In this document: piece after piece, positions 1 through 64,000 of the stretch
Layout: each line of letters begins with the position of its first letter
How positions within the stretch are numbered: the first letter of the stretch is position 1
Virus record (IMG/VR): IMGVR_UViG_3300037258_000046
Coordinates: 1 to 64,000 of that record
DNA length: 64,000 bases
DNA from: a virus
Strand: one strand, 5' to 3'
Position numbers and translations under genes: made by a program
The notes under the pieces: generated by a model
Told to the model about the DNA's origin: nothing
The model's input: only the letters and a program-made list of their open reading frames with translations
Database searches by the model: none

Positions 1-3000
1 CGTCGATCACCAGTCCGCCCGACTGCGCCACGTAGCTGTAGACGCTCGACGCCGCCGCCGGGACGATCACGCCGCCGCCGAGCTGCCCCGTGTAGCCGTA
101 GGTCACGATCGCACCGCCCGGCACCGACACGGCCGCCGGAGCGCTCGCAGCGTAGCCATAGGTCACCGCCGCGGCCGCGCTCTCGCTCGCGATCGCGTTC
201 GCGCTCGCGGCGTAGGAGTAGACCGTCGAGCCCGCGGCCGGGACGATGCCCTGCGCACCCGCCGTCGAGGTATACCCGTAGATCGCCTGTCCCGCCGCCT
301 GCTCCAGCACGAGCGCTGTCGCGCTCGCCGCGTACGAGTAGACCACGCTCGCCGCACCCGAGACGCTCACGAGCCCGCCAGCCGTCCCCGAGTAGCCGTA
401 GACCACCACGGCACCGCCCGGCACCGTGACCGACCCCGGAGCGGTCGAGGAGTACGCGTAGACGACGCTCGCCGCCGCCACGCCCCCAACGACCGCCGCC
501 GCCGCCGCGCTGTAGAGATAGGTGCTACTCGCCGACGCCTCCACGACCACCCCCGCCGCCGCGCTCGCCGCATACGAGTAGCTCACCGACGCGGGCGCCG
601 GGACCGTGATGCTGCCGCTCGCCGACGCCGCATAGCTATAGACCCCGCCAGCGCCGCCCGGCACGATCACGCCGCCCGCGAGCGCGCCCGAATAGGCGTA
701 CACGACGGCAGACTGCGCCGGAACGGTCATCGAGCCCGCAGCGCTCGCGGAGTAGCTGTAGGCGCTCGACGCGGAGCCCGGCACCGTCACGCTCCCCGTC
801 GCGCTCGCGGAGTACAGGTAGGGCGAGCTGCCGCCGCCCGGCACCGACACCCCCGCCATCGCCGCCGCACTGTAGTTGTAGGTCGCTCCAGCAGCGCCCG
901 GGACCACCTCGACGCCAGCCGCCGTCGCCGAGTAGGAGTAGACAGAACTGCCCGCGCCGGAGATACTCGTGGCCCCCACCGACCCCGTCGCCGACGCCGA
1001 GTAGGAGTAGGTACTTGCGCCGCTGTCGGTATCGGCGAACGTCCATCCGGTGTTATCGCTCACATTGGTCGAGTCGGCGCCCGCATAGAACGCCGCACCG
1101 CCGAGAGCGTGCGAGTCCTGGAGCACCATCCAGTCGCAGCTCACGAGCCCCGACGCCTGACTGATCGACGCCTGCGTGCCCGGCGCGGTCGACGTGATCT
1201 GCACGCGCCCGTCGCCGACGATCGCCGACACGCCCGTGATCGTCACCGTCGCCGCGTTCGTGCTCGCCTCCGTGAAGCTGTTGGCACCGAACGCCTTGAG
1301 CGTGAAGTTGGCGTCGAGGACGAGCGTGCCGGTGCCCTGGTAGCCGTTGTAGATGCGCGCCTCGTAGTAGGCGCCGGTCATTGGGAACACGCCGGTCGAT
1401 GCGGCACCGATCCCCAGGGCATCGGGTCCGGCCTGGATCGCGGTCCCTAGCGAGAGCGTCACGTTCGCGCCCAGCTGCGTCCACGTCACCCCGTCCGGCG
1501 ACGTGTAGAACTGCAAGATCCCCGTCGACTGCTTGCGCGTCGCGCGCACCCAACCCGCCTGGCCCGCCGAGAACACCGTGCCCGCGCTCACCGTCGCGTT
1601 CGCGGAATGCTGGCTCGTGCCGTCGCTAAAGCCCAGATTCAGGATGCCGGTGGCTCCTATGATCAGGCTGTAGGAGTCCGTGGCGACCACGTTGTTGCCG
1701 CTCTTGCTCACCAAGTCCATCGTCCCGCCCGGCGCGCTCCAGCTCGGCAGCGCAATGTGAGCGTCGATGGTGATGTCGCCCGTGATCTGCAAAGCCGACG
1801 TGCTCGGCGTCGTCGCGTAGTTGGCGGCCGCGCCGGGCAGCGAGAGATACCCGTAGTTCTGCCCAGCCCCGACGAACTGGCTCACCGTCTGAGTGGTCCC
1901 CGCAGTGAGCACGGCGCCCGCGCCCGGCTGCACGGTGAGCACGTTGAAGGTATTGGACCCGGAGAACGTGACCGTCGCCTGGCTGTTGACCGTGACGTTG
2001 TTGTAGGTCTTGCCGCCACCCGCGAATGTCTGCGCGAGCGTGCCAGCCAGCACGATCGTCGAAGTCCCCGCGACCACCGTGCCCGACGTGACGGCCCAGC
2101 CGGTGCTGAAGCTGCCGGTGTCGATCGCCCACGTCCCCGAACCCATGAGGACCGTGCCGCCCTGCACCGTGAAGCCACCGTTTATCCCGAGCCAGTTGAA
2201 GTTGTTGGCATCCCAAGTGCCGGTCGTGACCTGAACCGCGGTGCCCGACCCGTTGGTCGTGAAGTTGTCCTGCTGCTGGTAGGTGCCGGTCACCGCAAGG
2301 ATGGCCAGCGTGCCGATCACCTGGCCGTGCGTCGTGATCGTCTGCGACCCCCGGCCCGCCAGCGACGGCCGCTGATTCATTCCCCACGTCACCCCAGCCG
2401 CCCAGGTGATGTTGCCGTAGAACACGCCGGTCTGGCTCGGCATCGTGAGCGACCCGCCCGTCGAGCCGGTGCAGTCGATGTTCGCGCACAGCCGCGGCAT
2501 GTCGCACACCACCGTCGCCGACGTCAGCGCGTTGAAGGCAGCGGTGTCCTGCGGCAGCGGCACGCGGCTCGTCCACTTCGTAGCGTCAGACCAGTTGCCA
2601 GCCGTGTTGCCGGTCCAGGTCTGCGTCGTCTGCGCGTCGAAGGTGATCCCGGTGTTGCCCTGCCCATCGCCGAGACTCGTGCCGGTGAACGGCGACGCCG
2701 CGCCCGCGCCGGTCACGTCGATGAAGTCAACGTTGGTGATCGACGTGGCGGCGGCCGTGATCGTTACTGCCGTCCCGACCGACGACGTTTGTAAGAGCAG
2801 ACGGTTGATTGTGCTGTTTCCGGTGAGGGTGAGCGTGCCAGCGACCGTGACCGCCGCGTGGTTGGCCCCGATGAATTGGAAGCCAAGGGCGCTCGTCTTC
2901 GTCGCGGTCGCGTTGACTGTGATGTTGTTCGCCGTGATCGGCTGATGCTGCGCGACCTGCCACGTCCCGGGCGTCGACCACACCACGTTGTAGTAGGTCA

Positions 3001-3688
3001 GGCCCACCGTGGTGCTGAACTCGCCGGGCGAGAACGTCGCGCCGTTGACGATCGTGATCGTGCTCGTCCCGGCGTTGAGGGTGCAGCCGGACGCGCCGCT
3101 GCCGCAGTTCCAGCCATTCGCCCCGGCGGAGTTGGTGATGCTGATGCTCGACGCGCCCAGCGTCAGCGTCCGCGCGGTCCCGCCGGAGTTGGTGAACGTC
3201 CCCCAGGAGCACGTCTGCCCGTTCGTATTGAGGATCCCCGAGTTGAAGGTCACGATCGTCGAAGTGCCGACCGTGAAGCCATCAACGAGCAGCCACGACC
3301 CCTGCGTCGCCGACCCGGTGAAGCTCACAGCGGGCAGCGTTTTCCCGGCCGCCGTGATCTGTCCCTGCGTGGTGGACGTCGAGGAGAACGCGAGCACGCT
3401 CGTCGTCGCGGACCCCAGCACATACGTCATGCCCGACCCGAGCGCGAGCGCGAGCGACCCGTTGACCGTCGTGGTCCCGATCGTGACCGTGATCGCCGCG
3501 TTGTGAGTCAGCGTCGACGTGTACGCGCTCGCATCGAAGGACCGACACGCGAAGTTGGCGTTGAAGGTGATCGGCCCCGACGTGGCGGCCAAGATCACAT
3601 CGTCACTGGCGCCCGGCACGACACCACCAACCCATGCGCCGGTCGCGTTGCTGTTGCCGCCCGTGGCGCTCGCCGTGATCGTGGCCAC
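1..3688 (-). CDS. Large tail fibre/adhesin-like structural protein (>1229 aa, 3' end outside window): beta-helix-like region, LamG/ConA-like domain, C-terminal 20-aa repeats
   Basis: Absent from the ORF track because no stop lies in the window. Translated by hand from GTG 3688, which overlaps the upstream TAG: MATITASATGGNSNATGAWVGGVVPGASDDVIL... T/G/S/N-rich, with an internal duplication (NWSDATKWTSRVPLPQDTAAF) and LQITGDITIDAHIALPSW...LVSK (LamG-like). The frame is open to position 2. Confidence 0.85.
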   Translation of the reverse strand, partial: MATITASATGGNSNATGAWVGGVVPGASDDVILAATSGPITFNANFACRSFDASAYTSTLTHNAAITVTIGTTTVNGSLALALGSGMTYVLGSATTSVLAFSSTSTTQGQITAAGKTLPAVSFTGSATQGSWLLVDGFTVGTSTIVTFNSGILNTNGQTCSWGTFTNSGGTARTLTLGASSISITNSAGANGWNCGSGASGCTLNAGTSTITIVNGATFSPGEFSTTVGLTYYNVVWSTPGTWQVAQHQPITANNITVNATATKTSALGFQFIGANHAAVTVAGTLTLTGNSTINRLLLQTSSVGTAVTITAAATSITNVDFIDVTGAGAASPFTGTSLGDGQGNTGITFDAQTTQTWTGNTAGNWSDATKWTSRVPLPQDTAAFNALTSATVVCDMPRLCANIDCTGSTGGSLTMPSQTGVFYGNITWAAGVTWGMNQRPSLAGRGSQTITTHGQVIGTLAILAVTGTYQQQDNFTTNGSGTAVQVTTGTWDANNFNWLGINGGFTVQGGTVLMGSGTWAIDTGSFSTGWAVTSGTVVAGTSTIVLAGTLAQTFAGGGKTYNNVTVNSQATVTFSGSNTFNVLTVQPGAGAVLTAGTTQTVSQFVGAGQNYGYLSLPGAAANYATTPSTSALQITGDITIDAHIALPSWSAPGGTMDLVSKSGNNVVATDSYSLIIGATGILNLGFSDGTSQHSANATVSAGTVFSAGQAGWVRATRKQSTGILQFYTSPDGVTWTQLGANVTLSLGTAIQAGPDALGIGAASTGVFPMTGAYYEARIYNGYQGTGTLVLDANFTLKAFGANSFTEASTNAATVTITGVSAIVGDGRVQITSTAPGTQASISQASGLVSCDWMVLQDSHALGGAAFYAGADSTNVSDNTGWTFADTDSGASTYSYSASATGSVGATSISGAGSSVYSYSATAAGVEVVPGAAGATYNYSAAAMAGVSVPGGGSSPYLYSASATGSVTVPGSASSAYSYSASAAGSMTVPAQSAVVYAYSGALAGGVIVPGGAGGVYSYAASASGSITVPAPASVSYSYAASAAAGVVVEASASSTYLYSAAAAAVVGGVAAASVVYAYSSTAPGSVTVPGGAVVVYGYSGTAGGLVSVSGAASVVYSYAASATALVLEQAAGQAIYGYTSTAGAQGIVPAAGSTVYSYAASANAIASESAAAAVTYGYAASAPAAVSVPGGAIVTYGYTGQLGGGVIVPAAASSVYSYVAQSGGLVID
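20..1020 (-). repeat. ~17 degenerate 60-bp (20-aa) tandem repeats, consensus ~ YxYxASAxGxVxVPGxAxxx
   Basis: GTAG/GTAC (Tyr codons on the minus strand) recur at the same column of successive 60-nt lines; translation gives YSY/YAY/YGY every 20 aa. Confidence 0.85.
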
Positions 3689-4089
3689 TAGCGGGCCCGC
3701 TTCTGCCGTGCGACCGCGCGCTGAGCCCGGCGCGACAACGCGATGCCCATAGCCTTCTTCGCGCGCACCGGGATCTCGACGCCGCCGCCGACGATCAGAC
3801 GGCCACCGCGACTGTCGGGCTCCTCCGCGCCATCTGGCGGGTCCGGGACCACCGGGACGCCCCAGCCGTCGGGCTGACCCGCGGGAACGCCCAGGACCGT
3901 CGCGAGCTTCGCGGCCGCCGTCTTGTTCGAGCTATCGACCCACACGGGCGCGATGCCGAGCGCACCGACAGCGGCCAAGACCGGCCCGTGCGCCGTACCC
4001 GACGTGACCGCAGCGGCAGGCGACACGCACGCAATCTCCTGCGCACCGCCGACGTCGAGGTAGCCGATCAGTACGTCGAACTGCGCCAC
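3688..4089 (-). CDS. hypothetical (probable virion) protein
   Basis: Track ORF 3688-4335 trimmed to GTG 4089 (VAQFDVLIGYLDVGG); coupled to the fibre gene. Confidence 0.6.
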   Translation of the reverse strand: MAQFDVLIGYLDVGGAQEIACVSPAAAVTSGTAHGPVLAAVGALGIAPVWVDSSNKTAAAKLATVLGVPAGQPDGWGVPVVPDPPDGAEEPDSRGGRLIVGGGVEIPVRAKKAMGIALSRRAQRAVARQKRAR

Positions 4090-4103
4090 CGCGGCGCCCT
4101 CGG

Positions 4104-4529
4104 CTACTTCTCGACGGGCGCGAGAGAGACGTCTGCGAGCTTCGGACCCGGATGCTTCATCTCGCCGATCAGCGCCTTCGGTAGCGGCTTCACGACCAGC
4201 ATGTCGGTCTTCGGGTCGCGCTCGCTGTAAACGTCGCCCTCCGCCCAGCGCTCCAGCAGACGGCCCGACGCATGATGCGCCTTGTGGATCGCGACATGCA
4301 ACGGGCCGACATGCTCGCGCTGCACAAGGATCCACTCGTCCGTCACGTCATAGGCAGCGTCGCCGACTGAGATCACGCCCGCGACCGGGCCGGTCAGCAT
4401 CGGCACGAGCACGCCATTCGCGACCTGCTCCTCCTCGTGCGCCTCAAGATCGTAGTGCGGCCGCGTCTCATACACCGGCTGCCGCTTGGCGTCGAAGCCG
4501 ACATGCACCATGCGCTCGGACTTTCTCAT
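4104..4529 (-). CDS. hypothetical protein
   Basis: ORF fits the gap between neighbours; MRKSERMVHVGFDAK... Confidence 0.6.
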   Translation of the reverse strand: MRKSERMVHVGFDAKRQPVYETRPHYDLEAHEEEQVANGVLVPMLTGPVAGVISVGDAAYDVTDEWILVQREHVGPLHVAIHKAHHASGRLLERWAEGDVYSERDPKTDMLVVKPLPKALIGEMKHPGPKLADVSLAPVEK

Positions 4530-4536
4530 ACCAGCA

Positions 4537-4992
4537 TCACCCCTGAACCGCGTGAGAGAGAGCACCCGACGCGATCGCGACCGTCGCGCCAGACGGGACT
4601 GTCAGGCTCGCCGAAGTCGCGCCGCCCGTGATCTGCGAAGACGTCGCGAGCGTCGAGTTGATCGTGAAGTGATCGACCGTCGTCGCGGGCATCGAGACGA
4701 AGTTCTGAGCCGTGCTCGAAGCCATCGACCCCGACGACGCCGCCGCGAACTGAATGGTCTGCCGAGCGTAGGAGCCGCCCGAAACCTCGTTCGCGCCCGT
4801 GTTGCCCGGCGAGCCGTTGTGCAACCCGACGTAGTACGTCGTCGCTGCCGCCGTGACCGCCGTGATCGCCGCGTTCGCCGACGTCGCCGTCAGATAGGTC
4901 AGCGTGAACAGCCGCGACGCCAGCAGCGCCACGCACGTCGCTGCGAGCGCTAGCGCCCTACGCCACCGCCACAGCCGAAAGAGAGTCTTCAT
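4537..4992 (-). CDS. small tail-fibre-associated structural protein (actinophage gp80-like)
   Basis: YYVGLHNGSPGNTGANEVSGGSYARQTIQFAAASSG resembles the YxxLHxxxPGxxGANEVSGGSYARQ motif family; N-terminal hydrophobic stretch. Confidence 0.65.
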   Translation of the reverse strand: MKTLFRLWRWRRALALAATCVALLASRLFTLTYLTATSANAAITAVTAAATTYYVGLHNGSPGNTGANEVSGGSYARQTIQFAAASSGSMASSTAQNFVSMPATTVDHFTINSTLATSSQITGGATSASLTVPSGATVAIASGALSHAVQG

Positions 4993-5543
4993 GCTCCGCC
5001 ACCGCCTCCAGAGTTGCCGCTTGAGCTGCCACCCGAACCGCCGCCGCCACCGACGCCGGAAGCACCGCCGACCGCCATCGACGGCGCCCCAGCGCCTCCG
5101 ACGATCGTACGCGAGAAGCCGTGAGCGCCCGCGGCCGTGTTGCCGTGATGACGGACCACGCCGACGTCGAACTCGTCAGCGACCGGCCCGAAGCCGAGAT
5201 ACCCGAGCGCCGTGATCAGCCCGAACACGATGCCGCGAGCCGTCAGGTCCGGGATCTGCATAGCGCCGATCCCCGCGAGCGACAGCACGATCGTGATGGC
5301 CGTGCACACCTTCAAGGGAACGTGCAGCGCCGCGACGAACGCACTGCCTAACAGCGGCCCGGTGATCGCGCCGAGCGCGATGACGAGCATCGAGAGATCG
5401 TTCTGCCACTTCGGGCTCCACCCGAACACGCCGGACTGCAAGAGCGCGGTCGCGACGCCGCCCGCGATCGCGAGCAGGAACTTCGCACGCGACGGCAGGT
5501 TGAGCTGCTTCACGAACGCGAGGATCAGATTCCAGAGCTTCAT
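4989..5543 (-). CDS. multi-pass membrane protein, holin-like, Gly-rich tail
   Basis: ~4 hydrophobic segments; holin function is inference. Confidence 0.5.
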   Translation of the reverse strand: MKLWNLILAFVKQLNLPSRAKFLLAIAGGVATALLQSGVFGWSPKWQNDLSMLVIALGAITGPLLGSAFVAALHVPLKVCTAITIVLSLAGIGAMQIPDLTARGIVFGLITALGYLGFGPVADEFDVGVVRHHGNTAAGAHGFSRTIVGGAGAPSMAVGGASGVGGGGGSGGSSSGNSGGGGGA

Positions 5544-5818
5544 TCGAGCCCCGAGATCGTCTGGAGCACCTCGACGCTCGCCGAGTCGCCGGATGCGCAG
5601 ATCCCGAAGAGCTGATCGCCGTTCAGCACGAACGGCACCGGAGCCATCGCCGCCGTCAGCGTCAACCCCGTCCCAGCGACGACATCGGCGCCCCCGATCG
5701 TGACGTCATCGCCGCCCGCGGCAACGCTCAGATAGAACGTCTGCGGCTGCGGCCCCTCGCCGTCGGCGAGCTTGACCGGCGCTGCATCCGTGACGGCAAT
5801 CGAAGCGGTCTTAGCCAC
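5540..5818 (-). CDS. small beta-rich structural protein
   Basis: 92 aa; first gene after a late-type leaderless promoter. Confidence 0.6.
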   Translation of the reverse strand: MAKTASIAVTDAAPVKLADGEGPQPQTFYLSVAAGGDDVTIGGADVVAGTGLTLTAAMAPVPFVLNGDQLFGICASGDSASVEVLQTISGLE

Positions 5819-5824
5819 GCAACC

Positions 5825-5840
5825 ATCCTAGCCGCGCCAG
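5825..5840 (-). promoter_or_regulatory. late-type promoter CTGGCGCGGC-TAGGAT, leaderless
   Basis: -10 is 6 nt before GTG 5818; shares GCTGGCGCGGCTA with the 60083 site. Confidence 0.55.
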
Positions 5841-5850
5841 CGACCACTAC

Positions 5851-6363
5851 TTAGATCGGCCACTCCTCGTCGCCGGGATACCAGCGCCGGAGCTGCAACC
5901 GGACAGCCTGCTTGAGCCGCGGCGTCATCGGCGAGTCGCTGCCGTGGCTCTGCAACGTCACGAGCGACATCGCCATGCGCCCGTCCGGCGTCTCCAGGAT
6001 GCCGACGCTTGCGCCGGGCGTGTCCTTCGCGAACCTGATGCGCGCCCCGCCGATCCGAGTCGACTGCGCCATCAGCCGCTCGATCACGTCGCGCTGCTGA
6101 CTCTCACGCTGCACCTGAGCCATCGCGGGAGGTGGCGGGCTCCAGATCCCCAGCAGCGGATCGACCCACTCACCCGCGATCGCCTTCGGCAGCCCGCGCT
6201 TCGGCGCGCGCCAGCTCGGGTCTTTCTCCGCGAGCCGCTCGCGCTCCGCCGGAGTCACAACGTCTTTGGATTCTTGAGATCCCGAGATCCCAGCATCTTG
6301 TGATCGGCGCTCGCGATGACGCTGCCGCTTCCCGTTGCGATTGCGAGCCGCCACCGACGCCAT
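5851..6363 (-). CDS. hypothetical protein
   Basis: ATG 6363 in a TGATG overlap; MASVAARNRNGKRQ... Confidence 0.6.
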   Translation of the reverse strand: MASVAARNRNGKRQRHRERRSQDAGISGSQESKDVVTPAERERLAEKDPSWRAPKRGLPKAIAGEWVDPLLGIWSPPPPAMAQVQRESQQRDVIERLMAQSTRIGGARIRFAKDTPGASVGILETPDGRMAMSLVTLQSHGSDSPMTPRLKQAVRLQLRRWYPGDEEWPI

Positions 6364-6464
6364 CAGCGCACCCACGGCCCGCGGCAGCACACGCTCCAGC
6401 AGCGCGCGAGCAGCCGCTTCCCGCACTCCGCGCAGTGCCGCGGCTCGAAGTAGTCGACGATCAC
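6363..6464 (-). CDS. 33-aa Cys-rich micro-protein (CAECG...CWSVCC)
   Basis: Exactly fills the gap and abuts/overlaps both neighbours; below the track cutoff. Confidence 0.45.
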   Translation of the reverse strand: MIVDYFEPRHCAECGKRLLARCWSVCCRGPWVR

Positions 6465-6731
6465 TCAGAGATCCTCGGCGCGCACGAAGCCCACGTAGGT
6501 GATCTCCTGCGGCCGCCGCCCCTCGCCATACCGACGCCAGCCCGGCGCCTTCCCGCGATGCCGCCCACACGGCACATAGCGGCTCTCAGGATCGCTAGGC
6601 AGCGGAACGGTCCCGCGCCGTATCGCGCAGTTGTGCTGCCCCGTCAGATGGTCGAACACGAAGCGAGCCACGCAGCACCGCGGGAAGCCGTACCGGCGCC
6701 CGAGACGCCATTCCCGCCACGCCGCCCGCAT
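6465..6731 (-). CDS. hypothetical protein (GRRYGFPRCC motif)
   Basis: Coupled ORF; a G-Y/F-P-x-CC motif is seen in small phage proteins. Confidence 0.55.
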   Translation of the reverse strand: MRAAWREWRLGRRYGFPRCCVARFVFDHLTGQHNCAIRRGTVPLPSDPESRYVPCGRHRGKAPGWRRYGEGRRPQEITYVGFVRAEDL

Positions 6732-7261
6732 CAGCCCACCGCCTCCTGACGACGCAGGATCTCCGACGCAGCCTCACCCATCATCGCGGCCGCCATCTTC
6801 ATCGTCGAGATCGTAACCTCGTCGCCGGGCACGCCAATGATGTCCGCGCGCACCGTCGCGCCGATCGAGTGGATCTTCAAGTCGACGTGAACGTCGAACG
6901 TCGGCAGCCCCGCCTCGAACGCCTTCGACGCTCGCGCGCGCCGAGACAGGCCCTCCACCGACTCGCGCACATCGAACGGCGGCGCCTCCGTCCGCAACGT
7001 CACGACCGGCGTGAGATCGAACGGCGCGCTGCGCTCAGCCGTCGTCACGCTCGGCAGCGGCGCCCGGCACAGCCTGCCGATCGCGCGATCGAGCGCGTCG
7101 CACAGATCGTTCGGCAGCAGCCCCCAGCACAGCATGTCCGAGTCGTCGTCGACGCCGAACGCCACGACCACCATCGCGCTATCAGGCGCAGGCTCGACCG
7201 TCACCTCCGTCGCATGCCCGTGCGGCAGCTCGATCGCCGCGACCGTAGGCCCATCAGTCAT
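6731..7261 (-). CDS. hypothetical protein
   Basis: AGGAGG RBS; coupled ORF. Confidence 0.65.
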   Translation of the reverse strand: MTDGPTVAAIELPHGHATEVTVEPAPDSAMVVVAFGVDDDSDMLCWGLLPNDLCDALDRAIGRLCRAPLPSVTTAERSAPFDLTPVVTLRTEAPPFDVRESVEGLSRRARASKAFEAGLPTFDVHVDLKIHSIGATVRADIIGVPGDEVTISTMKMAAAMMGEAASEILRRQEAVG

Positions 7262-7276
7262 CTCACCCTCCTGTCG

Positions 7277-9064
7277 TCATTGCCAGTCGCGACCCGTGCT
7301 CCAGTCGCCCTCCTCAAGCCCGCCGCCAGACTCGCCGATGTACTCCTCACCCGTCACCGGGCCCTCCTCCACCTCGCGCGTCGGATGCGGCGCTAGCTCC
7401 TGCTCAAGCGCCTGCTGACCCTTCCTGCGATACCAAAGCTCCCCGGCCATCAGGTCATACACCTCGGCCTGCGCAAAGTCGTCCGGGCCCGTCGAGCGGT
7501 AGTACACCTTGCGCCTGTCGAACTCGTCTCGCTCGGCCACGCGGATCAGGTTCCCAAGATGCTCCGGGTACTCCTCGGGCAGCTCGTCGAGCATCGGGAT
7601 CAGATTGCGCTGCTGCCGGAACGCGTCGAGCGTCGCGTCGATCGCGGTCGTGCGATGCACCGTCGCGTGATGCGTGATGTCGTCGACCTTCCACAGCTCG
7701 CTCGTCGGGTTCTGCGCCGTGTTGTACGCCACGAGAAACACCCGGCCGGGGAAGCTCTCGGCGAACGCTCGCGCCATCCGCGTCTCCGGCAGATGGTCGA
7801 TCGCCGCGATCTTCACGTCATACGTCGCCATCAGCGCGCCGAGCCGCTGGATGATCGCGCGCACCGCCTCCGGCGCGTCGATGTCCGGCAGGTCCGGCCA
7901 CTCGATCGTGCCGATCCACAGCGCCCGCTTGCGGTAGTCGTCGATGTGCTCGCTGATCCTCACATTGAACGCGCGGGCGCTCGCGACGTCGACGCCCATC
8001 GTCACGAGCTTCGGGCTGTGCCACACCGTCTCCTGATGAAGCTCCTGCCGCTGGCACGCCCGCAAAGCCTCGATCGACAGGCGGCCCTCAGCGGGCGCGT
8101 ACTCCTCGCCAAGGTCCCGGTTGAAATGCGTCTGACGATCCTCCGGCGCCGTCTTCCGGTGATTCTCGACAACGCGCTCCAGGTTCATACCCGGCACGAT
8201 GAACTTGCTCAGCCAATAGCCGCGCGTCGAGCGCTCCGGGTATGTCGCGACCCACTCGCCCGCCGCGACGTCGAGCGGCTTGCGGCATTTCCGGCACTCC
8301 AGCAGCGCCGTCGCCTCGTTCAGGTTGTCACGGTAAGTCGCTGACCCCACGATCGGCTGATGCTCGCCGCACCCGCACTTCACCATCCACACGTGCTGAG
8401 TCGTGCCCTCGTACAGCTTCGAGATCCCGTAGCCCGGAACCGTCGGCACGCCCACACGGCGGATCAGACCTTGCGACAGCGGGCCCGTCACGCGCTGCTC
8501 CGCCACGCCGATGTTCGCGGGCTCCAGCGAATCGTACTCGTCGAGCGCCAGCACGTCTGCCGCGATCGACTCCAGCCCCGTCGCCTCGACCGACCCGCGG
8601 AAGTAGACCCACCCCAGCCCGATGTTTCGCAGCTCGACGCGATTCACCTTGCCGACGCGAGTCGCGAGATACCCCTGCCGCAGCAGCGGCCCGATGCGCT
8701 CCTGCGAGAACGCGTTCAGCGTCGCGTTCGTCGGGAACACGTACAGCGCCACCGCGGCGCGCACGTCAGCCGACCAAAGCGCCCACCGCAGCAGCCACGT
8801 CGTCAGCCCGAGCTGCGTCGCCTTCTTCACGATCAGATCGCGCTCCGTCGTCGCCTTGTCCTCGTACAGCGGAAGCTGGAAAGCGAACCGCTCGAAGTCG
8901 AGCGGCCCGCGCGTCTCGGGAACACCGATCGCCCAATCGAGGAAGCCCAGCTCGTGAGCGCGCGCCGCCTGACGCCTGTCCGCCACGTGCAGATCCCACG
9001 GCTCCGCCGCGCCGACCTGCGACCCGTCGTCGAAGATCGACATGCGACGGCCGCGCTCAGCCAT
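7277..9064 (-). CDS. terL: terminase large subunit, lambda GpA-like
   Basis: KATQLGLTT (deviant Walker A), YVFPT, FSQERIGP, LALDEYD (Walker B), CGCG/CRKC zinc knuckle, C-terminal MGVDV...DDFAQA nuclease. Confidence 0.9.
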   Translation of the reverse strand: MAERGRRMSIFDDGSQVGAAEPWDLHVADRRQAARAHELGFLDWAIGVPETRGPLDFERFAFQLPLYEDKATTERDLIVKKATQLGLTTWLLRWALWSADVRAAVALYVFPTNATLNAFSQERIGPLLRQGYLATRVGKVNRVELRNIGLGWVYFRGSVEATGLESIAADVLALDEYDSLEPANIGVAEQRVTGPLSQGLIRRVGVPTVPGYGISKLYEGTTQHVWMVKCGCGEHQPIVGSATYRDNLNEATALLECRKCRKPLDVAAGEWVATYPERSTRGYWLSKFIVPGMNLERVVENHRKTAPEDRQTHFNRDLGEEYAPAEGRLSIEALRACQRQELHQETVWHSPKLVTMGVDVASARAFNVRISEHIDDYRKRALWIGTIEWPDLPDIDAPEAVRAIIQRLGALMATYDVKIAAIDHLPETRMARAFAESFPGRVFLVAYNTAQNPTSELWKVDDITHHATVHRTTAIDATLDAFRQQRNLIPMLDELPEEYPEHLGNLIRVAERDEFDRRKVYYRSTGPDDFAQAEVYDLMAGELWYRRKGQQALEQELAPHPTREVEEGPVTGEEYIGESGGGLEEGDWSTGRDWQ

Positions 9065-9366
9065 CAGTGCATGCCGCCCGCGAACTCCAGCTCGACCCCA
9101 AGCGCGCCTTCGTCGTCCGGGCCGACAGGATCTCCGACCCCGTAGAACGCGATCAGCTTCTCCTCGTCGCGATCGTCGCGGCGCTCCTTGTAGACCGTCG
9201 ACTCCTTGAGCGGCGCCTTCTCCGGAATGAACGTCAGATGCCCGTCGCAGTTGTCTCGCGGGCAGCGGAACGCGTAGATCACCGCCTGCGGCAAGTCCGC
9301 ACCGATCGGCGATCCCAGCCCGTCGAACGGGCCGCCCTCAAGCTCGACTGTCCAGCCCCTAGCCAT
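9064..9366 (-). CDS. hypothetical protein (LEGGPFDG motif)
   Basis: GGPxDG N-terminal motif common in actinophage small proteins. Confidence 0.6.
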   Translation of the reverse strand: MARGWTVELEGGPFDGLGSPIGADLPQAVIYAFRCPRDNCDGHLTFIPEKAPLKESTVYKERRDDRDEEKLIAFYGVGDPVGPDDEGALGVELEFAGGMH

Positions 9367-9700
9367 TGCGAGAGCGTAGCGCCACGACAGCCTCCGAGAG
9401 CGCCTGCCGCTGCCGGATGGTCAGAGCGGCCAGCGGCTTGTTCTCGGGCAGCGGGAGCGCCGCCAGCAGCCTCACAGCACGCGCCCTGCCGACACGGTCG
9501 ACGCACCGCAGCAGCTCCATGACCTCCATCGACTCAAGGAACCACGGGAACCCGTTCGCGAGCAGCGTTTGGATCGCGTTGACCGCCTCCGGCGCAGTGC
9601 ACGCCCCGAGCGCCTGCCGAAAGTCCGAGCGCGCCTTGCGCACCTCGTTCGCTCGCGCGAGCGCCTGCATGTGCTGCGGAACCGCGACAGCATCAGCCAC
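9359..9700 (-). CDS. actinobacterial integration-host-factor-like (mIHF/sIHF, H2TH) DNA-binding protein
   Basis: QHMQALARANEVRKARSDFRQAL...MEVMELL..VDRVGRARAVRLL...PENKPLAALTIRQRQAL matches mIHF architecture. Confidence 0.75.
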   Translation of the reverse strand: MADAVAVPQHMQALARANEVRKARSDFRQALGACTAPEAVNAIQTLLANGFPWFLESMEVMELLRCVDRVGRARAVRLLAALPLPENKPLAALTIRQRQALSEAVVALRSRNG

Positions 9701-9992
9701 GCCACCACCACCCCCTCGGAGAGATCCGAGCGCGCGTGCGGCGTCGCATCACGCGCTCCCGTTGCCAGTCAATCCCAGCTACCAGCCCAGCGAACCACGT
9801 GATGCGCGCCGTCATCTCCGCGTCCTGCCCCTCCTCAAGCGCCTTGCGCACGCCACGGATCACCGCGCCCGCGCTCGCGACCACCTCGTCATAGTCGAGC
9901 CCTCGCGCTTCGAGCAGCTCGCGGAACTCCTCCGCCGTCGGCGTGTACGCGCTCTCGTGGATGCCGCGCGCCACATGCTCGTCGAAGGTCAT
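9693..9992 (-). CDS. hypothetical protein
   Basis: ATGA overlap; GGAGG upstream. Confidence 0.6.
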   Translation of the reverse strand: MTFDEHVARGIHESAYTPTAEEFRELLEARGLDYDEVVASAGAVIRGVRKALEEGQDAEMTARITWFAGLVAGIDWQRERVMRRRTRARISPRGWWWRG

Positions 9993-10198
9993 TGAATAGA
10001 CCTCCACGGGATCGCGGGCCCAACCTCGACGATCGACGGCAGCTCCACGCGCACGACCTCGTGCTGCGTGAACTCGAACTCGCGATCGAAGATCACCACG
10101 CGCTCACCGACCTCGGGCATCGCCTCCTCCCACCGGCCGAACACAGCCCCGGCAGGAGCGATCGCCTCGCACAGCAGCGCCGACTGCACCGCCTTCAT
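9989..10198 (-). CDS. hypothetical protein
   Basis: ATGA-coupled ORF. Confidence 0.55.
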   Translation of the reverse strand: MKAVQSALLCEAIAPAGAVFGRWEEAMPEVGERVVIFDREFEFTQHEVVRVELPSIVEVGPAIPWRSIQ

Positions 10199-10413
10199 CG
10201 CTCGTAGATCCCGTCAGCGCGCAACCGCTCGCGATGCGGATGCTTCACCACGCTCTGCGACGGCGTGCCGTCGCGACGCACCTTCCGGCAGCGCTCACCG
10301 GCTGCCGCCTGACGCCGCGGGCACGCCACGCGCTCGTGGACCGTCTCCTGCCGCTCTACCAGCTCGCGCGCTACCCGCTCAAGCTGCTCGCCGAAGTCGT
10401 CGAGCGCACTCAC
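10195..10413 (-). CDS. small zinc-finger-like protein (CPxxxAAAGERC...HxER)
   Basis: Resembles the CPxCxAxxGxxC...HxxR phage zinc finger, with the second Cys missing. Confidence 0.55.
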   Translation of the reverse strand: MSALDDFGEQLERVARELVERQETVHERVACPRRQAAAGERCRKVRRDGTPSQSVVKHPHRERLRADGIYER

Positions 10414-10943
10414 GCCCGCGCGCGGTCAGCCGCCGCGTCCACCGACGCCATGCCAGCACCCGCGCGCATCGTCCCGTTCGCGATCGCCTCGCCGTCGCTG
10501 TCGAGCCCCATCGCGCCCAACGTCTCGCGCGCCAGCACCGCGACCGCCAGCGTGCGCGCCAGCTCGTCGAGTTCCTGCGCCGCCAGCTCCATCCGACCGG
10601 CATGCGTCGCCGCCATCGCCGCGACCATCTCCTGCGCCGTCGCCGGATTCGCGAGCATCAGCAGGAACCCGACCCAACCGTCGCGCATCATGTCCGGCAC
10701 AACGCGCTGCACCGACCGCGCGTCAGCCTCCAGCACCTCACGGCCGACACGCTTCGGGCCCGCAAGCCCGTCGTCGCCGATGATGCCGTCAGCCACCCCG
10801 AGCACCATCACCGCGCCGCGGCCCTGCTCGACCGGCGTCGAACGCTCCACATGCCACGTCTTGCGCTCGATCGACAGGTCCCCCGGAACGATCAGCTCCT
10901 CCGTCCCGTCCAGGTACGTCACGCGAAACATCTGACTAGCCAT
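10410..10943 (-). CDS. hypothetical protein
   Basis: ATG 10943 after a GCAACCCG leader and GAGGAGG. Confidence 0.7.
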   Translation of the reverse strand: MASQMFRVTYLDGTEELIVPGDLSIERKTWHVERSTPVEQGRGAVMVLGVADGIIGDDGLAGPKRVGREVLEADARSVQRVVPDMMRDGWVGFLLMLANPATAQEMVAAMAATHAGRMELAAQELDELARTLAVAVLARETLGAMGLDSDGEAIANGTMRAGAGMASVDAAADRARA

Positions 10944-10986
10944 CGCTGCCTCCTCTAGGTCGCGGGTTGCGCGGCGCAGCGTAGCA
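10944..10986 (-). promoter_or_regulatory. early-type promoter/leader TGC-TACGCT-N7-GCAACCCG-SD
   Basis: -10 10978-83, box 10963-70. Confidence 0.7.
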
Positions 10987-11730
10987 CTACACGCCGCTGA
11001 GCGCTCGCAGCGCAACCGCGCCGTCGCCGCGCAGCTCGACGTGGCGTCCCGGCCCGAGCAGCGTCGCCACAACGTCCGCGACGTCCTCGCGGTCAGCCTC
11101 AAGCTGCGTCGCCAGCTCAGCCTCCGTCATCGGCCCGCCACGGATCGCCGCGAGGATCTCGCCCTCCAGCCGCCGCAACCGTGCGGCGCGCTGATTGCCC
11201 ATCCCGCCGTTCGTCACACCGTTGCGCTCACGCTCGATCCGGTCCCGATCAGCCGTGATCCAATACCGGGTCGCAGCGGTCTTGCCCTCCGTCGTCACGA
11301 CCGACCTGTCGCGAAGCTCCTGGAGCGCCTTCGTCAGCCCACCCGAGCCCATCAGCTCACCCGCGTGCTCAAGCAGCGTCCGGAAGCTCGCGGGCTGATG
11401 CTCACGCACGAGCTGCTCGACCTTGTCGCGGCGCTCCTGCGTCAGCGCGTCCTGCTCGTCCGTCGACAGCGGCGAGCGCCTGCGCGTCACCGTCGAGCGC
11501 AACGGCGGCAACGCGAGCCCTGTCCCGCGCGTAGCCGTGTCCTGCGACGACGGCGCCGCATCCGACTGCACGTCATGCCGTGCCGCGGGCGCCGGAGCGG
11601 GTGACAGCACCTCGTACGCCGCGCGCAGCTTCTCCAGATGCCCGTCGAGCGCTTGCACCCGCTCGATCGCCAGCTCGCGCTTCTCTTCCGTCTCGGCGAT
11701 CTCCGCCGCCAAAGCCTCCACCGCGCCCAT
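10987..11730 (-). CDS. coiled-coil plus tandem winged-HTH protein
   Basis: N-terminal coiled coil; C-terminal GPMTEAELATQLEADREDV wHTH-like segment. Confidence 0.6.
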   Translation of the reverse strand: MGAVEALAAEIAETEEKRELAIERVQALDGHLEKLRAAYEVLSPAPAPAARHDVQSDAAPSSQDTATRGTGLALPPLRSTVTRRRSPLSTDEQDALTQERRDKVEQLVREHQPASFRTLLEHAGELMGSGGLTKALQELRDRSVVTTEGKTAATRYWITADRDRIERERNGVTNGGMGNQRAARLRRLEGEILAAIRGGPMTEAELATQLEADREDVADVVATLLGPGRHVELRGDGAVALRALSGV

Positions 11731-11774
11731 CGACCCGCCTCCTCGTCCACCGTCGGATTGCGCGACGCAACGTA

Positions 11775-12059
11775 TCAGCGCACAACGACAGTGCGCTTGC
11801 GCTCCGCGCCACACCGACGGCACTTGTCCAGCTCCACGAAGTAGCCCGGATGCGGACGCCGCATCAGCGCCACGATCCGCCAGTCATGGAACCCCGGCGG
11901 GCACTCCGGCGACGTCGCATTGAGCAGCGCGCTCACCCCCGCACCCGCGACAGCGACAGCGACAGCGAAGATCACGGCCTCGTTGTTCCACGTCGCCGAC
12001 AGGATCAGCACCGCGACCATCGTCGCTGCCAGCACGATCAGGCCAGCCCACCCTCGCAT
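11775..12059 (-). CDS. 2-TM membrane protein with C-terminal Cys/His motif
   Basis: Two hydrophobic helices; CPPGFHDW...CRRC; TAGGCT -10 is 6 nt upstream. Confidence 0.55.
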   Translation of the reverse strand: MRGWAGLIVLAATMVAVLILSATWNNEAVIFAVAVAVAGAGVSALLNATSPECPPGFHDWRIVALMRRPHPGYFVELDKCRRCGAERKRTVVVR

Positions 12060-12164
12060 GCCGGGAGCCTACAACGCGCGAAGGCGCCTCTTGTCCAGAG
12101 ACGCCCTCGCTGACACCGGCTCCGCCGGGGTCGATCGCGCCACCATCGTGTCACGCGCCCCGGA

Positions 12165-12204
12165 CGCAAAGAGAGCCGCCCGCGTGCTCGCGCGGACGGC
12201 TCCC
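12165..12204 (-). terminator. intrinsic terminator after the collagen-like gene
   Basis: GGGAGCCGTCCGCG...CGCGGGCGGCTCTC followed by TTTG. Confidence 0.6.
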
Positions 12205-12230
12205 TGAGTGTCTGAGACGACGCCTACAGC

Positions 12231-13208
12231 TTAGCCGTCGATGTTGCCCGTGCCCCCGTTGGCACCGCTCGGCGTGTTGCTATCGACCCACGACTCGTTC
12301 GCGTTCGCGTTCGAGTGATAGACGAAATCGTAGTTGTCGAGCGCGTACGTCGAGCCCGGGAAGTACGCCGCCTCGAACGCCGCGTTGCCCGCCTCGGCGC
12401 TAGACCCGCTCGTCGTGTGAGCATCGCACGCCGAGCAGCTCGCGACCGGATCGAAGTCCGCAGACTCGCCAGCAGCAGGCGCCGGAACGACCCACGACTC
12501 CGTGCCGTAGAACGTGCCAGTCACTCCACCGACCTGCGGCGGCCCCGGGCACGTCCCGGGATTCGGCTCGTCCACCGACGCGATCGTCGTGAACGTGCCC
12601 GTGATCAGCTCCGACACGTCGTAGCTGCCGTCCGGCAACGGGTTGACCTGGAAGGTCCGGCTGTAGCTGTCGTTCGCCCACGCGTTGCCACAGTCGCCGC
12701 TATCCGGCCCCGAGTTGCTCGCGTAGGTGTAGGTGAACGCGCCGTTGCTTCCCGGCGTGCCAGCGGGCCCCTGCGGGCCCTCAGCGCCGTCCGAGCCGTT
12801 GAAGCCACGCGGACCCTGCTCGCCCTGAACGCCCTGCGGTCCCTGAGCGCCCTGCGCGCCGGTAGCGCCAGTGTCGCCCTTGATGCCGTTCGCGTCCACG
12901 CCAGCCACGCCCTGCGGGCCCTGCGGGCCCTGCGGCCCGACGGCGCCCTGCGGACCAGCCGGGCCCTGCGGCCCGGGAGCACCCGTCGCACCCGTCAGAC
13001 CTGTAGCGCCCGTGTCGCCCTTCGGGCCCTGAATGCCGACCGTGATCGCGTTGCCCTCGAACTTCTTGAGCACGCTCGGCGCGACCTGCGACGTCGACGT
13101 GATCAGGTAGTGGTGCTTCTTCTTGCCCGCGGCCAGCGCCGCGCCTGTACAACCGAACGCCACGACGGCCACAGCCGCCAGCAGCGTCAGGATCTTTGAA
13201 ACTCGCAT
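12231..13208 (-). CDS. exported collagen-like (Gly-X-Y) protein
   Basis: Signal peptide, ~30 GXY triplets, Cys-containing C-terminal domain. Confidence 0.85.
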
Positions 13209-13262
13209 CAGACCTGCTCCTTGTTCGGGTTGCCCTGCCTAGTAATGCGACACACTGTAGCA
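13209..13262 (-). promoter_or_regulatory. early-type promoter/leader (TGC-TACAGT; box 13226-33)
   Basis: -10 13254-59; box displaced by an extra 13 nt; AAGGAG SD. Confidence 0.65.
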
Positions 13263-13264
13263 GC

Positions 13265-13489
13265 TCAGTGCGTCACGTAGCGACTCGTTCCCGTCGACGA
13301 ATCCCACACCCGCCACGGCGGCCCGAAGCTCGACGGCGGCGTCGCCAGCGTGCGAGCGTACTCGACCTGGAGCTGACACCGCCGCGAGCAGAACTCGACG
13401 CCCACGAGCGCGTGAGCGCCTTTCCAGCGCGACCCGAGCGCCAGCACGTCGAACGTGCGACGGCAGCCCGGGTTCGCGCACGCGGCCAC
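13265..13489 (-). CDS. small zinc-finger protein (CANPGC...FCSRRC)
   Basis: Treble-clef-like Cys motif. Confidence 0.55.
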   Translation of the reverse strand: MAACANPGCRRTFDVLALGSRWKGAHALVGVEFCSRRCQLQVEYARTLATPPSSFGPPWRVWDSSTGTSRYVTH

Positions 13490-13491
13490 GA

Positions 13492-13779
13492 CTACAGCGC
13501 GCGAACCATCACGCGCAGCAGCAGCCACTCCCCGTCGACGAGCGCCTCCGCCACGTAGTCGCGCTTCTGCACCTCCAGCACGCGCATCGCCATCTCCGTG
13601 TTCTCGTAGTGGAGGTGATAGTCGAAGTCCTCGGGGATCCGCGCGCACATCTCCCACAGCCTGCCGATCTCGACGCCAAGCGTGAACTGCGGATCGTCGC
13701 TCTCGAACGGCAAGACCGGCACCTCGCCGTAGCTGCCGTGACCTTCCTGCTCCGTGAAGTCCTCGCCCTCGTCGCTCAC
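13492..13779 (-). CDS. hypothetical acidic protein
   Basis: GTGA overlap; FTLGVEIGRLW motif. Confidence 0.6.
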   Translation of the reverse strand: MSDEGEDFTEQEGHGSYGEVPVLPFESDDPQFTLGVEIGRLWEMCARIPEDFDYHLHYENTEMAMRVLEVQKRDYVAEALVDGEWLLLRVMVRAL

Positions 13780-14114
13780 GACTTCACCCGCTGCGCGAGC
13801 CACTCGCGCGCCGCCTTGTCCGCCTCGCGCTCGACCGTCGTCGTGTGCCGCCAGTGCTCGTGACCCTCCGCGCACAGATTGCAGTCCGTCAGCCTCGCGC
13901 CATACACGAGCAGCTTGCGCCCAGCGTTCTCGACCCACTCAGCCTTCCGTGCCTCCATGTCCGCGAGCAGCTCCGGCGTCGGCTCGACACCCGCCGGATC
14001 GAGCCACCCGAACGTGCCGCCGCAATCCAAGCAGTAGAACTCCGCGCCCGAGAACGCGAGCGTCATCACGACCGGCACCCGGCACTTCGGACACATCGCG
14101 ATCCTGCGGCTCAC
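13776..14114 (-). CDS. zinc-ribbon protein
   Basis: CPKC, CLDC, CNLC-H motifs. Confidence 0.65.
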   Translation of the reverse strand: MSRRIAMCPKCRVPVVMTLAFSGAEFYCLDCGGTFGWLDPAGVEPTPELLADMEARKAEWVENAGRKLLVYGARLTDCNLCAEGHEHWRHTTTVEREADKAAREWLAQRVKS

Positions 14115-14305
14115 TCCTCGACCTCCAGCGCCCTCGCGAACCCGAACGGCACGACACGCTTCCCGGCAGCCTTCGCGTCCTCAACGCGCTTGCGCTCAGC
14201 CTCCGTGGCCTTGGCGCTCGCGGGCTCCAGCACAGAGATCGACTGCACCGACGTCGGCGCCTTGAGCTTCCAGCGCCACATAGAACCGCCAGCGGGCCCG
14301 GGCAT
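14111..14305 (-). CDS. hypothetical protein
   Basis: TGATG-coupled. Confidence 0.45.
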   Translation of the reverse strand: MPGPAGGSMWRWKLKAPTSVQSISVLEPASAKATEAERKRVEDAKAAGKRVVPFGFARALEVEE

Positions 14306-14568
14306 CAGCGGATGCTCCACGTCAGCGGCTCGCCCAACCCACGCGGCCGCGTCGCCGTCACCGTGCGCCGGTAGCGCATGCGCTTCAGCGACAGCTCGAC
14401 GTCGTGCAAGCTCAGCCCAGCGATGCCCGGTGTCTGCTCCTCGTCGCGGGCGCGGAAGTAGCGCACGTGAAACGCCGTCACGCCATGCGTCCACGTCCGC
14501 CGCAGCAGCCACCGCAGCTCGGCGCGCACAGCGACGTCGATCGCGTCGCGCTCCGCCTTCGACGTCAT
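14305..14568 (-). CDS. hypothetical protein (possible wHTH)
   Basis: Coupled ORF. Confidence 0.5.
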   Translation of the reverse strand: MTSKAERDAIDVAVRAELRWLLRRTWTHGVTAFHVRYFRARDEEQTPGIAGLSLHDVELSLKRMRYRRTVTATRPRGLGEPLTWSIR

Positions 14569-15155
14569 CGCGCCTGATCCGCGTCGCGAGCAGCGATCAC
14601 GTCGCGGAAGTCCTCCGGCGCGCCGCCGTGATCGGGATGCGCGCGCTTGAGCGCCTCAGCGAGAGATCCCGCATCCTCGATCAGCTCGCGGCCGTGCGCG
14701 GCGTTGCCCTCACCCACAGCCGCTTCGAGCTGCTTCCACCCGGCATACTGCTCGCCGCGGCGCGTCACGCCGTACCTGTCGACCGCCCTGAGCGCCTCCA
14801 GCGCCAGCGCGACGCCTCGCACGTTGTCTCGCCAGTCGACGAACGTCGTGACCTCGTAGCGAAGCTGGGGATGCCCCACAACGCGCATCGCTTGGAAGCT
14901 CAGCACGATCCCCGCGCTGCGAGCGTTGCGAGCAGCTCGTGGCAGACCGTCTTGGCGCAGATCGCTCTCGCGGAAGTCCATCTCCAGCACCGCCGCGCGA
15001 GCGCCATGCAGATCCAGCTCGCGCGTCAGCAGCCGCACCGTCGAGCGCCAAGGCGCTTTGAACTGCGAGTGCATCGCGCCGTGCGCGAGCAGCGGACGCT
15101 CCAGCGGCCGGAACGTCACGAGCCTCGACAGCGCGAAGTAGTCCTCGCCGCTCAT
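14565..15155 (-). CDS. protein with C-terminal J-domain (DnaJ-like HPD) motif
   Basis: DWRDNVRGVALALEALRAVDRYGV...ALKRAHPDHGG. Confidence 0.75.
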   Translation of the reverse strand: MSGEDYFALSRLVTFRPLERPLLAHGAMHSQFKAPWRSTVRLLTRELDLHGARAAVLEMDFRESDLRQDGLPRAARNARSAGIVLSFQAMRVVGHPQLRYEVTTFVDWRDNVRGVALALEALRAVDRYGVTRRGEQYAGWKQLEAAVGEGNAAHGRELIEDAGSLAEALKRAHPDHGGAPEDFRDVIAARDADQAR

Positions 15156-15463
15156 GCTTGCTCCGCGCGCACGCGCTCGTCCTCCGAGCGCACGCGCTCG
15201 TTGCGCTTCGACGGCAGCTCGCGACCCTGCGCCCGAGCGCGAACGCCCATCACGCGCAGCATCCACGCGCAGCACTCCTCGCACAGATCGAGTGCCCACC
15301 GCTCGCTGCCGTGGCCGGGCCCGGGCGTGCGCACGAACTCGCCGAACGGCCAGCCCGTCGGCTTGAAGAGCGCGTCAGCGCCGCACACGTCGCAGCGCAG
15401 CTCGACGATCACGAGCGTCGACGTCGGCTTCATCAGCGTTCTGACTTCGCGCGTCGCGCTCAC
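15152..15463 (-). CDS. zinc-finger protein
   Basis: CDVC...DLCEEC. Confidence 0.55.
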   Translation of the reverse strand: MSATREVRTLMKPTSTLVIVELRCDVCGADALFKPTGWPFGEFVRTPGPGHGSERWALDLCEECCAWMLRVMGVRARAQGRELPSKRNERVRSEDERVRAEQA

Positions 15464-15939
15464 AGCCATCCCTGCCTTGCGGCCGAGCGCGTCAGCAGAT
15501 TCGCGAGCGCCTCCGGGATCTCGAAGCGCGTCGTGTTGATCGCGATTGACCGCAGCAGATCGCCGTCGTCGTGGCGCAGCGTTGCCGCCTTCCAGTCCGC
15601 GAGCATCTCGATCAGGTCGATCAGGTCCATCTCCTCGATGCCCGTCAGATGGTGCTCGGGATGGTGGCGATTGTGGGCGTAGTGGTGATCGAGCGCGTCC
15701 TGCATGTGCGCGAGCGCCTGCCGGTACTCCGGCGATCCGTACGTCAGCTTCCGCAGCTCCGGCGTGTACTGATCGAAGGCGCTCTTTTCGGGCTCCGCCA
15801 GCTTGCTCGCGTCGTGGTTCGCGGCGCGCTGTAGGAGCTGCTGCGCCATCTCGATCAGGAACGCCTGCACCACGGCGATGTGCTCCATCGTGTCGGCGCG
15901 CGAGTCGTAGTCGCTCTCGCGACGCTTCTCGACGGTCAT
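15460..15939 (-). CDS. HD-like metal-dependent hydrolase (DUF5662-like)
   Basis: HDASKL...HHYAHNRHHPEH...LIEMLADW. Confidence 0.8.
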   Translation of the reverse strand: MTVEKRRESDYDSRADTMEHIAVVQAFLIEMAQQLLQRAANHDASKLAEPEKSAFDQYTPELRKLTYGSPEYRQALAHMQDALDHHYAHNRHHPEHHLTGIEEMDLIDLIEMLADWKAATLRHDDGDLLRSIAINTTRFEIPEALANLLTRSAARQGWL

Positions 15940-16199
15940 ACCTTCACCGCTCGAAAGCTCTCGGCCATGTCCGCGCCGTCGTGGCGCTGCGCGTAGTCCG
16001 CTAGCTCCTCGGCCGCGTCGTTCCACATCTTCACCATCTCCTCGCGCCACGCGGGCTCGTCGGTCAGCAGCTCGTCTCGCATCGACATCGCCAGCTCGCG
16101 CGCGTCGTGGTTCCAAAGCCACGTCGTCGCCGTCACGTAACCGGACACCGTGCCGCGATGCGTTGCCTCCGCGATCTCCTGGAAAGGTGTCAGCGTCAC
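15936..16199 (-). CDS. hypothetical protein
   Basis: GTGA-coupled. Confidence 0.55.
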   Translation of the reverse strand: MTLTPFQEIAEATHRGTVSGYVTATTWLWNHDARELAMSMRDELLTDEPAWREEMVKMWNDAAEELADYAQRHDGADMAESFRAVKV

Positions 16200-16393
16200 A
16201 GCCCGTTCACCTCCACGCTGCCGTTCGACTGCGACCGCGGCACCACGACCACGCGCCACCCGTCAGCCGCGTAACCGCTCGCGCTCGCCTCGTTGCACAG
16301 CTCCTCGCGGCCATCCGGGAACGTCACGAGCCACAGCCCGTCCGTCGCCGTCGTGGCCGTGGAGCGCATGTAGAGCGTTCCCTTCGCGCTCAT
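16196..16393 (-). CDS. hypothetical protein
   Basis: ATGA-coupled. Confidence 0.5.
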   Translation of the reverse strand: MSAKGTLYMRSTATTATDGLWLVTFPDGREELCNEASASGYAADGWRVVVVPRSQSNGSVEVNGL

Positions 16394-16746
16394 GGCACCT
16401 TCACCTCCAAGATCGCCGTGATCGGCAGCCTGTCCACGAGCGCGTCGAGCACGATGCCGCGCGTATGCGCACGCTCGACCCTGCCGCGATCCAGCAGACG
16501 CACCCACCACGGAAGCTGAACCGTCACCGTGACTTTGTGCTCGCCTCCCAGCACACCCACACGGCAGCGCCCGACGATCGCTCGCACGATCAACCGCACA
16601 CCGCCAGCCGTCAGCGGCATGCCTTCGAGCGACAAGCTGTACGCCACGCGAGCGCGGAACTGCGGCATGCTCTCACCGGGCGCCGGAGTGAAGCCAAGAC
16701 GCCCAGCAGCATCGACGTCGAGCAGGTCTTCCTGAGCCGTGCTCAC
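16390..16746 (-). CDS. hypothetical protein
   Basis: GTGA-coupled. Confidence 0.5.
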   Translation of the reverse strand: MSTAQEDLLDVDAAGRLGFTPAPGESMPQFRARVAYSLSLEGMPLTAGGVRLIVRAIVGRCRVGVLGGEHKVTVTVQLPWWVRLLDRGRVERAHTRGIVLDALVDRLPITAILEVKVP

Positions 16747-16979
16747 GACCGACCCGACACCTTGTCGGCGATGATCGCCAGCGAGTCCGCGGCATGCACC
16801 GCGAGCGCGAAGCACGTGAGCGCGATGCACGCCGCCAGCTCCGCCGTGTCGTCGTCCGTGATCCCTTCGTCCTCGACGTCCTGCGCCACGATCGCGAGCG
16901 CCCGATCCACGCAGGCCACCGCATAGCGCGTCGGGTGAGCGCGAAACTCTCCCGCGCTCGGCAGATCACTCAGAGCCAC
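16743..16979 (-). CDS. hypothetical protein
   Basis: Coupled ORF. Confidence 0.5.
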   Translation of the reverse strand: MALSDLPSAGEFRAHPTRYAVACVDRALAIVAQDVEDEGITDDDTAELAACIALTCFALAVHAADSLAIIADKVSGRS

Positions 16980-17415
16980 CGTCGACCTCCTCCGGGTTCG
17001 GCGGATTGTCGGCGCTGATGCCCTCGCCGCCCTCAGTGCCCGATCCCGCCGTCGACGTCATCAGCTCCTCGCCCGCAGGAACGATCTCCACCTCGCCGTC
17101 GGCCTGCTCGTTCACGACCGACACGATCCCGCTCGCCGTGATCGCCTCGTACTCGACTCTTTCGCCGTGCGCCTGACGCACGCCTCGCACGACGATCGCC
17201 CACCGCGTCGTGTGCTGCCGCAGCCCTTGCGTCTTGAGTCGATCGAGCGGAAGCGGCTCCGGCCGGTACACGAGCAGCATCGCGCGCTCGTTGTTCTCGC
17301 CCGTCTCGACCGCCGCATGCCCGATCAGCTTGCACGGCCTGCCGAGCTGCTCCTGGAGCTGCCCCATCGCGCTCTCAGCGTCAGCCTTCAACGCTGCCGC
17401 CTGCTCCTTCGTCAT
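16966..17415 (-). CDS. hypothetical protein
   Basis: GAGGAGG RBS after a GCAACCCG leader. Confidence 0.7.
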   Translation of the reverse strand: MTKEQAAALKADAESAMGQLQEQLGRPCKLIGHAAVETGENNERAMLLVYRPEPLPLDRLKTQGLRQHTTRWAIVVRGVRQAHGERVEYEAITASGIVSVVNEQADGEVEIVPAGEELMTSTAGSGTEGGEGISADNPPNPEEVDGGSE

Positions 17416-17457
17416 CGCATCCTCCTCAGTCGTCGGGTTGCGCGGCAGACTGTAGCA
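17416..17457 (-). promoter_or_regulatory. early-type promoter/leader TGC-TACAGT-N7-GCAACCCG-SD
   Basis: -10 17449-54, box 17434-41. Confidence 0.75.
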
Positions 17458-17485
17458 CCCTGCCGAACGGAATAGCGACCGGAGG

Positions 17486-18058
17486 CTAGCGCGCTGCTCG
17501 GGCTGTACTGATCGACCGCACGTTGTCCGGCTGCTCCGGCAAATGCCGCCTCACGACGTCGTGGATCTTCGCCAACGTCTCCTCGCCCACGCCGTCCTTC
17601 TCCATCACGTCGAGCACCTCGCGCACGATCACGTTGAAGTCGGCCTCCGCACGCCAGCGCGTCAGATTGCGCGGCAGCTTCCCGATCGCCTGTAGCAGCG
17701 TCATGCGCTCAGCGTCGACCTCGCGCATCTCGCGCATCGCGCCGACCGCAGCCGACGGGTGCACATCGCGATTGGCCTGCCAGAACTCGTCCAGCTCCTC
17801 AAGCATCCGCTCGCGCAGCGCGATCGCGTCCTCGACCACCTCGTTCGGCACGACCGGCGCCGCGAGCTGCTCGCCGTCGCGCAGATAGCGCTGCGCCGTG
17901 TCCTCGCTGATGCCCAGCTCTTTCGCGATCTGCCGCCACGTCATCGGGCGCGAGCGGCCACGCGCATCGACGCGCGCGCGCATCTCCGCGATCTCGCGAG
18001 CGAGCTTCACGCGCCGGTAGAGAACTCCCCCCCGTGCCGCCGCAACCGTTGCGGCCAT
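17486..18058 (-). CDS. HTH DNA-binding protein, candidate terminase small subunit
   Basis: MTWRQIAKELGISEDTAQRYL HTH followed by helical region; TerS role is inference. Confidence 0.55.
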   Translation of the reverse strand: MAATVAAARGGVLYRRVKLAREIAEMRARVDARGRSRPMTWRQIAKELGISEDTAQRYLRDGEQLAAPVVPNEVVEDAIALRERMLEELDEFWQANRDVHPSAAVGAMREMREVDAERMTLLQAIGKLPRNLTRWRAEADFNVIVREVLDVMEKDGVGEETLAKIHDVVRRHLPEQPDNVRSISTARAAR

Positions 18059-18495
18059 CAGACGATCCCCTCGACCGGCCAGATGACGGAGCGGCCGAGC
18101 TGGACGCGCATAACGCCGACCGCCGATGCGAACCGCTCGAACGCGTCCTCGCCCAGCGCCTCGCGCAGGGATGCTCGCCGCGCGTCGATGTAGTCGTCGA
18201 GCGCGTCCGTCTGCTCGTCTAGCCAAGTCTCCAGGTCCCCGTCGATCGTGAACCACTCGTTATGCAGGCGGAGCGCGTCGAAGCGCGCGTGCAGCTCGCG
18301 CTCGCAGTGTCGTGGATCGTCGGCCGTGTAGAGCAGCGCGCGGAGCCTGAGGGGCACTGGCGAGTCCGCCTGAATCCCCGATGCTCGCCGCGTCAGCGCT
18401 AGGTGCGTCGGCGAGAAGACACAGCCGATCTTGACGCGCCCGAGCCCCTGAGCCTCAAGCGCGTAGACCTGGCCGACCGATGGCTCGAACTCCAT
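18058..18495 (-). CDS. GIY-YIG (T5orf172/MUG113-like) protein
   Basis: VYAL...RVKIG...R...Q...ERELHARFDALRLHNEWF. Confidence 0.8.
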   Translation of the reverse strand: MEFEPSVGQVYALEAQGLGRVKIGCVFSPTHLALTRRASGIQADSPVPLRLRALLYTADDPRHCERELHARFDALRLHNEWFTIDGDLETWLDEQTDALDDYIDARRASLREALGEDAFERFASAVGVMRVQLGRSVIWPVEGIV

Positions 18496-18681
18496 CGGCG
18501 TGATGCTACCCGTTGCGTGGTCGTCTGCGTCCGTGTTCGTCGTAGTCGCGATCGGAGTGTCTTCCGATGCTTTCTACGCGCTTTGTGCGTCGTGGTGGGG
18601 CGCCTGAGCCGTACTTTCGGCCCATCTCCGGGCCCTGTCGCTTCACCCGTGGCTGTCCCGGGCGTACGCGTTCGTCGTCGG

Positions 18682-19002
18682 TCACGTCAACGGCTGCATG
18701 TTGATCGGGTGGTTCGCGCCGACGTCGGCGGGCAGTAGCGGGCACTGTCGCGTGAGCCGTCCCGCGTCCGTCTTCCTGCCCGGGTCGACGTGGTAGGTAT
18801 GGCAGACCGGGCACCACTCCTTCTCGCCGACCGGGATCGCTACCGGCTCCTCGATCAGCCTGCGGGCGCGCGCGAGCAGCTCCGGCTGCTCCGCGAGCAT
18901 GCCGCCCACGAACCGCTCGGCCGCGTCGAACGCTGTCGGGTTGAGCACCGCGAGCGCGTACAGCGCGTACTCGATCTTCGTGCGCACCGTGTCGCCGGTC
19001 AT
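18682..19002 (-). CDS. hypothetical Cys/His protein
   Basis: WCPVCHTYH; coupled. Confidence 0.55.
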   Translation of the reverse strand: MTGDTVRTKIEYALYALAVLNPTAFDAAERFVGGMLAEQPELLARARRLIEEPVAIPVGEKEWCPVCHTYHVDPGRKTDAGRLTRQCPLLPADVGANHPINMQPLT

Positions 19003-19259
19003 GCCGTCTTCTCCGCCAGCGGCGTGTAGCGGCCGTTGTCGCCCATGACCTCGACCGACTCCAGATCGTGCGGGTAGATCGTCTTCCAGTGCGGGCCGCG
19101 CGCGCCGCCCGGGAAGCGCACGCGCGCTTGTTCTCCGAGCGTCGGATGCGTCTGTATGCCCATGACCGTGCCGACGATCCTACGGCCACGGAACGGCATC
19201 CGGACGCGCTCGCCGGGATGCTCGCGCGCCCACGCCACGAACTCCTCGTAGGTCATCAC
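18999..19259 (-). CDS. SH3/KOW-like small protein
   Basis: PGERVR...IVGTVMG...ARVRF. Confidence 0.55.
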   Translation of the reverse strand: MMTYEEFVAWAREHPGERVRMPFRGRRIVGTVMGIQTHPTLGEQARVRFPGGARGPHWKTIYPHDLESVEVMGDNGRYTPLAEKTA

Positions 19260-19681
19260 ACGCCCGCCGGGATCTTCGACAGCAGCCCGATCAGCGTCGC
19301 GTTGTCGATCGACGTCGTCCTCGCCCCGACCTCGGCGCCCCCCTCGTTGTCGTCGTCGCCGATGCCGAGCGCTGCCAGCATCGCGCGCAGGCGGTCGCGC
19401 TGCTCCAGTCGCGCCGCGAGTCGCGCCATTGCCTCCTCGTCCGCGTCCGTCCAGTCGTGGCGCACGTGCTGCGCGATCACGACAACCTTGTGGCCGACAG
19501 GGAGCATCACGCGGCGCCAGTCGCGCGTCTCGACCGGCGCGGCCAGCTCGAACTCGATGCCCTTCGCGCGGCCATACGGCATCCGCGCGTCCAGATCGGT
19601 CAGCGTCGCCTTCGCGACGGTGCGCCGATGGTCGACCTCGACGGCATAGACGCCGCCGACGATCATGTCCTTGCGCTGCAT
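19256..19681 (-). CDS. hypothetical protein
   Basis: TGATG-coupled; MQRKDMIVGGVYAV. Confidence 0.6.
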   Translation of the reverse strand: MQRKDMIVGGVYAVEVDHRRTVAKATLTDLDARMPYGRAKGIEFELAAPVETRDWRRVMLPVGHKVVVIAQHVRHDWTDADEEAMARLAARLEQRDRLRAMLAALGIGDDDNEGGAEVGARTTSIDNATLIGLLSKIPAGV

Positions 19682-19884
19682 CAGTCCACCGTCCTCAGCT
19701 TCGAGATTGTCCGCTTCGCGCGCTTGCCGCTCGCGAGCCTCAGAGTCACCATCTGCCCATCGACCGCGATCACCACGCCGATCACGAGCGGCTGCCCCGC
19801 ACCGTGGCGGCCGCGGCTCGTGACCCACGCGCCGGGGACGATGCCACGCCCCCAGCGATCGTCTCTCGTGAGCAGCGAGCCCAT
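19681..19884 (-). CDS. small SH3-like protein
   Basis: TGATG-coupled. Confidence 0.5.
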   Translation of the reverse strand: MGSLLTRDDRWGRGIVPGAWVTSRGRHGAGQPLVIGVVIAVDGQMVTLRLASGKRAKRTISKLRTVD

Positions 19885-20636
19885 CAGAGCGCCGCCATCA
19901 CGCTGCGCCGCGTCGCCTTCTTCGCGACGTCGGCCCACACGTGGAAAGCGTTGTCGTAGCCCTTAGAGAACCGGCCGACCACCGTTGCGTCGTAGGCGGC
20001 GCGCCATGCGTCGGTCCCGTTGATCGTCGCCGTCACGTCGAGCCCGAACGCGTCTACCAGCTCGTCAACCTTGAGCGCCAGCGAGTGCGCGCGCGGCACC
20101 TTCGCCAGCTCCTTCTCCAGCTTGGCAGCCCCGCGTGCTGCCTTGCGCGCCTCGACCTCGGCGCGCGAGTGAGCCTTCCGCTGCTCCGTCGTCATCTGCG
20201 CGACCGGCGCCGTCGGATAGCAGACCGTGCACGCCGTCATCGCGATCTCGGCGATGATCTCCGCCTCGCTCTTGCCCGACAGCCACGTCTGCCACGTAAA
20301 GCTCGTATCCCACCGGCAGGTCGAGCAGTCCATCGTCCGGTGCACGTGGCCGCCGTGAGCGGTGCAGAAGAACGCGCGCTCCCAGCCGCCGCGGCGATCG
20401 AACTCTGCGTTGAGGGGAGCCATCTGCTCGCGCAGCTCCGCGAGCTTCGCGGCGTGCTCTTCGAGCCGTGCTGTGCGCTCCGCCAGCTCGCGCTCGCTCT
20501 CGGCGCGCCACGGCATCCGCGGCTTGCTGTCGGCTGCCTGCCATGCGCGTCGCTGCTGGACCTTCCCGTGCAGCTCCGCGAGCTGCTCGTCGATCTCGGG
20601 AGGGGTCTGCTCTGTGATCGGTGTCGTGGTGGTCAT
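19884..20636 (-). CDS. conserved actinophage early protein, Zn-binding (HVHRTMDCSTC...CTVCYP)
   Basis: ATG 20636 after leader and AAGGAG. Confidence 0.75.
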   Translation of the reverse strand: MTTTTPITEQTPPEIDEQLAELHGKVQQRRAWQAADSKPRMPWRAESERELAERTARLEEHAAKLAELREQMAPLNAEFDRRGGWERAFFCTAHGGHVHRTMDCSTCRWDTSFTWQTWLSGKSEAEIIAEIAMTACTVCYPTAPVAQMTTEQRKAHSRAEVEARKAARGAAKLEKELAKVPRAHSLALKVDELVDAFGLDVTATINGTDAWRAAYDATVVGRFSKGYDNAFHVWADVAKKATRRSVMAAL

Positions 20637-20699
20637 CGTCTGCTCCTTAGTTCCGGGTTGCGTTGCAAACTGTAGCACAACGCGGCCCGGACGTGTCAA
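20637..20699 (-). promoter_or_regulatory. strong early promoter TTGACA-N19-TACAGT-N7-GCAACCCG-SD
   Basis: -35 20694-99, -10 20669-74, box 20654-61. Confidence 0.8.
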
Positions 20700-20935
20700 G
20701 CAGATATCGGCGCTCCGTCGCCGTACTCCTCGATCGACTCGCGCACGAGATCCCCCCACGTCTGCCGTCGCGTCCAGCGCAGCATCCAGCCGTTCGGGAA
20801 CTGCGGCGATGTCACGCGCAGCTCGCGGATCGGGTCGCGGTAGCCCGCGCGCTCCAGGATCGCCGCGACGGCCTCCAGCGCCTCGTCCAGCTCGGCGTGA
20901 TGCTCGGCGAGAACGTCCTGCATGAAGTAGGCCAT
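20696..20935 (-). CDS. hypothetical protein
   Basis: TGATG-coupled. Confidence 0.55.
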   Translation of the reverse strand: MAYFMQDVLAEHHAELDEALEAVAAILERAGYRDPIRELRVTSPQFPNGWMLRWTRRQTWGDLVRESIEEYGDGAPISA

Positions 20936-21195
20936 CAGAGCGCCACCGCGTACGCGCTGCGCCGCACGAGTTCCTCGACCGCCTGCTTCCGCGTCGGCTC
21001 GGCGCACGCCTGCATCAGCGAGCCGTCGGCGAGCATGACCTGCCGCCACCAATGGCGATCGTGCGCGTAGCGCCGGTACACCTTCCCGAGCGGGCAGATC
21101 ACCGCGTCGCGGTCGTCGAGCACTCCGACGTTGCCGTCGACGTCGATCGAGACGCGCAGCCCCGGCCGTACGGTCAGCTTCGTGTAGCGCGCCAT
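20935..21195 (-). CDS. hypothetical protein
   Basis: Coupled ORF. Confidence 0.55.
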   Translation of the reverse strand: MARYTKLTVRPGLRVSIDVDGNVGVLDDRDAVICPLGKVYRRYAHDRHWWRQVMLADGSLMQACAEPTRKQAVEELVRRSAYAVAL

Positions 21196-21196
21196 G

Positions 21197-21508
21197 TCAG
21201 ATCCCCAGCGCGCGGCGCTCGGCCTGCCAGAAGCGGCAGATGGGCCCGGTGTACTTCTGCTCCGTGTAGAGCGGCGAGTCGACGATCGCGCGCACCGCCT
21301 CGTTGCCCTTCGCCAGATGGTTGTCGATCGCGCGGCGCGTCGCTGCCGCGTTGCGGCCGGTCAGCGAGCCGTTGCCCATGCGCCGGTCGATCGACGTCAG
21401 TCCGTTCGTCGCGCGCTGGAGCTGCCCTTCGAGCCGCAGCATCTCGCGGACGTCCTGGAAGCTCGGCTCGCTCGTCTGTGTCTGTGTCTGTGTCTGTGTC
21501 GTGGTCAT
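21197..21508 (-). CDS. hypothetical protein with N-terminal (TQ)4 encoded by an ACACAG microsatellite
   Basis: ATG 21508 after leader; (TGTCTG)n at ~21474-21500. Confidence 0.65.
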   Translation of the reverse strand: MTTTQTQTQTQTSEPSFQDVREMLRLEGQLQRATNGLTSIDRRMGNGSLTGRNAAATRRAIDNHLAKGNEAVRAIVDSPLYTEQKYTGPICRFWQAERRALGI

Positions 21509-21563
21509 CGTCTGCTCCTGTCGTCGTCGGGTTGCGTTGCAAACTGTAGCACAACGCAACCCG
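21509..21563 (-). promoter_or_regulatory. early-type promoter with a 12-bp inverted repeat flanking the -10
   Basis: cgggttgcgttg 21528-39 / caacgcaacccg 21552-63; -10 21543-48. Confidence 0.75.
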
Positions 21564-21574
21564 CGATGCGTCCG

Positions 21575-21952
21575 TCAGCTCGCCCATCTCGGCGACTTCG
21601 GCTCGCCGACGGTCGAGTACTCGCCGTCCATCGGCCACGGGCTCCAGTCGCGCAGGTCCGGGTACGCCTCCAGAATCAGCTCGCGCGCCTCCGCGTACAG
21701 CGCGGCGCGGCGCAGCTCGCACGCCTCGACGCGCTCCGGAGATCCCGGGCGCATGCGCTCGATCTCCTCGGGCAGCGGCCGCGCCGTGACGAGCCCCCAG
21801 CGCTCGCCGTCGACGGTGCGGACGGTCGAGTGTCCCGCGTAGCGCTCCCACGCGCGGTACACGTGCACGCGCGTGGTGAGGATATGCGTGCGGGTCACGA
21901 GCCGCTCGCCGACAGCGACGTGGGAGGGGATCGAATCAGTGATGGTGGGCAT
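21575..21952 (-). CDS. hypothetical protein
   Basis: AAAGGAG RBS; MPTITDSIPSHV. Confidence 0.6.
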   Translation of the reverse strand: MPTITDSIPSHVAVGERLVTRTHILTTRVHVYRAWERYAGHSTVRTVDGERWGLVTARPLPEEIERMRPGSPERVEACELRRAALYAEARELILEAYPDLRDWSPWPMDGEYSTVGEPKSPRWAS

Positions 21953-21968
21953 GATTGGCAAGCTCCTT

Positions 21969-22439
21969 TCAGAACTCGTCGTGGTAGCAGGATGCGCGGT
22001 AGGCGGCTTCGCCGACCTCGTCGCAATACACGTTCGTGCGCTCGCCCTTGACCCACACCTTCGAGCCGCGCTTGAAGACGCGCCGGACGGTGTAGGTGTC
22101 ATCGAAGGCTAGGTCGACGGTCACGCTGTAGCCGTGAGCGACCGGGAGAGTAATCCCCGTCTCGCGGACGCCGACGCGGCCGCCGCTGATGCCGAGCACG
22201 TTCATGCGCCCGATCTGCGCGACGATCGTCTTGGCGTCGGCGCGATCGTCGAACTCCTGCGCCGCCGCCTCCTCCGTCTCGCCGACGAACTTCTTGTGGA
22301 TCGCCAGCGCGATGTCCTTCGTGTCGATCCCGGTCTGCTCGCTCGCGACGGCCAGCGCTTGCTCGACCGTGGCGCCCGCGTTGCGGCGGCTGTAGAAGTG
22401 ATCGACTGCGGCGGGGAGAAGGTTGCTAGTGATGGTCAT
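21969..22439 (-). CDS. conserved actinophage early protein (QIGRMNVLGISGG...DDTYTVRR)
   Basis: ATG 22439 after leader. Confidence 0.7.
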   Translation of the reverse strand: MTITSNLLPAAVDHFYSRRNAGATVEQALAVASEQTGIDTKDIALAIHKKFVGETEEAAAQEFDDRADAKTIVAQIGRMNVLGISGGRVGVRETGITLPVAHGYSVTVDLAFDDTYTVRRVFKRGSKVWVKGERTNVYCDEVGEAAYRASCYHDEF

Positions 22440-22508
22440 GTCGGGCTCCTTGTCGTTCGTTCCGGGTTGCGTTGCAAACTGTAGCACATCTCCCGGCCGA
22501 GCTGTCAA
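22440..22508 (-). promoter_or_regulatory. strong early promoter TTGACA-N19-TACAGT-N7-GCAACCCG-SD
   Basis: -35 22503-08, -10 22478-83, box 22463-70. Confidence 0.8.
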
Positions 22509-22568
22509 GAGTCGCTCGACGAATTGCGGGCGCGCCGCAGACCATCGCGACGCGCCCGCTTCGCTACC

Positions 22569-23093
22569 TCAGCCGCCGCACTCCGGCACCGTGACCGGCC
22601 ACGCCAGCCGATGCCCCGGCTCCCAATAGTCGAACACGGCCACCTGCTCAGCAGGCGTCGCGACGACAGACCCCGCGAGCGGATCCTGCGGGTCGCTGCT
22701 CAACGGCCAATCCTCACCCATGTCGGCCGTCGCCTCGTCCCACGTCGACGGCTCGAACTGAAAGCCGCCCATGAATCCGTTCCCCGTGTTGATCGTCCAA
22801 TCGTCGGTGCTCTCGTGCTCGAAGACGCACGACGCGAGCGCCGACATCGACGGCGCCGCGTCAGTCTCGACAACGACGGCCGCCGCGTGAGCCTCTGCGC
22901 GAGCATCCGCGCGCAACGCGATCCGACAATGCCAGCGGTCGAGGTGATGCGACCGACGGCAGGCGTGGCGTGCTACCCGAACGATGCAGCCCCGATGCGG
23001 GCCGCAGTGCTTCTCCTGATGATGAACGCTGCCAGCTACACCGAATCCGGCGAGCAGTGCAACGAATGTGAAAGCGAGTCGGTGGACTTCAAC
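22569..23093 (-). CDS. Rpf-like (resuscitation-promoting factor) transglycosylase; start uncertain
   Basis: CVFEHES..WTINTGNGFMGGFQFEPSTW...ATPAEQVAV...AWP..CG; the frame extends upstream of TTG 22916 through a signal-like segment. Confidence 0.8.
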   Translation of the reverse strand, partial: VEVHRLAFTFVALLAGFGVAGSVHHQEKHCGPHRGCIVRVARHACRRSHHLDRWHCRIALRADARAEAHAAAVVVETDAAPSMSALASCVFEHESTDDWTINTGNGFMGGFQFEPSTWDEATADMGEDWPLSSDPQDPLAGSVVATPAEQVAVFDYWEPGHRLAWPVTVPECGG

Positions 23094-23143
23094 CGGCCTC
23101 CTCTTCGTTTTCGCGTCGTGACCACGACGCCGGGCGCCGAGCG

Positions 23144-23578
23144 CTAGTCGCTCGACCCTTCCGGGGTGACCTGCTCCCCCGAAGCTGTGATGGTGGCGCT
23201 GCCGTCTGTCAGCCGCTCAAGCCATGCCGAGCGGTGGGCGCGCATCTCCAGGATCAGGTTCGCGATCTGCTCCAGCTCGAAGCCGCTCGCTTTCAGGTAC
23301 GCGACGAACGCCGCATCGCGCTCAGCCTCGACCGCGGCGTCGAGCACGATCAGCGCGTGCATCCGCGCCTGCGGCGTCGACCACGACCACGACACCTCAC
23401 CGGAGCGCAAGTGCACCTCGGGCAGCAGGTCGGAGTCGCGCACGATCGGGTCGACCCTGATCATGTCGCCGATCCCGGGCGCCGCGTTCATCTGCTCCGC
23501 CAGCAGCGACTCCAGCGACCGCACGCGCGCGATCAGCTCCGCCTTCGACATGCCTCGCAGCTCGGCGCGCGCGCTCAT
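23144..23578 (-). CDS. hypothetical protein
   Basis: ATG 23578; MSARAELRGMSKAEL. Confidence 0.6.
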   Translation of the reverse strand: MSARAELRGMSKAELIARVRSLESLLAEQMNAAPGIGDMIRVDPIVRDSDLLPEVHLRSGEVSWSWSTPQARMHALIVLDAAVEAERDAAFVAYLKASGFELEQIANLILEMRAHRSAWLERLTDGSATITASGEQVTPEGSSD

Positions 23579-23698
23579 GCTTTGCGCTCCGCTCTCGGGC
23601 ATGCGAGCGCGAGCCGCAGCGCGTGCCACCATCGAGCCCGTCTCGGGAAGTTCGGGTGTCCGCGCACGTGGCGGAAGCACTCCCCACAGAAGCGCCGA

Positions 23699-24310
23699 CT
23701 ATTCATCGCCGCACCGCATGCCGTGACCGAAGCGCCGCTCGAACTCGCGCCACGGCATCCAGACGCCGCTCTTGAAGAACCCCCACTCGCGCTGTAGCGC
23801 GCCCATCGCCACGATCGTCCACGCGCCGCTCGAATGCACGCGCGTCCGGTGCCGATGCTCCGCAGCCCGGTAGCGAACCATCCCCGCGCGCATCGTCTCG
23901 CGCAGCGTCACGCCGTCGCCGTCGCAGATCCCGCAGACCTTCTCCTCCCACCGCGGCTCCGTTCCGTACAGCCACATCGACCGGCACGAGCAGACCGGCA
24001 GACCGACGTCGGTGCGTCCCGGCATCGGCGGAGCGAGCTTGCACAGCGCGCAGACGCGCCAGCGCGCCTCCCCAGCGCAGAACGGACACGGCGCCATGTC
24101 GTCATAGGCGCCGCGCAGCACGAACGTCAGGAACGGCCGCGGGTGATCGTGCACCGCGCGATCGTCAGCGTTCGGCAGGAACCGATGAACCATCAGCTTC
24201 CCCACGCGCGGCCCGAGATTGAGCAGCGTCCAGCGATGCAGCAGCGGGCACTCCGGCGGCCCGATCACCTCGCGCCGCAGAGGCCAATACCCGGTCAGCG
24301 AATGGATCAC
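23699..24310 (-). CDS. cupin-like protein with inserted Cys-rich zinc finger
   Basis: VHRFLPNADDRAVHDHPRPF...HRHR...REWGF; CPFC/CALC/CSC/CGIC insertion. Confidence 0.7.
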   Translation of the reverse strand: MIHSLTGYWPLRREVIGPPECPLLHRWTLLNLGPRVGKLMVHRFLPNADDRAVHDHPRPFLTFVLRGAYDDMAPCPFCAGEARWRVCALCKLAPPMPGRTDVGLPVCSCRSMWLYGTEPRWEEKVCGICDGDGVTLRETMRAGMVRYRAAEHRHRTRVHSSGAWTIVAMGALQREWGFFKSGVWMPWREFERRFGHGMRCGDE

Positions 24311-24543
24311 GGGAGCGGCCACCGCGCGATCACGCCGTCGGCCTCTTCGTCCGGTCGGTTGTAGTAGCGCGTCAGCATCGCCTTCACGTCCGCATCGGTC
24401 CAGCGCCGCTCGCCGCGGATCTCGTCCTCGGCGTCCAGGATCGCGTCGATCAGGGGATCGGCGAGCGTGCCGAGCCCCGGTGCGATGCCGTCGAGTCGAT
24501 CTCGCCACGCCGCACGCCGCGGCGCGTCGGTTGCTTGTGCCAT
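24307..24543 (-). CDS. hypothetical protein
   Basis: GAGGAGG RBS after leader. Confidence 0.7.
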   Translation of the reverse strand: MAQATDAPRRAAWRDRLDGIAPGLGTLADPLIDAILDAEDEIRGERRWTDADVKAMLTRYYNRPDEEADGVIARWPLP

Positions 24544-24582
24544 CGTCGCCTCCTCAGTCGGGTTGCGCGACGGAAGGTAGCA
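24544..24582 (-). promoter_or_regulatory. early-type promoter/leader TGC-TACCTT-N7-GCAACCCG-SD
   Basis: -10 24574-79, box 24559-66; lies inside the upstream ORF's 3' end. Confidence 0.7.
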
Positions 24583-24799
24583 GCTCCTCGATCGGCACGT
24601 CCTCCTGCGAGCGGCGCGCGACCATCCTCGAATTGTAGGTGCGCGTCTCGGCTTCCTTGTCGAGCGACACGCGGATCTCGTCCATCCGCTGCTTGCAGCC
24701 CGGGCACAAGAACGACTTCGGCGCGCGCTCGTTCTTGCAGTTGAAGCCGCCGCAGATGTTGCCCTTGCGCTTGCTCGGCGCGAATGCCCCGCGGCTCAC
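24554..24799 (-). CDS. small zinc-finger protein
   Basis: CGGFNC...LCPGC. Confidence 0.5.
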   Translation of the reverse strand: MSRGAFAPSKRKGNICGGFNCKNERAPKSFLCPGCKQRMDEIRVSLDKEAETRTYNSRMVARRSQEDVPIEELLPSVAQPD

Positions 24800-25098
24800 C
24801 CGGGCCCCAGCTCGTGAACGGTTCCCTTCTCCGCTTCCCGGTAGTGCGGGTGACAGAGCGGATGGCCGTGCGACGGGTGCACATGCCACGAGATCCTCTT
24901 GCAGCCGTCGACGTGACACTCGTGGAGCTGCTTCCAGTGAGAGAACGCCTTCCGCGCTCCCCACGCCACGACCGCCAGCGAGATCAGCCACTCGACCCAC
25001 TGCTGCGCGTCGCTCTCGACGCCGCTCCAGAGCTGATAGCCGTTGCCGTGCAGCGGGTGCGCGACGCCGCCGCCGAGGAATGCGAGCACGAGATGCAC
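24796..25098 (-). CDS. membrane protein with His/Cys motif
   Basis: GYQLWSG, TM helix, CHVDGCKRI...HPLCHPH. Confidence 0.6.
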   Translation of the reverse strand: MHLVLAFLGGGVAHPLHGNGYQLWSGVESDAQQWVEWLISLAVVAWGARKAFSHWKQLHECHVDGCKRISWHVHPSHGHPLCHPHYREAEKGTVHELGPG

Positions 25099-25127
25099 GC
25101 CCGCAGGGTAGACCGGGCCCCCGACGT

Positions 25128-25409
25128 CTAGAACAGCTTCGGGTGCTCCTCACGACCCACGTGCGCGCGCTTGCCGTACTCCTTGCAGGTCGAGTGATGC
25201 GGCGTCCAGGTCTGCGGCACCATCTCGTCAGCGACCGCGGCGAGCGCCTGCGCGTGGTTCGGCCACTTCCGCGCGAAGCCGTCCTCGCCGACCGTGACGG
25301 TCCCGGCCTCGTTGTTGGGCTCAGCGTCGAGCGGGATGCGGTTCTGATTGATCGTCGCGACCCACCGCATCATCAGCCCGCAGTCGCGGCACGGCTCCAT
25401 GCGCGCCAT
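25128..25409 (-). CDS. zinc-finger protein (CRDCG...IPLD...HHSTC)
   Basis: Typical phage CxxC...HxxxC family. Confidence 0.6.
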   Translation of the reverse strand: MARMEPCRDCGLMMRWVATINQNRIPLDAEPNNEAGTVTVGEDGFARKWPNHAQALAAVADEMVPQTWTPHHSTCKEYGKRAHVGREEHPKLF

Positions 25410-25629
25410 CAGCTCACCCGCACCCATCCCTCGACGAGCTGCTGCCGCGTCCGCCAGACCGCGCGGACGCCGCCGTACATCTGCCCGCCGCTCTGCGCGT
25501 CGCTCACGTCGAGCCCGAGCGGATACAGCCTGATCCCCCAGCGCGACTCCTCCACGGCCACGATCCGCCACAGACGCCCGCAGCCTCGCCGCGGGCGCCA
25601 TACCTGATGAAGCGCTGGACCGTCTGTCG

Positions 25630-25920
25630 TCACTGGCACATCTCGCAGCGATCGTCTGGCGGGCAGCCCACGCGCCCCGTCGCCGCCCAATGTTCGAGGG
25701 CGTAGGGATCGACGCCGAACGCGTCCGCCTCCGTCCACTCCTCCGGCGGCAGGTCAGCCCGACACACCGAAAACGCCGCGCCGAAGATCCCCACGCTCGG
25801 ATCGTCGGGCTCGAAGTCAATCACCTCGAAGCGTCCGGTGATCTTGCACGACAGGCCACCGGACGTCGTGGCCGGAAAGTCGACGAAGTCGAACTCGCGC
25901 CCGACGAGCGGCGCGCTCAT
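25630..25920 (-). CDS. hypothetical protein
   Basis: ATGA-coupled. Confidence 0.5.
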   Translation of the reverse strand: MSAPLVGREFDFVDFPATTSGGLSCKITGRFEVIDFEPDDPSVGIFGAAFSVCRADLPPEEWTEADAFGVDPYALEHWAATGRVGCPPDDRCEMCQ

Positions 25921-26789
25921 GCGACCACCGCGACTTCCAGCAGCTCCGCCTTCGAGGGGCGCATGAAGAACCCGAAGCTCTCGTCGTCGCGGCTGGCCTC
26001 GACCGTCGCCGTGAACGTCACGCGCGAGCCCTTCTCGACGCCCGGGATCTCCTGATACATGCCGTCTGCGTCGTGGAAGCGCGACATCTCGATCGCGGCC
26101 GGAACGCTCCCCCACACCTTGAAGCCGCGGTCGTCACGGACGAGCATCTTGTGCTGCTCGCCGTAGTCGCTCGTCTGCCACTTCTCCGAGAGCACCTCGC
26201 CCGTGATCACGATGCGACCCTCGACCACCGGCGCCGTCGGCTCCGGCGCCACGTCCTCGGCGAGCAGGTCGCGAGCCATCGTGCGCATGATCGCCGCGAC
26301 GTAGCGGTCGCTCGTCGAGCCGTAGTTGCGGACCTTCTGCGCGAACTTGTGGCAGAACTCGGACGGGTGATCAGCGGCGAAGCCGAACGCCACCTCGCGG
26401 TCCGGGTCGATCGCGAACCACCGCAGCCGGATCGTCTTGATGCGCTGCGCTGCGCGGTCAAGCTCGGCGCGCTTGCGCATCGCGTGGAACTCGCCGGTCG
26501 CGCGCTCGAAGCGATTGTCTAGGCACGTCTCGCCGACGCGGATCAGCTCGCCCGTCGGCAGGTATTCCATCACCGCGTAGTAGCGGATGCGCGCGCCGCA
26601 GTGATAGCAGCTCCCCGCGCTGTAGTTCTCGCCGAACTTCTTGCCGTCTGCCGTCGCCGCGCGAATCGTCGGGTCGATGTAGGCAGGCTCGCCGTCAGCG
26701 CCGCCGAAGTCGCCGCAGCCGACGAACTCGTAATCCTCAGTGACTAGGTTCTTTGGGGCGTGGACGTCGGTGCGAATGTTGCGTGTCAT
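25917..26789 (-). CDS. Zn-finger plus C-terminal OB-fold protein
   Basis: CYHCG...VGETC; RIVITGEVLSEK...KMLVRDDRGFKVWGSVP...GSRVTFTATV. Confidence 0.7.
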   Translation of the reverse strand: MTRNIRTDVHAPKNLVTEDYEFVGCGDFGGADGEPAYIDPTIRAATADGKKFGENYSAGSCYHCGARIRYYAVMEYLPTGELIRVGETCLDNRFERATGEFHAMRKRAELDRAAQRIKTIRLRWFAIDPDREVAFGFAADHPSEFCHKFAQKVRNYGSTSDRYVAAIMRTMARDLLAEDVAPEPTAPVVEGRIVITGEVLSEKWQTSDYGEQHKMLVRDDRGFKVWGSVPAAIEMSRFHDADGMYQEIPGVEKGSRVTFTATVEASRDDESFGFFMRPSKAELLEVAVVA

Positions 26790-27117
26790 CGTGGGCTCCA
26801 GTCGTCTCGGGTTGCGCTGCAAACTGTAGCACAACCGTCGGCGTGTGTGTCAAGTCCTCGATCGCCCCGCAGAGCGGGCACGGCGCGCGCTCTCTCCCGC
26901 CCTCCGGGTTGCGCATCCGGGCCCCACACTCGCACTCCCGCCACGCATGCCCGGCGTACACGTACGCGCCGCGCACGAGCCGATACAGGGCCCTCCCGGG
27001 CCCCGGCCGGTCGAAGCACATGCCGCCCGAGCGCCGCTCGCCAATCCAGACGAACGGCGCCCGAGCGCACGCATCAAGCCCGTCGTGCGGGCCGCCCACT
27101 ACAGCGACCCGCGGCAC
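26737..27117 (-). CDS. hypothetical Zn-finger protein (VGGPHDG; CECG; CPLCG)
   Basis: Starts right after the upstream stop; the C-terminus runs through the next promoter. Confidence 0.45.
   Translation of the reverse strand: MPRVAVVGGPHDGLDACARAPFVWIGERRSGGMCFDRPGPGRALYRLVRGAYVYAGHAWRECECGARMRNPEGGRERAPCPLCGAIEDLTHTPTVVLQFAAQPETTGAHDDTQHSHRRPRPKEPSH
26790..26853 (-). promoter_or_regulatory. strong early promoter TTGACA-N19-TACAGT-N7-GCAACCCG-SD
   Basis: -35 26848-53, -10 26823-28, box 26808-15. Confidence 0.8.
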
Positions 27118-27118
27118 C

Positions 27119-27994
27119 TCAGCTCGCCGGGACCGACGGCACCTTCGCCGCGTCCGCCAGCAGCTTCGACCAGTCCACGCCGTTGATCGTCCGCGACTTC
27201 TGGCCGAGCTGGTCATGCGTGAGCACAAAAAATCCCTGCACCGCGTACGCGTGGTCGAAGTCGTTGTCCTCGACCAGCTCCGAGCCCCACGTCACGACCA
27301 GCAGCCCGTTCTGATCGTAGGAGCGCAACGGAATGTCGTGATAGCCCCACGAGCCGACCGCGCTGTCGCCCTTGAGCTTCGGATCGACCAGCTCCCACTC
27401 GCCGCTCGCCGTCTGCTTCTGCGCCGTCATCGGCAGCCCGACCGCCCGGAAGCAGACCATGAACTCGTAGATCGCGAGCTGCGTCAGCGCGAGCTGCGAC
27501 GGGTCGACATAGACGGAGACGGGCGCCTTGTGCCGCGTCTTGTTCGCCTGACAGTAGATCCCCGGGTTCTTCCAATACTGCGAGAGCACCTTGTTATCGG
27601 TGCCCTGATCGGTGTCCGGATCACCGGGCACGTAGCCGCCCACGTGCTCGTAGAGCCGCTCCGCGTCCTCGTCGACGAACTGCACGTGCGCCTCGCCCTC
27701 GATCGCGCGCATCGCCTCGATGCCGTGGCAGGCCATCGCCTCGCCGCAGTCGCCGAGCGTGTCGTTCATCAGCATTCCCCACGGGTAGCCCGGCAGGTCG
27801 CGATGCACCGCGGGCGGCAGCGTCTCGGCGATGTTGTCGGGGTCCGCCGTCAGGTAGTCCGACAGGTCCAGGTCGGGCTCGTGCGGCTTCGTGATCGGCC
27901 CGTTCACACGCAGGCGCTCCGGATGCTTGAGCGCCGGGTGAAGCGTGCGGTCGATGCTGCGCAGGGAGAAAGATGCGTCGCGCTCGCCACTCAT
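27119..27994 (-). CDS. papain-like cysteine peptidase, candidate endolysin
   Basis: WGMLMNDTLGDC (catalytic Cys), GGYVPGDPDTDQG, WGYHDIP..YD...VVTWG (catalytic His). Confidence 0.7.
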   Translation of the reverse strand: MSGERDASFSLRSIDRTLHPALKHPERLRVNGPITKPHEPDLDLSDYLTADPDNIAETLPPAVHRDLPGYPWGMLMNDTLGDCGEAMACHGIEAMRAIEGEAHVQFVDEDAERLYEHVGGYVPGDPDTDQGTDNKVLSQYWKNPGIYCQANKTRHKAPVSVYVDPSQLALTQLAIYEFMVCFRAVGLPMTAQKQTASGEWELVDPKLKGDSAVGSWGYHDIPLRSYDQNGLLVVTWGSELVEDNDFDHAYAVQGFFVLTHDQLGQKSRTINGVDWSKLLADAAKVPSVPAS

Positions 27995-28034
27995 TGCAGG
28001 TATGGCTCCTCGTACTCGATGGTGGGCGGCGCGC

Positions 28035-28259
28035 CTAGTTCTCGGGCGCCGCGCTGATGATCTGCTCGATCGCGCCGACCGCTGACGCGGGCACGACCAC
28101 CTCTTCGTAATGCTCGGAGTCCGGATTCGCAATGCTGATCCGAAGCTCCGGCGCCGACCCGTCGGGCTCGGCCCAAATCCCGATCGTCAGGTCACGCTCG
28201 CGCTGCTCGTGATTGAGCGTGCGAATCGTTGTCGCTTGGCCTGTTTGCTCTAGCGCCAT
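28035..28259 (-). CDS. hypothetical protein
   Basis: AGGTGAGG RBS. Confidence 0.55.
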   Translation of the reverse strand: MALEQTGQATTIRTLNHEQRERDLTIGIWAEPDGSAPELRISIANPDSEHYEEVVVPASAVGAIEQIISAAPEN

Positions 28260-28307
28260 GCCTCACCTTCCGCTGTCGTGGTCGCGCTCAGTGTACCCCG
28301 AACGCAG

Positions 28308-28334
28308 ACGGGACCGGCATCCGTGCCGGTCCCG
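28308..28334 (-). terminator. hairpin, probable terminator
   Basis: cgggaccggca-tccg-tgccggtcccg; weak U tail. Confidence 0.5.
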
Positions 28335-28359
28335 ATTCACAGCCTACGCTCAGACGGCG

Positions 28360-28515
28360 CTACTCGCCGTCGACGTCCTCGCCTTGCTCGCCCTGCTCGG
28401 CGTCGCCCTGCTCCGTCTCCGGCGTCTCCGGCGTCTCGGCGGGCTCCTGCGTGATCTCCACATCGCCGTCGCCGTGCTGCTCGACGTGCACTCCGTCTCG
28501 CTGCTCTTCCGTCAT
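28360..28515 (-). CDS. 51-aa highly acidic protein
   Basis: MTEEQRDGVHVEQHGDGDVEITQEPAETPETPETEQGDAEQGEQGEDVDGE; preceded by TCAACCCG-ACG-AAGGAG. Confidence 0.65.
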   Translation of the reverse strand: MTEEQRDGVHVEQHGDGDVEITQEPAETPETPETEQGDAEQGEQGEDVDGE

Positions 28516-28563
28516 CGCCTGCTCCTTCGTCGGGTTGACCGCCCGGGAGACTACCCGGACGGT

Positions 28564-29358
28564 CTACGCCTCTACCGGCTCGGCTTCGCGCGGCGCCAGC
28601 CCGGCCGCAGCAGCAGCAGCGCCGAACTGCGCCAGATGCAGCTCTTCGACGTACGCCAGCCGCGCGTCGACGGCCGTGTCCGATGCCGTGTCGACCGCGG
28701 GCGCGTCGCCGCGCTTGCGCGCGAACGCGTTGACCAGCTCGATCGCGGTCCCGACCGCCTGCTCCGTGACCGCGACGTCGTCGAGACGCACGTCGGCGCC
28801 GGGCTCGGCGAAGTCGTTGAAGAACGCCAGCTCGCACAGCATCAGCGCGTTCCCGCCGCGGCGCGGCCGCAGCACGCCGAGCTTCTCGCGCGACGTCGAG
28901 ATCCACTTCACGACCGCCACGCGGTCGGTCTTGTGCAGCGCTTGCGTGAGCAGCTTGAGCGCCGGGCCCGTGCCGTTGCGCGGCTGAACCCAATACGAGC
29001 CGACGATGCGCTCCGTCGGCACCGATCGGTAGTCGATCGTCTCCAGCACCTCCATCGCCGGATGCGCCTCGACCGACGCCTCCGTGATCGCCGCGAGCCG
29101 CTCAGGGTCGAGCTTGATCACGCGGCTGTCGCTGACGCGCACCGCCTTGTAGACGCCATCTGCGGGCGTCCGCGAGCCGCCGCCGCCGCCGCCCATGGTC
29201 GACGTGACCGGCACCGCCTCGCCCGTCTCCGGGTCGACCTCGTCGCGAACGTACTCCGTCTTCGGCTCACGGCTGTGCACCGTCTTCGCGAACGAAACCT
29301 CAAGCTGAAAGTCGCCAAATGCGATCGCCGTGTTCCGTGCTCCACGTCCTGCCATCAC
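28564..29358 (-). CDS. ku: Ku-like DNA end-binding protein
   Basis: AIAFGDFQLEVSF...YKAVRVSDSRVIKLD...SYWVQP..GTGPALKLLTQALHKTDRVAVVK...REKLGVLRP...LMLCELAF. Confidence 0.8.
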   Translation of the reverse strand: MMAGRGARNTAIAFGDFQLEVSFAKTVHSREPKTEYVRDEVDPETGEAVPVTSTMGGGGGGSRTPADGVYKAVRVSDSRVIKLDPERLAAITEASVEAHPAMEVLETIDYRSVPTERIVGSYWVQPRNGTGPALKLLTQALHKTDRVAVVKWISTSREKLGVLRPRRGGNALMLCELAFFNDFAEPGADVRLDDVAVTEQAVGTAIELVNAFARKRGDAPAVDTASDTAVDARLAYVEELHLAQFGAAAAAAGLAPREAEPVEA

Positions 29359-29396
29359 TGCCTCCTGTCTGTCGGGTTGCGCGACAGACTGTAGCA
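29359..29396 (-). promoter_or_regulatory. early-type promoter/leader TGC-TACAGT-N7-GCAACCCG-SD
   Basis: -10 29388-93, box 29373-80. Confidence 0.75.
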
Positions 29397-29397
29397 G

Positions 29398-29904
29398 CTA
29401 CGGGGACGCCGCGGGCGCCGGGCCGATGCCGACGCGCGCGTTGCAATCCTCGTGCGGCTGGAGCGTGTTGATCAGCGCGACCGTGAACGCGCGCGTGCCC
29501 GCGAGCTGCCTGCTCACCGCCTGCCGCTGCGACGGCGGCGTCTGCGCGATGACCGCCGCGAACTGCTGATTGAGCACCTTGAGCGTGTTCGCGTTGCGCG
29601 TGTTCTGCGCGTTGCACGAGTCCAACCGCGACGCCTGAATCTCCCCGATCGCCTTCTGATTCTGCACGCTCGCGTGCCGCGCGTCGTCGCTCGCATGACG
29701 CGCACCCTCGACGCCCACCGCCGCGAGCGCCACTCCCCCGAGCGCCAGCACCGACACGATCAGCACCCCCCACAGCAGCCGCCGCGAGAGCTGCGCCCAC
29801 GCGTTGCGCATGTCGTGGAAGCGCGCATCGAACTCCTCGTGCGTCACATGGCTCTTGGGGTCCCGATCGAACGGCAGAGTGTCATGCGGGGGCATCGTCG
29901 TCAC
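29398..29904 (-). CDS. single-pass membrane coiled-coil protein (lysis-cassette-like)
   Basis: TM helix then coiled coil with a Cys pair. Confidence 0.55.
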   Translation of the reverse strand: MTTMPPHDTLPFDRDPKSHVTHEEFDARFHDMRNAWAQLSRRLLWGVLIVSVLALGGVALAAVGVEGARHASDDARHASVQNQKAIGEIQASRLDSCNAQNTRNANTLKVLNQQFAAVIAQTPPSQRQAVSRQLAGTRAFTVALINTLQPHEDCNARVGIGPAPAASP

Positions 29905-30077
29905 GGCCGTCTCCTCAGATGGTAGAGACACAGCGTCACCACGCACACGATGTAAGCCGCGATCGCCGGGCGCGCCGCGCTCGCGTCGACGCGATACCAG
30001 CAGTACACGCCGATCGTGCCCGCCGCCGTTAGCAGCGTGATCTTCGCCTGAGTGAACAGCGAGCGCATCGCGCTCAC
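29901..30077 (-). CDS. small 2-TM membrane protein
   Basis: GTGA-coupled; hydrophobic. Confidence 0.5.
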   Translation of the reverse strand: MSAMRSLFTQAKITLLTAAGTIGVYCWYRVDASAARPAIAAYIVCVVTLCLYHLRRRP

Positions 30078-30331
30078 CGCTCGCCCTCGGCATCCTCGCC
30101 CGGGTGCCGCGCCTGATGCGTGCGGTCGATCTTCTCGAACACCCGAGCCACGCTGTCCCACGTCTGCCCGGTCGCGACGAGCCCGCCCGAAGCAAAGATC
30201 AAATCCGCGTCCTCGCGACCCGTCACGAACCACAAAACGGCGAATGCGATCAGCAGCGCGAGCCCGATGATCTGGATGGTCCGCGGCGAAAGCGGGCGCG
30301 GCGGATCTCTGCGTGGCGGCTGCGTCGGCAT
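30074..30331 (-). CDS. small 2-TM membrane protein, holin-like
   Basis: Two hydrophobic segments and a charged tail. Confidence 0.5.
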   Translation of the reverse strand: MPTQPPRRDPPRPLSPRTIQIIGLALLIAFAVLWFVTGREDADLIFASGGLVATGQTWDSVARVFEKIDRTHQARHPGEDAEGER

Positions 30332-30402
30332 TCATCGACTGCGCTCTACGTGAAGGGGACGCACCCCTCCGATCGTACCCGCACGCGCGGGCAGCCCCTA
30401 GA

Positions 30403-30663
30403 TCACGCAGGCGCAGCCGTCGCGCGCTTGCGCTTCGGCTTGCTCGGCGCCGGACCATGCGGCCGCGGCGCACGACGCTCGGCGAACTCCTCGATGTCGT
30501 CGCGCGTCCAGACCGGCGTCCTGCCGACCTTCGCGGGCTCGATCGTGAAGTACCCCGAAGACTGCCAGCGATAGAACGTCATCCGGTCGATGCCGAAGAT
30601 TGTCGCTACCTCGTTGATGCCGACCAGCGGCGGGAGATCCTTCGTCCGCCTCAACCTAGCCAC
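30403..30663 (-). CDS. AlpA/Xis-like HTH regulator (MerR-like HTH superfamily)
   Basis: LVGINEVATIFGIDRMTFYRW...P..VGRTPVWTRDDIEEF. Confidence 0.8.
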   Translation of the reverse strand: MARLRRTKDLPPLVGINEVATIFGIDRMTFYRWQSSGYFTIEPAKVGRTPVWTRDDIEEFAERRAPRPHGPAPSKPKRKRATAAPA

Positions 30664-30751
30664 GCCGCATCACCTTCGACGCGAGCCACATCGCCACGAA
30701 CGGCGCAGCGGCCAGCGCTCCGTACCACCATGTCGAGAAGTCTCTGTGCAT
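30656..30751 (-). CDS. 31-aa single-TM peptide
   Basis: MHRDFSTWWYGALAAAPFVAMWLASKVMRRG after leader and AAGGAG. Confidence 0.6.
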   Translation of the reverse strand: MHRDFSTWWYGALAAAPFVAMWLASKVMRRG

Positions 30752-30790
30752 CGCCAGCTCCTTAGTCGGGTTGCGCGACACACTGTAGCA
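30752..30790 (-). promoter_or_regulatory. early-type promoter/leader TGC-TACAGT-N7-GCAACCCG-SD
   Basis: -10 30782-87, box 30767-74. Confidence 0.75.
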
Positions 30791-30792
30791 GC

Positions 30793-31425
30793 TCAGTCCG
30801 CGAGCGCGAGCCGCGGCTGCTCGCCTTCGGCCGACACGAGCCCGACGGCCTCCGGCAGCGTGAAGATCGACACCTCCGCGCGCGGGCGCCCGAAGTCGAC
30901 CATCCACACGCCGCGCACGAAGCGCTTGTCGTCGAACACGAGAAACTTGTTCAGCGCATCCTCGACGGCGCGCAGCAGCTTCGTCCCGTCACCCGTCTGC
31001 CGACGATGCGGGAACCGCGGCGCCGACGGCTTGAGCACCCCCGCGTTGCGCCCTGTCCCGTAGTGGCTCGCGCTGCGCGCGACGTACGTGTGCAGCACGA
31101 TCACGAGTGGCCCGTCGAGCAGCTCGTGGATCTCGCCCAGCTCGACGAGCACAGCGTCGCGCACATCGCCGCGCCACGTCTTGCCCGCAGCGCCGACGTC
31201 GTCCTTCGTGAACGTCACGTAGCGGCCGCCGCGCATGACCGGCTCCTTCTTGCCGGTCGTCGGGTTCTTGCGCATCGCGACACCCGACACCTTCGAGCCC
31301 GCGGGCTTCGCGTCGCCCCATGCCGTGAACGTGATCGCGTGGTCGGTCCCGGCAGGCAGCAGCATGCGCCCGAGCGACTGACGCGCCAGCGACACCTCGT
31401 CGACGAACTCGCCCTCCTCGATCAC
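30793..31425 (-). CDS. rusA: RusA-like Holliday junction resolvase
   Basis: GDAKPAGSK...LLDGPL...GDGTKLLRAVEDALN..VFDDK. Confidence 0.8.
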   Translation of the reverse strand: MIEEGEFVDEVSLARQSLGRMLLPAGTDHAITFTAWGDAKPAGSKVSGVAMRKNPTTGKKEPVMRGGRYVTFTKDDVGAAGKTWRGDVRDAVLVELGEIHELLDGPLVIVLHTYVARSASHYGTGRNAGVLKPSAPRFPHRRQTGDGTKLLRAVEDALNKFLVFDDKRFVRGVWMVDFGRPRAEVSIFTLPEAVGLVSAEGEQPRLALAD

Positions 31426-32177
31426 GACACCCTCCGATCCGGGCCGCCGAGCTGAATCGACGCGCAGTAGCCGACGAGCCGCGAGACGATCGCCTCGCCG
31501 AACGGCTCCGGCAACCGGGTCGCCAGCTCCGTCGGCGTCGTGTTCATCGTGACCAGCAGCCGCGCCCCGTGGTTCACGCGATTGTCGATCGCCGCCAAGA
31601 GCTGCTCCGCCACGTGCTCCGTCGGGCGCGCCTTATCCAAGTCGTCGAGCACGAGTGCACCGTGCCCCGCCACGAGCGCCATCGCCCGCGCGCGCGCCTC
31701 CGTGCCGAAGCCACTGTCGATCGACGTCACGAGCGCCGACGCCGACGTCCACCGCAAGTTCTCGAACCGCAGCCGATACCACGCCGCCGCCGCCGCCGCG
31801 TACGTCTTGCCACGCCCGACAGCACCCGCCAGCAGCAGCCCCTTCGGCGCGTCCTCGCCGCCCTCAGCCCACAGCCGCACGAGCGCAATCGACCGCTCCC
31901 GCCCGACGGTGTCCAGCTCGTCGAGCTTGATCCGGCGCAACCCGACCGGCAGCCCGCATTCACGCTCGCGGCCCTGCACGAGCGCCGCCATCCGCGCCAT
32001 CTCCGCCTCGCGATCCGCGGCCGCCCACGCAGCCTCCGCCTCGACGCGATGCGCCGGGCACCGCCGCGGGATCTTCCGCAAGAACTCGCCGAAGATCCCC
32101 TCGTCCTCGGGCAGTTCGATCTCGACCGCGACACCGCAGTCGACGCACGTCGTCTTGTGGATCGTGGTGGACGTCAT
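31422..32177 (-). CDS. DnaC/IstB-like helicase loader ATPase
   Basis: GLLLAGAVGRGKT, LVLDDLD, IDNR, LVTMN, IVSRL, GPDRR. Confidence 0.85.
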   Translation of the reverse strand: MTSTTIHKTTCVDCGVAVEIELPEDEGIFGEFLRKIPRRCPAHRVEAEAAWAAADREAEMARMAALVQGRERECGLPVGLRRIKLDELDTVGRERSIALVRLWAEGGEDAPKGLLLAGAVGRGKTYAAAAAAWYRLRFENLRWTSASALVTSIDSGFGTEARARAMALVAGHGALVLDDLDKARPTEHVAEQLLAAIDNRVNHGARLLVTMNTTPTELATRLPEPFGEAIVSRLVGYCASIQLGGPDRRVS

Positions 32178-32968
32178 CAGTCAGTCACCATCGGCTTCTC
32201 GTAGGCGCTCAAGTCCTGCTGACTATGAGCTAAGCGCGTCTGTCGGACGTTACCGTTTGTCGCACGACGCGCGATCTCGCCCATCCGGTCGATCGTCGCA
32301 TCCGGGCTCGGCGACTTCCCGCCACCCTTGAGCGCGTAGCTGATGTCGCGGTACTCGTGCTGGACGTGATAGTCGCTCACCGCGAGCCCGTCGATCGCAG
32401 CGCAGCACTCCACGGTCGTCCGCACCTTGAGCGCGTCGCGGATGATCTTCCGGCGCCGAGCGTCGAGCACGAAGCGACTGCCGAACACCTCCAGGTATGT
32501 CGCCCACACTGTCGCGATCTGATCCTCGTCGCTTGACGGGGGGGAGGGGGGGGCTTCTTCTTCCTTAGCTCTAGGTAGTTCGGACGTCTCACCTGCGCGC
32601 GTGAGTCCGCCACTTTGGCGGGCTGTCACTCCGCCACTTTGGCGGTTGGCGGGCTCGACTTCGCCAAGTTGGCGGACTCGCTCGATCAAGACCCTGTAGC
32701 TCAGCCCGCGATCCCACGCGTCGCCCTGCTCCGACACCTCGATTAGCTCCAGCTCGCGCAGCTTCGCGAGCACTCGTTCGGTCGTGCGCTTGCTCCAGAA
32801 CGGGAAGATCTCGCGCCACGCCGCGACCGTGTTGCGTACCCATCCGTCGTCGGAGCGCTCGCCCATCCAGAAGACCTGCTGGAGCGCGATCGCCTCGTTC
32901 AGCCCGATCTCCACGGCGAGCGACGGGATCACCTGTAGCGGCGGCTCAGAGATCAGCAGCTTGCTCAC
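32177..32968 (-). CDS. phage replication initiator (wHTH)
   Basis: KLLISEPPLQVIPSLAVEIGLNEAIALQQ...WVRNT..W..FPFWS; internal iterons; adjacent to the loader. Confidence 0.85.
   Translation of the reverse strand: MSKLLISEPPLQVIPSLAVEIGLNEAIALQQVFWMGERSDDGWVRNTVAAWREIFPFWSKRTTERVLAKLRELELIEVSEQGDAWDRGLSYRVLIERVRQLGEVEPANRQSGGVTARQSGGLTRAGETSELPRAKEEEAPPSPPSSDEDQIATVWATYLEVFGSRFVLDARRRKIIRDALKVRTTVECCAAIDGLAVSDYHVQHEYRDISYALKGGGKSPSPDATIDRMGEIARRATNGNVRQTRLAHSQQDLSAYEKPMVTD
32606..32675. repeat. three palindromic iterons CCGCCA-N3-TGGCGG, candidate replication origin
   Basis: tccgccactttggcgg at 32606 and 32630; ttcgccaagttggcgg at 32660. Confidence 0.75.
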
Positions 32969-33012
32969 CGGCCCACCCCGGCCCGCGACGACACCGACAG
33001 CGATAGCTGCAT
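32965..33012 (-). CDS. 15-aa leader peptide coupled to the initiator
   Basis: AGGAGG-N5-ATG; MQLSLSVSSRAGVGR; TGA overlaps the initiator GTG (GTGA). Confidence 0.5.
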   Translation of the reverse strand: MQLSLSVSSRAGVGR

Positions 33013-33033
33013 CTCACCCTCCTGCGATCGAAG

Positions 33034-33067
33034 TTGAAAGGGAGCCGCCAGACCACGACGGCTCCCC
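33034..33067 (-). terminator. terminator/attenuator upstream of the initiator
   Basis: GGGAGCCG...CGGCTCCC followed by TTTCAA. Confidence 0.55.
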
Positions 33068-33072
33068 ACTGC

Positions 33073-33528
33073 TCAGCCCGTCGCGGACGCCGGGTCTGCC
33101 GCTGCGTCGGCGATCGCCTCGACGAACGTCGGGCGAAGCACCTGCCGGATCTTGTAGCCGACGATCCGGCCCTCCTTGCGCTTCACCACGACCTGCGCCG
33201 CCGTCGCGATCTCGTAGCTGACCATCACGCGGCCCGGACTGTCCGGGTCGATCATGCCCGCGCTGACCGGCACCTCCGCCGACATCAGCGACGCCGTGAC
33301 CTCGACCGGCAGGCCCGGCTTGATCAGGTTCTTGAGCGTCTTCTTTGGATCGCCCTCGACCGTCCCGAGCGGGAACAGCTCCTCCTGCTCGTCGTCGTCG
33401 GCCATCTCCGCGATCGACTTGCCGTCAGCCGCCGCGGCTTCTGCGGCTTCGCGGTCTTGGCGCTCCTGCCGCCGCCGCGCTATCTCGTTGTCCGCTGATG
33501 TTGCCTCGTTCTCGTCTTCCACCGTCAT
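33073..33528 (-). CDS. hypothetical protein
   Basis: Preceded by GCAACCCG-AGGAGG (33544-51). Confidence 0.7.
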   Translation of the reverse strand: MTVEDENEATSADNEIARRRQERQDREAAEAAAADGKSIAEMADDDEQEELFPLGTVEGDPKKTLKNLIKPGLPVEVTASLMSAEVPVSAGMIDPDSPGRVMVSYEIATAAQVVVKRKEGRIVGYKIRQVLRPTFVEAIADAAADPASATG

Positions 33529-33754
33529 CGGTGTCTTCCTCCTCGGGTTGCTTGAGATGGACGCGCACCACGGGCCCGAGCCCGGGCACCACGTTCGCCG
33601 CGACCGATCCGACAGCCTCGATCAGCAGCGCCTTCCTACCTTCCTGCAACAGCTCGCCTTCTGTGACGATCACCACGTCGATGATCGCCACGTCGAGCGG
33701 TTCACTGTACGCCTCGCCGGGCGCGAGAGTGATCCTCAGCTCACCCGTCGACAT
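33425..33754 (-). CDS. hypothetical protein (overlaps next gene)
   Basis: MSTGELRITLAPGE...; the C-terminal overlap makes it uncertain. Confidence 0.4.
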   Translation of the reverse strand: MSTGELRITLAPGEAYSEPLDVAIIDVVIVTEGELLQEGRKALLIEAVGSVAANVVPGLGPVVRVHLKQPEEEDTDDGGRRERGNISGQRDSAAAAGAPRPRSRRSRGG

Positions 33755-34130
33755 CGACTTTGCGGCGATCTTCGAGCACCTGCAATGGCTCGTCGACCGT
33801 GACCGTCCCCTTCCACGCCGACCACGCCACCGCGCGGAACTGCCCGGGCACCGCGCCCTCACCCTTGCCGGTATATGACTCGATCGCGAGCGCCTGCGAC
33901 CGCGCGACGACAGGCACCTTCACGCCCGCCACGGCCGCCCACACGCCGTCCTGGAGCAGCGGGAACTCCGCCGAGCGGACGTTCTCGAACACCTCCGTGT
34001 AGTCGCTCACGGGCTGCACATGCAGCAGCTTCAACACGACATAGCGCGTCGGCTCCGCCTCGGGCTTAGGCTCCTCCTGCTGCGCCTTTCGCGTCCGCTT
34101 CGAGCCCTGCGACCCGTCTGTTTCGGCCAT
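33741..34130 (-). CDS. hypothetical protein
   Basis: GGAGG RBS. Confidence 0.6.
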   Translation of the reverse strand: MAETDGSQGSKRTRKAQQEEPKPEAEPTRYVVLKLLHVQPVSDYTEVFENVRSAEFPLLQDGVWAAVAGVKVPVVARSQALAIESYTGKGEGAVPGQFRAVAWSAWKGTVTVDEPLQVLEDRRKVDVDG

Positions 34131-34659
34131 ACCTCCGCCTTCCTGATTGTGGATAGAGACGCTCCAGGAGCGCCACGAATGGCTCGCCCAGCTCGGCCGC
34201 GAACGCGCGCGCCGACGCCGGAACGTCCTGAGCCAAGAATGGATCGCGCGGCATCGGCGCCTCGTGGTCGACGTGGCACTCCCCGCAGACCGGCGACACG
34301 TTGCGCGGGTCGTTGATCAGCTTCCGCGTCAGCCTGCGCTCCTCGTTCTCGTCGAGCCGCTCCGCGGCCGCGTGACGGCGAAGCGCCTGCTGCGGCACCC
34401 AATGGTGCCAAGACCTCGCGCGTCGCTTCCTGGCGCGCCGCTCGCACCTCACGCAGTACAGCTCGCGCGCCGCGCCCGGCGCTTTGAACTCGACGCGCGC
34501 ACGCTTCGCGGGCGCCGCCTGCGCCGGAGCATCGAACGCCGTCGCCGACGGCCGCAGCCTCTTGCCGTACCACGGCTTCAAGCAGTGCGGGCAGAGCTGC
34601 TGCCGCGCGTCGGTAATCCAGATCCCGCCGCAATGCTTGCACCCGGCTGTGACCGTCAC
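34066..34659 (-). CDS. HNH-like endonuclease with zinc fingers
   Basis: CVRC...WHHWVP...NVSPVCGECHVDH. Confidence 0.65.
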   Translation of the reverse strand: MTVTAGCKHCGGIWITDARQQLCPHCLKPWYGKRLRPSATAFDAPAQAAPAKRARVEFKAPGAARELYCVRCERRARKRRARSWHHWVPQQALRRHAAAERLDENEERRLTRKLINDPRNVSPVCGECHVDHEAPMPRDPFLAQDVPASARAFAAELGEPFVALLERLYPQSGRRRYGRNRRVAGLEADAKGAAGGA

Positions 34660-35999
34660 TCGCCGTTACGCCGTCGAGCAGCGCGCGTCCGTGCGCCCTT
34701 CCGTGCGCTGACCGACCGCCGCGTCGCTGCGGCAAGCATCTTCTCCGTCGCCACGACCTCGTCGAGCATCGGCGGCGCGTCCTTCGGGTTGTACGCCTCG
34801 AACTTCGTGACCGACCTCGTGCGATACAGCTTCGTCGGATCGAGCCCCTGCGCGATCGCCTCGCGCATCTCCGCCTCGCTCGGCCTCGTCGTCTGCTGCC
34901 GGATCACCGGGCCCCACAGCCGCGTCCGCTTCGAGTCCTTGATCGCGAGCGGCCCGTGCATATTCGTCCACGGCCGCAGCGACTCGCTCAACCGGCGCTT
35001 CACCGCATCGACGACGGCGAACATCTTCCCAACGCGCTCGGCCTCCTCAAGCGACGCGATGCGCCCGTCTCGACGCAAGCTCGGCAGGATCGGACAGTGC
35101 TCCGGCTGCGCGCAATTCCAGCAGTGAGATCCCGGCGACGGCTTCCACACGCCCTCTTCGTATGAGCGGTCGAAGCGCTCGACGATCTGCGTGAACTCCG
35201 ACAGCAGCTCCGGCATCTTGTAGCGGTGGATCGACGCCTCGCGCGTCGGCTTCTGCGACGTCGACGTCATGTAGCGCACGTACACCTCGCGCAGCGTCAC
35301 GCGCTGAATGCCCGGGAACGTCAAGAACACGAGCAGCGCGTAGAACCGCTGCTGGAAGTAGCCCTCCTCGCTGATCGGCTCGTCGTCCGGGTCAGCGCCG
35401 TCCGGGAGATCCTCCGCCGCCACCCGCTCCGGCGGCAGACCCCACCCGCTCTTGAAATCCGGCACGATCGCGTGCCACCCGTTGCGCTCGATCAGCAGCA
35501 GATCCGGGCGGCCCGTGATCGTGCGCTGCACCATCAGGTCCCCGGGCGCCGGGTACGGCTTCGCCGGGTACTCGATCACCGCCTCCATGCGCTGCTCGAT
35601 CCCCGCGATGTCTCGCACGTCCCACTCACTCCCGAGCGCCCACGTGATCACACACACCCGCGCTTCGGCGATCCACCGCAGCGGCAGCGGCGCGACGCTG
35701 TCCTCGTCGCCGAGCATCGGCACGTCGGCCTGCCTGATCGTCCGCTCGAACTCCTGAATCGCGATCTCGACCGGGCAGCGCGTCTCGCCCCGCGCCAGCA
35801 TCAGCCGCATGCACCGCGCGATCGTCCGGTGCACGATCGTGCCCGCCGCCGCCGGGAAGCTAGAGAACTGATGATCCTCGAACTGCATCGACCACCGCGC
35901 GCTCAACGGGCACGCGTCGAACGCCGCGAGCTGCGACTGCCGCAGCCTCGGGAACGCCGCCATCGCCCGCGGGAACGGGACCACCTCCGTGCTCGTCAT
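34656..35999 (-). CDS. Cas4/RecB-like PD-(D/E)XK exonuclease
   Basis: SQLAAFDACP, GTIVH, GRPDLL, DFKSG, QQRFY, PGSHCWNC...CP. Confidence 0.85.
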   Translation of the reverse strand: MTSTEVVPFPRAMAAFPRLRQSQLAAFDACPLSARWSMQFEDHQFSSFPAAAGTIVHRTIARCMRLMLARGETRCPVEIAIQEFERTIRQADVPMLGDEDSVAPLPLRWIAEARVCVITWALGSEWDVRDIAGIEQRMEAVIEYPAKPYPAPGDLMVQRTITGRPDLLLIERNGWHAIVPDFKSGWGLPPERVAAEDLPDGADPDDEPISEEGYFQQRFYALLVFLTFPGIQRVTLREVYVRYMTSTSQKPTREASIHRYKMPELLSEFTQIVERFDRSYEEGVWKPSPGSHCWNCAQPEHCPILPSLRRDGRIASLEEAERVGKMFAVVDAVKRRLSESLRPWTNMHGPLAIKDSKRTRLWGPVIRQQTTRPSEAEMREAIAQGLDPTKLYRTRSVTKFEAYNPKDAPPMLDEVVATEKMLAAATRRSVSARKGARTRAARRRNGE

Positions 36000-36010
36000 C
36001 GCGCCGGAGT

Positions 36011-37210
36011 CTAGAAGTCGACTGAATCGTCGCCGCTGCTACGCGGACGCCACCCGAGCGGCACGCCGAGCGTCGTGAGCTGCTGATCGAGCCAATTCAG
36101 CTCGTCGACCAGCTCGGCGTCCTGCTTCTCGTTCGCGTTCTCGCGCAGCTCGTCGATCGCCGTCAGGCGCTCTAGGAACGGGTGCACCTGCGCACGCCAC
36201 GTCGCGTCGCTCTCCCACCGCGCCTGCGCCGCAGTCCAGTCCGCGCCCGTCTCCTCGCCCGCCTCGGGCTCCACGTCGCCGGAGACGGCCTCCTGCGCGC
36301 CCTCGACGCCGTTCTCGGCCATCGCAGCCTCAGCGCTCGGCGACACATCGTCAGCCACGACGACGGCATCCTCCGGCTCGTTCTCGGCAAGCCACTGCTC
36401 CAGCTCGCGCTTCACCTGAGCGAGCTGCACCGGAGTCGCGCCCTGCGTCCTCGCGCGCAGCACGCCCTCCGTGAACGCCGTCGGGTCCAAGTCGCGGATG
36501 CGCTCATACAGCGGAGCGATCTCCGGATCGAGCGGCTGAAAGTCACCGACGTCGGCGGCGCCAAGGCCACCGCTTGCGCCCGGCAGGTCGAGCCCAGCGC
36601 CCAGCTCGTCGAAGGGCACTGGCCCGGACACGCCATAGGTGATTCGCGTGATGTAGCTCGTCGCGGCTTTGACCATCATCGCGTGCAGAAATGACCATGC
36701 CGACCTCGCAGCGTCTTTGGCGTACTCCGCCCTCGGGGCGTAGAAGTAGCGATCCGGCTTGCCCTGACGGCGCAGGATCGCGTACGCGCCCACGACCTCG
36801 CCCCGCTTGCTCGGGTGGTCGTACTCGTGCACGATCGTGCGCTTGCCGTTCTCGGCGCGCCGAACGCGAAAGACGTCGTTCTCGCACACGACGTCGGCGT
36901 CGACGTCGATGAAGTGCTCGTCGCGGCGCGCGATCTTGAGGTAGCCATCACGGCCGACCATGACCGCGAGCCTCCCCGGCGCGCCGTTCTTGCCCGGCAT
37001 CTGCGCCAGCCAAATCTCGTTCAGCAGCGGATTCAGGTCGAGCGCCGCCGCCTCTTCGAGATAGCGCTGGAGCAGCGCCGTGTCGTTGATCGCGGGCGCG
37101 CCAACCGTGGCGGCAATCGTCGAGACGAGCGCCGGACTAAAAGTGCGCTTCGCCGCGGCGGAGAGACGGACTACGTTCGTGCCCGGAGCGGGCGGAGATT
37201 GCGTTGGCAT
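36011..37210 (-). CDS. recT: RecT/Bet single-strand annealing protein
   Basis: LNPLLNEIW...MVGRDGYLKIA...VVCENDVF...VVGAYA..R...MMVKAA. Confidence 0.85.
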   Translation of the reverse strand: MPTQSPPAPGTNVVRLSAAAKRTFSPALVSTIAATVGAPAINDTALLQRYLEEAAALDLNPLLNEIWLAQMPGKNGAPGRLAVMVGRDGYLKIARRDEHFIDVDADVVCENDVFRVRRAENGKRTIVHEYDHPSKRGEVVGAYAILRRQGKPDRYFYAPRAEYAKDAARSAWSFLHAMMVKAATSYITRITYGVSGPVPFDELGAGLDLPGASGGLGAADVGDFQPLDPEIAPLYERIRDLDPTAFTEGVLRARTQGATPVQLAQVKRELEQWLAENEPEDAVVVADDVSPSAEAAMAENGVEGAQEAVSGDVEPEAGEETGADWTAAQARWESDATWRAQVHPFLERLTAIDELRENANEKQDAELVDELNWLDQQLTTLGVPLGWRPRSSGDDSVDF

Positions 37211-37249
37211 CGTGGACTCCGTTCGGGTTGCAGTGCGAGCACCCTAGCA
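37211..37249 (-). promoter_or_regulatory. early-type promoter/leader TGC-TAGGGT-N9-GCAACCCG-SD
   Basis: -10 37241-46, box 37224-31. Confidence 0.6.
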
Positions 37250-37261
37250 GCCGTGCCAAAC

Positions 37262-37303
37262 GAAAAAACGGGCCGCCCGGGGAAGGTGTTCCGGGCGGCC
37301 CGT
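37262..37303 (-). terminator. intrinsic terminator
   Basis: 13-bp stem ACGGGCCGCCCGG/CCGGGCGGCCCGT followed by a T tract. Confidence 0.85.
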
Positions 37304-37361
37304 GAGTGCAGCACCCCGACAATGACCAGTGCAACCCGGACGTAGGAGGGGGCGCCGCTTC
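37262..37361 (-). ncRNA. candidate ~100-nt antisense sRNA complementary to early-mRNA leaders
   Basis: GCGGC-TATGAT -10 (37368-73); 10-bp stem 37349-58/37308-17 enclosing CUCCUACGUCCGGGUUGC; terminator. Confidence 0.5.
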
Positions 37362-37379
37362 CTACGCATCATAGCCGCT

Positions 37380-38504
37380 CTACGCCTTGATGATGAAGCT
37401 GCGAACCGTCAGGTACGGCGGAAGGTTGTTATGCGCCGCACCACCGCCCTGCGAGCTGATCGACAGCGCCCCCACCGACAGCGACGGGATCGACAGCGCA
37501 GGGATCGTGACCGCCGGGATCGCGTGCGTGTGCCCGAACCCCGTGAACTTGCGAAAGTCGTTCGAGATGAACGTGCCGCCCTCGACCGCGGAGGTGCCCG
37601 CGAGAATGAACGGCTCCCACTCGTTGCCCGACATCGCGCCGTTCGGGTTGTAGACGCCACCGTCCTCCCACGTCGGCTCGCCCGTCGGGCCCACCGACGC
37701 CGATCCGCCGCCCGTCGACCCGCTGCCCGTCGAGCCTGAGCCCGTCGCGCCGCCGTGGTTGTGCGACGGCGCCTCGCCGATCGTCAGCACATGCGTCGCC
37801 TCGCCACCGCCCGCGCCAGCAGTCAGCGCCGTCGCTCGACCGGCCGCGCCCGCCGAGCCCATGTTGTCCGGGCCGACCGCCGTGCGCGCCCGCATGTCCG
37901 GCAGCGCGAAGTTCCCCGCCGACACCGCCGTGCCGTGCGTCGCGAGATAGTCCGCGTTGTAGAGCGTCCCGATCACGCCATACAGCGCCGGGTAGGTCGC
38001 CTGCGCCACCTGCGACCCGTCGCAGATCAGCCACCCCGTCGGCGCGGCCGAGCCGCTCCACGGCAGCGGGCCGAGCCCCGTCGGCAGGATCGGCGACGCG
38101 AGCAGGCTCGCGAGGTTCGGCTGCCCCACGAGCTGCGTGAGCTGCGTGATCGCCGTCCCGTTCCACGCGACCGTCGCGACCTTGCGATACGCGTAGACGC
38201 CCGTCGGCGTCGAGCCCGACGCCACGCTCACCATCGAGAAGCCCGCGGGCGAACTGTCGACGCTCGCCGTGTACGAGTTCGCTCCCGACGTCGTCACGAA
38301 GATGTCGTAGTTGCCCGCGGCACCCGACACGGTGCACGTCACCGTGCCCGAGTTCACGTAGCGGTAGAGCCCGCCGATCGAGATGCTGACCTGCTGATCG
38401 CCCGTCCCCGGGTTGTTTCCCTGCTGATTGACCGCGGAGAGCTGCGTCGTCCCGATGACCGCGAGCTGAAAGTTCGGCGCGGAGCCCGAGAGCATCTCCT
38501 GCAC
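37380..38504 (-). CDS. tail fibre with collar domain
   Basis: APTGWLICDGSQVAQATYPALYGVIG...FALPDMR...HNNLPPYL; start uncertain. Confidence 0.85.
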   Translation of the reverse strand: MQEMLSGSAPNFQLAVIGTTQLSAVNQQGNNPGTGDQQVSISIGGLYRYVNSGTVTCTVSGAAGNYDIFVTTSGANSYTASVDSSPAGFSMVSVASGSTPTGVYAYRKVATVAWNGTAITQLTQLVGQPNLASLLASPILPTGLGPLPWSGSAAPTGWLICDGSQVAQATYPALYGVIGTLYNADYLATHGTAVSAGNFALPDMRARTAVGPDNMGSAGAAGRATALTAGAGGGEATHVLTIGEAPSHNHGGATGSGSTGSGSTGGGSASVGPTGEPTWEDGGVYNPNGAMSGNEWEPFILAGTSAVEGGTFISNDFRKFTGFGHTHAIPAVTIPALSIPSLSVGALSISSQGGGAAHNNLPPYLTVRSFIIKA

Positions 38505-38614
38505 CGCCTCGAAGAACCGCGCCGCGGCCGCCTGCGAATAGCTGAGGGGAACGTCCTGTGTGATCCCTCAAGGGTACGGCGCCCAGCGGCAGCGACGTAG
38601 ATTCTAGAATTGTC

Positions 38615-39166
38615 CTAGATCACGTCGCCGACGGCCGAGATGCCGACGATGAAGTGGCCGGTCCCCGAGCCGCCACCCGAGCCGCCCGACGCGCCCGCGA
38701 TCAGATAGTTCGCCGGGATCAACCGGCGCGCGATCACCGCGATCACGCCCTGAAAGTAAGACGTCGACGGGAACGTCGTCGTAATCGTGATCTCGCCCGT
38801 CGACGGCACGCCCACCTGATAGCTCCACGTCGTCGAGCCCAGCAGCGTGTTCATCGCGTTGACCCACTCCGCCGTCGTGCGACACCTGCGCCCGACCATC
38901 GCCGCCTGCACCGCCTGCTGCCTCACCGCCAGCGACTCGCTCGGCGGCGCGATCGGCAACCCCAAGATGCCCTCCCAAATCGACAGCATCCCCAGCGAGT
39001 CGTCGGCGAGCGTCGGCACGAGCCCGTTCTGCACGCTGATCAGATACGCCTCGCAGCGGTCGATCTCGTTCGCGATGCCCTGCACGATCCGCGCGAGCGT
39101 CGGATCGCCCCCATAGTAAGGAGGGAGACTGTCGAAGATGCGCGCCGCGGTCGGAGAGAGCGCCAT
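38615..39166 (-). CDS. baseplate wedge protein (DUF2313/XkdU-like)
   Basis: LPPYY...EIDR...LSIWEGILGL...R...IPAN; synteny. Confidence 0.75.
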   Translation of the reverse strand: MALSPTAARIFDSLPPYYGGDPTLARIVQGIANEIDRCEAYLISVQNGLVPTLADDSLGMLSIWEGILGLPIAPPSESLAVRQQAVQAAMVGRRCRTTAEWVNAMNTLLGSTTWSYQVGVPSTGEITITTTFPSTSYFQGVIAVIARRLIPANYLIAGASGGSGGGSGTGHFIVGISAVGDVI

Positions 39167-39170
39167 GCGC

Positions 39171-40370
39171 CTAGCTCAGCGTCGCCGTCGAGAACAGCGC
39201 CACGTCCGCCGAGCTGATCGGCAGATCCGCCGCCGTCCCGTTGAGCTTGAGCGCACTCGATCCCGCCACGCTCACGTTCGCGACACCCTCGACGTCGAGG
39301 ATCGCCGCCAGCACCTTGTTCAGGATCACGTAGCCGCCAGCCGGAAGCGAGCTGATGTAAGCCTGAATCGCCGCGACGATGTTCGCACGGATCGCCCGCG
39401 TGCCCGCCGTCCCGTCGTAGCTGTACCCCGAGTTGAAGGTGACCGTCGCCGCGACCGTCACCGCCAGCCCGACCGGCGTAGCGATCGTGAGGATATGCCC
39501 GATCGGCCCGAGCCCCGACCCGTCGCCGTTCGCGTTCGGATCCCAAGCCGCCTGCTGCGCCGCGATGAACGCCGTCGACAGCGGGTTGTTGTTCTCGTCG
39601 GTCACCATCACGCGCACCGTGCACGTGCCCGCCCAATTCGACTGCACCGACACGTTGCCGACACCCGGGATCGCAAGGAACCACCGCTGATAGTCGGAGA
39701 TCGTGCCCGCCCCCTGCGTGCCCGCCAGCGCGTTCCCGAGCCGGTCCTGGAGCTGCGAGTCGCTCTCGACGTCGGCACCGCCCGACATCGGCAGCGCGTT
39801 CGTGACGGCCGTGATCCCGCCGACGCCCGTGTTGAGCTGCGAGATCGCGCCCGAGAGCACGTTCCCCGCCGACCCCGCGAGCTGCGCCACGACCGGCAGC
39901 ATCACGACGCCCTGCCCGCCGCCGAGACTCGAATCGACAGTGCCGCCCGCCGTCGTCTGGAAAGCCTGCCCGTTCGCGTCGGGCGCCGGAGCCTCCGTCG
40001 CGACCACCACGCCCGTGTTCACGATCGTCCCCGCCGCACCCGTGAAGGTCACGAGCCCGTCCGCCGGATTGGCCTCCTTGCGCGCCAGCCCATTCGCCTC
40101 CGCATGCGCGTCCAGGAACGGGCCCTGCGCCAGCGTCGGGATTCCCGTGCGCGGCACCTCGTTGCTCGCGAAGTCGCGCAGCCGGTCAATCTCGATCGAG
40201 AAGGCCACGTCGAAGTCGTTCGCGATCGCGCCCGGCGTCAGGTCCAGGAACGACGGATCGTTGGGGTCGATGCCCGCGTTCTGATCGGCGACGATCCGGC
40301 CCAGGATCGTCTCGACCGTGTCCACGCTGAGCGGCGGAGCGGCCTGCTGAAAATAGTCCAAGCTGCTCAT
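39171..40370 (-). CDS. baseplate J/gp47-like protein
   Basis: LDAHA..GLARK.A..A.G.VTFTG, GGADVESD..L..R, GTISDY..W..IPGV. Confidence 0.9.
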   Translation of the reverse strand: MSSLDYFQQAAPPLSVDTVETILGRIVADQNAGIDPNDPSFLDLTPGAIANDFDVAFSIEIDRLRDFASNEVPRTGIPTLAQGPFLDAHAEANGLARKEANPADGLVTFTGAAGTIVNTGVVVATEAPAPDANGQAFQTTAGGTVDSSLGGGQGVVMLPVVAQLAGSAGNVLSGAISQLNTGVGGITAVTNALPMSGGADVESDSQLQDRLGNALAGTQGAGTISDYQRWFLAIPGVGNVSVQSNWAGTCTVRVMVTDENNNPLSTAFIAAQQAAWDPNANGDGSGLGPIGHILTIATPVGLAVTVAATVTFNSGYSYDGTAGTRAIRANIVAAIQAYISSLPAGGYVILNKVLAAILDVEGVANVSVAGSSALKLNGTAADLPISSADVALFSTATLS

Positions 40371-40816
40371 GCGGCAGCCCTCCTCTCGCGCTGCCGTTCA
40401 CGGTCGCAACGACGGCATCGCCGCTGTCCGCCGCGGATGGATAGGTTCAGGCCCGCGTAAGCGTGCCCCCACGGACAGTGCGTCTTTCGCGCGTTGATCG
40501 CGGCGGCCGTGTCGCTCAGATGCACATGCTCGGCCCGCGTCACTGGCCGCAGATGCGCCGGGTTGACGCACGGCTCGTTCTCGCAGAGATGGTGAAGCTC
40601 GTGCCCGTTCGGGACAGGGCCCACGTTCAGCTCGTAGGAGACGATGTGCGCGAGCGCCATCGTGCGCGGCACGCCCCGCTGAATCTGTCCGTACCCCGTC
40701 GGTTGACAGGATGCGGTCCAGAGCCAGCACGGTCCCAGCTCCGGCTTGAGCGTCGGCCCGTCCTTGTCGACCTTCGACCAAAACCGCACCTCCAGCGAGC
40801 CGTTCACGCGAGCCAT
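40367..40816 (-). CDS. HNH homing endonuclease
   Basis: RFWSKVDK...CWLWTA...GYG...AHIVSYE...ELHHLCENEPCVNPAHL...KTHCPWGH. Confidence 0.9.
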   Translation of the reverse strand: MARVNGSLEVRFWSKVDKDGPTLKPELGPCWLWTASCQPTGYGQIQRGVPRTMALAHIVSYELNVGPVPNGHELHHLCENEPCVNPAHLRPVTRAEHVHLSDTAAAINARKTHCPWGHAYAGLNLSIRGGQRRCRRCDRERQRERRAAA

Positions 40817-40819
40817 TCG

Positions 40820-41395
40820 TCAGCCTCCTTGGACCGATGGGCCCGGGGTTGTAAGGGGGTAGCGCGTCACCTGGAGCGGGTCAAGATCGTTGCCCTCCGG
40901 CACCACGACAAAGCTCACGAACATCGCATCGTCAGGCGTGTTGCCCGACTCCAGCCCGTCGTCGTAGTCCACCTCGAAGTCAGTGATCGCGGAGATCCGC
41001 GGGTGCTGCGTCAGCGCGTCGGAGATCAGCGCCTCAAGCTCCGCCGCTCGCGCCGCGTCGAACGGCGTGCCGTCGATGAACTCGTTCGCGCCATCCAACC
41101 CGTAGTCGTTCGCCATGTGCACCGGAGCGGCCGCGCGATCGGTGATCAACGTCTTGCCGATCCACTGCTTGAGCGCGTCGAGCCCGTACGCCATCAGCGG
41201 CCCGCCCGCGATCGTCGGCACGAGCGTCTGATTCACGAAGTCGAAGACGTAGGTGCGCCCGAGCGGCGGAGGCTCCTGCGCCTGCGTGACCGGCGACGCC
41301 GGGTCCGCGAGCTGATCGAGCAGCGAGAGCTGATCCGCGGGGAGCGCCGGATCGGTCACGTCCGGGATCAGGCTGTATCCGGTGTTATCGGCCAT
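40820..41395 (-). CDS. baseplate gp25/DUF2634 (XkdS)-like protein
   Basis: FDF...DALKQWIGKTLITDR...YG...ISDALTQHPRI; TAGGAT 6 nt upstream. Confidence 0.8.
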   Translation of the reverse strand: MADNTGYSLIPDVTDPALPADQLSLLDQLADPASPVTQAQEPPPLGRTYVFDFVNQTLVPTIAGGPLMAYGLDALKQWIGKTLITDRAAAPVHMANDYGLDGANEFIDGTPFDAARAAELEALISDALTQHPRISAITDFEVDYDDGLESGNTPDDAMFVSFVVVPEGNDLDPLQVTRYPLTTPGPSVQGG

Positions 41396-41411
41396 CGTTC
41401 GATCCTACGAG

Positions 41412-43220
41412 CTACGCGGTCCCGTTGTTTGCCGTCGGGCGCATGATCTCCTCGATCGTGAACGAATCGCCGAAGCTCGCCGCCCCGTTGAGAATCGTGG
41501 CGCCAGTGCTCGCCAACCATCCCGGCTGATAGAGGTGCGATCCGGCGCCCACCGCCATCTCCTCGTCGATCAGGAAAAGCCCATAGGCGCCCACGACCGG
41601 AAGCTGGACCACCGTCACGTTGCCGGTTGCCGTGTTGTCGATGAACGCCACCGACTCGTAGACGCCGCCCGAAGCATTCGCCGTCACGTTGATGGTCGCG
41701 ATGTAGCGAAAGCGCACCTCGCTCCCGCCGGACTCGAAGCGCAGCGAAAGGTGCGTCGTGTCGATGGGCGCGTAGCTCGAACCGCTCGAACTCGCGTTAG
41801 TGCCCGAGCTCTGGATCTTCGCCCTCCCGCCCATCGCCCACGGCCGTCGATCGCGCCCCGATGCAGGGATCGGCGAGCCGGTAGCGGGCGTGCCTGCGAT
41901 CAGGCTGTAGTTGACGCCGGTCACCTGGCCGATGCCGTCCCACATCATCACGTTCGTCCCGTTGTTGGACGCGAGGCGCTGATCGCCCGCGGCCGTCGCT
42001 CCGGTGCTGCGGTTCCCGAAGAAGTAGAGGCTCGCCGTCGCCGTGCCGCCCGGCGTCGGAGTCGCAGTCAGCACCACCCCCACGTACATGCAGTCCCCGG
42101 TCGTGATGCCCGCCGCCGTCAGCGACAGCGCCGGAGCGGACGGCACGACGTTGCGCACGAGCAACCCGCTCGGCAACGGCAGCCACACCGCGTCGCCCGT
42201 CGGCCAGTGAGTGAACGTCAGCGCCCCGCCGCTCGCGACCGACGCGGAGATCACGCCCGGGTTCGTGATGCCGACGACGCCCGCCCGAATCGCATCCGGG
42301 TAGGCGTAGGGCGCGCCCGGCGCCGTGTAGCTCAGCACGAGATCCCCGGCCGTCGTCGCGAATGTGCCGTTGATCGCGATGTTCACGATGTCGAGTTCGT
42401 AATAGCCGGTATGGCTCACCACGCCGCTGAGCTGCGCGAGCAGGAAGTGCGCCGGGTTCGAGTTCGAGAACAGCTTGATGACGCCGCCCGCGAGCATCTC
42501 GCTGATCCACACGCCCACATTGATCCCGGCCGCGTCGATCTGATCAACGTAGATCGCGGTCACGCTCGCCAGCGTCGCGTTGTTCACCCGCAGCTTCCCC
42601 GACCCCGGGTCCGCGTTCGTGACGCCCGTGTCGAACGTCCACGCGAAGCTGTCGCCGCCAGCCTGCCCGTTCGCGCCAGCAGGCCCCGAGAGCGCCCCAG
42701 CGGCCACCGCAGCATCGACGTACGCCGTCGACGCCGCCTGCACGTTGTCGGTCAGCGGCGCCGCCGTCGGCACCGTCGGCGTGCCCGTCAGCGACGCGTT
42801 ATTGAGTGGCGCGGCGCCCGTCACCTGGCCGACCGTGTAGTCGCCGCTCACCGGCGCCACGGCGCCCTTGCGGCCGTTGAAGCTGATCACCGCGCGCCCC
42901 GAGAGCGGCGCGACGTCGGTGTCGCCCTGCACGTCCGTGGCAACCCACTCCCCGACGTCCGTCTCGACGAGCAGCAGCGTGTCCCCGACCGCGAGCCCGC
43001 TCAGCACGTCGTAGGTGTAGACGTTCTGCCCGAGGATCACGTGCGTCTCGTCGAGCGAATAGTCAGCGTCGAACGGCTGGAGCGTGAACGTGCGGTTGCC
43101 CGCCGACCCGCCGAGCGCCGTGATGTTGGCGCGGCTCGTCTGCTTGCCGTGGCGGCGCACGTGCGACTCGATGACCGGCCGCATCGCGCGCACGAACTCT
43201 CTAGCGACCGCGCGGCTCAT
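41412..43220 (-). CDS. baseplate spike/receptor-binding protein
   Basis: N-terminal OB-like LAVGDTLLL; VISFNGRKGAV; LTGTPTVPTAAP fibre motifs. Confidence 0.65.
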   Translation of the reverse strand: MSRAVAREFVRAMRPVIESHVRRHGKQTSRANITALGGSAGNRTFTLQPFDADYSLDETHVILGQNVYTYDVLSGLAVGDTLLLVETDVGEWVATDVQGDTDVAPLSGRAVISFNGRKGAVAPVSGDYTVGQVTGAAPLNNASLTGTPTVPTAAPLTDNVQAASTAYVDAAVAAGALSGPAGANGQAGGDSFAWTFDTGVTNADPGSGKLRVNNATLASVTAIYVDQIDAAGINVGVWISEMLAGGVIKLFSNSNPAHFLLAQLSGVVSHTGYYELDIVNIAINGTFATTAGDLVLSYTAPGAPYAYPDAIRAGVVGITNPGVISASVASGGALTFTHWPTGDAVWLPLPSGLLVRNVVPSAPALSLTAAGITTGDCMYVGVVLTATPTPGGTATASLYFFGNRSTGATAAGDQRLASNNGTNVMMWDGIGQVTGVNYSLIAGTPATGSPIPASGRDRRPWAMGGRAKIQSSGTNASSSGSSYAPIDTTHLSLRFESGGSEVRFRYIATINVTANASGGVYESVAFIDNTATGNVTVVQLPVVGAYGLFLIDEEMAVGAGSHLYQPGWLASTGATILNGAASFGDSFTIEEIMRPTANNGTA

Positions 43221-44119
43221 GTAGGCAGCGGCAAGACGTCGCAGGTCACGGTGTCCTGCGCCCACCCGCTGATCGCAAGGAACGCGCGGCGCGTCAGCGA
43301 AATGTCCTCGTCCTGCGTCTCGTCCGGGAAGTTGCGCGCCGCGTACAGCAGCACCGCGGCCGTCGCCTGATAGACGCCGTAGCGGCGGATGACCAGGATG
43401 CGCTCGCCGACGTAGCCCTCCATCGCGCCGCCGATGCGCGCGAGCGCGAACGCTCCCGTCTCGACGTCGAAGTTCACGCCATGCCAGCCGACCACGACCT
43501 CGGGGATCTCGCCGAGGTTGCCGCGCGGGATCGCCCCGGCCGCCCCGAACGCGCGCTGCGACAGCTCCCACGGCAGCCGCCCCAGGTAGACGTCGGTCAC
43601 GTTGTCGGGCGCGCTCCACGACTCGAACAGCGTCGCGTAGAACGGCAGCCCGTCGCTGATGCCCGTCCACGCGCCCGGGCTCGCGAGGCTGCCCGGCAGC
43701 GTCTCGTCCTCCGGCGTCGTCACCGCGGCGTAGCCCGCGTTCTCGTTCGCGTGGAGCACCCCGAGGATGCGCGCCGCGTTGCCGCCCGGCAGCCCGTAGA
43801 GCGCGATCGTGTAGGTGTCCGGGTTCAGCAGCATCCCGGTCAGCGTCGGCGACAGGAAGTCGACCCACCCGGCCGCCTGCCCCGGCACGATCGTGACCGG
43901 CAAGCTCGTCGCGAGCAGCACGTCGCCCGTCGCACCGCCGCGGTAGAACAGCGCAATCACCTGCTGCGCGCCGCCGCCACCGCCGCCGTCCATGTAGACG
44001 CTGATCTTCGAGAGCGCCTGCGTCACCGTCCCCGACGGGATCGAGCAGCGCAGCCCATACAGCTCGCTCGACCCGACCGCGATCGGATCGGTCCCCGCCT
44101 GCGGCAACCCCAGCAGCAT
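43217..44119 (-). CDS. baseplate/minor tail protein
   Basis: Synteny; coupled. Confidence 0.6.
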   Translation of the reverse strand: MLLGLPQAGTDPIAVGSSELYGLRCSIPSGTVTQALSKISVYMDGGGGGGAQQVIALFYRGGATGDVLLATSLPVTIVPGQAAGWVDFLSPTLTGMLLNPDTYTIALYGLPGGNAARILGVLHANENAGYAAVTTPEDETLPGSLASPGAWTGISDGLPFYATLFESWSAPDNVTDVYLGRLPWELSQRAFGAAGAIPRGNLGEIPEVVVGWHGVNFDVETGAFALARIGGAMEGYVGERILVIRRYGVYQATAAVLLYAARNFPDETQDEDISLTRRAFLAISGWAQDTVTCDVLPLPT

Positions 44120-44121
44120 CG

Positions 44122-45429
44122 CTAGCCCTTCGTCTTCCCGGCGTGCACGACCGCCTTCGCCGTCTTCGGCCGAGCCGACGCCGCGAGATAGTGCGAGCCC
44201 TTCTGATTGTGCAGGCCACGGATCCGCGTCGACCCCGTCTTGCTCGACTGATCCTCCAGCCACGGATCGTTATAGCCGCACACGATGTCCATGCTGTAGG
44301 TCCCCGCACTGACCGCGTGCGTCACCGACTGCACGTAAACCATCTGATTGAACTTGATCTCCGGGATCGTCAGGAGCAGCGCGTCGCCGACGTCGACCCA
44401 CGGGATACCCGGATGCGTGACCTCGATGCTCGGATGCGGCGTCGCGTAGCGCGCGAGGTACTTGAGCCCATAGTCGTAGAGCCCGGCGCTCGTGTTGATG
44501 TTCGACGGCGCCGTGATCACCTTCTGCACGTAGCCGAAGCGCTTGATCCCGAGGTGATTCACGACCGTCATCTGCACCGAACTCGACCCGCGCCGCGCGT
44601 TCCCCGCCGACGTCTTCCCCGTGTTCTTCGCGTGCCCCTCAACCACGACCGCGTTCGCGTAGTAGCTGCCCGTGAAGCTCGACTTGACCGCCTCCATCAG
44701 CGCCGGGCCCAGCGGCAGCATGTAGCGCGGCTTGCTCACCTCCGTGACCTCCAGGTTCCCGCGGTCGTCGTCGATGACGTACCGGCGGCCGGTCAGCACG
44801 CGCTCCTGCTGCCACGCCTTGATGATCACGTCATAGGCGCTCGCGTTGTCCTTGATCGCCGAGAGCTTTGCCGTCGACGGCGCGATCTTCCCGATCGGCG
44901 CATTGAAGCGATTGCACGCGTAGACCGTGATCTCCGGCGCCGTCCACCCGCCCGGATGCTGCTTGTCCGGCGAGAACAACCACTTAGCCTTCGACTGCGT
45001 GAGCGACGCAATGTTGATCGTCTCCAGCGTCAGGTCCGTCACCCCTGCCACGACCGACTCCTGCGGGTTGCTCACGCCCAGCCGGAGAAACTGATACCAC
45101 GGGCCCTTCGGGCCGGTCAGCGAGACGTCAATCTCGATCTGATCGGCCTGCTGAATCGTGTCGGCCTCGTCGTACCCCAGCGGCCGGTAGAACTCCAGCG
45201 TGCCCGTCCGCGGCGCCGCGCCGTTGCGCTCCCACCCGATCTGATCGACGAGCTGATCGAGGCTCACCGTCGGGCGCTGCTTGCGATACGCCGTCACCCG
45301 GAAGCTCTCGCGGCCGAACACGTAGTTAGTCATCTTCGGCTGCCAGTAGTTCTGCGCCGTCGTCGGCGGGAACGGGTCCGCATGCTTCGCGCCCGTCGCC
45401 GTCGCCGCGTACGCGGTAGCGCCGCTCAC
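44122..45429 (-). CDS. baseplate hub (XkdQ/YqbQ-like)
   Basis: SAYDVIIKA...TGRRY...IKRFGYVQ...VGD...VQSVTH. Confidence 0.75.
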   Translation of the reverse strand: MSGATAYAATATGAKHADPFPPTTAQNYWQPKMTNYVFGRESFRVTAYRKQRPTVSLDQLVDQIGWERNGAAPRTGTLEFYRPLGYDEADTIQQADQIEIDVSLTGPKGPWYQFLRLGVSNPQESVVAGVTDLTLETINIASLTQSKAKWLFSPDKQHPGGWTAPEITVYACNRFNAPIGKIAPSTAKLSAIKDNASAYDVIIKAWQQERVLTGRRYVIDDDRGNLEVTEVSKPRYMLPLGPALMEAVKSSFTGSYYANAVVVEGHAKNTGKTSAGNARRGSSSVQMTVVNHLGIKRFGYVQKVITAPSNINTSAGLYDYGLKYLARYATPHPSIEVTHPGIPWVDVGDALLLTIPEIKFNQMVYVQSVTHAVSAGTYSMDIVCGYNDPWLEDQSSKTGSTRIRGLHNQKGSHYLAASARPKTAKAVVHAGKTKG

Positions 45430-46373
45430 TGACCGGCCGCCGACGGCGTCGAGGAGTGCTTCACCTTCGGCGGCAGCAGCAGCGTCGTCTTGTGATGCGC
45501 CTGCATCCACGCCTGCAACTGCCCCGCGTCGCTCGCCGACACGTTCGTGATGCCGTTCAGCGCCGCGACGTTGCGCCAGTCGCTCGGCGAGCCCATCTGC
45601 TTGCGCGCGACGTCGTAGAGCGAATCGGTACTCAGTACCCGGTACGCGACCGGCATGACCCCGGCACCATGCCCCGGGCTCGGGCCGCCCGACCCTCCCG
45701 AGCTGCCAGCGCCCGGCGTCGACCCCGACCGCGCGCGGCGCGTGCCGTCGGCCGTCAGCTCCCGGTACTGCTGAAAGGTGACCGTCACGTACTCCGTGCC
45801 GATCTCGCCCGCCTTCTGCGTCGGCGACACGCCCGTGAGCGTCGCGAGCGAGTTCACGATCGGCTTGCTCCATATCTTCGGCTCGTCAGCGAGCAGCCGG
45901 AAGATCCCGTTAGCCTCGGCGATCGCCTCCAGCTCCGCGATGAAAGCCTGCGGCTCGAAGAACCCGTTTTTGGCGTTCGCGGGCCGCTGATCGGTGCCCT
46001 TCCAGACCACGAACGGCTCGTTGTCCCACACGAAGAGCGTGTCGAACTGCCACTGCCGCAGCGACGCTCCCTGCGGCCGCGACTGCTCCCTCGCGCTCAG
46101 CGTCTCGAACGGATTCCACGGCGCCAGCAGCGGGCGCGTGAACTCGTTCAGCGGCGGGCACTGAAACCGAAATGGCGTCTTGAGGATGCCGTCGGCCGTG
46201 ACGCCCTTCTCCGCCCGCAGCGTCACGCGGATCCCGCCGTCCTTGTCAAAGCCCACGTTCTGACGGTTGCTCCCGTCGCTCGCTGACTTCTTGCCCGACT
46301 GCGTCGACGTCGGATACTTCGACGTCGGCTGCGTCTGCCCCTGCCCCGGCGCGTAGCTATTCGCCGGGCTCAC
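45426..46373 (-). CDS. tail tube initiator with LysM (XkdP-like)
   Basis: FQCPP...YVTVTFQQYR; YRVLSTDSLYDVARKQMGSPSDWRNVAALNGI. Confidence 0.8.
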   Translation of the reverse strand: MSPANSYAPGQGQTQPTSKYPTSTQSGKKSASDGSNRQNVGFDKDGGIRVTLRAEKGVTADGILKTPFRFQCPPLNEFTRPLLAPWNPFETLSAREQSRPQGASLRQWQFDTLFVWDNEPFVVWKGTDQRPANAKNGFFEPQAFIAELEAIAEANGIFRLLADEPKIWSKPIVNSLATLTGVSPTQKAGEIGTEYVTVTFQQYRELTADGTRRARSGSTPGAGSSGGSGGPSPGHGAGVMPVAYRVLSTDSLYDVARKQMGSPSDWRNVAALNGITNVSASDAGQLQAWMQAHHKTTLLLPPKVKHSSTPSAAGQ

Positions 46374-49300
46374 CGCAGCAGACTCAATTCGCTCTCGAAG
46401 CTCACGCGCTCGTGCTCCTCGGCGATCTCGCTCGCGAGCTGCCGCAGCTCCGCCTCGACCGCCGCACGCACCTCGCGGTGCAAGTCGCCCGGGCGCTTCC
46501 ACTCGATGTTCTGAATCGTCACCTGCACGATCACATCACCACGGCCGGTCGAGCTGCTCCCACTCGCCGGGCTGATCGACACCGTCTCCGGCACATCACC
46601 GACGCCGATCAGCGTCGGCCGGTCATAGGTGAACTCGCCGCCCGCGGCATGCCAGCCACCCCACTTCGGGCGCCCGCCCTTCGCGTACCAGCCGTCGGCC
46701 TCCTCGTGGCCCCACGCCGCGCCCGGCGAGCCGTAGCGCTGCCTGATGTACCCAAGCCCCCAAGCGATCTGCCCGGCCGCGTCTCCGAGCGCCACGGGCC
46801 CGTGCCCGAGGCTCTGAGCGATCCCGGCCGCGCCGCTAGTGGGATTGACCGCCGTGTCGCTCCAGCCGCTCTCACGCGTCCACAGCGCGTTCAGGTACGG
46901 CCACTGAGACGCAGGCCACCCGGCCGAGATCATCATGCGCCGCCCGATCTGCTGATTCACGCTCGGCGCCGTCCCCATCCCGCCGGGCACCGCGCCACCG
47001 CCGCCGCCTAGTGAGTTCATCCCGCTGAGGAGCGCCATCAGCTCCTTGATCAGCGGCGAGTTCACGAGCGCCCCCGCGATGCCGCCCGCCGCGCTCGACG
47101 TCTTCACGCCCACGCCAGCGAAGATGTTGCCGCCCGTCGCGTACCCCGGCGCCATGTGCGCGCTCGTCTCCCCCGCCACGAGCTGCCCGAGCGTCTTGCC
47201 GTACGCCGCCATCGTCGCGGCGCTCGCGCGCGCCTCCGTGTGCCGGTTCGCGATCAGCAGCTCGCCACCGCCGACGAACCCCGCGACGTTGCCGGACGGG
47301 TCGAGGATCGACCACGTGTCGCCCGAGATCGCGCCCGGCACGCGCATGCCCGTCGCCGCCGACGGCGGCGCCAGCCCGACGTAGTTCGTCGACCCTGCCT
47401 TCGCCACGAGCCCCGGGCTCCCCGGCTTCGCGGGCAGGCCCGTGTTCGTGCTCTTGCTCGACGAGAGCTGCGACACGTACTTCGACGCCTGCGCCGGGCT
47501 GTAGCCCATCGCCTCAAGTGCCCCCAGCGCCTCGCTCTTCATTGTCGCGAAATCCCCGGCCAGCTTCGCCTGAGCCCGGTCGATCGGGTTCGAGATGGCC
47601 GTGCTGATCTGGCTCCACTGCTGAGTCGACCCGTCGAGCACCTGGCCGTTGACCACCTTGATATTCGAGCCGAGGGTATGCATGTCCTGAGTGATCCCGG
47701 CCTGCAAATCGTCCATCGGCTTTTTGACGGCCGGGTTCTTCTGCTGCATCTGCTGAGCCCACGAATCCATCGCCTGCGCGAGCGACAGCCGCCCCGTCGG
47801 CGTCAGGTCATCGAGCTGCTGCTTGATCCCGGCGGCGAGCGCCGTCGTCTGCCGCTGCACCATCGAAGCTCGCGTGTCCGGCGTCGCCGCGTCATAGCCG
47901 GAGAGCCCCTTCATAAACGCATCGGTCCAGCTCTTCGCCGCCGAGCGGCCCTCACCCTCGACCGCGGCGATCGCGACGCCATGGACCCACTTACCCATCT
48001 GATGCTGCGCCGGAGTGTCGGAGTCCGAGCTAGTGACGCGCGCCAGCTCCGCCTCGTGGATCGCCTGCGTCCACAGCCCCTTCGCCAGATCCGAGGTGGC
48101 CTTCTTTGCCTGCGCCTTGAGCGCCGCGTCCTGCTGCGCCCCGCCGCCAGCGGACCCCTCGTAAAGACCCATCGTCGCCGCCACCGGGATCGTGACCGGC
48201 AGCAGCGCCGCGCCCAGCCCCGCACCGACCGCGCGGCCCACGGACCCGCCGATGACTCGCTGCCCGAGATTCGCGCCGCCGCGGATCGGCACCGCCGCGC
48301 CAGCCGCGATGTCGGTCCCCTCGCCGCTCGCCGTCTGCGTCGACCCGAGCCCCTTCAAGATCGCCTGCGTCGCCATCCCGACCACCGCACCGATGATCGG
48401 ATTGCCGCCGCTCAACACCGTCCCCGCGACCGCGCCGAGCGCCGACCCAGCGCCGAGGCCGCCGACCGTCTTCCCGAGCTGCCCCGGGAGAAGCTGCCCG
48501 AGGATCTGCGTCGCCGCGTACGCCATGCCAGCCGACGTCCCCGCCCGCAGCAGCGTCGCCGCACCACCCGCCAAGCCCCCAAGCGCCGACCGGCCAAGCG
48601 CCGAGATCCCGCCCGTCGTCTCCGCGCCGACGATGCCCTCCACGCCAGCCCCGCCCGCAGCCTCCGCCGCGGGCAGCGCCGCGCGCTCCGCCGCCACCGA
48701 CTCCGGCACCAACAGGCCCGAGTTGACGCGCGCGAACCCCGGCGTCAGCAGCGCAGCCTCCTCAGCACCCGTCGCCGACGCCGCAGTCGCCGCAGGCATC
48801 GCCGACGTCCGCGCGACCGTCGCATCAGTCGCCGCCGTCTCCTCAGCCGTCGCCGCCACCCCGGCCGGAGTGAACGGCACGCCGCCCGGGCCCGCGACCA
48901 CCATCACCGCCAGTGGATTCTCGATCGACCCCGGCCCGACGAACGACTTGTAACCCCACCCGAGCGCCGACGTCCCCGCCGACGTCCCCGCCGCCGCCGT
49001 GGCCGCCCCGCCGCCGCCAGCGTAGGCATCGAGCTTGTTCGCCATCTGGAAGGGGAAGCTCGCGACGCTCTTGCCGAACTCCGCGAAGGTCTTGACCGCC
49101 CCACCGATCCGGCGCGCCACGTTCACCCCGAGCGCCACGACGCTCGCGACCAGCACCCCACCGATCACGGCCGCCAGCGCCTCCGCCGCGGTCTTGTTCT
49201 CCGTGAACCAGTGAAACACCTCCTTCCCGTCGTCGATGACCTTCTCGACCTCCGGGATCAAAACGTCGCCGAGCCGGACGCCCAGCGACTCCGCGGCCCC

Positions 49301-50587
49301 CTCGAACTGATGGAACTGCACGCCCAGGGTGCCGTACGCCTTCGTGACGTCGGTATTGAATCGGCTCGCGGTCTGCCCGAGCTGCTCGTACTTGCCCTGG
49401 AGCTTGTCCTGAGACTGGAAGAGGTTCTCGACGATCGTCGCGCCGCGAATGCCGCCGAAGGACCGCGAGATCACCGCCGCCGCGCCGCTCGCCGACAACC
49501 CCGACGCCTCCATGTGCTTCTGCAAATCGCGCAGCGCCACGAGCACGCCATCCGGCTTGCGCAGATCGTCAGCGACCCGCGTCGTCGACACGCCCGCCTT
49601 CTCCAGCAGCGCCGACATCTGCGCGCTCGCCGAGAGCGCCTGCGTCGGCGTCAGCCCGATCTGCTCCAAGATCCCGGCCGCCATCTTCGGCGGCGCCGCC
49701 ATCTCCACGAGCGCCGTGCGCAGCAGCGTCGCCGCGCGCTGCGCAGGCTGCCCCTTGTCGGTCAGCACGTCGAGCGCCGCGCCGACGCTCTGCATCGAGA
49801 TGCCGAAGTTCCGCGCCGTCGGCACGATCCCGGTCGAGAGCGCATTCATCAAATCCTGCATGTGCATGTCGCCAGCGCCGACGATCGCGTTGAGCATCGC
49901 CATGCTCTTGTGCGCTTGCGGGATCGTGGTCTGCCCGAGCGCGTTCATCAACGACGACAGCACGTAGGTGGTCTGCGTCAGATTCGAGCCGCCGACGGTC
50001 GCGCCCTCAGCTGCGATCCGCAAGATCCCCAGCTCCGTTCGCGCCCGCCCAACGGACGGGATCAGGTTGTTCATCGACGAGACGATGTGATACATGCCGC
50101 CCGCCAGTTCGTCCGGCGTCTGGCCGACCGCCCCCGCCATGTCGAGAATGCCCTTGCGCAGCTTGTCGGTCGCGGCCACCCCGACGTTCGCCTGAGTCTC
50201 GAACTGCGTCGTCATGCTCTGAAACTTCGTCGCGAGATCCACCCCGGCCGCAGCGACGCCAACCATCGTCGCGATCGTCGCCTTCCCGGTCGTGACCATC
50301 GCGCTGCCGCTATCAGCCCACGCCTTAGTCACCCGCCCCGCCGCGGCCTCGTGAGTCGCCGCAGCCCGAGTCGCCGTCGCCGCGCTCGCGCCAGCCGCGG
50401 CATCCATCTCCCCGAACGCCACAGCGCCCTTCCGCGTCCCGGCCGACACCTGAGCCATCGACTCGTCGGCCGTGACGCCCAGCACCTTGAGCCGCTCTTC
50501 CGTCTTGTCGGCGGCCGCGTTGATCTCGCCCAGCAGCTCGGGAGCGTTCGAGACAAGCTCGAAGGTGCCCGTGATCACCGCAGTCAT
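46370..50587 (-). CDS. tape measure protein with C-terminal lytic transglycosylase-like domain
   Basis: 1405 aa, Ala/Gly-rich, TP901-like core; WPYLNALWTRESGW...NPTSGAAGIAQ...QIAWGLGYIRQRYG. Confidence 0.9.
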   Translation of the reverse strand: MTAVITGTFELVSNAPELLGEINAAADKTEERLKVLGVTADESMAQVSAGTRKGAVAFGEMDAAAGASAATATRAAATHEAAAGRVTKAWADSGSAMVTTGKATIATMVGVAAAGVDLATKFQSMTTQFETQANVGVAATDKLRKGILDMAGAVGQTPDELAGGMYHIVSSMNNLIPSVGRARTELGILRIAAEGATVGGSNLTQTTYVLSSLMNALGQTTIPQAHKSMAMLNAIVGAGDMHMQDLMNALSTGIVPTARNFGISMQSVGAALDVLTDKGQPAQRAATLLRTALVEMAAPPKMAAGILEQIGLTPTQALSASAQMSALLEKAGVSTTRVADDLRKPDGVLVALRDLQKHMEASGLSASGAAAVISRSFGGIRGATIVENLFQSQDKLQGKYEQLGQTASRFNTDVTKAYGTLGVQFHQFEGAAESLGVRLGDVLIPEVEKVIDDGKEVFHWFTENKTAAEALAAVIGGVLVASVVALGVNVARRIGGAVKTFAEFGKSVASFPFQMANKLDAYAGGGGAATAAAGTSAGTSALGWGYKSFVGPGSIENPLAVMVVAGPGGVPFTPAGVAATAEETAATDATVARTSAMPAATAASATGAEEAALLTPGFARVNSGLLVPESVAAERAALPAAEAAGGAGVEGIVGAETTGGISALGRSALGGLAGGAATLLRAGTSAGMAYAATQILGQLLPGQLGKTVGGLGAGSALGAVAGTVLSGGNPIIGAVVGMATQAILKGLGSTQTASGEGTDIAAGAAVPIRGGANLGQRVIGGSVGRAVGAGLGAALLPVTIPVAATMGLYEGSAGGGAQQDAALKAQAKKATSDLAKGLWTQAIHEAELARVTSSDSDTPAQHQMGKWVHGVAIAAVEGEGRSAAKSWTDAFMKGLSGYDAATPDTRASMVQRQTTALAAGIKQQLDDLTPTGRLSLAQAMDSWAQQMQQKNPAVKKPMDDLQAGITQDMHTLGSNIKVVNGQVLDGSTQQWSQISTAISNPIDRAQAKLAGDFATMKSEALGALEAMGYSPAQASKYVSQLSSSKSTNTGLPAKPGSPGLVAKAGSTNYVGLAPPSAATGMRVPGAISGDTWSILDPSGNVAGFVGGGELLIANRHTEARASAATMAAYGKTLGQLVAGETSAHMAPGYATGGNIFAGVGVKTSSAAGGIAGALVNSPLIKELMALLSGMNSLGGGGGAVPGGMGTAPSVNQQIGRRMMISAGWPASQWPYLNALWTRESGWSDTAVNPTSGAAGIAQSLGHGPVALGDAAGQIAWGLGYIRQRYGSPGAAWGHEEADGWYAKGGRPKWGGWHAAGGEFTYDRPTLIGVGDVPETVSISPASGSSSTGRGDVIVQVTIQNIEWKRPGDLHREVRAAVEAELRQLASEIAEEHERVSFESELSLLR

Positions 50588-50597
50588 CCGGCGCCCC

Positions 50598-50888
50598 CTA
50601 CGGCCGCGGCATAGCCCCTCTCGCGTGCGGCGAGCGCTCCAGCGGCGTCACGTCCACCTCGACCAGCTCCTCGTCGCGCAGCCCCGCGTAGCGGCCGCAC
50701 GCATACATGAAATGGCGATAGGCAGGCAGCCGGGGGAACTGCGGCGGCAGTTCCGGATGACCGATCGGCCGGAGATCCGCCCCGAGCCCGTTGAAGACCC
50801 GAAACGGCTCCAGCCAATCGCCCCCGCCCGTACGCCAGACGTGGTACGCCAGCCACGCCTCGCGACGGGCCCCGATCAGGACTTTCCC
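50598..50888 (-). CDS. tail assembly chaperone -1 frameshift extension (gpGT-like)
   Basis: GGGAAAG at 50882-88; the -1 frame KVLIGARREAWLAYHVW... is open to TAG 50598. Confidence 0.75.
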   Translation of the reverse strand, partial: GKVLIGARREAWLAYHVWRTGGGDWLEPFRVFNGLGADLRPIGHPELPPQFPRLPAYRHFMYACGRYAGLRDEELVEVDVTPLERSPHARGAMPRP

Positions 50889-51460
50889 GCACTGACCTCC
50901 CTGATCGCGCTCTCGTTGATCGCCAGACGCGACAGGCGCAGGATCTCCGTTTCGAGCTGCAAGATCACGCCCGGGTTCTTGCGAAAGAAGTCGCGCAACA
51001 TCTGCGCCGTATCAGCCGGACGCACGTCGCTGTCGATGCCCATACGAACCTCGCCCAGGTCCGGCTTGACGATCCCGTACGCGCACACGTAGCTCGCGCG
51101 CTTGAGCGCCTCCAGCTCGTCGACGCCGCGCTCGCGCTTCACGCCGAGCTTCTGCGCCGCCTGCCACTGATCCCACGTGATCGGCGCACACTTGATCCGC
51201 CACAGCTCCGCATCGGTGCCGGTCGGGCCGATCTCGACGTCGAACTCCTTCTCGTCCTGCGGCGTCTCGCCCGGCCGCGCACGCCGATCGCCGAGAAAGT
51301 ACGCCGTCAGCGCATCCTGCTCAACGGCCCCGAGCTTCTCGCCGTCAGCCGCCCGGCCGATCAGCTCGTCATCGGTAGACCGCGGACGCTCCTCGCCGCG
51401 CTCGGAACCCTCTAGGGCAGCGGAGAGCCCGCTGCGATCATCTGCCTGCTCTTCTGACAT
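50876..51460 (-). CDS. tail assembly chaperone
   Basis: Between tube and TMP; ends ...SAGKS at the slippery site. Confidence 0.8.
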   Translation of the reverse strand: MSEEQADDRSGLSAALEGSERGEERPRSTDDELIGRAADGEKLGAVEQDALTAYFLGDRRARPGETPQDEKEFDVEIGPTGTDAELWRIKCAPITWDQWQAAQKLGVKRERGVDELEALKRASYVCAYGIVKPDLGEVRMGIDSDVRPADTAQMLRDFFRKNPGVILQLETEILRLSRLAINESAIREVSAGKS

Positions 51461-51759
51461 GACTCCTCCGAGTCTCGTTGGCTACGAAGGTGAGGTGCCC
51501 CACCATCGCCAGCGCCGTCCCGTGGATCGGCGCCCGCGAGCGGGTCGGTTGCCTCGTGGTTCTCGGGCAGGAGCCCAAGAAGACTGTCGTAGAAGTGATG
51601 CGACACCTGCCGCAACCACGACTCAAACTGATCGGCCTCGATCGAGTACTCGACCTCAAGCGCCGCGAGCTTCGCCAGCAGAGCGTCCCGCCCATGCGAA
51701 GGCTTCGACGCGATCTCGCGCTTGATCTCCAGCAGCACCCGCTCGACATCGACGAGCAC
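51412..51759 (-). CDS. hypothetical protein between tube and chaperone
   Basis: GTG 51759 VLVDVERVLLEIKREI...; overlaps the chaperone start. Confidence 0.4.
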   Translation of the reverse strand: MLVDVERVLLEIKREIASKPSHGRDALLAKLAALEVEYSIEADQFESWLRQVSHHFYDSLLGLLPENHEATDPLAGADPRDGAGDGGAPHLRSQRDSEESCQKSRQMIAAGSPLP

Positions 51760-51773
51760 CCGGCTCGCCCTTC

Positions 51774-52328
51774 CTACTGCGTCGGCGAGTCGAGGTAGGT
51801 GATCAGCGGCAGACCCGTCGTCGGGTCGACCTGCTGTCCCTGAATCTCGTACAGGTAGATCGGCGTCTCGTCTTCCCAGCGGAAGTCGTACGTCCGCGAC
51901 TCCAGATCGTTCGCCGTCTGGAAGCCCAGCGGCAAGTTGAAGAGACGGCACCCGTCGAGCTGCCACGCCTCGATGCCGAGCGCACCCGGATCGTCGAGGT
52001 AGACCTGCATCGAGAACGTCCGATTGAACGGCGTCCCGGCGTCGCGCATCTTCCGCAGCGTCGCAAGGTCCGTCCCAATGAAGCCGTAGATGTCGTTCTC
52101 CCAGCGGCCGTCGATCTTCTGGATCGTGAGCTGCCCGCCGGTACGCGTGATCATGCCGTCCTTCACGCCGTTACGGTTCGTCCCGGCCAGCGGCACGTCG
52201 ACCTGAGCGATCGTCACGGTCGCGGTCACGCCCGTGACCTCCATGAGCTGAACGCCGTCGCGCCACGCCTCGCCGTACTTGCCGGAGATCCGGTAGGAGC
52301 CCTGATTGATCACGCTCGAAGCTGCCAT
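51774..52328 (-). CDS. tail tube protein (XkdM-like)
   Basis: RISGKYGEAWRDG...LDDPGALGIE...L..F. Confidence 0.85.
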   Translation of the reverse strand: MAASSVINQGSYRISGKYGEAWRDGVQLMEVTGVTATVTIAQVDVPLAGTNRNGVKDGMITRTGGQLTIQKIDGRWENDIYGFIGTDLATLRKMRDAGTPFNRTFSMQVYLDDPGALGIEAWQLDGCRLFNLPLGFQTANDLESRTYDFRWEDETPIYLYEIQGQQVDPTTGLPLITYLDSPTQ

Positions 52329-53836
52329 CAGACCGCCACCGCAATCGAGTTGAAGACCTGGCGCAGCGACGGCGAGAACCGGAAGCCGTACTTGATCGCC
52401 ACGAAGTCCTGATCATCGCTCGGCGGCCCAAACGTGCTCGTGTCGATCACGACCGTCGGGTTCGCCTGAATGATGCCCGCGCTCGCACGCTGCCCCGCGA
52501 GCTTGCGGCCCTCACCGATCAGGAAGTCGCGCGTGCGATCGTTCACGTTCAGATCGCCGATGTTGCCGTCGGACTCCTCCAGGAGCGCCTGTAGGTCGCT
52601 CTCGAAGCCCGCCATGATCATCAGGTACTTCACGACGCCGTAGACGTTCGTGCCGTTGAAGAGCGACGGATTGCGCGGATCGAGAGCGCCCGTCGGCTGC
52701 GTGAACGTCGTGCAGCCCTGAGCGATCCTCACGGGCGCGTCCTGACGGCCATCGGCCGAGAACACCGTGAGCCCGAAGCTCGGCGCCTGCTGCTGATCGG
52801 ACGGCTGCGGAGCGTCGCTCTTGAGCTTGACCCCCGCGAAGCGCGCCATGATCAGGTCCGCCTTCTCGCCGCGAGCAGCGATCACGCCCGCGACACGCGG
52901 CGCGAACTGCGCCGTCGAAAGATCGACCGGGATCCCCGGAGTGATGTTGCCGACATCGGTGATCGTGCCGACGCCGATGCGAACCACGAACGGATCGTTG
53001 AGCCCCGACGCCGCCGTCTCGGCCGTGTTGACCGACTCGCCGAGAGCGCCGCCCAAGACCAGCTCGCAGCGCAGCCCGGACGTGTTCTGCGTGTCGACCC
53101 ACGCCTGCACCGACGCCGCGATCGACGGGTCGCTCAGGTTCGCGAACGCGAGCACCCGAAACTCCTGATTGGCCAGCGCCGCCAGAGCGCTCGTGTAGTC
53201 GCCCGCGATGTAGGTCGTCCCGTCGTTGCCGCCCGAGAGCGCAGCGGCCGAGACGTTCGCGAGCGCCACGCCGTCGATCGTCAGCGACGCCGACACATAG
53301 GCCGACACCGCGTTGATCTGAGCGACGAGCGAGCTGATCGACGTCGACGTGTAGGTGTACTTCTCGACGACAGCGCCGCCGAGCAGCACGAGAAGCTGAG
53401 AGGTGCCGCCGACCGCACCGGCCTGCACCGTGAGCGTCAGCGAGTTGCCGAGCGTGCCCGGATAGCGCGCGGTCAGCGCGATCGCGGCCGCCGGGGTCGC
53501 ATTCTGGAGCGAGTGCGCCGCCGAAGCGATCGCGCTCGACAGACCCATGCGCACGGCGAGCACGGCGCTCGCTCCGCCCTTGCCCGAGACGCCCTCGCCG
53601 ACGAAAGCCTGTAGCACCGCGCGACGCAGCTCCGTGTCCCCGGAGCCGAACTTCGCGACGAAGTCGTCGTAGCTGTCGCACAGCGTCGCCTCGTCGTAGG
53701 GGCCCCAATCATGCAGGCCCGCGACTGCGACGATGCCGCCCGGGCTCGGCGCGATGTTCGGCGCCGACTGAGCGACGAAGTCGGTGTACTCGCCCGGCAG
53801 CACCGGACGCGCGCCCTGAGTGAACGTGCCCGCCAT
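52328..53836 (-). CDS. contractile tail sheath protein (XkdK-like)
   Basis: MAGTF...RPVLPGEY.DF...DWGP...ARYPGTLGN...LSGGNDG. Confidence 0.9.
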   Translation of the reverse strand: MAGTFTQGARPVLPGEYTDFVAQSAPNIAPSPGGIVAVAGLHDWGPYDEATLCDSYDDFVAKFGSGDTELRRAVLQAFVGEGVSGKGGASAVLAVRMGLSSAIASAAHSLQNATPAAAIALTARYPGTLGNSLTLTVQAGAVGGTSQLLVLLGGAVVEKYTYTSTSISSLVAQINAVSAYVSASLTIDGVALANVSAAALSGGNDGTTYIAGDYTSALAALANQEFRVLAFANLSDPSIAASVQAWVDTQNTSGLRCELVLGGALGESVNTAETAASGLNDPFVVRIGVGTITDVGNITPGIPVDLSTAQFAPRVAGVIAARGEKADLIMARFAGVKLKSDAPQPSDQQQAPSFGLTVFSADGRQDAPVRIAQGCTTFTQPTGALDPRNPSLFNGTNVYGVVKYLMIMAGFESDLQALLEESDGNIGDLNVNDRTRDFLIGEGRKLAGQRASAGIIQANPTVVIDTSTFGPPSDDQDFVAIKYGFRFSPSLRQVFNSIAVAV

Positions 53837-54189
53837 CAGACAGACGCCTTCTCGGCAGAGCCGGTCGGGTTGTCGACCTTCACCGGAGTATCGAGCCACT
53901 TCTTGACGCGGCCCGCGATGTAGGAGCGACTCACGCTGCGCAGCTTGGCGTCGGGATTCGCGCGGAGCTTGAGCCAATCGTCGTAGAACGCGCCGACGAG
54001 CACGTGATGCCCGAAGCGCGTGATCTCCGGGCCCTCCGACCCGAGAACGCGACGAAGCTCGAACTGCTCCTCGTCCGCACTCGCGTCAGCCTGCGGCTCG
54101 TCGCGATCCTCGTGCTCCGTCTCCGTCTCGTCGCGCTCTTCATCGTCGCGCTCGACGTCATCGGATGGCTTGACTCGCGGGGCGGGCAT
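53836..54189 (-). CDS. small acidic protein upstream of the sheath
   Basis: Coupled to the sheath; GCGCGGC-TATCCT at 54201-13 upstream. Confidence 0.6.
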   Translation of the reverse strand: MPAPRVKPSDDVERDDEERDETETEHEDRDEPQADASADEEQFELRRVLGSEGPEITRFGHHVLVGAFYDDWLKLRANPDAKLRSVSRSYIAGRVKKWLDTPVKVDNPTGSAEKASV

Positions 54190-54238
54190 GACTCCATCTC
54201 AGGATAGCCGCGCTCCGAGAACCAAAGTCAATGTCGCC

Positions 54239-54817
54239 CTAGCGGTCGAATATCTCCGCCGCGACCGGCGTCGCCTTGATCCCCGACAGCACCGTCGACC
54301 CGCGATCAGCGACCGCCCCCGCGCGAAACCACGCCAGCCGCATATCGGCCGCGACCGTCATCAGCCGCGGGTTCACATCGTCAGGGATCGAGCGCGTCGC
54401 CCAAGACGTGATCGTCGCGACGTCCGGCGCGTTGCGCGGCGGGTTGTCCTCGCCGGTCGTGTCGTTCACAAAGTCCCACAGCGGGATCACGCCGCCGCGA
54501 CGCACGACCGGCGGCTGCACGAGCACCCCCGCACGAAGGCCAGCGAACAGCACCTCCTCAAGCTCCGCCGCCACCTGCTCGACCTCGGCGCGCGAGCGGC
54601 CCTCCGCCGGGTACAGATGCACCGTCGCCGCGAGCTGCTTGCGCAGCGAATGCTCCCCGTAGCTGCCGATCGTCATGCTCGGCCCGTTCTGCGTCACGAG
54701 CGCGTACGGCCGCTCCGGCGTCGCGTTCTCAAGCGTCACCCGAATATCCCACGGGGCGCCCAGCATCAGCGCCGCATAGCGCTGCACCGACTTGATGACG
54801 TCCCAATCCGTCCTCAC
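54239..54817 (-). CDS. tail terminator-like protein
   Basis: Synteny; PERPYALV. Confidence 0.6.
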   Translation of the reverse strand: MRTDWDVIKSVQRYAALMLGAPWDIRVTLENATPERPYALVTQNGPSMTIGSYGEHSLRKQLAATVHLYPAEGRSRAEVEQVAAELEEVLFAGLRAGVLVQPPVVRRGGVIPLWDFVNDTTGEDNPPRNAPDVATITSWATRSIPDDVNPRLMTVAADMRLAWFRAGAVADRGSTVLSGIKATPVAAEIFDR

Positions 54818-55353
54818 GCCTCAGCCCCCACAAGCTCCTCCGCGCCGACCTCTTCGCCAGCGACCGCCTCGACCGCGCCACCCGCAGCCCACGCGTCGAG
54901 GATGCCACGCCCGATCATCGGCCACTCGCTATCGGTGATCAGCGTCCCGATCGCGAACATATGCTGCCCGTGCGTGCCCGGATGAAAGACGCTGTCGCGG
55001 AACACGAGTGCGCCCTTGTAGGGGAACCGCAGCTGCATCGCATAGCGCGGGTAGATGTAGTGAGCCGTCGTGTCCCACTCGACGTACTCCGCGATCGGAT
55101 CGTCCGTCGCCGCGGTCACCTCCCAGCCCTTCGGCGTCCGCAACACCGGCAGCCTGTAGATCGACTTGCGAAGCGTCCCCGGCTTGCGGACCTGCACATA
55201 GCCCGGAACGTCGATCACCGGCCCGACCGGCGTGTTCTGCCTGATGTTCAGCCACAGCCGATCGCCCACCGCGTCCGTGATCGCATGCCCGACCGCCAGC
55301 GTGCGCTCCGTCGGAACGAGCATCGACAGCGCCCCCGACTGCTTGTAGGCCAT
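54814..55353 (-). CDS. HK97 gp10-like neck protein
   Basis: NTPVG...GTLRKSI...AEYVEWDT..H...VFHPGT.GQHM. Confidence 0.75.
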   Translation of the reverse strand: MAYKQSGALSMLVPTERTLAVGHAITDAVGDRLWLNIRQNTPVGPVIDVPGYVQVRKPGTLRKSIYRLPVLRTPKGWEVTAATDDPIAEYVEWDTTAHYIYPRYAMQLRFPYKGALVFRDSVFHPGTHGQHMFAIGTLITDSEWPMIGRGILDAWAAGGAVEAVAGEEVGAEELVGAEA

Positions 55354-55763
55354 CAGCCGTTCGCCGCCTCTTCGACGAGCACGCCGAAGCCGTACCAGCC
55401 GATGATGTAGACGCCGTTGTTCAGCAGTTCCGGCTGCCCGTCGACGTCGATCGTCGGCGAGCCCAGCGGGCCCGCGTCGATGAAGCGAATGCGGTCCGAC
55501 GGGCCGATCGTCACCGGGTTGCCCTCGACGTCGACGGGCTGCGCGAGAAACTCGTAGCGCACCGTCACCTCGCGCGCCGTGTCCCCCGCAGCGTTGCCCG
55601 CATCCGCCCGCGGCCGCGTCGGCGCCGGGAACATCAGCCGGGCCGCGAACTGCGGGCCCAGCACCTCGCTCAGCTCGCCGTAGGACCCCTGCGGCGAGCG
55701 CACCAGCGACCGCGACCGCTCGACGAGCTGCGCGACGTGGATCGTCGCCGACTCCATCGGCAT
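55353..55763 (-). CDS. head closure-like protein
   Basis: Synteny and size. Confidence 0.55.
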   Translation of the reverse strand: MPMESATIHVAQLVERSRSLVRSPQGSYGELSEVLGPQFAARLMFPAPTRPRADAGNAAGDTAREVTVRYEFLAQPVDVEGNPVTIGPSDRIRFIDAGPLGSPTIDVDGQPELLNNGVYIIGWYGFGVLVEEAANG

Positions 55764-55888
55764 GCGCTCACCTCGCCTTCACGCTCGCCGGGACCGGATG
55801 GCAGACCATGCACACCGGCCTACCCGTCCACGGATGCGCCACATGACGCCCAGCATGCTTGAGCGGCCACGAGCAATCCGCCCGCGGC

Positions 55889-56590
55889 TCACTCTCCCCA
55901 GCCACCCGCGCTCCCCGGCCACAGCATGTCGCCGCCCATCCCGGGCGGCCCGAAGCCGGGCAGCGAGCCGGGCAGAGCCCCCGGCATGTCCCACGTGTCG
56001 CGGAAGTCCTGCTCGACCATCATGCTCGCGGGCATCGGCGATCCGAGCCGCATCATCCAGTAGTCGAACTGCTCGGCCGTCAGCAGCAGCCACAGCAGAT
56101 CCGACAGCTCCGTCCACGAGTTGATCTGAGGATTGCTCACCGACCCGCGCGAGCGAAGCACCGTCTGCGGATCGCGACGCACCTCCGCGTAGGAGCCCGC
56201 CTTGAAGCTCTGGAGGTAGTCCTGCGACACGACGGCCGTCATGTATCCGGCGCTCTCGTGCACGGCCTCCTGCACCGCCCGAAGGATCACCGCACGCCAC
56301 CCCACGATCCCCAGGTCAAGCTCCGCGCCGTAGCTGTCGAGCGCGAGGATCGGATCGAGCCCCTCGAACACCTCGACCGCCCAATCCGTCGGCTGCACGT
56401 TCGGCAACGTCGAGTCGATCGTGCGACCCGTCGTCGCCTCCACATAGCCGATCGCCGACGCCGCGAAGCTATCGAGCGGGTCGGGATCTCCACCCGCGGG
56501 CGCCGGAAACCCGAGGTTCGCTAGAAACTGCGCCGGGATGCGCGACCTGATGTCGACGCCCGCCGGAGGCAACGTGTAGGTGAACGCCAC
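55889..56590 (-). CDS. head-tail connector-like protein
   Basis: AIGYVEATTGR...SFKAGSY; GCGCGGG-TAGGAT 7 nt upstream (leaderless). Confidence 0.6.
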   Translation of the reverse strand: MAFTYTLPPAGVDIRSRIPAQFLANLGFPAPAGGDPDPLDSFAASAIGYVEATTGRTIDSTLPNVQPTDWAVEVFEGLDPILALDSYGAELDLGIVGWRAVILRAVQEAVHESAGYMTAVVSQDYLQSFKAGSYAEVRRDPQTVLRSRGSVSNPQINSWTELSDLLWLLLTAEQFDYWMMRLGSPMPASMMVEQDFRDTWDMPGALPGSLPGFGPPGMGGDMLWPGSAGGWGE

Positions 56591-56631
56591 TCAGCCCATC
56601 CTACCCGCGCCCACGACCGCCCCTAGATGCA

Positions 56632-56658
56632 CGAAGCGCCCCGTGAGGGGCGCTTCGC
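56632..56658 (-). terminator. hairpin terminator after the head operon
   Basis: cgaagcgcccc-gtga-ggggcgcttcg. Confidence 0.6.
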
Positions 56659-56694
56659 AGCTCAGGCGGACAGAGCGTGTGGCGGGGGAGAAGA

Positions 56695-57237
56695 TCAGTC
56701 GTCGGCGCCGTCGCCGTCATCGGCGGCCGGAGCCTTGCGCGTGCGGCGCGTGCTCGTGTGCGCCTCGCTCTCGCGCTGCGCGTCCGCGCGATCCGCAAGA
56801 CGCTGCCCCATCTCGCTCTCAGCGAACGCCTCGGCCTCGCTGACGTGCTGCTTGGACTTGCCCGACCCCTTGAGATCGGAGAACGGGAACGCGCCCTTGT
56901 AGGCAGCCCCGCGGGCATCCTCGGCGACGTACACGACCCACGCATCGGCGAGCGTGCGGCCGCGAATCGCGGCGGCAACGACCTCGTGCTCTTCGAGCCC
57001 GGCGACCTTCGCGACCTTCGCGAGATCGAGCTTCGGCGACTCCTCGATCTCGTGCTCGGCGCCCGAGTTGACCGCCTGCGCACGCAGACGAGCGTGATGC
57101 GGAAGATGCGTGGCCTTGAGCAGCGGCCCCGGCCGCGAGTCGTAGACCGCGTTGATCAGATCGCCAGCGACGCTCGCGGTGCCACCGGCACCGACGATGT
57201 CCGCGATCCGCGGGCTGACTTCTGCCGTCTCGGCCAT
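56695..57237 (-). CDS. hypothetical protein after the capsid
   Basis: Abuts the capsid stop. Confidence 0.65.
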   Translation of the reverse strand: MAETAEVSPRIADIVGAGGTASVAGDLINAVYDSRPGPLLKATHLPHHARLRAQAVNSGAEHEIEESPKLDLAKVAKVAGLEEHEVVAAAIRGRTLADAWVVYVAEDARGAAYKGAFPFSDLKGSGKSKQHVSEAEAFAESEMGQRLADRADAQRESEAHTSTRRTRKAPAADDGDGADD

Positions 57238-58380
57238 TTAGGCCACCACCGATCGGTAGGTTCCGCGCGGGTCGACCGGCGCAGAGCCGAAGTCGAACTC
57301 CGTGATGTACTCCAGCGCCCGCAGATCCCACGAGTACGGGTCGCTGTCCGGGCCGACGATCGAGCGGATCTCGGGATTGCGCATCCCGAGGAAAGGCGTC
57401 TCGTCGCCGTCGAGGAAGCTGATCGTGAACGCCGGGATCTGCGACGGATCCGCGAACAGATACCAGTCGTTCGGGTCCGGCAGGAAGTTGTCGACCACCA
57501 CGCCCCCGGGCAGCAGCCCGGAGTCGGCTAGCGGGTTCACGTTGCCCGCGGCCATCTGCCCCGCCGCCATGTCGGTGGTATCGGTGCGGATGCCCGTGAT
57601 CTGCGAGTTCAGGATGCGACGCGCGATCGCGGCCATGCGGTCGTTCTGCACGACCAGCACGCTCGCCTTCGACACGATCGGCCGGTTCAGGTCATCGCGC
57701 TGCGTCTGGAGCCACACGATCCCGTCCAGCAGCGAGTCCTCAGACAGCGCCGCCGTAGCCGAGTTGCCGACCACGCCGCCGTTCGTCGGCCGCGAGCTGG
57801 AGTACACCGGGTTGCCGTCGGGCGCCGTCGGGTTCGCGACGATCAGAGCGATCACGGCCTGCTGGATGAACACCCCAGCGGAGTAGCCCATCTCGTCAGG
57901 CGTCCGCGACAGGATCTCGTTCGTGTCGTCGTTGCGAAGCGCCTGCCGCGTGATCTTGTACTCCGCGCCATAGGTGTCGACCATGATCGACGCCTCCGGG
58001 CGGAACGTCCAGCGCATCCCGGGACGCGTCCCAAGCTCGCCGACGTAGCCGATGCCGGTCATACCGGCGAAGCCCTTGATGCGCTTCTCGCGGAAGTCCT
58101 GCGCCGAGTCCTTCGCGGCGTAGCGCTTCCACTGGAAGGCCGCGCGCTCATACCCGGCGTAGAACGCGATGCGCACCGTGCCGTAAAGGAAGCTCGCGAA
58201 GTCGGCGCGCGTGTCCGGCGACGCCTCCTCCAGCAGCATCAGCGCAAGACGCTGATCCTCGTCGAGGTTCTCGGACGCCAGCGTCGCACCGGCCTCCTGT
58301 AGCTCGATGCACGTGTCGCGCCAGTCCTCGTACATATCGAAGGTGCGGAGCGGCTTGCCCCATCGGCCGTAGTCGCGCAT
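57238..58380 (-). CDS. major capsid protein (Mu gpT-like)
   Basis: TYGAEYKITRQALRNDD, WYLFADP, FLDGDETP, DFGSAPVDPRG. Confidence 0.9.
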   Translation of the reverse strand: MRDYGRWGKPLRTFDMYEDWRDTCIELQEAGATLASENLDEDQRLALMLLEEASPDTRADFASFLYGTVRIAFYAGYERAAFQWKRYAAKDSAQDFREKRIKGFAGMTGIGYVGELGTRPGMRWTFRPEASIMVDTYGAEYKITRQALRNDDTNEILSRTPDEMGYSAGVFIQQAVIALIVANPTAPDGNPVYSSSRPTNGGVVGNSATAALSEDSLLDGIVWLQTQRDDLNRPIVSKASVLVVQNDRMAAIARRILNSQITGIRTDTTDMAAGQMAAGNVNPLADSGLLPGGVVVDNFLPDPNDWYLFADPSQIPAFTISFLDGDETPFLGMRNPEIRSIVGPDSDPYSWDLRALEYITEFDFGSAPVDPRGTYRSVVA

Positions 58381-58766
58381 CAGAGCGTGTCCTTCGCGTC
58401 GAGGTTGACCCACATCAGGCCCGTCGGGCAGCCGTAGGTTCCGGGAAGCGCCACGATGCGGCCGACCTTGACCTGCCCGGTCGACGGTGCGCCAAGACCA
58501 ACGACGCCCGTGGCCGTCGTGATGTAGACCTCTTCGCCGAACGTTGCGCCGCCGATCGCGGCCACCTCGACGACGCCGGTCGTGATCAGGAAGAACGGCT
58601 CGCTGACGGCGATGACGTTGATGTTCGCGCGAGCGGTCGCGATCGTGTAGCCCTGCTGCTTGACAGCAGTGCCGACGTACCCGCCCTCATAGGTCAGATC
58701 GCCGTGGCTGCATGACCGGGTGGCAGCGGGGACGTGTACCCCGCGGCTGGAGACGTTCAGCGGCAT
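58380..58766 (-). CDS. capsid cement/decoration protein (DUF2190-like)
   Basis: GYVGTAV...TTGVVEV...FGEEVY...VG; position. Confidence 0.7.
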   Translation of the reverse strand: MPLNVSSRGVHVPAATRSCSHGDLTYEGGYVGTAVKQQGYTIATARANINVIAVSEPFFLITTGVVEVAAIGGATFGEEVYITTATGVVGLGAPSTGQVKVGRIVALPGTYGCPTGLMWVNLDAKDTL

Positions 58767-60076
58767 TACTCAGCGCCTCCCCGCGCCGGAGCGGGCTCAC
58801 CCGTCAGGCGCTTCGTGTCGACTCCGGCAGACCGCAGGCCAGTCGCGAAGCTCGCGCGACCGCGGGAACGAGTTCCGTGCGCCGGAGGAGTTCCCCCGTC
58901 GCCCGTGGTGGCCGCACCCTGCCCGCGCACGCGGGTGGGCTGCGCCTCCGCGAGCTTCAAGCGCTCGCGTGCGATGTCGGCGTCCAGAGCCTCCTGGAGC
59001 ACCTTGAGCGCAGGCTTCGTGACCGCACCCTCGCCGTCGCGCTCGGCGACGACATCGAGAGCGGCGCTCGGACGCGCCTCGCCCGACTCCTCGATCGAGA
59101 GCCGGTAGCGAAGGTTCAGATCGTCCTGGAAGGTGGGCGGCAGCTTCGACTCCGAGATGACGCGCTTGGCCTCGGCGTGCAGGTCACGAATCTCGACCTG
59201 ACGACGCGACTCCGAGCGGATCTCCGTCTCCAGCGACTCGCGGATCTCGGCGGTCTGCGCCTTCACCTTCGTCTCGACGATCGTGTCGATGGCAGTCGCG
59301 AACTCCGTGGACGCGAGTGCCTCTTCGAGCGTGATGGGCTTGGCGTCGTCGGTCACGAGTGGCTCCGGTTCAGGCGGCTCAGGGGGAGCTGCGGCTTCGA
59401 GCAGATGCGGCCGATGCTCACGGAGGTGAAAGACGAGATCATCGTCTCCCAGCCCCGACAACGTGCGCTCTGCATCACCATGTTCACGATCATAGTCGGC
59501 CTCTGCGAGTGCAAGTACATGCCCGCCCGCTCCGGCGCGCGTCACGAAGTCGACGCTCGACTCGTCCGCGCCATCGAAGCCCTCGACCAGCTCGGACGGC
59601 TTGCCGCGGTAGTTCGCGCGGCGCACCCCGGTCGCGAAAGTGCGGACGCTCAGCTTCACCGCGTTGGGCACCGCCTCGATCAGCTCGCGCATCTCGCGCG
59701 TCGGCATAGCGCGGCCGATGACCGCGCCCTTCTCGTGGCCAAGCTCCGTGTCCTGCGGCGTCTCGAAGTCCGGATCCCAGCTCGTCTCGCGGATCTCGCC
59801 GCGCAGATCGCCGGTCGGTCGCGGCAGCCCGCCGCGCAGCTTCTTGATCGCCGGGCTCTCGTGGTTGTCGAACATCGGCAACCCCTTGAAGAACGAGTGC
59901 TGCGACTCCAGCAGCTCGCGAGGATAGACGCGCTTCCCGCGGCCGCGCGCCTGCCCCGGCCGGATCAGCACCACGTTCACGGTGCCGTCCTCGTTGAACG
60001 GGCCGCCGCCGTCCGTGCTCTCCTGGAGCAGCAGGGGGATCGTCTCAACGACGTCCGGCGTGCGAGTTCCGGTCAC
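58766..60076 (-). CDS. prohead protease-scaffold fusion
   Basis: IRPG..RGKRVYPRELL, MFDNH, LSV, SVDFVTRAGAGG; acidic coiled-coil C-terminus. Confidence 0.8.
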   Translation of the reverse strand: MTGTRTPDVVETIPLLLQESTDGGGPFNEDGTVNVVLIRPGQARGRGKRVYPRELLESQHSFFKGLPMFDNHESPAIKKLRGGLPRPTGDLRGEIRETSWDPDFETPQDTELGHEKGAVIGRAMPTREMRELIEAVPNAVKLSVRTFATGVRRANYRGKPSELVEGFDGADESSVDFVTRAGAGGHVLALAEADYDREHGDAERTLSGLGDDDLVFHLREHRPHLLEAAAPPEPPEPEPLVTDDAKPITLEEALASTEFATAIDTIVETKVKAQTAEIRESLETEIRSESRRQVEIRDLHAEAKRVISESKLPPTFQDDLNLRYRLSIEESGEARPSAALDVVAERDGEGAVTKPALKVLQEALDADIARERLKLAEAQPTRVRGQGAATTGDGGTPPAHGTRSRGRASFATGLRSAGVDTKRLTGEPAPARGGAE

Positions 60077-60082
60077 ACGGTC

Positions 60083-60098
60083 AGGATAGCCGCGCCAG
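60083..60098 (-). promoter_or_regulatory. late-type promoter CTGGCGCGGC-TATCCT, leaderless
   Basis: 6 nt before GTG 60076. Confidence 0.55.
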
Positions 60099-60113
60099 CC
60101 GGACGTTCATCAA

Positions 60114-60383
60114 TCAGTGCTTTGCGTGCCCGTTCGTCGCCTTGTCGCGATCGGCGCGCCACAGCTCGATGATCTCCCGCCGCGCCTGCGGGTCACCGCG
60201 CAGCTCCGGCGCCGACGCGTCAACCCACGGCGGCAGCGGAGCGTTCGTCTTGTGGCGCCCGCGCGCCACGTAGTCGAGGTTCCGCCACATCTGCATCAGG
60301 AACCCCGCGGCGATCGAGCACGCCATGCCGAACGCAGCGAGCGCCAGCACGGCGAGCACGATCAGAAGCAGCAGCGCGATCAT
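60114..60383 (-). CDS. single-TM membrane protein
   Basis: Hydrophobic N-terminus; TGATG-coupled. Confidence 0.6.
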   Translation of the reverse strand: MIALLLLIVLAVLALAAFGMACSIAAGFLMQMWRNLDYVARGRHKTNAPLPPWVDASAPELRGDPQARREIIELWRADRDKATNGHAKH

Positions 60384-60637
60384 CAGAACGGCAGATCGTC
60401 GGCGTGGTCGACGATCGCGACGGCCGGGCGAATCACACGCACGAGCTTGTAGTCAGCGACCACCGCGCGAGCCTCGCGAATGCCCTCCGGCTCCGGGCCC
60501 TGCTCCCAGCTATGAACGGCCATCGCGTCGTACGGGTCGAAGCCCATCGACACCGCGCCCATGCCCACCTCGGCCGCGATCTCGCTCGCCTGCTCCTCCC
60601 ACTCCTCGATCGTGGTGAAGGCTTCATCTACGGTCAT
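60383..60637 (-). CDS. hypothetical acidic protein (ends DDLPF)
   Basis: ATG 60637 after leader. Confidence 0.65.
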   Translation of the reverse strand: MTVDEAFTTIEEWEEQASEIAAEVGMGAVSMGFDPYDAMAVHSWEQGPEPEGIREARAVVADYKLVRVIRPAVAIVDHADDLPF

Positions 60638-60683
60638 CGTCTGCTCCTGTCGGTCGGTTCGGGTTGCGCCGCAAACTGTAGCA
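60638..60683 (-). promoter_or_regulatory. early-type promoter/leader TGC-TACAGT-N7-GCAACCCG-SD
   Basis: -10 60675-80, box 60660-67. Confidence 0.75.
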
Positions 60684-60696
60684 CAACGCGAACCGC

Positions 60697-61737
60697 CTAT
60701 GCGTCCCCGTACGTCGACAGCACATACTCGGAGACTTCCCCCCAATTCTCAGTCGCGAGCGTCAACACCGTCCGCTGCTCCTCCTCCTCCTGCACCTTCT
60801 CCTGCCACTGATGCCCGTCACGCAGCAGCCCGATCTCAGTACGGATCAACCGGACTAGCGTCTGCGGGTCGAGCGCGTCCAGCTCCCATGAGCTGCTCCC
60901 GTAGCGCTTCACGTAGCCGTGGCCGCGCGAGTCCGACAGCTTCGCCGGGTTCGGCGGAGGGTTGTGCTCCTGGATCTGCTCCCAGGTCAACGCGATGCGC
61001 TTCACCTCCAGCTTCTCCCACAGCTCCGCCTTCATCGTGTCGACGTCGTCGCCGAGATCGCACAGATCCAAGTCGACCGACAGGAACCGCGCGAGCCGAT
61101 CTTCGATGTCGCGGGTCATGTCGATGCCCGACGGATCGTGGTCCCCGAGATGCAAGATCACGCACCGCTTGCCCTGCTCGATCTTCCCGCGCAACCGCTG
61201 CGCCGAAGACCAAATCTCCGATAGCGACGTGTACCCGCGGCACGACAGATAGGTGACGTCCTCGATCGGGCAGCTCCGCTCAAGCATCCCCACGAGCGCG
61301 TCCTTCTCGATCCACACCTCGACGTGAGTGTCCTGCGGCGCCCACTTGTCGATCGCGAACGCCTGCGCGGCCGCCTCGATCAGCTCCGTCGGCGAGTCCC
61401 AATGCGGCGGGCTCTCCGCCTTGCGCGTGCGGTCGACGATGTAGTCCCAATCGAGCTGCCCGGCCAGCCGCGCGTCGGCGACGATGTCGCCCAGCCACTT
61501 GTAGTTCGGCTCCGCGTTCTTCGTGCCGTTCTCGTCGCGAACCCACTTCCCCGCGGCCGTCTGCGACCACGTGCGCGCGTCCGGAAAGTAGTCGTGCGCG
61601 ACGAACTGGTAGTAGAGCTGCCGCAGCGTCAAGTCGTAGCGCTGCGCCGCGAACTCCGCGCATATCTGGCGGGCCCGAGCGATCACCCGCCGCGCCTCCG
61701 GCGGGAACGACTTCGACACGTACTGAATCTCAGGCAT
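60697..61737 (-). CDS. Topo VI-A/Spo11/JetD-like wHTH+TOPRIM protein
   Basis: LTLRQLYYQ, VEVWIEKDAL, RGYTS, ILHLGDHDPSG, WELDAL. Confidence 0.8.
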   Translation of the reverse strand: MPEIQYVSKSFPPEARRVIARARQICAEFAAQRYDLTLRQLYYQFVAHDYFPDARTWSQTAAGKWVRDENGTKNAEPNYKWLGDIVADARLAGQLDWDYIVDRTRKAESPPHWDSPTELIEAAAQAFAIDKWAPQDTHVEVWIEKDALVGMLERSCPIEDVTYLSCRGYTSLSEIWSSAQRLRGKIEQGKRCVILHLGDHDPSGIDMTRDIEDRLARFLSVDLDLCDLGDDVDTMKAELWEKLEVKRIALTWEQIQEHNPPPNPAKLSDSRGHGYVKRYGSSSWELDALDPQTLVRLIRTEIGLLRDGHQWQEKVQEEEEQRTVLTLATENWGEVSEYVLSTYGDA

Positions 61738-62116
61738 CACTACCTCCTCGCAGCTCGGCCGCCTTCGCCAAGTAGACCGCGGCCTCCTCCGGCGTGCGGC
61801 CCGCGACATTCTCCAGCGCCGCGATGCGACGCTCCCGCGGGAACCGCGCCAGCAGCGCGCTCACGTGATCGCGCAGATGCTCAAGCTGCCAGACGATCTC
61901 CTCCTCGTAGGCTTCGCGCGCCAGCGACGAGAACTCCGAGCCCTCCTCGAACAGAAGGTGCGCGAGCCGCATGATCGCTAGCGGAGCGTCTTCGAGCGCC
62001 TTCTGCGCGAGCCTCCAGCGTTCCGGCACCGGCTTCGTCGACCACGAGCCCGCACGCACCCGGCCGACGCCTTGGACGTAGGTCATCTTCGGCATCAGCG
62101 CCACAACCTTCGCCAC
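61730..62116 (-). CDS. hypothetical protein
   Basis: IAALENVAGRTPEEA motif. Confidence 0.55.
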   Translation of the reverse strand: MAKVVALMPKMTYVQGVGRVRAGSWSTKPVPERWRLAQKALEDAPLAIMRLAHLLFEEGSEFSSLAREAYEEEIVWQLEHLRDHVSALLARFPRERRIAALENVAGRTPEEAAVYLAKAAELRGGSDA

Positions 62117-62252
62117 ACGCCGACCTTGCCGAGCCCGCGCCCCACCGCGATGTTCTTCGCGCGCCGCGGCACGTTGCCCGTCCTGATCGCCCTGCCGGTC
62201 GCGCTCGCGCGCGCCGCCCGGTACAGCGTCCCCGTCACCGTGAACTTGCCCA

Positions 62253-62954
62253 TCACTGCACCTTCCTTTCAGCCGCGCGGCGGGCTGCCTGCCAGATCCG
62301 CGCGTCCATGTCGTAGGTTCGTCCGTCGTTGCGCACGCCGTCCAGCGCGCCCGGCCAAAGCTCTCTCGCGGCCCGCAGCAGCGTCACCCTGAACTGCGTG
62401 CCGTGGTGCTCGTGGTAGTTGCAGATCACATGGACCAGCTCGTGCAGGATCAGCTCTTGCGCGCGCTCCAGCGGCACCGTCGGCCCGAACCGCAGCACCA
62501 TCCGGTCGTACCACCACGCCCGCCCCGAGCACCCGCTGCCGATCGCCTTCGAGCGGATGATCTTCACCTCGGGCCGCCATGACGGCGGCTCCGGGTTGAC
62601 CAGCTCGTCGCGCGTCGCGGCCCACCGCTCGCGGATCTCCGGCAGCCGCATGCACCGCTCGATGAACGCGAAGACGTCCAGCTCGACGCGCTCGCCATCG
62701 GCCGCGACAGCCCACACGATCCATCGCTCGCGCTCGCGCTGACGTGCCGCCTTCTCCGCCGTCGCGCGCTTCTCGCTGCTGCGCAGCGCCGACGCGGCGC
62801 GCTTGCGCTCAAGCGACGGCGCCGTGCGCTTCACTAGACGGCCCTCCGCCTGCGAGCACGGCAAGCAGTAGCGCACCACCGCATCGGCGCGCGGACGCGT
62901 CGAGCCGAGCACACCCGGATGCTTGCCGTTCGGGCACTCCCACCGCACGCTCAC
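62253..62954 (-). CDS. SprT-like zinc metallopeptidase
   Basis: SGRAW...LILHELVH....HHGTQF. Confidence 0.7.
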   Translation of the reverse strand: MSVRWECPNGKHPGVLGSTRPRADAVVRYCLPCSQAEGRLVKRTAPSLERKRAASALRSSEKRATAEKAARQRERERWIVWAVAADGERVELDVFAFIERCMRLPEIRERWAATRDELVNPEPPSWRPEVKIIRSKAIGSGCSGRAWWYDRMVLRFGPTVPLERAQELILHELVHVICNYHEHHGTQFRVTLLRAARELWPGALDGVRNDGRTYDMDARIWQAARRAAERKVQ

Positions 62955-63169
62955 GTGACCGGCCCTCCCGCCTCGCGCGAGAACGACGCGAGCACGCGCG
63001 GCAGAAGCACCGTCTCCTCCGTCGCCTCGATCGTGAAGTCAGCCACGCCGCGCAGGCGTAGCTCCATCGCCAGCTTCTCGGCGATCACGGCAACGGCGCC
63101 CGCCGCCTCCTGCTCGCCGTCGTCCGCCTCCGTAGCGCGGACCTCAATCGTGTACTTCGCTGTCGCCAT
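62951..63169 (-). CDS. hypothetical protein
   Basis: AAGGAG RBS after leader. Confidence 0.65.
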   Translation of the reverse strand: MATAKYTIEVRATEADDGEQEAAGAVAVIAEKLAMELRLRGVADFTIEATEETVLLPRVLASFSREAGGPVT

Positions 63170-63209
63170 CGTTCACTCCTTCGTTCGGGTTGCGCTACAC
63201 AGTGTAGCA
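63170..63209 (-). promoter_or_regulatory. early-type promoter/leader TGC-TACACT-N7-GCAACCCG-SD
   Basis: -10 63201-06, box 63186-93. Confidence 0.75.
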
Positions 63210-63239
63210 GTCCCCGTTACGGAGTGTCGCGCGACTAGG

Positions 63240-63338
63240 TCAGCGGATGGCCTTGATGATCCACACGAACAGCGCCACCGCTGCCAGTGCGAGCACCGCG
63301 ATCAGGAGATCCCCCGCGACGGTCCCGAGCGCCAACAT
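63240..63338 (-). CDS. 32-aa single-TM peptide
   Basis: MLALGTVAGDLLIAVLALAAVALFVWIIKAIR; TGATG-coupled. Confidence 0.5.
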   Translation of the reverse strand: MLALGTVAGDLLIAVLALAAVALFVWIIKAIR

Positions 63339-63682
63339 CAGGTCACGAACTCCGTGTTTGAGTTCGAGTCGAGCGCCTCAAGCGTCGGCGGATCGAGATG
63401 GCCATGCGCGCGCAACCCGACCGACCGCTGGAAGCCCTGCACCGCTCCCACCGTGCTCGCACCGTAGTGGCCGGGCGTGTCGCTGTGCGGGAACCCCTTC
63501 GCCGCGAGCTTGCGCTGAGCCGTCCGCACATGCGGGCCCGTCGACCCCGGCGGGATCGACGCAGGCTCCGCATCCGTCGGCCCGTTGTAGGCGCCCATCG
63601 CCGTCTCGCCATCGCCGCCGCCGCCCGGCAGGAACGCCTCTTCGACGACACCGCGGACCAGCGGACGATTCAACGCGCTCAC
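63338..63682 (-). CDS. stand-alone peptidoglycan-binding domain protein
   Basis: GSTGPHVRTAQRKLAAKGF...GHYGASTVGAVQGFQRSVGL..HGHLDPPT.EAL. Confidence 0.75.
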   Translation of the reverse strand: MSALNRPLVRGVVEEAFLPGGGGDGETAMGAYNGPTDAEPASIPPGSTGPHVRTAQRKLAAKGFPHSDTPGHYGASTVGAVQGFQRSVGLRAHGHLDPPTLEALDSNSNTEFVT

Positions 63683-63731
63683 GCTCTCAGCCTACTCACC
63701 GCCAACCATCCCATGTGCATCCCGCGGAATG

Positions 63732-63980
63732 TCATCCGAGCGCGAGCGCGAGCACGACACCCTCGTCGGGCTCCAGCTCCTCCAGATCCTCAAGCGCCGC
63801 CATCAACGAAGCGCTCACCCGCTGAAACCGCGACGGCGCACCCGACCAGCACCGCTCGAACTCGTCCTTAGTCGCCTCCAGCACCGCACGCCACTCACGC
63901 CGCTCGACCGTCGCATGCGGCCAGCTCTTCTCGCTCACCATCCGCTGCCAGCTCGCGGCCCACGCCGCCTCGAAGTCCAC
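63732..63980 (-). CDS. hypothetical protein
   Basis: 82-aa ORF. Confidence 0.5.
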   Translation of the reverse strand: MDFEAAWAASWQRMVSEKSWPHATVERREWRAVLEATKDEFERCWSGAPSRFQRVSASLMAALEDLEELEPDEGVVLALALG

Positions 63981-64000
63981 CTCACCCGCAGCGCGCGCCT

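Follow-up and report, generated by a model that had tools for sequence, protein, structure and literature searches.

A short tag, GCAACCCG (the box), recurs just upstream of start codons in an uncultured high-GC myovirus contig (full record 74,208 bp, 7.2% of the DNA non-coding), and a single locus where the late tail operon ends carries its antisense copy joined to an anti-Shine-Dalgarno sequence. We lean towards the view that an anti-leader small RNA would use the tags as addresses and block ribosome binding; one RNA would then probably control translation of the whole tagged set. The window, i.e. the whole stretch of DNA that was analysed, comprised 64,000 nucleotides.

Promoter-leader cassettes

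The original prediction had listed fifteen co-oriented boxes ahead of SD sequences and start codons. All fifteen were found at the claimed coordinates, every one on the minus strand, and the box at 28531 read TCAACCCG as reported. The expected enrichment over a shuffled background was evident: the window contained 24 copies of GCAACCCG compared with 2.76 +/- 1.53 in dinucleotide shuffles, and none of 100 such shuffles attained 24. TACAGT-N7-GCAACCCG with up to 2 mismatches occurred 12 times versus 0.14 expected. The common layout was TGnTAnnnT, N7 (11/15), box, 0-12 nt, SD and ATG, with 13-23 nt between the end of the box and the ATG. The 7-nt spacing from a TANNNT hexamer to the box, which had been claimed for 11 sites, was present at 63186, 60660, 30767, 29373, 26808, 24559, 22463, 21528, 20654, 17434 and 10963. 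The gap was 9 nt at 37224 and 28531 and 20 nt at 13226; at 33544 no -10 was found within 30 nt of the box. All canonical box genes started with ATG (17/17), compared with 61/105 (58%) of the other genes (Fisher p = 2.8e-4). Equally, an upstream stop codon directly adjoined the TGC at the predicted number of four sites (30767, 29373, 13226 and 10963), and the head and tail operons were free of cassettes as had been stated. Not a single box lay between 60660 and 37224, the stretch which holds the genes for capsid, sheath, tape measure, baseplate and fibre. The tagged non-structural genes include RecT, Ku, an HTH regulator and many small genes.

Following the minus strand, TGCTACACT-N7-GCAACCCG-N5-AGGAG-N6-ATG (63167..63209) heads a 72-aa gene (62951-63169) and TGCTACAGT-N7-box-N11-AGGAG-ATG (60635..60683) an 84-aa gene (60383-60637). 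RecT (36011-37210) is headed by TGCTAGGGT-N9-box-N3-GGAG-ATG (37208..37249). At 33526..33551, ahead of a 151-aa gene, the box is fused straight to AGGAGG-N9-ATG without a -10. The combination TGCTACAGT-N7-box recurs after TGA-gc at 30749..30790, where the HTH_17 gene (30403-30663) follows behind a 31-codon ORF, and after TAG-c at 29353..29396 ahead of Ku (28564-29355); it also heads a 103-aa gene (21506..21563) and a 149-aa gene (17413..17457). TAGTCT-N9-TCAACCCG-N4-AGGAG-ATG (28513..28553), with a GC hairpin ahead of it, precedes a 51-aa gene, and TGCTACCTT-N7-box (24541..24582) a 78-aa gene. Three cassettes (26808, 22463 and 20654) have TTGACA 19 bp upstream. They read TTGACA-N19-TACAGT-N7 followed by the box at 26787..26856 (290-aa gene) and by GCAACCCGGA at 22437..22513 (156-aa gene) and 20634..20704 (250-aa gene). 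The -10 at 21528 is flanked by a perfect 12-bp inverted repeat, read from the sequence as CGGGTTGCGTTG / CAACGCAACCCG. TGA-gc-TGCTACAGT with the 20-nt gap to the box (13206..13262) heads a collagen-repeat protein (12231-13208); here the box is 13 nt further from the -10 than usual, yet 4 nt from the SD. TAG/TGCTACGCT-N7-box (10941..10986) heads a 177-aa gene. A variant missing from the earlier list, TACGTT-N7-GCAATCCG at 11754-11774, continues to GAGGAGG-ATG (11728..11774, minus strand) and heads a 247-aa gene (10987-11730). With two further cassettes outside of the window, at 72364 and 71060 of the full record, the total is about 18 (15 listed, 2 beyond the window, 1 variant).

By sequence, the cassettes resemble extended -10 promoters of the sigma-70 type, and host RNA polymerase would use them as such. 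In leaderless genes of this phage, TANNNT is followed after 6-7 nt by the start codon; by that measure, transcripts of the cassettes would begin at about the box. This would give a very short leader beginning at or near GCAACCCG and leading to a strong SD and ATG. The leaders are U-poor with repeated GAC/GAA units. Action at the RNA level had been suggested earlier and is borne out by the position of the box, which keeps to the SD when insertions part it from the -10 (13226 in the window; relatives G005, G004, G007 and G017). Such positioning points to an element of the transcribed leader rather than to a part of the core promoter.

The tag in related phages and in bacterial genomes

Across contigs, a start-associated tag is common to a whole clade of uncultured high-GC myoviruses, and the box is the form it takes here. 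The exact sequence CCGACCGAGGAG was present in 13-23 copies each in G004, G007, G010, G015 and G018 compared with 0 in controls. It was positioned 4-7 nt ahead of non-structural start codons, and its conserved core takes in the SD. The pattern CAACCCGA-N1-10-GGAG had 19 matches in 23 related records versus 0 for the reversed pattern. In L021, a relative with an 82% identical MCP, the ortholog of the 62951-63169 gene retains -10, N7, box and SD with flanking DNA only 66-69% identical; the 60635..60683 region gives way there to unrelated, boxless genes. Among orthologs, a box also heads RecT of G005 (26% identity), and the tag heads Ku of G017 (31% identity). To judge by this retention in L021 despite diverged flanks, and ahead of RecT and Ku whose protein identity is 26-31%, the tag is under selection. 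In 401 Actinomycetota genomes tag matches were at background density, and those inspected fall inside coding sequence. Among 185,579 species genomes, a 19-base pattern of promoter plus box matched just twice, by chance. For the genomes covered by these searches, the tag does not represent a general host signal.

A candidate anti-leader small RNA

The original prediction had named either an RNA or a protein as the reader of the proposed regulon tag. An RNA candidate has now been found at a syntenic locus, with a predicted loop antisense to box and SD. The candidate gene (37263..37373, minus strand) is located directly 3' of the stop codon (37380) of a tail-fibre-like gene (37380..38495, minus strand; C-terminus ..FIIKA*), the last of the late module and our synteny anchor. 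Its -10, TATGAT (37373-37368), predicts a start at about 37361 and an RNA of about 99 nt (37361-37263). Its further parts are a basal 10-bp stem (37358-37349 with 37317-37308), the anti-SD CCUCCU (37349-37344), the anti-box CGGGUUGC (37338-37331), a terminator stem (37301-37270) and a U-run (37268-37263), all on the minus strand. The locus was the sole minus-strand match to CTCC-N1-12-CGGGTTGC, a pattern expected 0.14 times per window with both strands counted. The loop is complementary to the box and SD found in this phage, not to the relatives' tag. A search for close relatives of this RNA yielded none, so the loop rests on one sequence.

In the related phages a predicted RNA gene of about 90 nt is again directly 3' of the tail-fibre gene. 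Fourteen contigs share the order tail-fibre stop, -10, variable stem, invariant CUCCUCGGUCGGGAU(U) and terminator, and the invariant segment is the reverse complement of the relatives' tag. The stem strands are lineage-specific yet still complementary, i.e. they co-vary. The RNA is 3'-terminal in the late operon of all members. The tail-fibre ortholog of G018 (32% identical over 400 aa) ends immediately ahead of the G018 RNA. The window locus is syntenic with the relatives' RNA and alike in architecture; with a covariance model built from the relatives it was the best match in the genome at E = 0.25, by itself not significant. For the stem strands of the different lineages, cognate flank duplexes averaged -21.6 kcal/mol compared with -14.1 +/- 4.1 for non-cognate ones, and the cognate partner ranked 1-3 of 10 in all cases. 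Searches for an antisense copy in G005 and G003 found none despite their box-type leaders, an exact copy was not found in G015 with its 13 tags, and a search for homologues of a candidate RNA in G017 had no success.

Most likely, then, the tag would be read by the 37361-37263 RNA, encoded between the stop codon of the tail-fibre gene and the terminator of the operon and made from its own -10, by read-through of the late tail operon, or both. The 10-bp stem would display a 31-nt loop with CCUCCU-N5-CGGGUUGC, which would form 8-10 bp with the box and 5-6 bp with the SD of all tagged mRNAs. The ribosome-binding site would be occluded and the duplex possibly be open to RNases. In this manner the whole tagged gene set would be turned down jointly, most plausibly while the late operon is active. 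Predicted RNA-leader duplexes had -30.1 kcal/mol at tagged starts versus -23.5 +/- 4.2 at untagged ones, a modest separation; a few untagged genes equal tagged ones.

Read on the plus strand, the inverted copy is faintly cassette-like (GACAAT-N7-box-N5-AGGAGG). Because of this weak resemblance it could be the relic of an inverted cassette.

Alternative readings and known systems

It is possible, if unlikely, that the cassettes operate in cis only, and that host machinery alone reads the box as an initially transcribed aid to promoter escape, an unstructured A/C-rich leader or a ribosome stand-by site. In that case the inverted copy 3' of the tail-fibre gene would be unrelated, a relic cassette or a part of the terminator region. 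A near-consensus extended -10, a strong SD and ATG indeed occur together at every tagged gene; the U-poor, GAC/GAA-repeating leaders, the weak discrimination of targets by duplex energies and the boxes of G005 and G003 without detectable antisense copy also fit. However, such a cis function leaves unexplained the invariant anti-tag atop a co-varying stem between -10 and terminator in 14 related contigs as well as the syntenic copy which matches this phage's own diverged tag. Moreover, the leader was not enriched at gene starts of the bacterial genomes searched. A DNA operator appears improbable. Here the box at +1 to +9 would be an asymmetric, stoperator-like site at which a phage protein blocks initiation or elongation. 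At 11 sites the predicted start falls within the box, itself at a constant distance from the -10, and this fixed N7 spacing could reflect a role at the DNA level; the inverted repeat at 21528 may be added. The obvious candidate binder is the conserved HTH_17 protein, encoded by a box-led gene and conserved in six tag-bearing relatives, yet its phyletic pattern is uninformative because RecT, exonuclease and RusA share it. Against an operator, the box goes with the SD when separated from the -10, the relatives' conserved core contains the SD 4-7 nt from the ATG, and structural genes have no sites, neither inside nor between them.

The same RNA and tags might serve immunity instead of late shut-off, an RNA from a prophage or established phage silencing incoming or resident early genes in the style of P1 c4 or P4 CI RNA. 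Antisense immunity RNAs covering ribosome-binding sites are known, the candidate has its own predicted promoter and the relative G002 is classed as a provirus. Nevertheless, we consider this distinctly improbable: integrase, partition gene and repressor were not found in the 74 kb examined of a record that is only about 70% complete, and the position of the RNA at the late operon's 3' end in all members also speaks against it. Translational enhancement by pairing of CAACCCGA with the universally conserved 16S rRNA segment UUCGGGUUGU (helix 16) is extremely improbable. An actinobacterial 16S rRNA does contain a perfect 8-nt complement (duplex -14.9 kcal/mol), but an 8-mer complement within 1.5 kb has a chance probability of about 2%, and the relatives' tag CCGACCGAGGAG has no such complementarity. 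In addition, the UUCGGGUUGU strand forms base pairs inside helix 16 and is located where mRNA enters the ribosome, away from the 5' UTR.

For tags addressed by a small RNA, the closest known analogues appear to be the SAS/ESAS of Cluster K mycobacteriophages (PMC3203893, 2011), the function of which is still open (PMC11373665, 2024; PMC12699233, 2025), and sRNAs with anti-SD seeds (αr14/NfeR1). The Cluster K analogy, drawn in the original prediction, is apt. Both tags are short, asymmetric, co-oriented (11-19 copies) and located just ahead of non-structural starts only; both show an ATG bias (80/93 there, 17/17 here), conserved flanks that do not pair with 16S rRNA and, as in ESAS, a putative promoter joined to a subset of sites. 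Four K1 phages also have a single inverted copy away from gene starts, in Anaya on the main strand within a 385-bp non-coding gap. In contrast, the Cluster K sequence is GGGATAGGAGCCC, and the conserved block in the window is 5' of the SD, at the predicted transcript start and 13-23 nt from the ATG, and does not cover the SD, whereas the relatives' form CCGACCGAGGAG does. Further, this is an unrelated uncultured myovirus in which a conserved candidate antisense RNA gene is definable. The trans-acting αr14/NfeR1-type sRNAs (Rfam RF02344; PMC10746234) similarly have an unpaired CCUCC-type seed on stems of variable sequence and silence many mRNAs via occlusion of ribosome-binding sites, as proposed for the window RNA. 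The match of RF02344 to the locus was full-length but weak (31.6 bits; gathering score of the family 58.8 bits). Unlike these sRNAs, the window RNA is phage-encoded at the end of a tail operon and has one seed, not three, lengthened by a phage-specific anti-tag that would select the phage's own tagged genes. Phage antisense RNAs which cover ribosome-binding sites include P22 sar and lambda OOP besides c4. In these, too, a phage RNA with complementary bases in loops blocks translation of phage genes, as we propose here; they act on 1-2 sites in a single operon, whereas 18 dispersed genes share an address in this phage and about 20-38 in its relatives. The c4 RNA of P1/P7 is reviewed in PMC12197685. 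Many asymmetric copies, co-oriented with transcription in short intergenic gaps, are also a property of Cluster A stoperators. Stoperators are repressor DNA sites in both genome arms, between structural genes too; the tags here are bound to the SD and absent from the structural module. The L5 gp71 system of Cluster A mycobacteriophages is cited in PMC3203893.

Tagged leaders of the non-structural genes

The phage is an uncultured myovirus with 69% GC; an actinobacterial host is likely, if unproven. Its record is linear, ~70% complete and comprises 74,208 bp (window, bases 1-64000). A GC3-based gene call gave 123 genes, 122 of which are on the minus strand, and the non-coding share of the DNA is only 7.2%. 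Neither tRNA genes nor Rfam families at gathering score were found across the window. Identified were the portal (64758-66851), a gpT-like major capsid protein (57238-58380), the tail sheath (52328-53836), a tape measure of 1405 aa (46370-50587), the baseplate wedge (39171-40370), fibre-like proteins (the last at 37380-38495) and a gpA-type large terminase (7277-9043). Further genes code for RecT (36011-37210), a PD-(D/E)XK nuclease (34656-35984), a DnaC-like ATPase (31422-32177), RusA (30793-31425), an HTH_17 protein (30403-30663), Ku (28564-29355), a collagen-repeat protein (12231-13208) and an Rv2525c-like glycoside hydrolase (69744-70334). At 2-3688 (-) an open frame of >1229 aa runs past the contig end; it is distant from the tail module and has no PHROG match. 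Nucleotide and tape-measure searches yielded no cultured-phage relatives, and the top capsid match among 50,697 cultured-phage records has 25% identity. Single-protein searches with the capsid and Ku proteins likewise returned no related loci. Relatives were recovered through capsid alignments; a 71%-identical capsid (P0002) is from a 70-kb contig.

The conserved leader element, here termed box or tag, is strongly enriched: GCAACCCG occurs 24 times in the window versus 2.76 expected. All fifteen boxes of the original prediction were recovered on the minus strand, each before an SD and ATG, and two further cassettes are located past the window end (72364 and 71060). The predicted spacing was also borne out, as 11 sites have TANNNT exactly 7 nt 5' of the box, mostly as TGCTACAGT. 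With up to one mismatch TGCTACAGT-N7-box is present at nine sites. Overall, TANNNT precedes the box by 7-9 nt in 13/17 sites, the gap being 9 nt at two of them. The two exceptions which had been pointed out are real: at 13226 a 13-nt insertion separates box and -10 region, and at 33544 the box stands without any -10. The box lies 5' of the SD at a distance of 0-12 nt, and 13-23 nt separate its end from the ATG. A variant cassette, TACGTT-N7-GCAATCCG, is at 11754-11774. Start codons are biased, i.e. all 17 canonical tagged genes begin with ATG compared with 61 of 105 others (p = 2.8e-4). As anticipated, the head-tail module is free of cassettes, with zero sites between 60660 and 37224. An in-gene TCAACCCG at 40559 is a chance box match; it corresponds to codons of a C-V-N-P-x-H-L motif in gene 40367-40816 (-), a motif that may be read as HNH-type.

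The cassettes carry the extended -10 feature, with TGn abutting TANNNT, and at four sites the stop codon adjoins TGC, as had been noted. A -35 hexamer 16-18 bp upstream is absent, and a consensus scanner detected no canonical promoter within 36900-37700. TTGACA occurs at only three sites (20669-20704, 22478-22513 and 26823-26856), each time 19 bp, not 17 +/- 1, before TACAGT. Where would these transcripts begin? Eight window genes of a leaderless type lack an SD and have their start codon 6-7 nt after TANNNT: 5540-5818, 9064-9366, 11775-12059, 18058-18495, 24796-25098, 40820-41395, 55889-56590 and 63338-63682. Those at 55889 and 40820 belong to the structural module. From these eight genes we infer a spacing of 6-8 nt between the hexamer and the transcription start of the cassettes. 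Calibrated in this way, the 5' ends of transcripts from cassettes with an N7 spacer are predicted to fall roughly at the initial bases of the box. Separately, the -10 of the 21528 promoter is flanked by a perfect 12-bp inverted repeat, CGGGTTGCGTTG ... CAACGCAACCCG, with a 12-bp spacer (21536-21563). It looks like an operator, and the 20654 promoter carries a 10/12 version of it.

The tag in related viruses

Sequence comparison suggests that the box is an old element of the transcribed leader. The close relative L021, a 9-kb contig with a capsid protein 82% identical to that of the window phage, has an ortholog of the 63186 cassette which retains TGCTACACT, N7, GCAACCCGA and the SD, while the flanking genes are 66-69% identical at the DNA level. 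Elsewhere the cassette appears to move along with exchangeable cargo. In window 60120-62350 a topoisomerase-like gene is accompanied by the 60660 cassette; in L021 2100-3900 the flanks are conserved, the small genes differ (one is collagen-like) and the cassette is absent.

In distant relatives, with capsids 43-49% identical to that of the window phage, leaders consist of TANNNT, 7-15 nt, (G/T/C)AACCCGA, a few bases, AGGAGG and ATG. The -10 flavour is particular to each genome, e.g. TACCTTTGGTCGCG in the related record G005. Where an insertion separates -10 and box in these relatives, the box remains beside the SD. The tag even leads pairs of orthologs: RecT of the window phage and RecT of G005 share 26% identity, Ku of the window phage and Ku of the related record G017 31%. 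CCGACC(G/A)AGGAG is the conserved core in seven related records (G002, G004, G007, G010, G015, G017 and G018), 4-7 nt before the start codon. Each larger-relative genome has 13-23 exact copies; with 2 substitutions permitted the number rises to as many as 38, versus 0-3 in reversed controls. A -10 and a small GC hairpin often precede this core. In G004, G007, G018 and G002 many tags follow a -10 (TATCCT or TACAAT), GTAGGTG and a GC-rich hairpin, examples being G007 17216, 30052 and 80248. The window leaders (AACCCGAC..AGGAG) are a variant of the larger relatives' motif, in which the conserved block now stands 5'-most and the spacer is no longer fixed.

A candidate anti-tag RNA

A candidate RNA complementary to the tag is located directly 3' of the tail-fibre stop codon (37380) on the minus strand. 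A -10, TATGAT (37373-37368), is followed by a 10-bp stem (37358-37349 with 37317-37308) which encloses a 31-nt loop, and by a strong intrinsic terminator (37301-37263). Within the loop is CCUCCU-ACGUC-CGGGUUGC, which reads as box, 5 nt and AGGAGG in reverse complement; the loop enclosed by the basal stem is complementary to both GCAACCCG and AGGAGG. It is the single minus-strand match to CTCC-N1-12-CGGGTTGC, a pattern expected 0.14 times per window with both strands counted. The apical loop has the only anti-SD; the terminator loop holds just CCUUCC. Searches for more copies of the window phage's own (G000-type) loop gave chance matches only, and did not recover a close relative of this RNA.

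It is the relatives that, as far as sequence can, decide the case for an anti-tag RNA. Six related records (G004, G007, G010, G018, G009 and G022) and eight further IMG/VR contigs have such a candidate RNA, built of the same parts, after the tail-fibre ortholog, whose C-terminus is ..IKT*. These RNAs have a -10, TATCCT or TATGCT, and a terminator at the 3' end. Their apical CUCCUCGGUCGGGAU(U) is invariant and is the reverse complement of their own tag; it folds as a 4-bp hairpin with the loop CGGUC. The stem strands vary by lineage yet stay complementary. Among three close members compensatory changes were observed in 7/27 pairs. MAFFT plus RNAalifold on 12 homologues placed the 3' strand wrongly and so did not recover the basal stem; the stem was assessed instead by per-sequence folds and an alignment-free test of cognate versus non-cognate flanks. 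Pairing of cognate 5' and 3' flanks averaged -21.6 kcal/mol compared with -14.1 +/- 4.1 for non-cognate ones, and the cognate partner ranked 1-3 of 10 for each member, window phage included.

The window locus has the placement of this family, with a tail-fibre ortholog stop and a -10 before it and an intrinsic terminator after it. The G018 fibre protein is 32% identical to that of the window over 400 aa, aligned to the last residues, and is immediately followed by its RNA. A covariance model, based on no more than three closely similar sequences from relatives, picked the window locus as the genome's best match, at E = 0.25 and 15.9 bits, which alone is not significant. The fibre alignment and the coincidence of the best match with the same locus indicated that the window locus is syntenic and of the same architecture. 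Its loop, then, appears to have changed together with its own genome's tag. The related records G003 and G005, with box-type leaders, and G015, with the tag, yielded no exact antisense copy. What looked like an antisense copy in L044/G008 is part of a coding gene and was dismissed. In G017 a candidate RNA at 129139-129273 (+) has a loop region, CCUUGGUCGGG, complementary to the A-type tag of that genome (CCGACCAAGGAG); no homologues of it were found, and loop-copy searches gave chance matches.

How might such an RNA act? The loop combines the ribosome's anti-SD sequence with a phage-specific anti-tag extension; in every tagged mRNA both the SD and the 5' end would be covered by pairing, 13-16 bp over two helices. 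Predicted duplex energies separated tagged targets only modestly. An established precedent is given by anti-SD-seed sRNAs which block ribosome-binding sites, e.g. NfeR1 of the αr14 family (PMC10746234). The locus follows the last late gene and precedes the operon terminator, so the anti-leader has to be part of late transcripts, regardless of whether the RNA's own promoter fires. Therefore, late shut-off of the non-structural genes is the simplest reading; a role in immunity as in P1 c4 would be a variant of it. The original prediction of a phage-wide regulon tag read by an RNA or a protein thus gains comparative support, with the RNA option favoured. Phyletic profiling in search of a protein reader did not single one out. 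We consider the chances of the full mechanism, tags controlled by an anti-tag RNA, to be slightly better than even. If true, one RNA of ~100 nt governs translation of ~18 dispersed genes here and of 20-38 in relatives. This would be a new layer of phage temporal control, or of immunity, and would provide a ready orthogonal pair of tag and RNA with which to control genes in high-GC bacteria.

Host signals and known start-associated tags

Could the tag be a host signal instead? The promoter-plus-box pattern with 19 specified bases had only two matches, both by chance, in 185,579 species represented by a single genome apiece, and the exact pattern had 11 single matches in IMG/VR, all by chance. 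Across 401 genomes of Actinomycetota the frequency of CAACCCGA-N1-6-AGGAG is ~1-2 per genome, by a hand count ~2.4-fold above the reversed control among the matches listed. The tally took in 15 genomes flagged unpublished (G144, G025, G198, G415, G250, G072, G263, G042, G360, G172, G106, G292, G342, G367 and G112). Clustered matches were considered as a host leader; those inspected are NRPS and MsrA coding sequence. Within the scope of these searches the tag does not represent a general host signal, the Actinomycetota test being informative only for an actinobacterial host. The box is also an 8-nt perfect complement of a conserved stretch of 16S helix 16, UUCGGGUUGU (462-470 in L175, Kocuria marina), and is identical in sense to another, GCGCAACCC, near position 1100 (L175 1133-1139). 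Both likenesses to 16S rRNA are probably coincidence.

Among known systems the SAS/ESAS of Cluster K mycobacteriophages are closest. They share with the cassettes the copy number, the ATG bias, one orientation and the restriction to non-structural genes, so the analogy drawn originally holds on these points; flanks without rRNA pairing and linked promoters are also alike. The -10 plus hairpin of the large relatives recalls the promoter plus inverted repeat of ESAS. However, the SAS consensus GGGATAGGAGCCC (13 bp, up to 2 mismatches) is absent, the window having GCAACCCG and the relatives CCGACCGAGGAG. Further, SAS lies within 3-9 bp of the start codon and includes the SD, which applies to the relatives' form and not to the window. 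Since sequence and position relative to the SD differ, the window cassettes are not members of Cluster K SAS. The RNA differs from RF02344 (αr14), as the weak full-length match of the window locus reached 31.6 bits, under the gathering threshold of 58.8 bits, and one anti-SD takes the place of three hairpins each with unpaired CCUCCUCCC. L5-type stoperators are bound by the phage repressor and are also present within the structural arm, unlike the tags described here. A review of phage sRNAs names only single-target antisense RNAs such as c4 (PMC12197685). Altogether, we rate cassettes and RNA as a variant of two known kinds, anti-SD-seed sRNAs and start-associated tags. From one related phage to another, tag and mirror image differ in concert.

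Start-associated phage tags have been on record since 2011 with no mechanism assigned to them, and the function of SAS/ESAS was still called unknown in 2024-2025 (PMC11373665, PMC12699233). The present case offers a specific test with one small RNA, one tag and compensatory mutations. A wider proposal, which we advance tentatively and think rather less probable than the mechanism in this phage, is that the start-associated tags of actinophage-like viruses, possibly including Cluster K SAS, are addresses for phage anti-tag RNAs. Tag and anti-tag would co-evolve by lineage, as a private RNA switch or immunity over the non-structural set. Four K1 phages have a single inverted SAS away from gene starts (PMC3203893). 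In Mycobacterium phage Anaya (L221) it occupies 59870-59882 of the main transcribed strand, following a terminator-like hairpin within the 385 bp of non-coding DNA which separate gp96 from gp97. As a lead only, this inverted SAS could be an anti-SAS RNA.

Follow-up and report, generated by a model that had tools for sequence, protein, structure and literature searches.

A candidate antisense loop complementary to the shared leaders of non-structural genes precedes the predicted terminator of a phage tail operon

Several phages make antisense RNAs that pair with a ribosome-binding site (RBS) or leader. In c4 of P1 and P7, the CI RNA of P4 and sar of P22, a hairpin presents the antisense sequence, and the RNA is part of a longer transcript. 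In T4, the protein repressor RegA silences many early mRNAs in the course of infection by binding to their translation-initiation regions. To our knowledge, the described phage antisense RNAs address one or two sites, and one-to-many shut-off of early genes is known only for the protein RegA. Among bacterial small RNAs (sRNAs), ar14/NfeR1, the actinobacterial 6C/B11 and RoxS/RsaE are anti-Shine-Dalgarno (anti-SD) RNAs composed of hairpins with C-rich loops and an intrinsic terminator. Such RNAs show CCUCC-type motifs in their loops and pair with the SD of many mRNAs. Actinobacteria do not have Hfq, and anti-SD pairing works there without it. Other sRNAs, such as CpxQ and SroC, derive from a 3' untranslated region (UTR), share the terminator of the upstream mRNA and arise either by processing or from an internal promoter.

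In the Cluster K mycobacteriophages, a motif termed SAS (GGGATAGGAGCCC) is found in a single orientation before 11 to 19 non-structural genes (Pope et al. 2011, PMC3203893). Cluster K1 phages also carry one SAS in the reverse orientation, away from gene starts, which was left unexplained; this reverse site is absent from TM4 and Pixie (PMC3203893). The same paper cites the stoperators of mycobacteriophage L5 as a contrast to SAS (PMC3203893). RNA sequencing of Adephagia revealed that late transcription starts between genes 92 and 93 (PMC11373665).

The DNA analyzed here, referred to as the window, comprises bases 1 to 64,000 of a 74,208-bp IMG/VR viral contig obtained from soil metagenomes, a record with an estimated completeness of about 70%. 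The window has 69% G+C, and nearly all of its genes are on the minus strand. The phage is of the contractile-tail type, encoding a sheath protein, Baseplate_J, a Mu gp48-like protein, a tail-collar fibre, a gpA-type terminase and a capsid protein. The presence of an Rpf-type transglycosylase domain and of a Ku homologue, judged by protein similarity, suggests that the host is an actinobacterium. The non-coding share of the 74-kb genome is at most 19%. No tRNAs were found in the window, no Rfam family reached its gathering score anywhere in the window, and no integrase or resolvase was found in this ~70% complete record.

The promoter-leader cassette and its inverted copy

A cassette recurs on the minus strand, consisting of an extended -10 element (TGCTACAGT), 7 nt, the box GCAACCCG, 3 to 14 nt, GGAG and a start codon. 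The box is present in 24 copies, compared to 2.8 expected, with 18/24 on the minus strand. An extended -10 of the form TGCTAC/GNNT precedes 13 copies; the spacing between the two is 7 nt in 11 of these, 9 nt at recT and 28 nt at 13233. Strict units, in which the box is followed after 3 to 14 nt by GGAG, number 16 on the minus strand, to which two or three variants can be added. The box-led genes sit outside the head and tail blocks and encode RecT, a Ku-like protein, a collagen-repeat protein and many small open reading frames (ORFs). Because of the standard spacing between a -10 element and a transcription start, the mRNA is predicted to begin with the box. We infer that these box-led target genes are expressed early.

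The recT cassette (37208 to 37249, minus strand, as are all cassettes and leaders described here) contains TGCTAGGGT at 37249 to 37241, the box at 37231 to 37224, GGAG at 37220 to 37217 and the ATG at 37210. Further cassettes are located at 60637 to 60683 (box 60667 to 60660), 30751 to 30790 (box 30774 to 30767), 24543 to 24582 (box 24566 to 24559), 17415 to 17457 (box 17441 to 17434) and 10943 to 10986 (box 10970 to 10963). Two have a TTGACA -35 element, at 26789 to 26831 (box 26815 to 26808) and 22439 to 22486 (box 22470 to 22463). The Ku-like gene (Ku, PF02735) is preceded by the cassette at 29358 to 29396 (box 29380 to 29373), and the collagen-repeat gene by the widely spaced one at 13208 to 13262 (box 13233 to 13226). 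In the cassette at 21508 to 21563 (box 21535 to 21528), a palindrome, CGGGTTGCGTTG / CAACGCAACCCG, flanks the -10, which places an inverted box on the plus strand at 21556 to 21563. The leader at 33528 to 33551 (box 33551 to 33544) has no recognisable TGCTAC -10, and the one at 28515 to 28538 carries a variant box, TCAACCCG.

The element studied here lies in the 169-nt gap that separates a tail-collar gene (stop at 37380) from recT (ATG at 37210). The tail-collar-domain protein (37380 to 38504, minus strand; PF07484 Collar, E = 1.7e-15; TAG at 37382 to 37380) is the product of the last gene in the tail/baseplate block, downstream of the genes for Baseplate_J and the Mu gp48-like protein. RecT (37210 to 36011, minus strand) matches PF03837 with an E value of 5.8e-19. 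Along the minus strand, the gap reads GCGGC-TATGAT, a stem with a 31-nt loop, a 4-nt spacer, a terminator and the recT cassette. Positions 37331 to 37348 of the plus strand read GCAACCCGGACGTAGGAG, an inverted copy of GCAACCCG-GACGTA-GGAG. An earlier note on this DNA had described it as the only inverted copy of box plus SD, with no start codon behind it. Our scans agree: the strict pattern occurs once on the plus strand of the 74-kb genome, and no ATG, GTG or TTG is found within 14 nt after the plus-strand GGAGG. At up to 3 mismatches, the sole other match of the inverted copy is the minus-strand leader at 63193 to 63176, part of the cassette at 63169 to 63209. Sequence matching confirmed the 16/18 identity that had been claimed for this leader (GCAACCCGAACGAAGGAG).

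In second-order Markov genomes, at least one strict box-plus-SD copy appeared on the plus strand in 5% of cases; the joint chance of such a copy falling in a non-coding gap is roughly 0.01 to 0.03. All 13 positions of the inverted copy's box (8/8) and GGAGG are intact. Exactly N7 upstream of the box it carries GACAAT, where the cassettes have TACAGT (P = 0.004). The TGC extension, invariant in 13/13 cassettes, is missing from the inverted copy, the extended -10 keeps 5/9 positions, and the flanks are about 50% identical to the closest leader. This uneven decay argues for selection on the pairing part and not on promoter function. The pattern of conservation suggests that a cassette underwent inverted duplication, after which the RNA-pairing part would have been selectively retained.

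Sequence similarity alone is weak evidence, since a looser plus-strand copy at 63412, which has an SD-like GGAAG and lies in a coding region, is equally leader-like (p = 0.014 each). We rejected this copy as an anti-leader, as it consists of codons of a peptidoglycan-binding motif (FQRSVGL) and is unstructured. A plus-strand box at 4821 (GCAACCCGACGTAG...), considered as a second anti-leader, was not significant.

A blastn search of the locus against phages gave no match, and tblastn searches with RecT, the tail-collar protein and the capsid protein gave just distant matches (25 to 37% identity). Scanning IMG/VR with RecT, a RecT alignment, the terminase and the cassette pattern returned nothing or one 29% match. 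A RecT profile had no match in 800 sampled Myxococcota and Actinomycetota genomes, and a loosened 15-base pattern produced single chance matches only in genome and metagenome contigs. RecT homologues with 40 to 57% identity were encoded by metagenome contigs reaching 70 kb. Across the phage and IMG/VR collections and the sampled genomes, no relative bearing the cassette was found. Four soil DNA runs, surveyed over 35800 to 38800 with some bins uncovered, contained the identical strain and no informative differences at the element; none of the runs listed as containing this sequence was an RNA run.

Predicted fold, terminator and target pairing

Folding with RNAfold reproduced every structural feature claimed in the earlier note. 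In the minimum free energy (MFE) structure of the minus-strand RNA, a 10-bp stem is formed by the 5' arm GCGGCGCCCC (37349 to 37358) and the 3' arm GGGGUGCUGC (37308 to 37317), with two G-U pairs. The stem encloses a 31-nt loop (37348 to 37318) that opens with the 18-nt anti-leader CUCCUACGUCCGGGUUGC (37331 to 37348), the exact reverse complement of the box, a 6-nt spacer and GGAG. An inner 4-bp hairpin, CCGG/CUGG (37326 to 37339), is present in both the MFE and centroid structures. Its loop, GUUGCA, could base-pair with (U)GCAAC, the 5'-terminal sequence predicted for the box-led mRNAs. Located 4 nt beyond the large hairpin is an intrinsic terminator (37263 to 37303, minus strand) with a 13-bp G+C stem, a 10-nt loop (AACACCUUCC) and U6.

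The minus-strand element has an RNAfold z-score of -3.3. For the hairpin alone, we obtained -27.5 kcal/mol (z = -2.8) on the minus strand, compared to -18.1 kcal/mol (z = -0.3) on the plus strand, where the two G-U pairs of the stem become A-C mismatches. In these fold models, the stem is stable only as minus-strand RNA. A custom scan of both strands of the 74-kb genome identified the terminator as the sole strong hairpin followed by T5 or more; the standard terminator scan had missed it because of its 10-nt loop. As the terminator is unique, the sharpest RNA 3' end of the phage is predicted to lie directly behind the anti-leader loop.

An Rfam match to ar14 (RF02344) extends over the whole unit and scores 31.6 bits (E = 3e-4 in 400 nt), below the gathering threshold of 58.8. 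At E values of up to 1, just ar14, ftsZ-DE, Hrs13 and RcsR1 were matched, all sub-threshold and mainly driven by the terminator; c4, 6C and the other curated phage and actinobacterial sRNA families had no Rfam match. A 42-codon ORF at 37372 to 37244 was rejected as a gene. Its third-position G+C is about 64%, compared to 85 to 93% in genes, and it crosses the terminator hairpin.

The anti-leader in the loop offers a perfect 8- to 10-nt seed to 16 leaders. When the leaders were modeled as 5'-terminal RNAs, box-plus-SD duplexes with net energies of -8 to -15.5 kcal/mol were predicted for 17/18. For the leader of the cassette at 20636 to 20677 (box 20661 to 20654), the claimed pairing over 10 nt plus the SD was confirmed. 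The expectation that the leaders should rank top genome-wide held in part: they are enriched near the top, but they do not separate cleanly from the 69% G+C background. Ranked by the plain duplex energy between the loop and every 45-nt window (mean -21.7 kcal/mol), the leaders are not the top matches. In an accessibility-corrected genome scan they make up 6 to 8 of the top 20 windows, compared to about 0.3 expected, and many coding windows score on par with them.

The GCGGC-TATGAT sequence is present on the minus strand as claimed (37368 to 37378, with TATGAT at 37373 to 37368) and could act as a late-type -10, with a predicted start at about 37361. The context GCGG[CG]TAnnnT also precedes leaderless gene starts at 60093, 56608, 54211 and 5835. 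The motif GCGG[CG]TANNNT occurs 6 times on the minus strand and 0 times on the plus strand, with 3.4 expected. The enrichment is not significant (P = 0.125), which leaves a separate promoter uncertain, and no -35 is found at the proper spacing. The RNA of the element could be nothing more than the 3' UTR of the late tail operon.

A proposed late switch and competing explanations

We propose the following model. The minus-strand segment from 37262 to 37361 would form a structured 3' end on the transcript of the late tail operon, and a separate RNA of about 100 nt from the GCGGC-TATGAT site could be an added source. The 10-bp G+C clamp would keep the 31-nt loop open, presenting a sequence antisense to the box and to the SD (GGAG/GGAGG). 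The targets would be about 18 phage mRNAs transcribed from extended -10 promoters, including those of recT, the gene for the Ku-like protein and numerous small non-structural genes. The GUUGCA mini-loop would, late in infection, nucleate on the single-stranded 5'-GCAAC end and zip into a two-part duplex over box and SD. Binding of the 30S subunit would thereby be blocked, and translation of the box-led mRNAs would be turned off. Structural genes would escape because they have no box and are served by box-less promoters; some appear to be leaderless.

We assign a probability of about 0.4 to this reading, in which an RNA made late pairs through its loop with the box and SD of the box-led mRNAs and so prevents them from being translated. 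A fold specific to the minus strand, a terminator found once in the genome and the retained box and SD fit the late one-to-many antisense function put forward in the earlier note, while the target ranking and the own promoter are its weak points. The sub-threshold ar14 match and the independent Cluster K1 parallel set out below also speak for it. From the sequence, we infer the transcription and timing of the element RNA, the transcription starts at the box, the pairing in vivo and the effect on translation.

Alternatively, the inverted copy could be a non-functional remnant of an inverted cassette duplication or of recombination, with the hairpin and terminator just ending and stabilizing the late mRNA. 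The plus-strand copy does resemble a whole cassette (GACAAT, 7 nt, box, spacer and SD), it is closest to one particular leader, that at 63193, and the copy at 63412 in a coding region illustrates that a functionless leader-like inverted copy can arise. Moreover, the site is the junction of the tail block and the recombination genes, and mosaic joints are common at module junctions in phages. We nevertheless consider a remnant unlikely, as it does not account for decay that spared box plus GGAGG (13/13) and eroded the -10 region (5/9) and the flanks (~50%). Nor does it predict a 10-bp stem with strand-specific G-U pairs that frames the copy exactly. Another reading moves the function to the DNA: a phage regulator would bind GCAACCCG at +1 to +8 of about 16 promoters, much as with the asymmetric stoperators of L5 or the inverted repeats of the Cluster K ESAS. 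The partner of the recT box at 37231 would then be the copy at 37331 (CGGGTTGC-N99-GCAACCCG), and the recT promoter would be repressed or looped. The perfect palindrome around the -10 at 21551 has 6/8 versions at 20677 and 60683. However, these three palindromic cassettes are paralogues sharing sequence through the first codons and therefore count as roughly one event, and the palindrome is absent at the other ten cassettes. Three of the six plus-strand boxes are found within 220 nt upstream of a minus-strand cassette, where about 0.3 would be expected. Spacings of 28, 107 and 226 bp are out of helical phase. A regulator binding ESAS repeats has been suggested by the authors of PMC11373665. 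In the present record, ~70% complete, no clear repressor was found, the lone candidate being a sub-threshold HTH_3 match (13.7 bits) at 17876 to 17944. Since an operator also leaves unexplained why GGAGG was kept at leader-like spacing in an untranslated inverted copy (P ~0.02), we regard it as improbable.

The remaining two explanations keep the element local. As a cis insulator, the anti-leader would pair in read-through RNA with the recT leader 100 nt downstream, such that recT would be translated only from its own promoter. The loop and the recT leader are indeed on the same strand at that distance, and the leader (GCAACCCGAACGGAG) is complementary to the loop over 9 bp plus the SD, with a 3-nt bulge. 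Conversely, a very strong terminator (13-bp G+C stem plus U6) intervenes, in the MFE structure of read-through RNA both local hairpins persist and the loop does not pair with the recT leader, and other leaders match the loop better, with 16/18 positions for the leader at 63193 and a net energy of -15.5 kcal/mol, versus -8.2 kcal/mol for recT. We find this explanation very unlikely. It is harder still to credit that the plus strand is the functional one, with GACAAT-N7-box serving as a weak early-type promoter for an antisense RNA that runs into the 3' end of the tail-collar gene and damps late genes early in infection. The -10-like hexamer is at the exact cassette spacing, and no ORF follows the leader-like start, as would suit such an RNA. 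Against this, the sequence has neither a -35 nor the TGC extension that is invariant in 13 cassettes, the plus-strand RNA folds no better than shuffled sequence (z = -0.3), and the genome scan found no plus-strand terminator.

Comparison with described systems

In Cluster K, we located the reverse SAS in the non-coding gap between gp96 and gp97 of Anaya (59870 to 59882) and in the likewise non-coding gap between gp92 and gp93 of Adephagia (58682 to 58694). In the transcribed orientation, this site makes up the 10-nt loop CCUCCUAUCC of a hairpin with the stem GCGCGG/CCGCGC (z = -4.0), and the region as a whole is conserved across 138 Cluster K records. In an alignment of 11 phages, the loop is invariant in the 7 that keep the anti-SAS (6/7 Anayavirus species by records), and compensatory changes are seen in the neighboring hairpin and the outer stem. 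In Keshu, SirPhilip and Amgine, 15 to 18 SAS are retained, but the loops are scrambled. The retention of SAS without the anti-loop in several Cluster K phages means that the supposed partner is not obligatory there.

As in Cluster K1, the phage described here combines a start-linked motif in one orientation with a single reverse copy in a non-coding hairpin. The asymmetric SAS motif of Cluster K includes the SD and often stands behind a SigA-like promoter with inverted repeats, whereas here the predicted 5' end of the mRNA is conserved together with a separate SD, at a variable spacing. The positions also differ, as the inverted copy here lies where the late operon ends, ahead of the terminator, and that of K1 is in the gap where late transcription starts. 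The two motifs are unrelated, and GGGATAGGAGCCC is absent from both strands of the 74-kb genome at up to 2 mismatches. By analogy, actinophages, and possibly phages widely, might repeatedly use a late, clamp-stemmed loop, antisense to the SAS or leader common to their early and accessory genes, as a global translational off-switch and an RNA equivalent of T4 RegA. The K1 reverse SAS would be the same device, which would provide the first mechanistic handle on SAS; we hold this generalization to be doubtful.

If the proposed switch is real, a phage marks a class of genes with a common 5' tag and silences all of them by one antisense loop. It could also explain the function of SAS, a question dating from 2011. 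Owing to the K1 parallel, the idea can be tested in an established system, with Adephagia or Anaya grown on Mycobacterium smegmatis, by means of BRED and the published RNA-seq. Such a loop would also be a compact, programmable gene-control part for Actinobacteria that works without Hfq.

The earlier note knew of no described system of this design, a statement that needs qualifying in light of the Cluster K reverse SAS (PMC3203893) and of the phage antisense and anti-SD RNAs. The stoperators of L5 are likewise many short, asymmetric, intergenic sites oriented with transcription; they are DNA sites for the immunity repressor, whereas the site here is at the predicted 5' end of the mRNA and linked to the SD. 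CpxQ and SroC are host stress regulators, and the element described here belongs to a phage and shares the terminator of the tail operon. The RNAs ar14, 6C/B11 and RoxS/RsaE are host encoded and recognize the SD region only, whereas here specificity is proposed to come from an extra 8-nt box. The RNAs c4, CI and sar each act within a single immunity operon, on one or two sites, compared to the approximately 18 dispersed mRNAs proposed here. Finally, RegA of T4 is a protein, whereas the candidate described here is an RNA that would recognize a shared 5' box plus SD by pairing.

Cassettes and promoter-like sites

Sixteen to eighteen minus-strand genes of this phage carry cassettes that consist of an extended -10, usually 7 nt, the leader box, a spacer, GGAG and the start codon. 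Three of these cassettes (60637-60683, 21508-21551 and 20636-20677) are near-identical from GCGTTGTGCTACAGTTTGC to AGGAGCAGACGATGACC, the first two codons included; they are paralogues that arose when a promoter, with its leader and gene start, was recently duplicated. On both sides of the -10 of one cassette lies a perfect 12-bp palindrome (CGGGTTGCGTTG / CAACGCAACCCG, 21528-21563), 6/8 versions of which are present at 20677 and 60683. This palindrome resembles an operator. The cassette at 13226-13262 (minus strand), upstream of a collagen-repeat protein gene, has a -10-to-box distance of 28 nt (gtgtcgcattactaggcagg...) instead of the usual 7, and its box would be located off the mRNA 5' end.

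In the structural block, GCGCGG(C/G)-TAGGAT/TATCCT sites were found on the minus strand at 60093, 56608, 54211 and 5835, 6 to 11 nt ahead of start codons. TTGAYK lies 19 nt upstream of two of them, and ATCTARG is present at three. Several of these sites are predicted to produce leaderless mRNAs.

Other inverted copies of the leader

Apart from the inverted box and Shine-Dalgarno at 37331-37348, a second inverted leader-like copy (GCAACCCGACCGACCGCTGGAAG) was identified on the plus strand at 63412-63434, resembling the 60667 leader. It falls within a gene, where its codons encode the peptidoglycan-binding-type motif FQRSVGLRAHG, and the copy, which is unstructured, probably arose by chance. An inverted box is also present at 4821-4838 (plus strand), inside the open reading frame 4992-4537; it is followed by ACGTAG, as is the 37331 copy. 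When inverted plus-strand copies were scored against box-led leaders, this site was not significant as a second anti-leader.

Host-indicative genes

The minus strand encodes an Rpf-type transglycosylase domain (PF06737, 22569-23108) and a Ku homologue (PF02735, 28564-29358). Both are typical of actinobacteriophages and help in guessing the host.

The terminator and comparison with known systems

Using a strong hairpin plus T5 or more as the criterion, 37263-37303 is the sole canonical intrinsic terminator in the entire 74-kb genome, both strands considered. Its loop (AACACCUUCC, 37281-37290, minus strand) holds a second, imperfect anti-SD-like tract, CCUUCC. In the alignment with Rfam ar14, an sRNA family with anti-SD loops, the terminator loop corresponds to the second of the model's CCUCCUCCC loops.

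Cluster K1 mycobacteriophages possess a conserved two-hairpin non-coding region in their last large intergenic gap (Anaya, JF704106, record 59802-59919, L244:12803-12920; Adephagia, JF704105, L255:2113-2220), a gap in which a late transcription start has been reported (PMC11373665). Some records annotate a hypothetical protein across this region. The reverse-orientation Start-Associated Sequence, CCUCCUAUCC, is in the loop of hairpin 2, and compensatory changes are seen in hairpin 1 and the outer stem.
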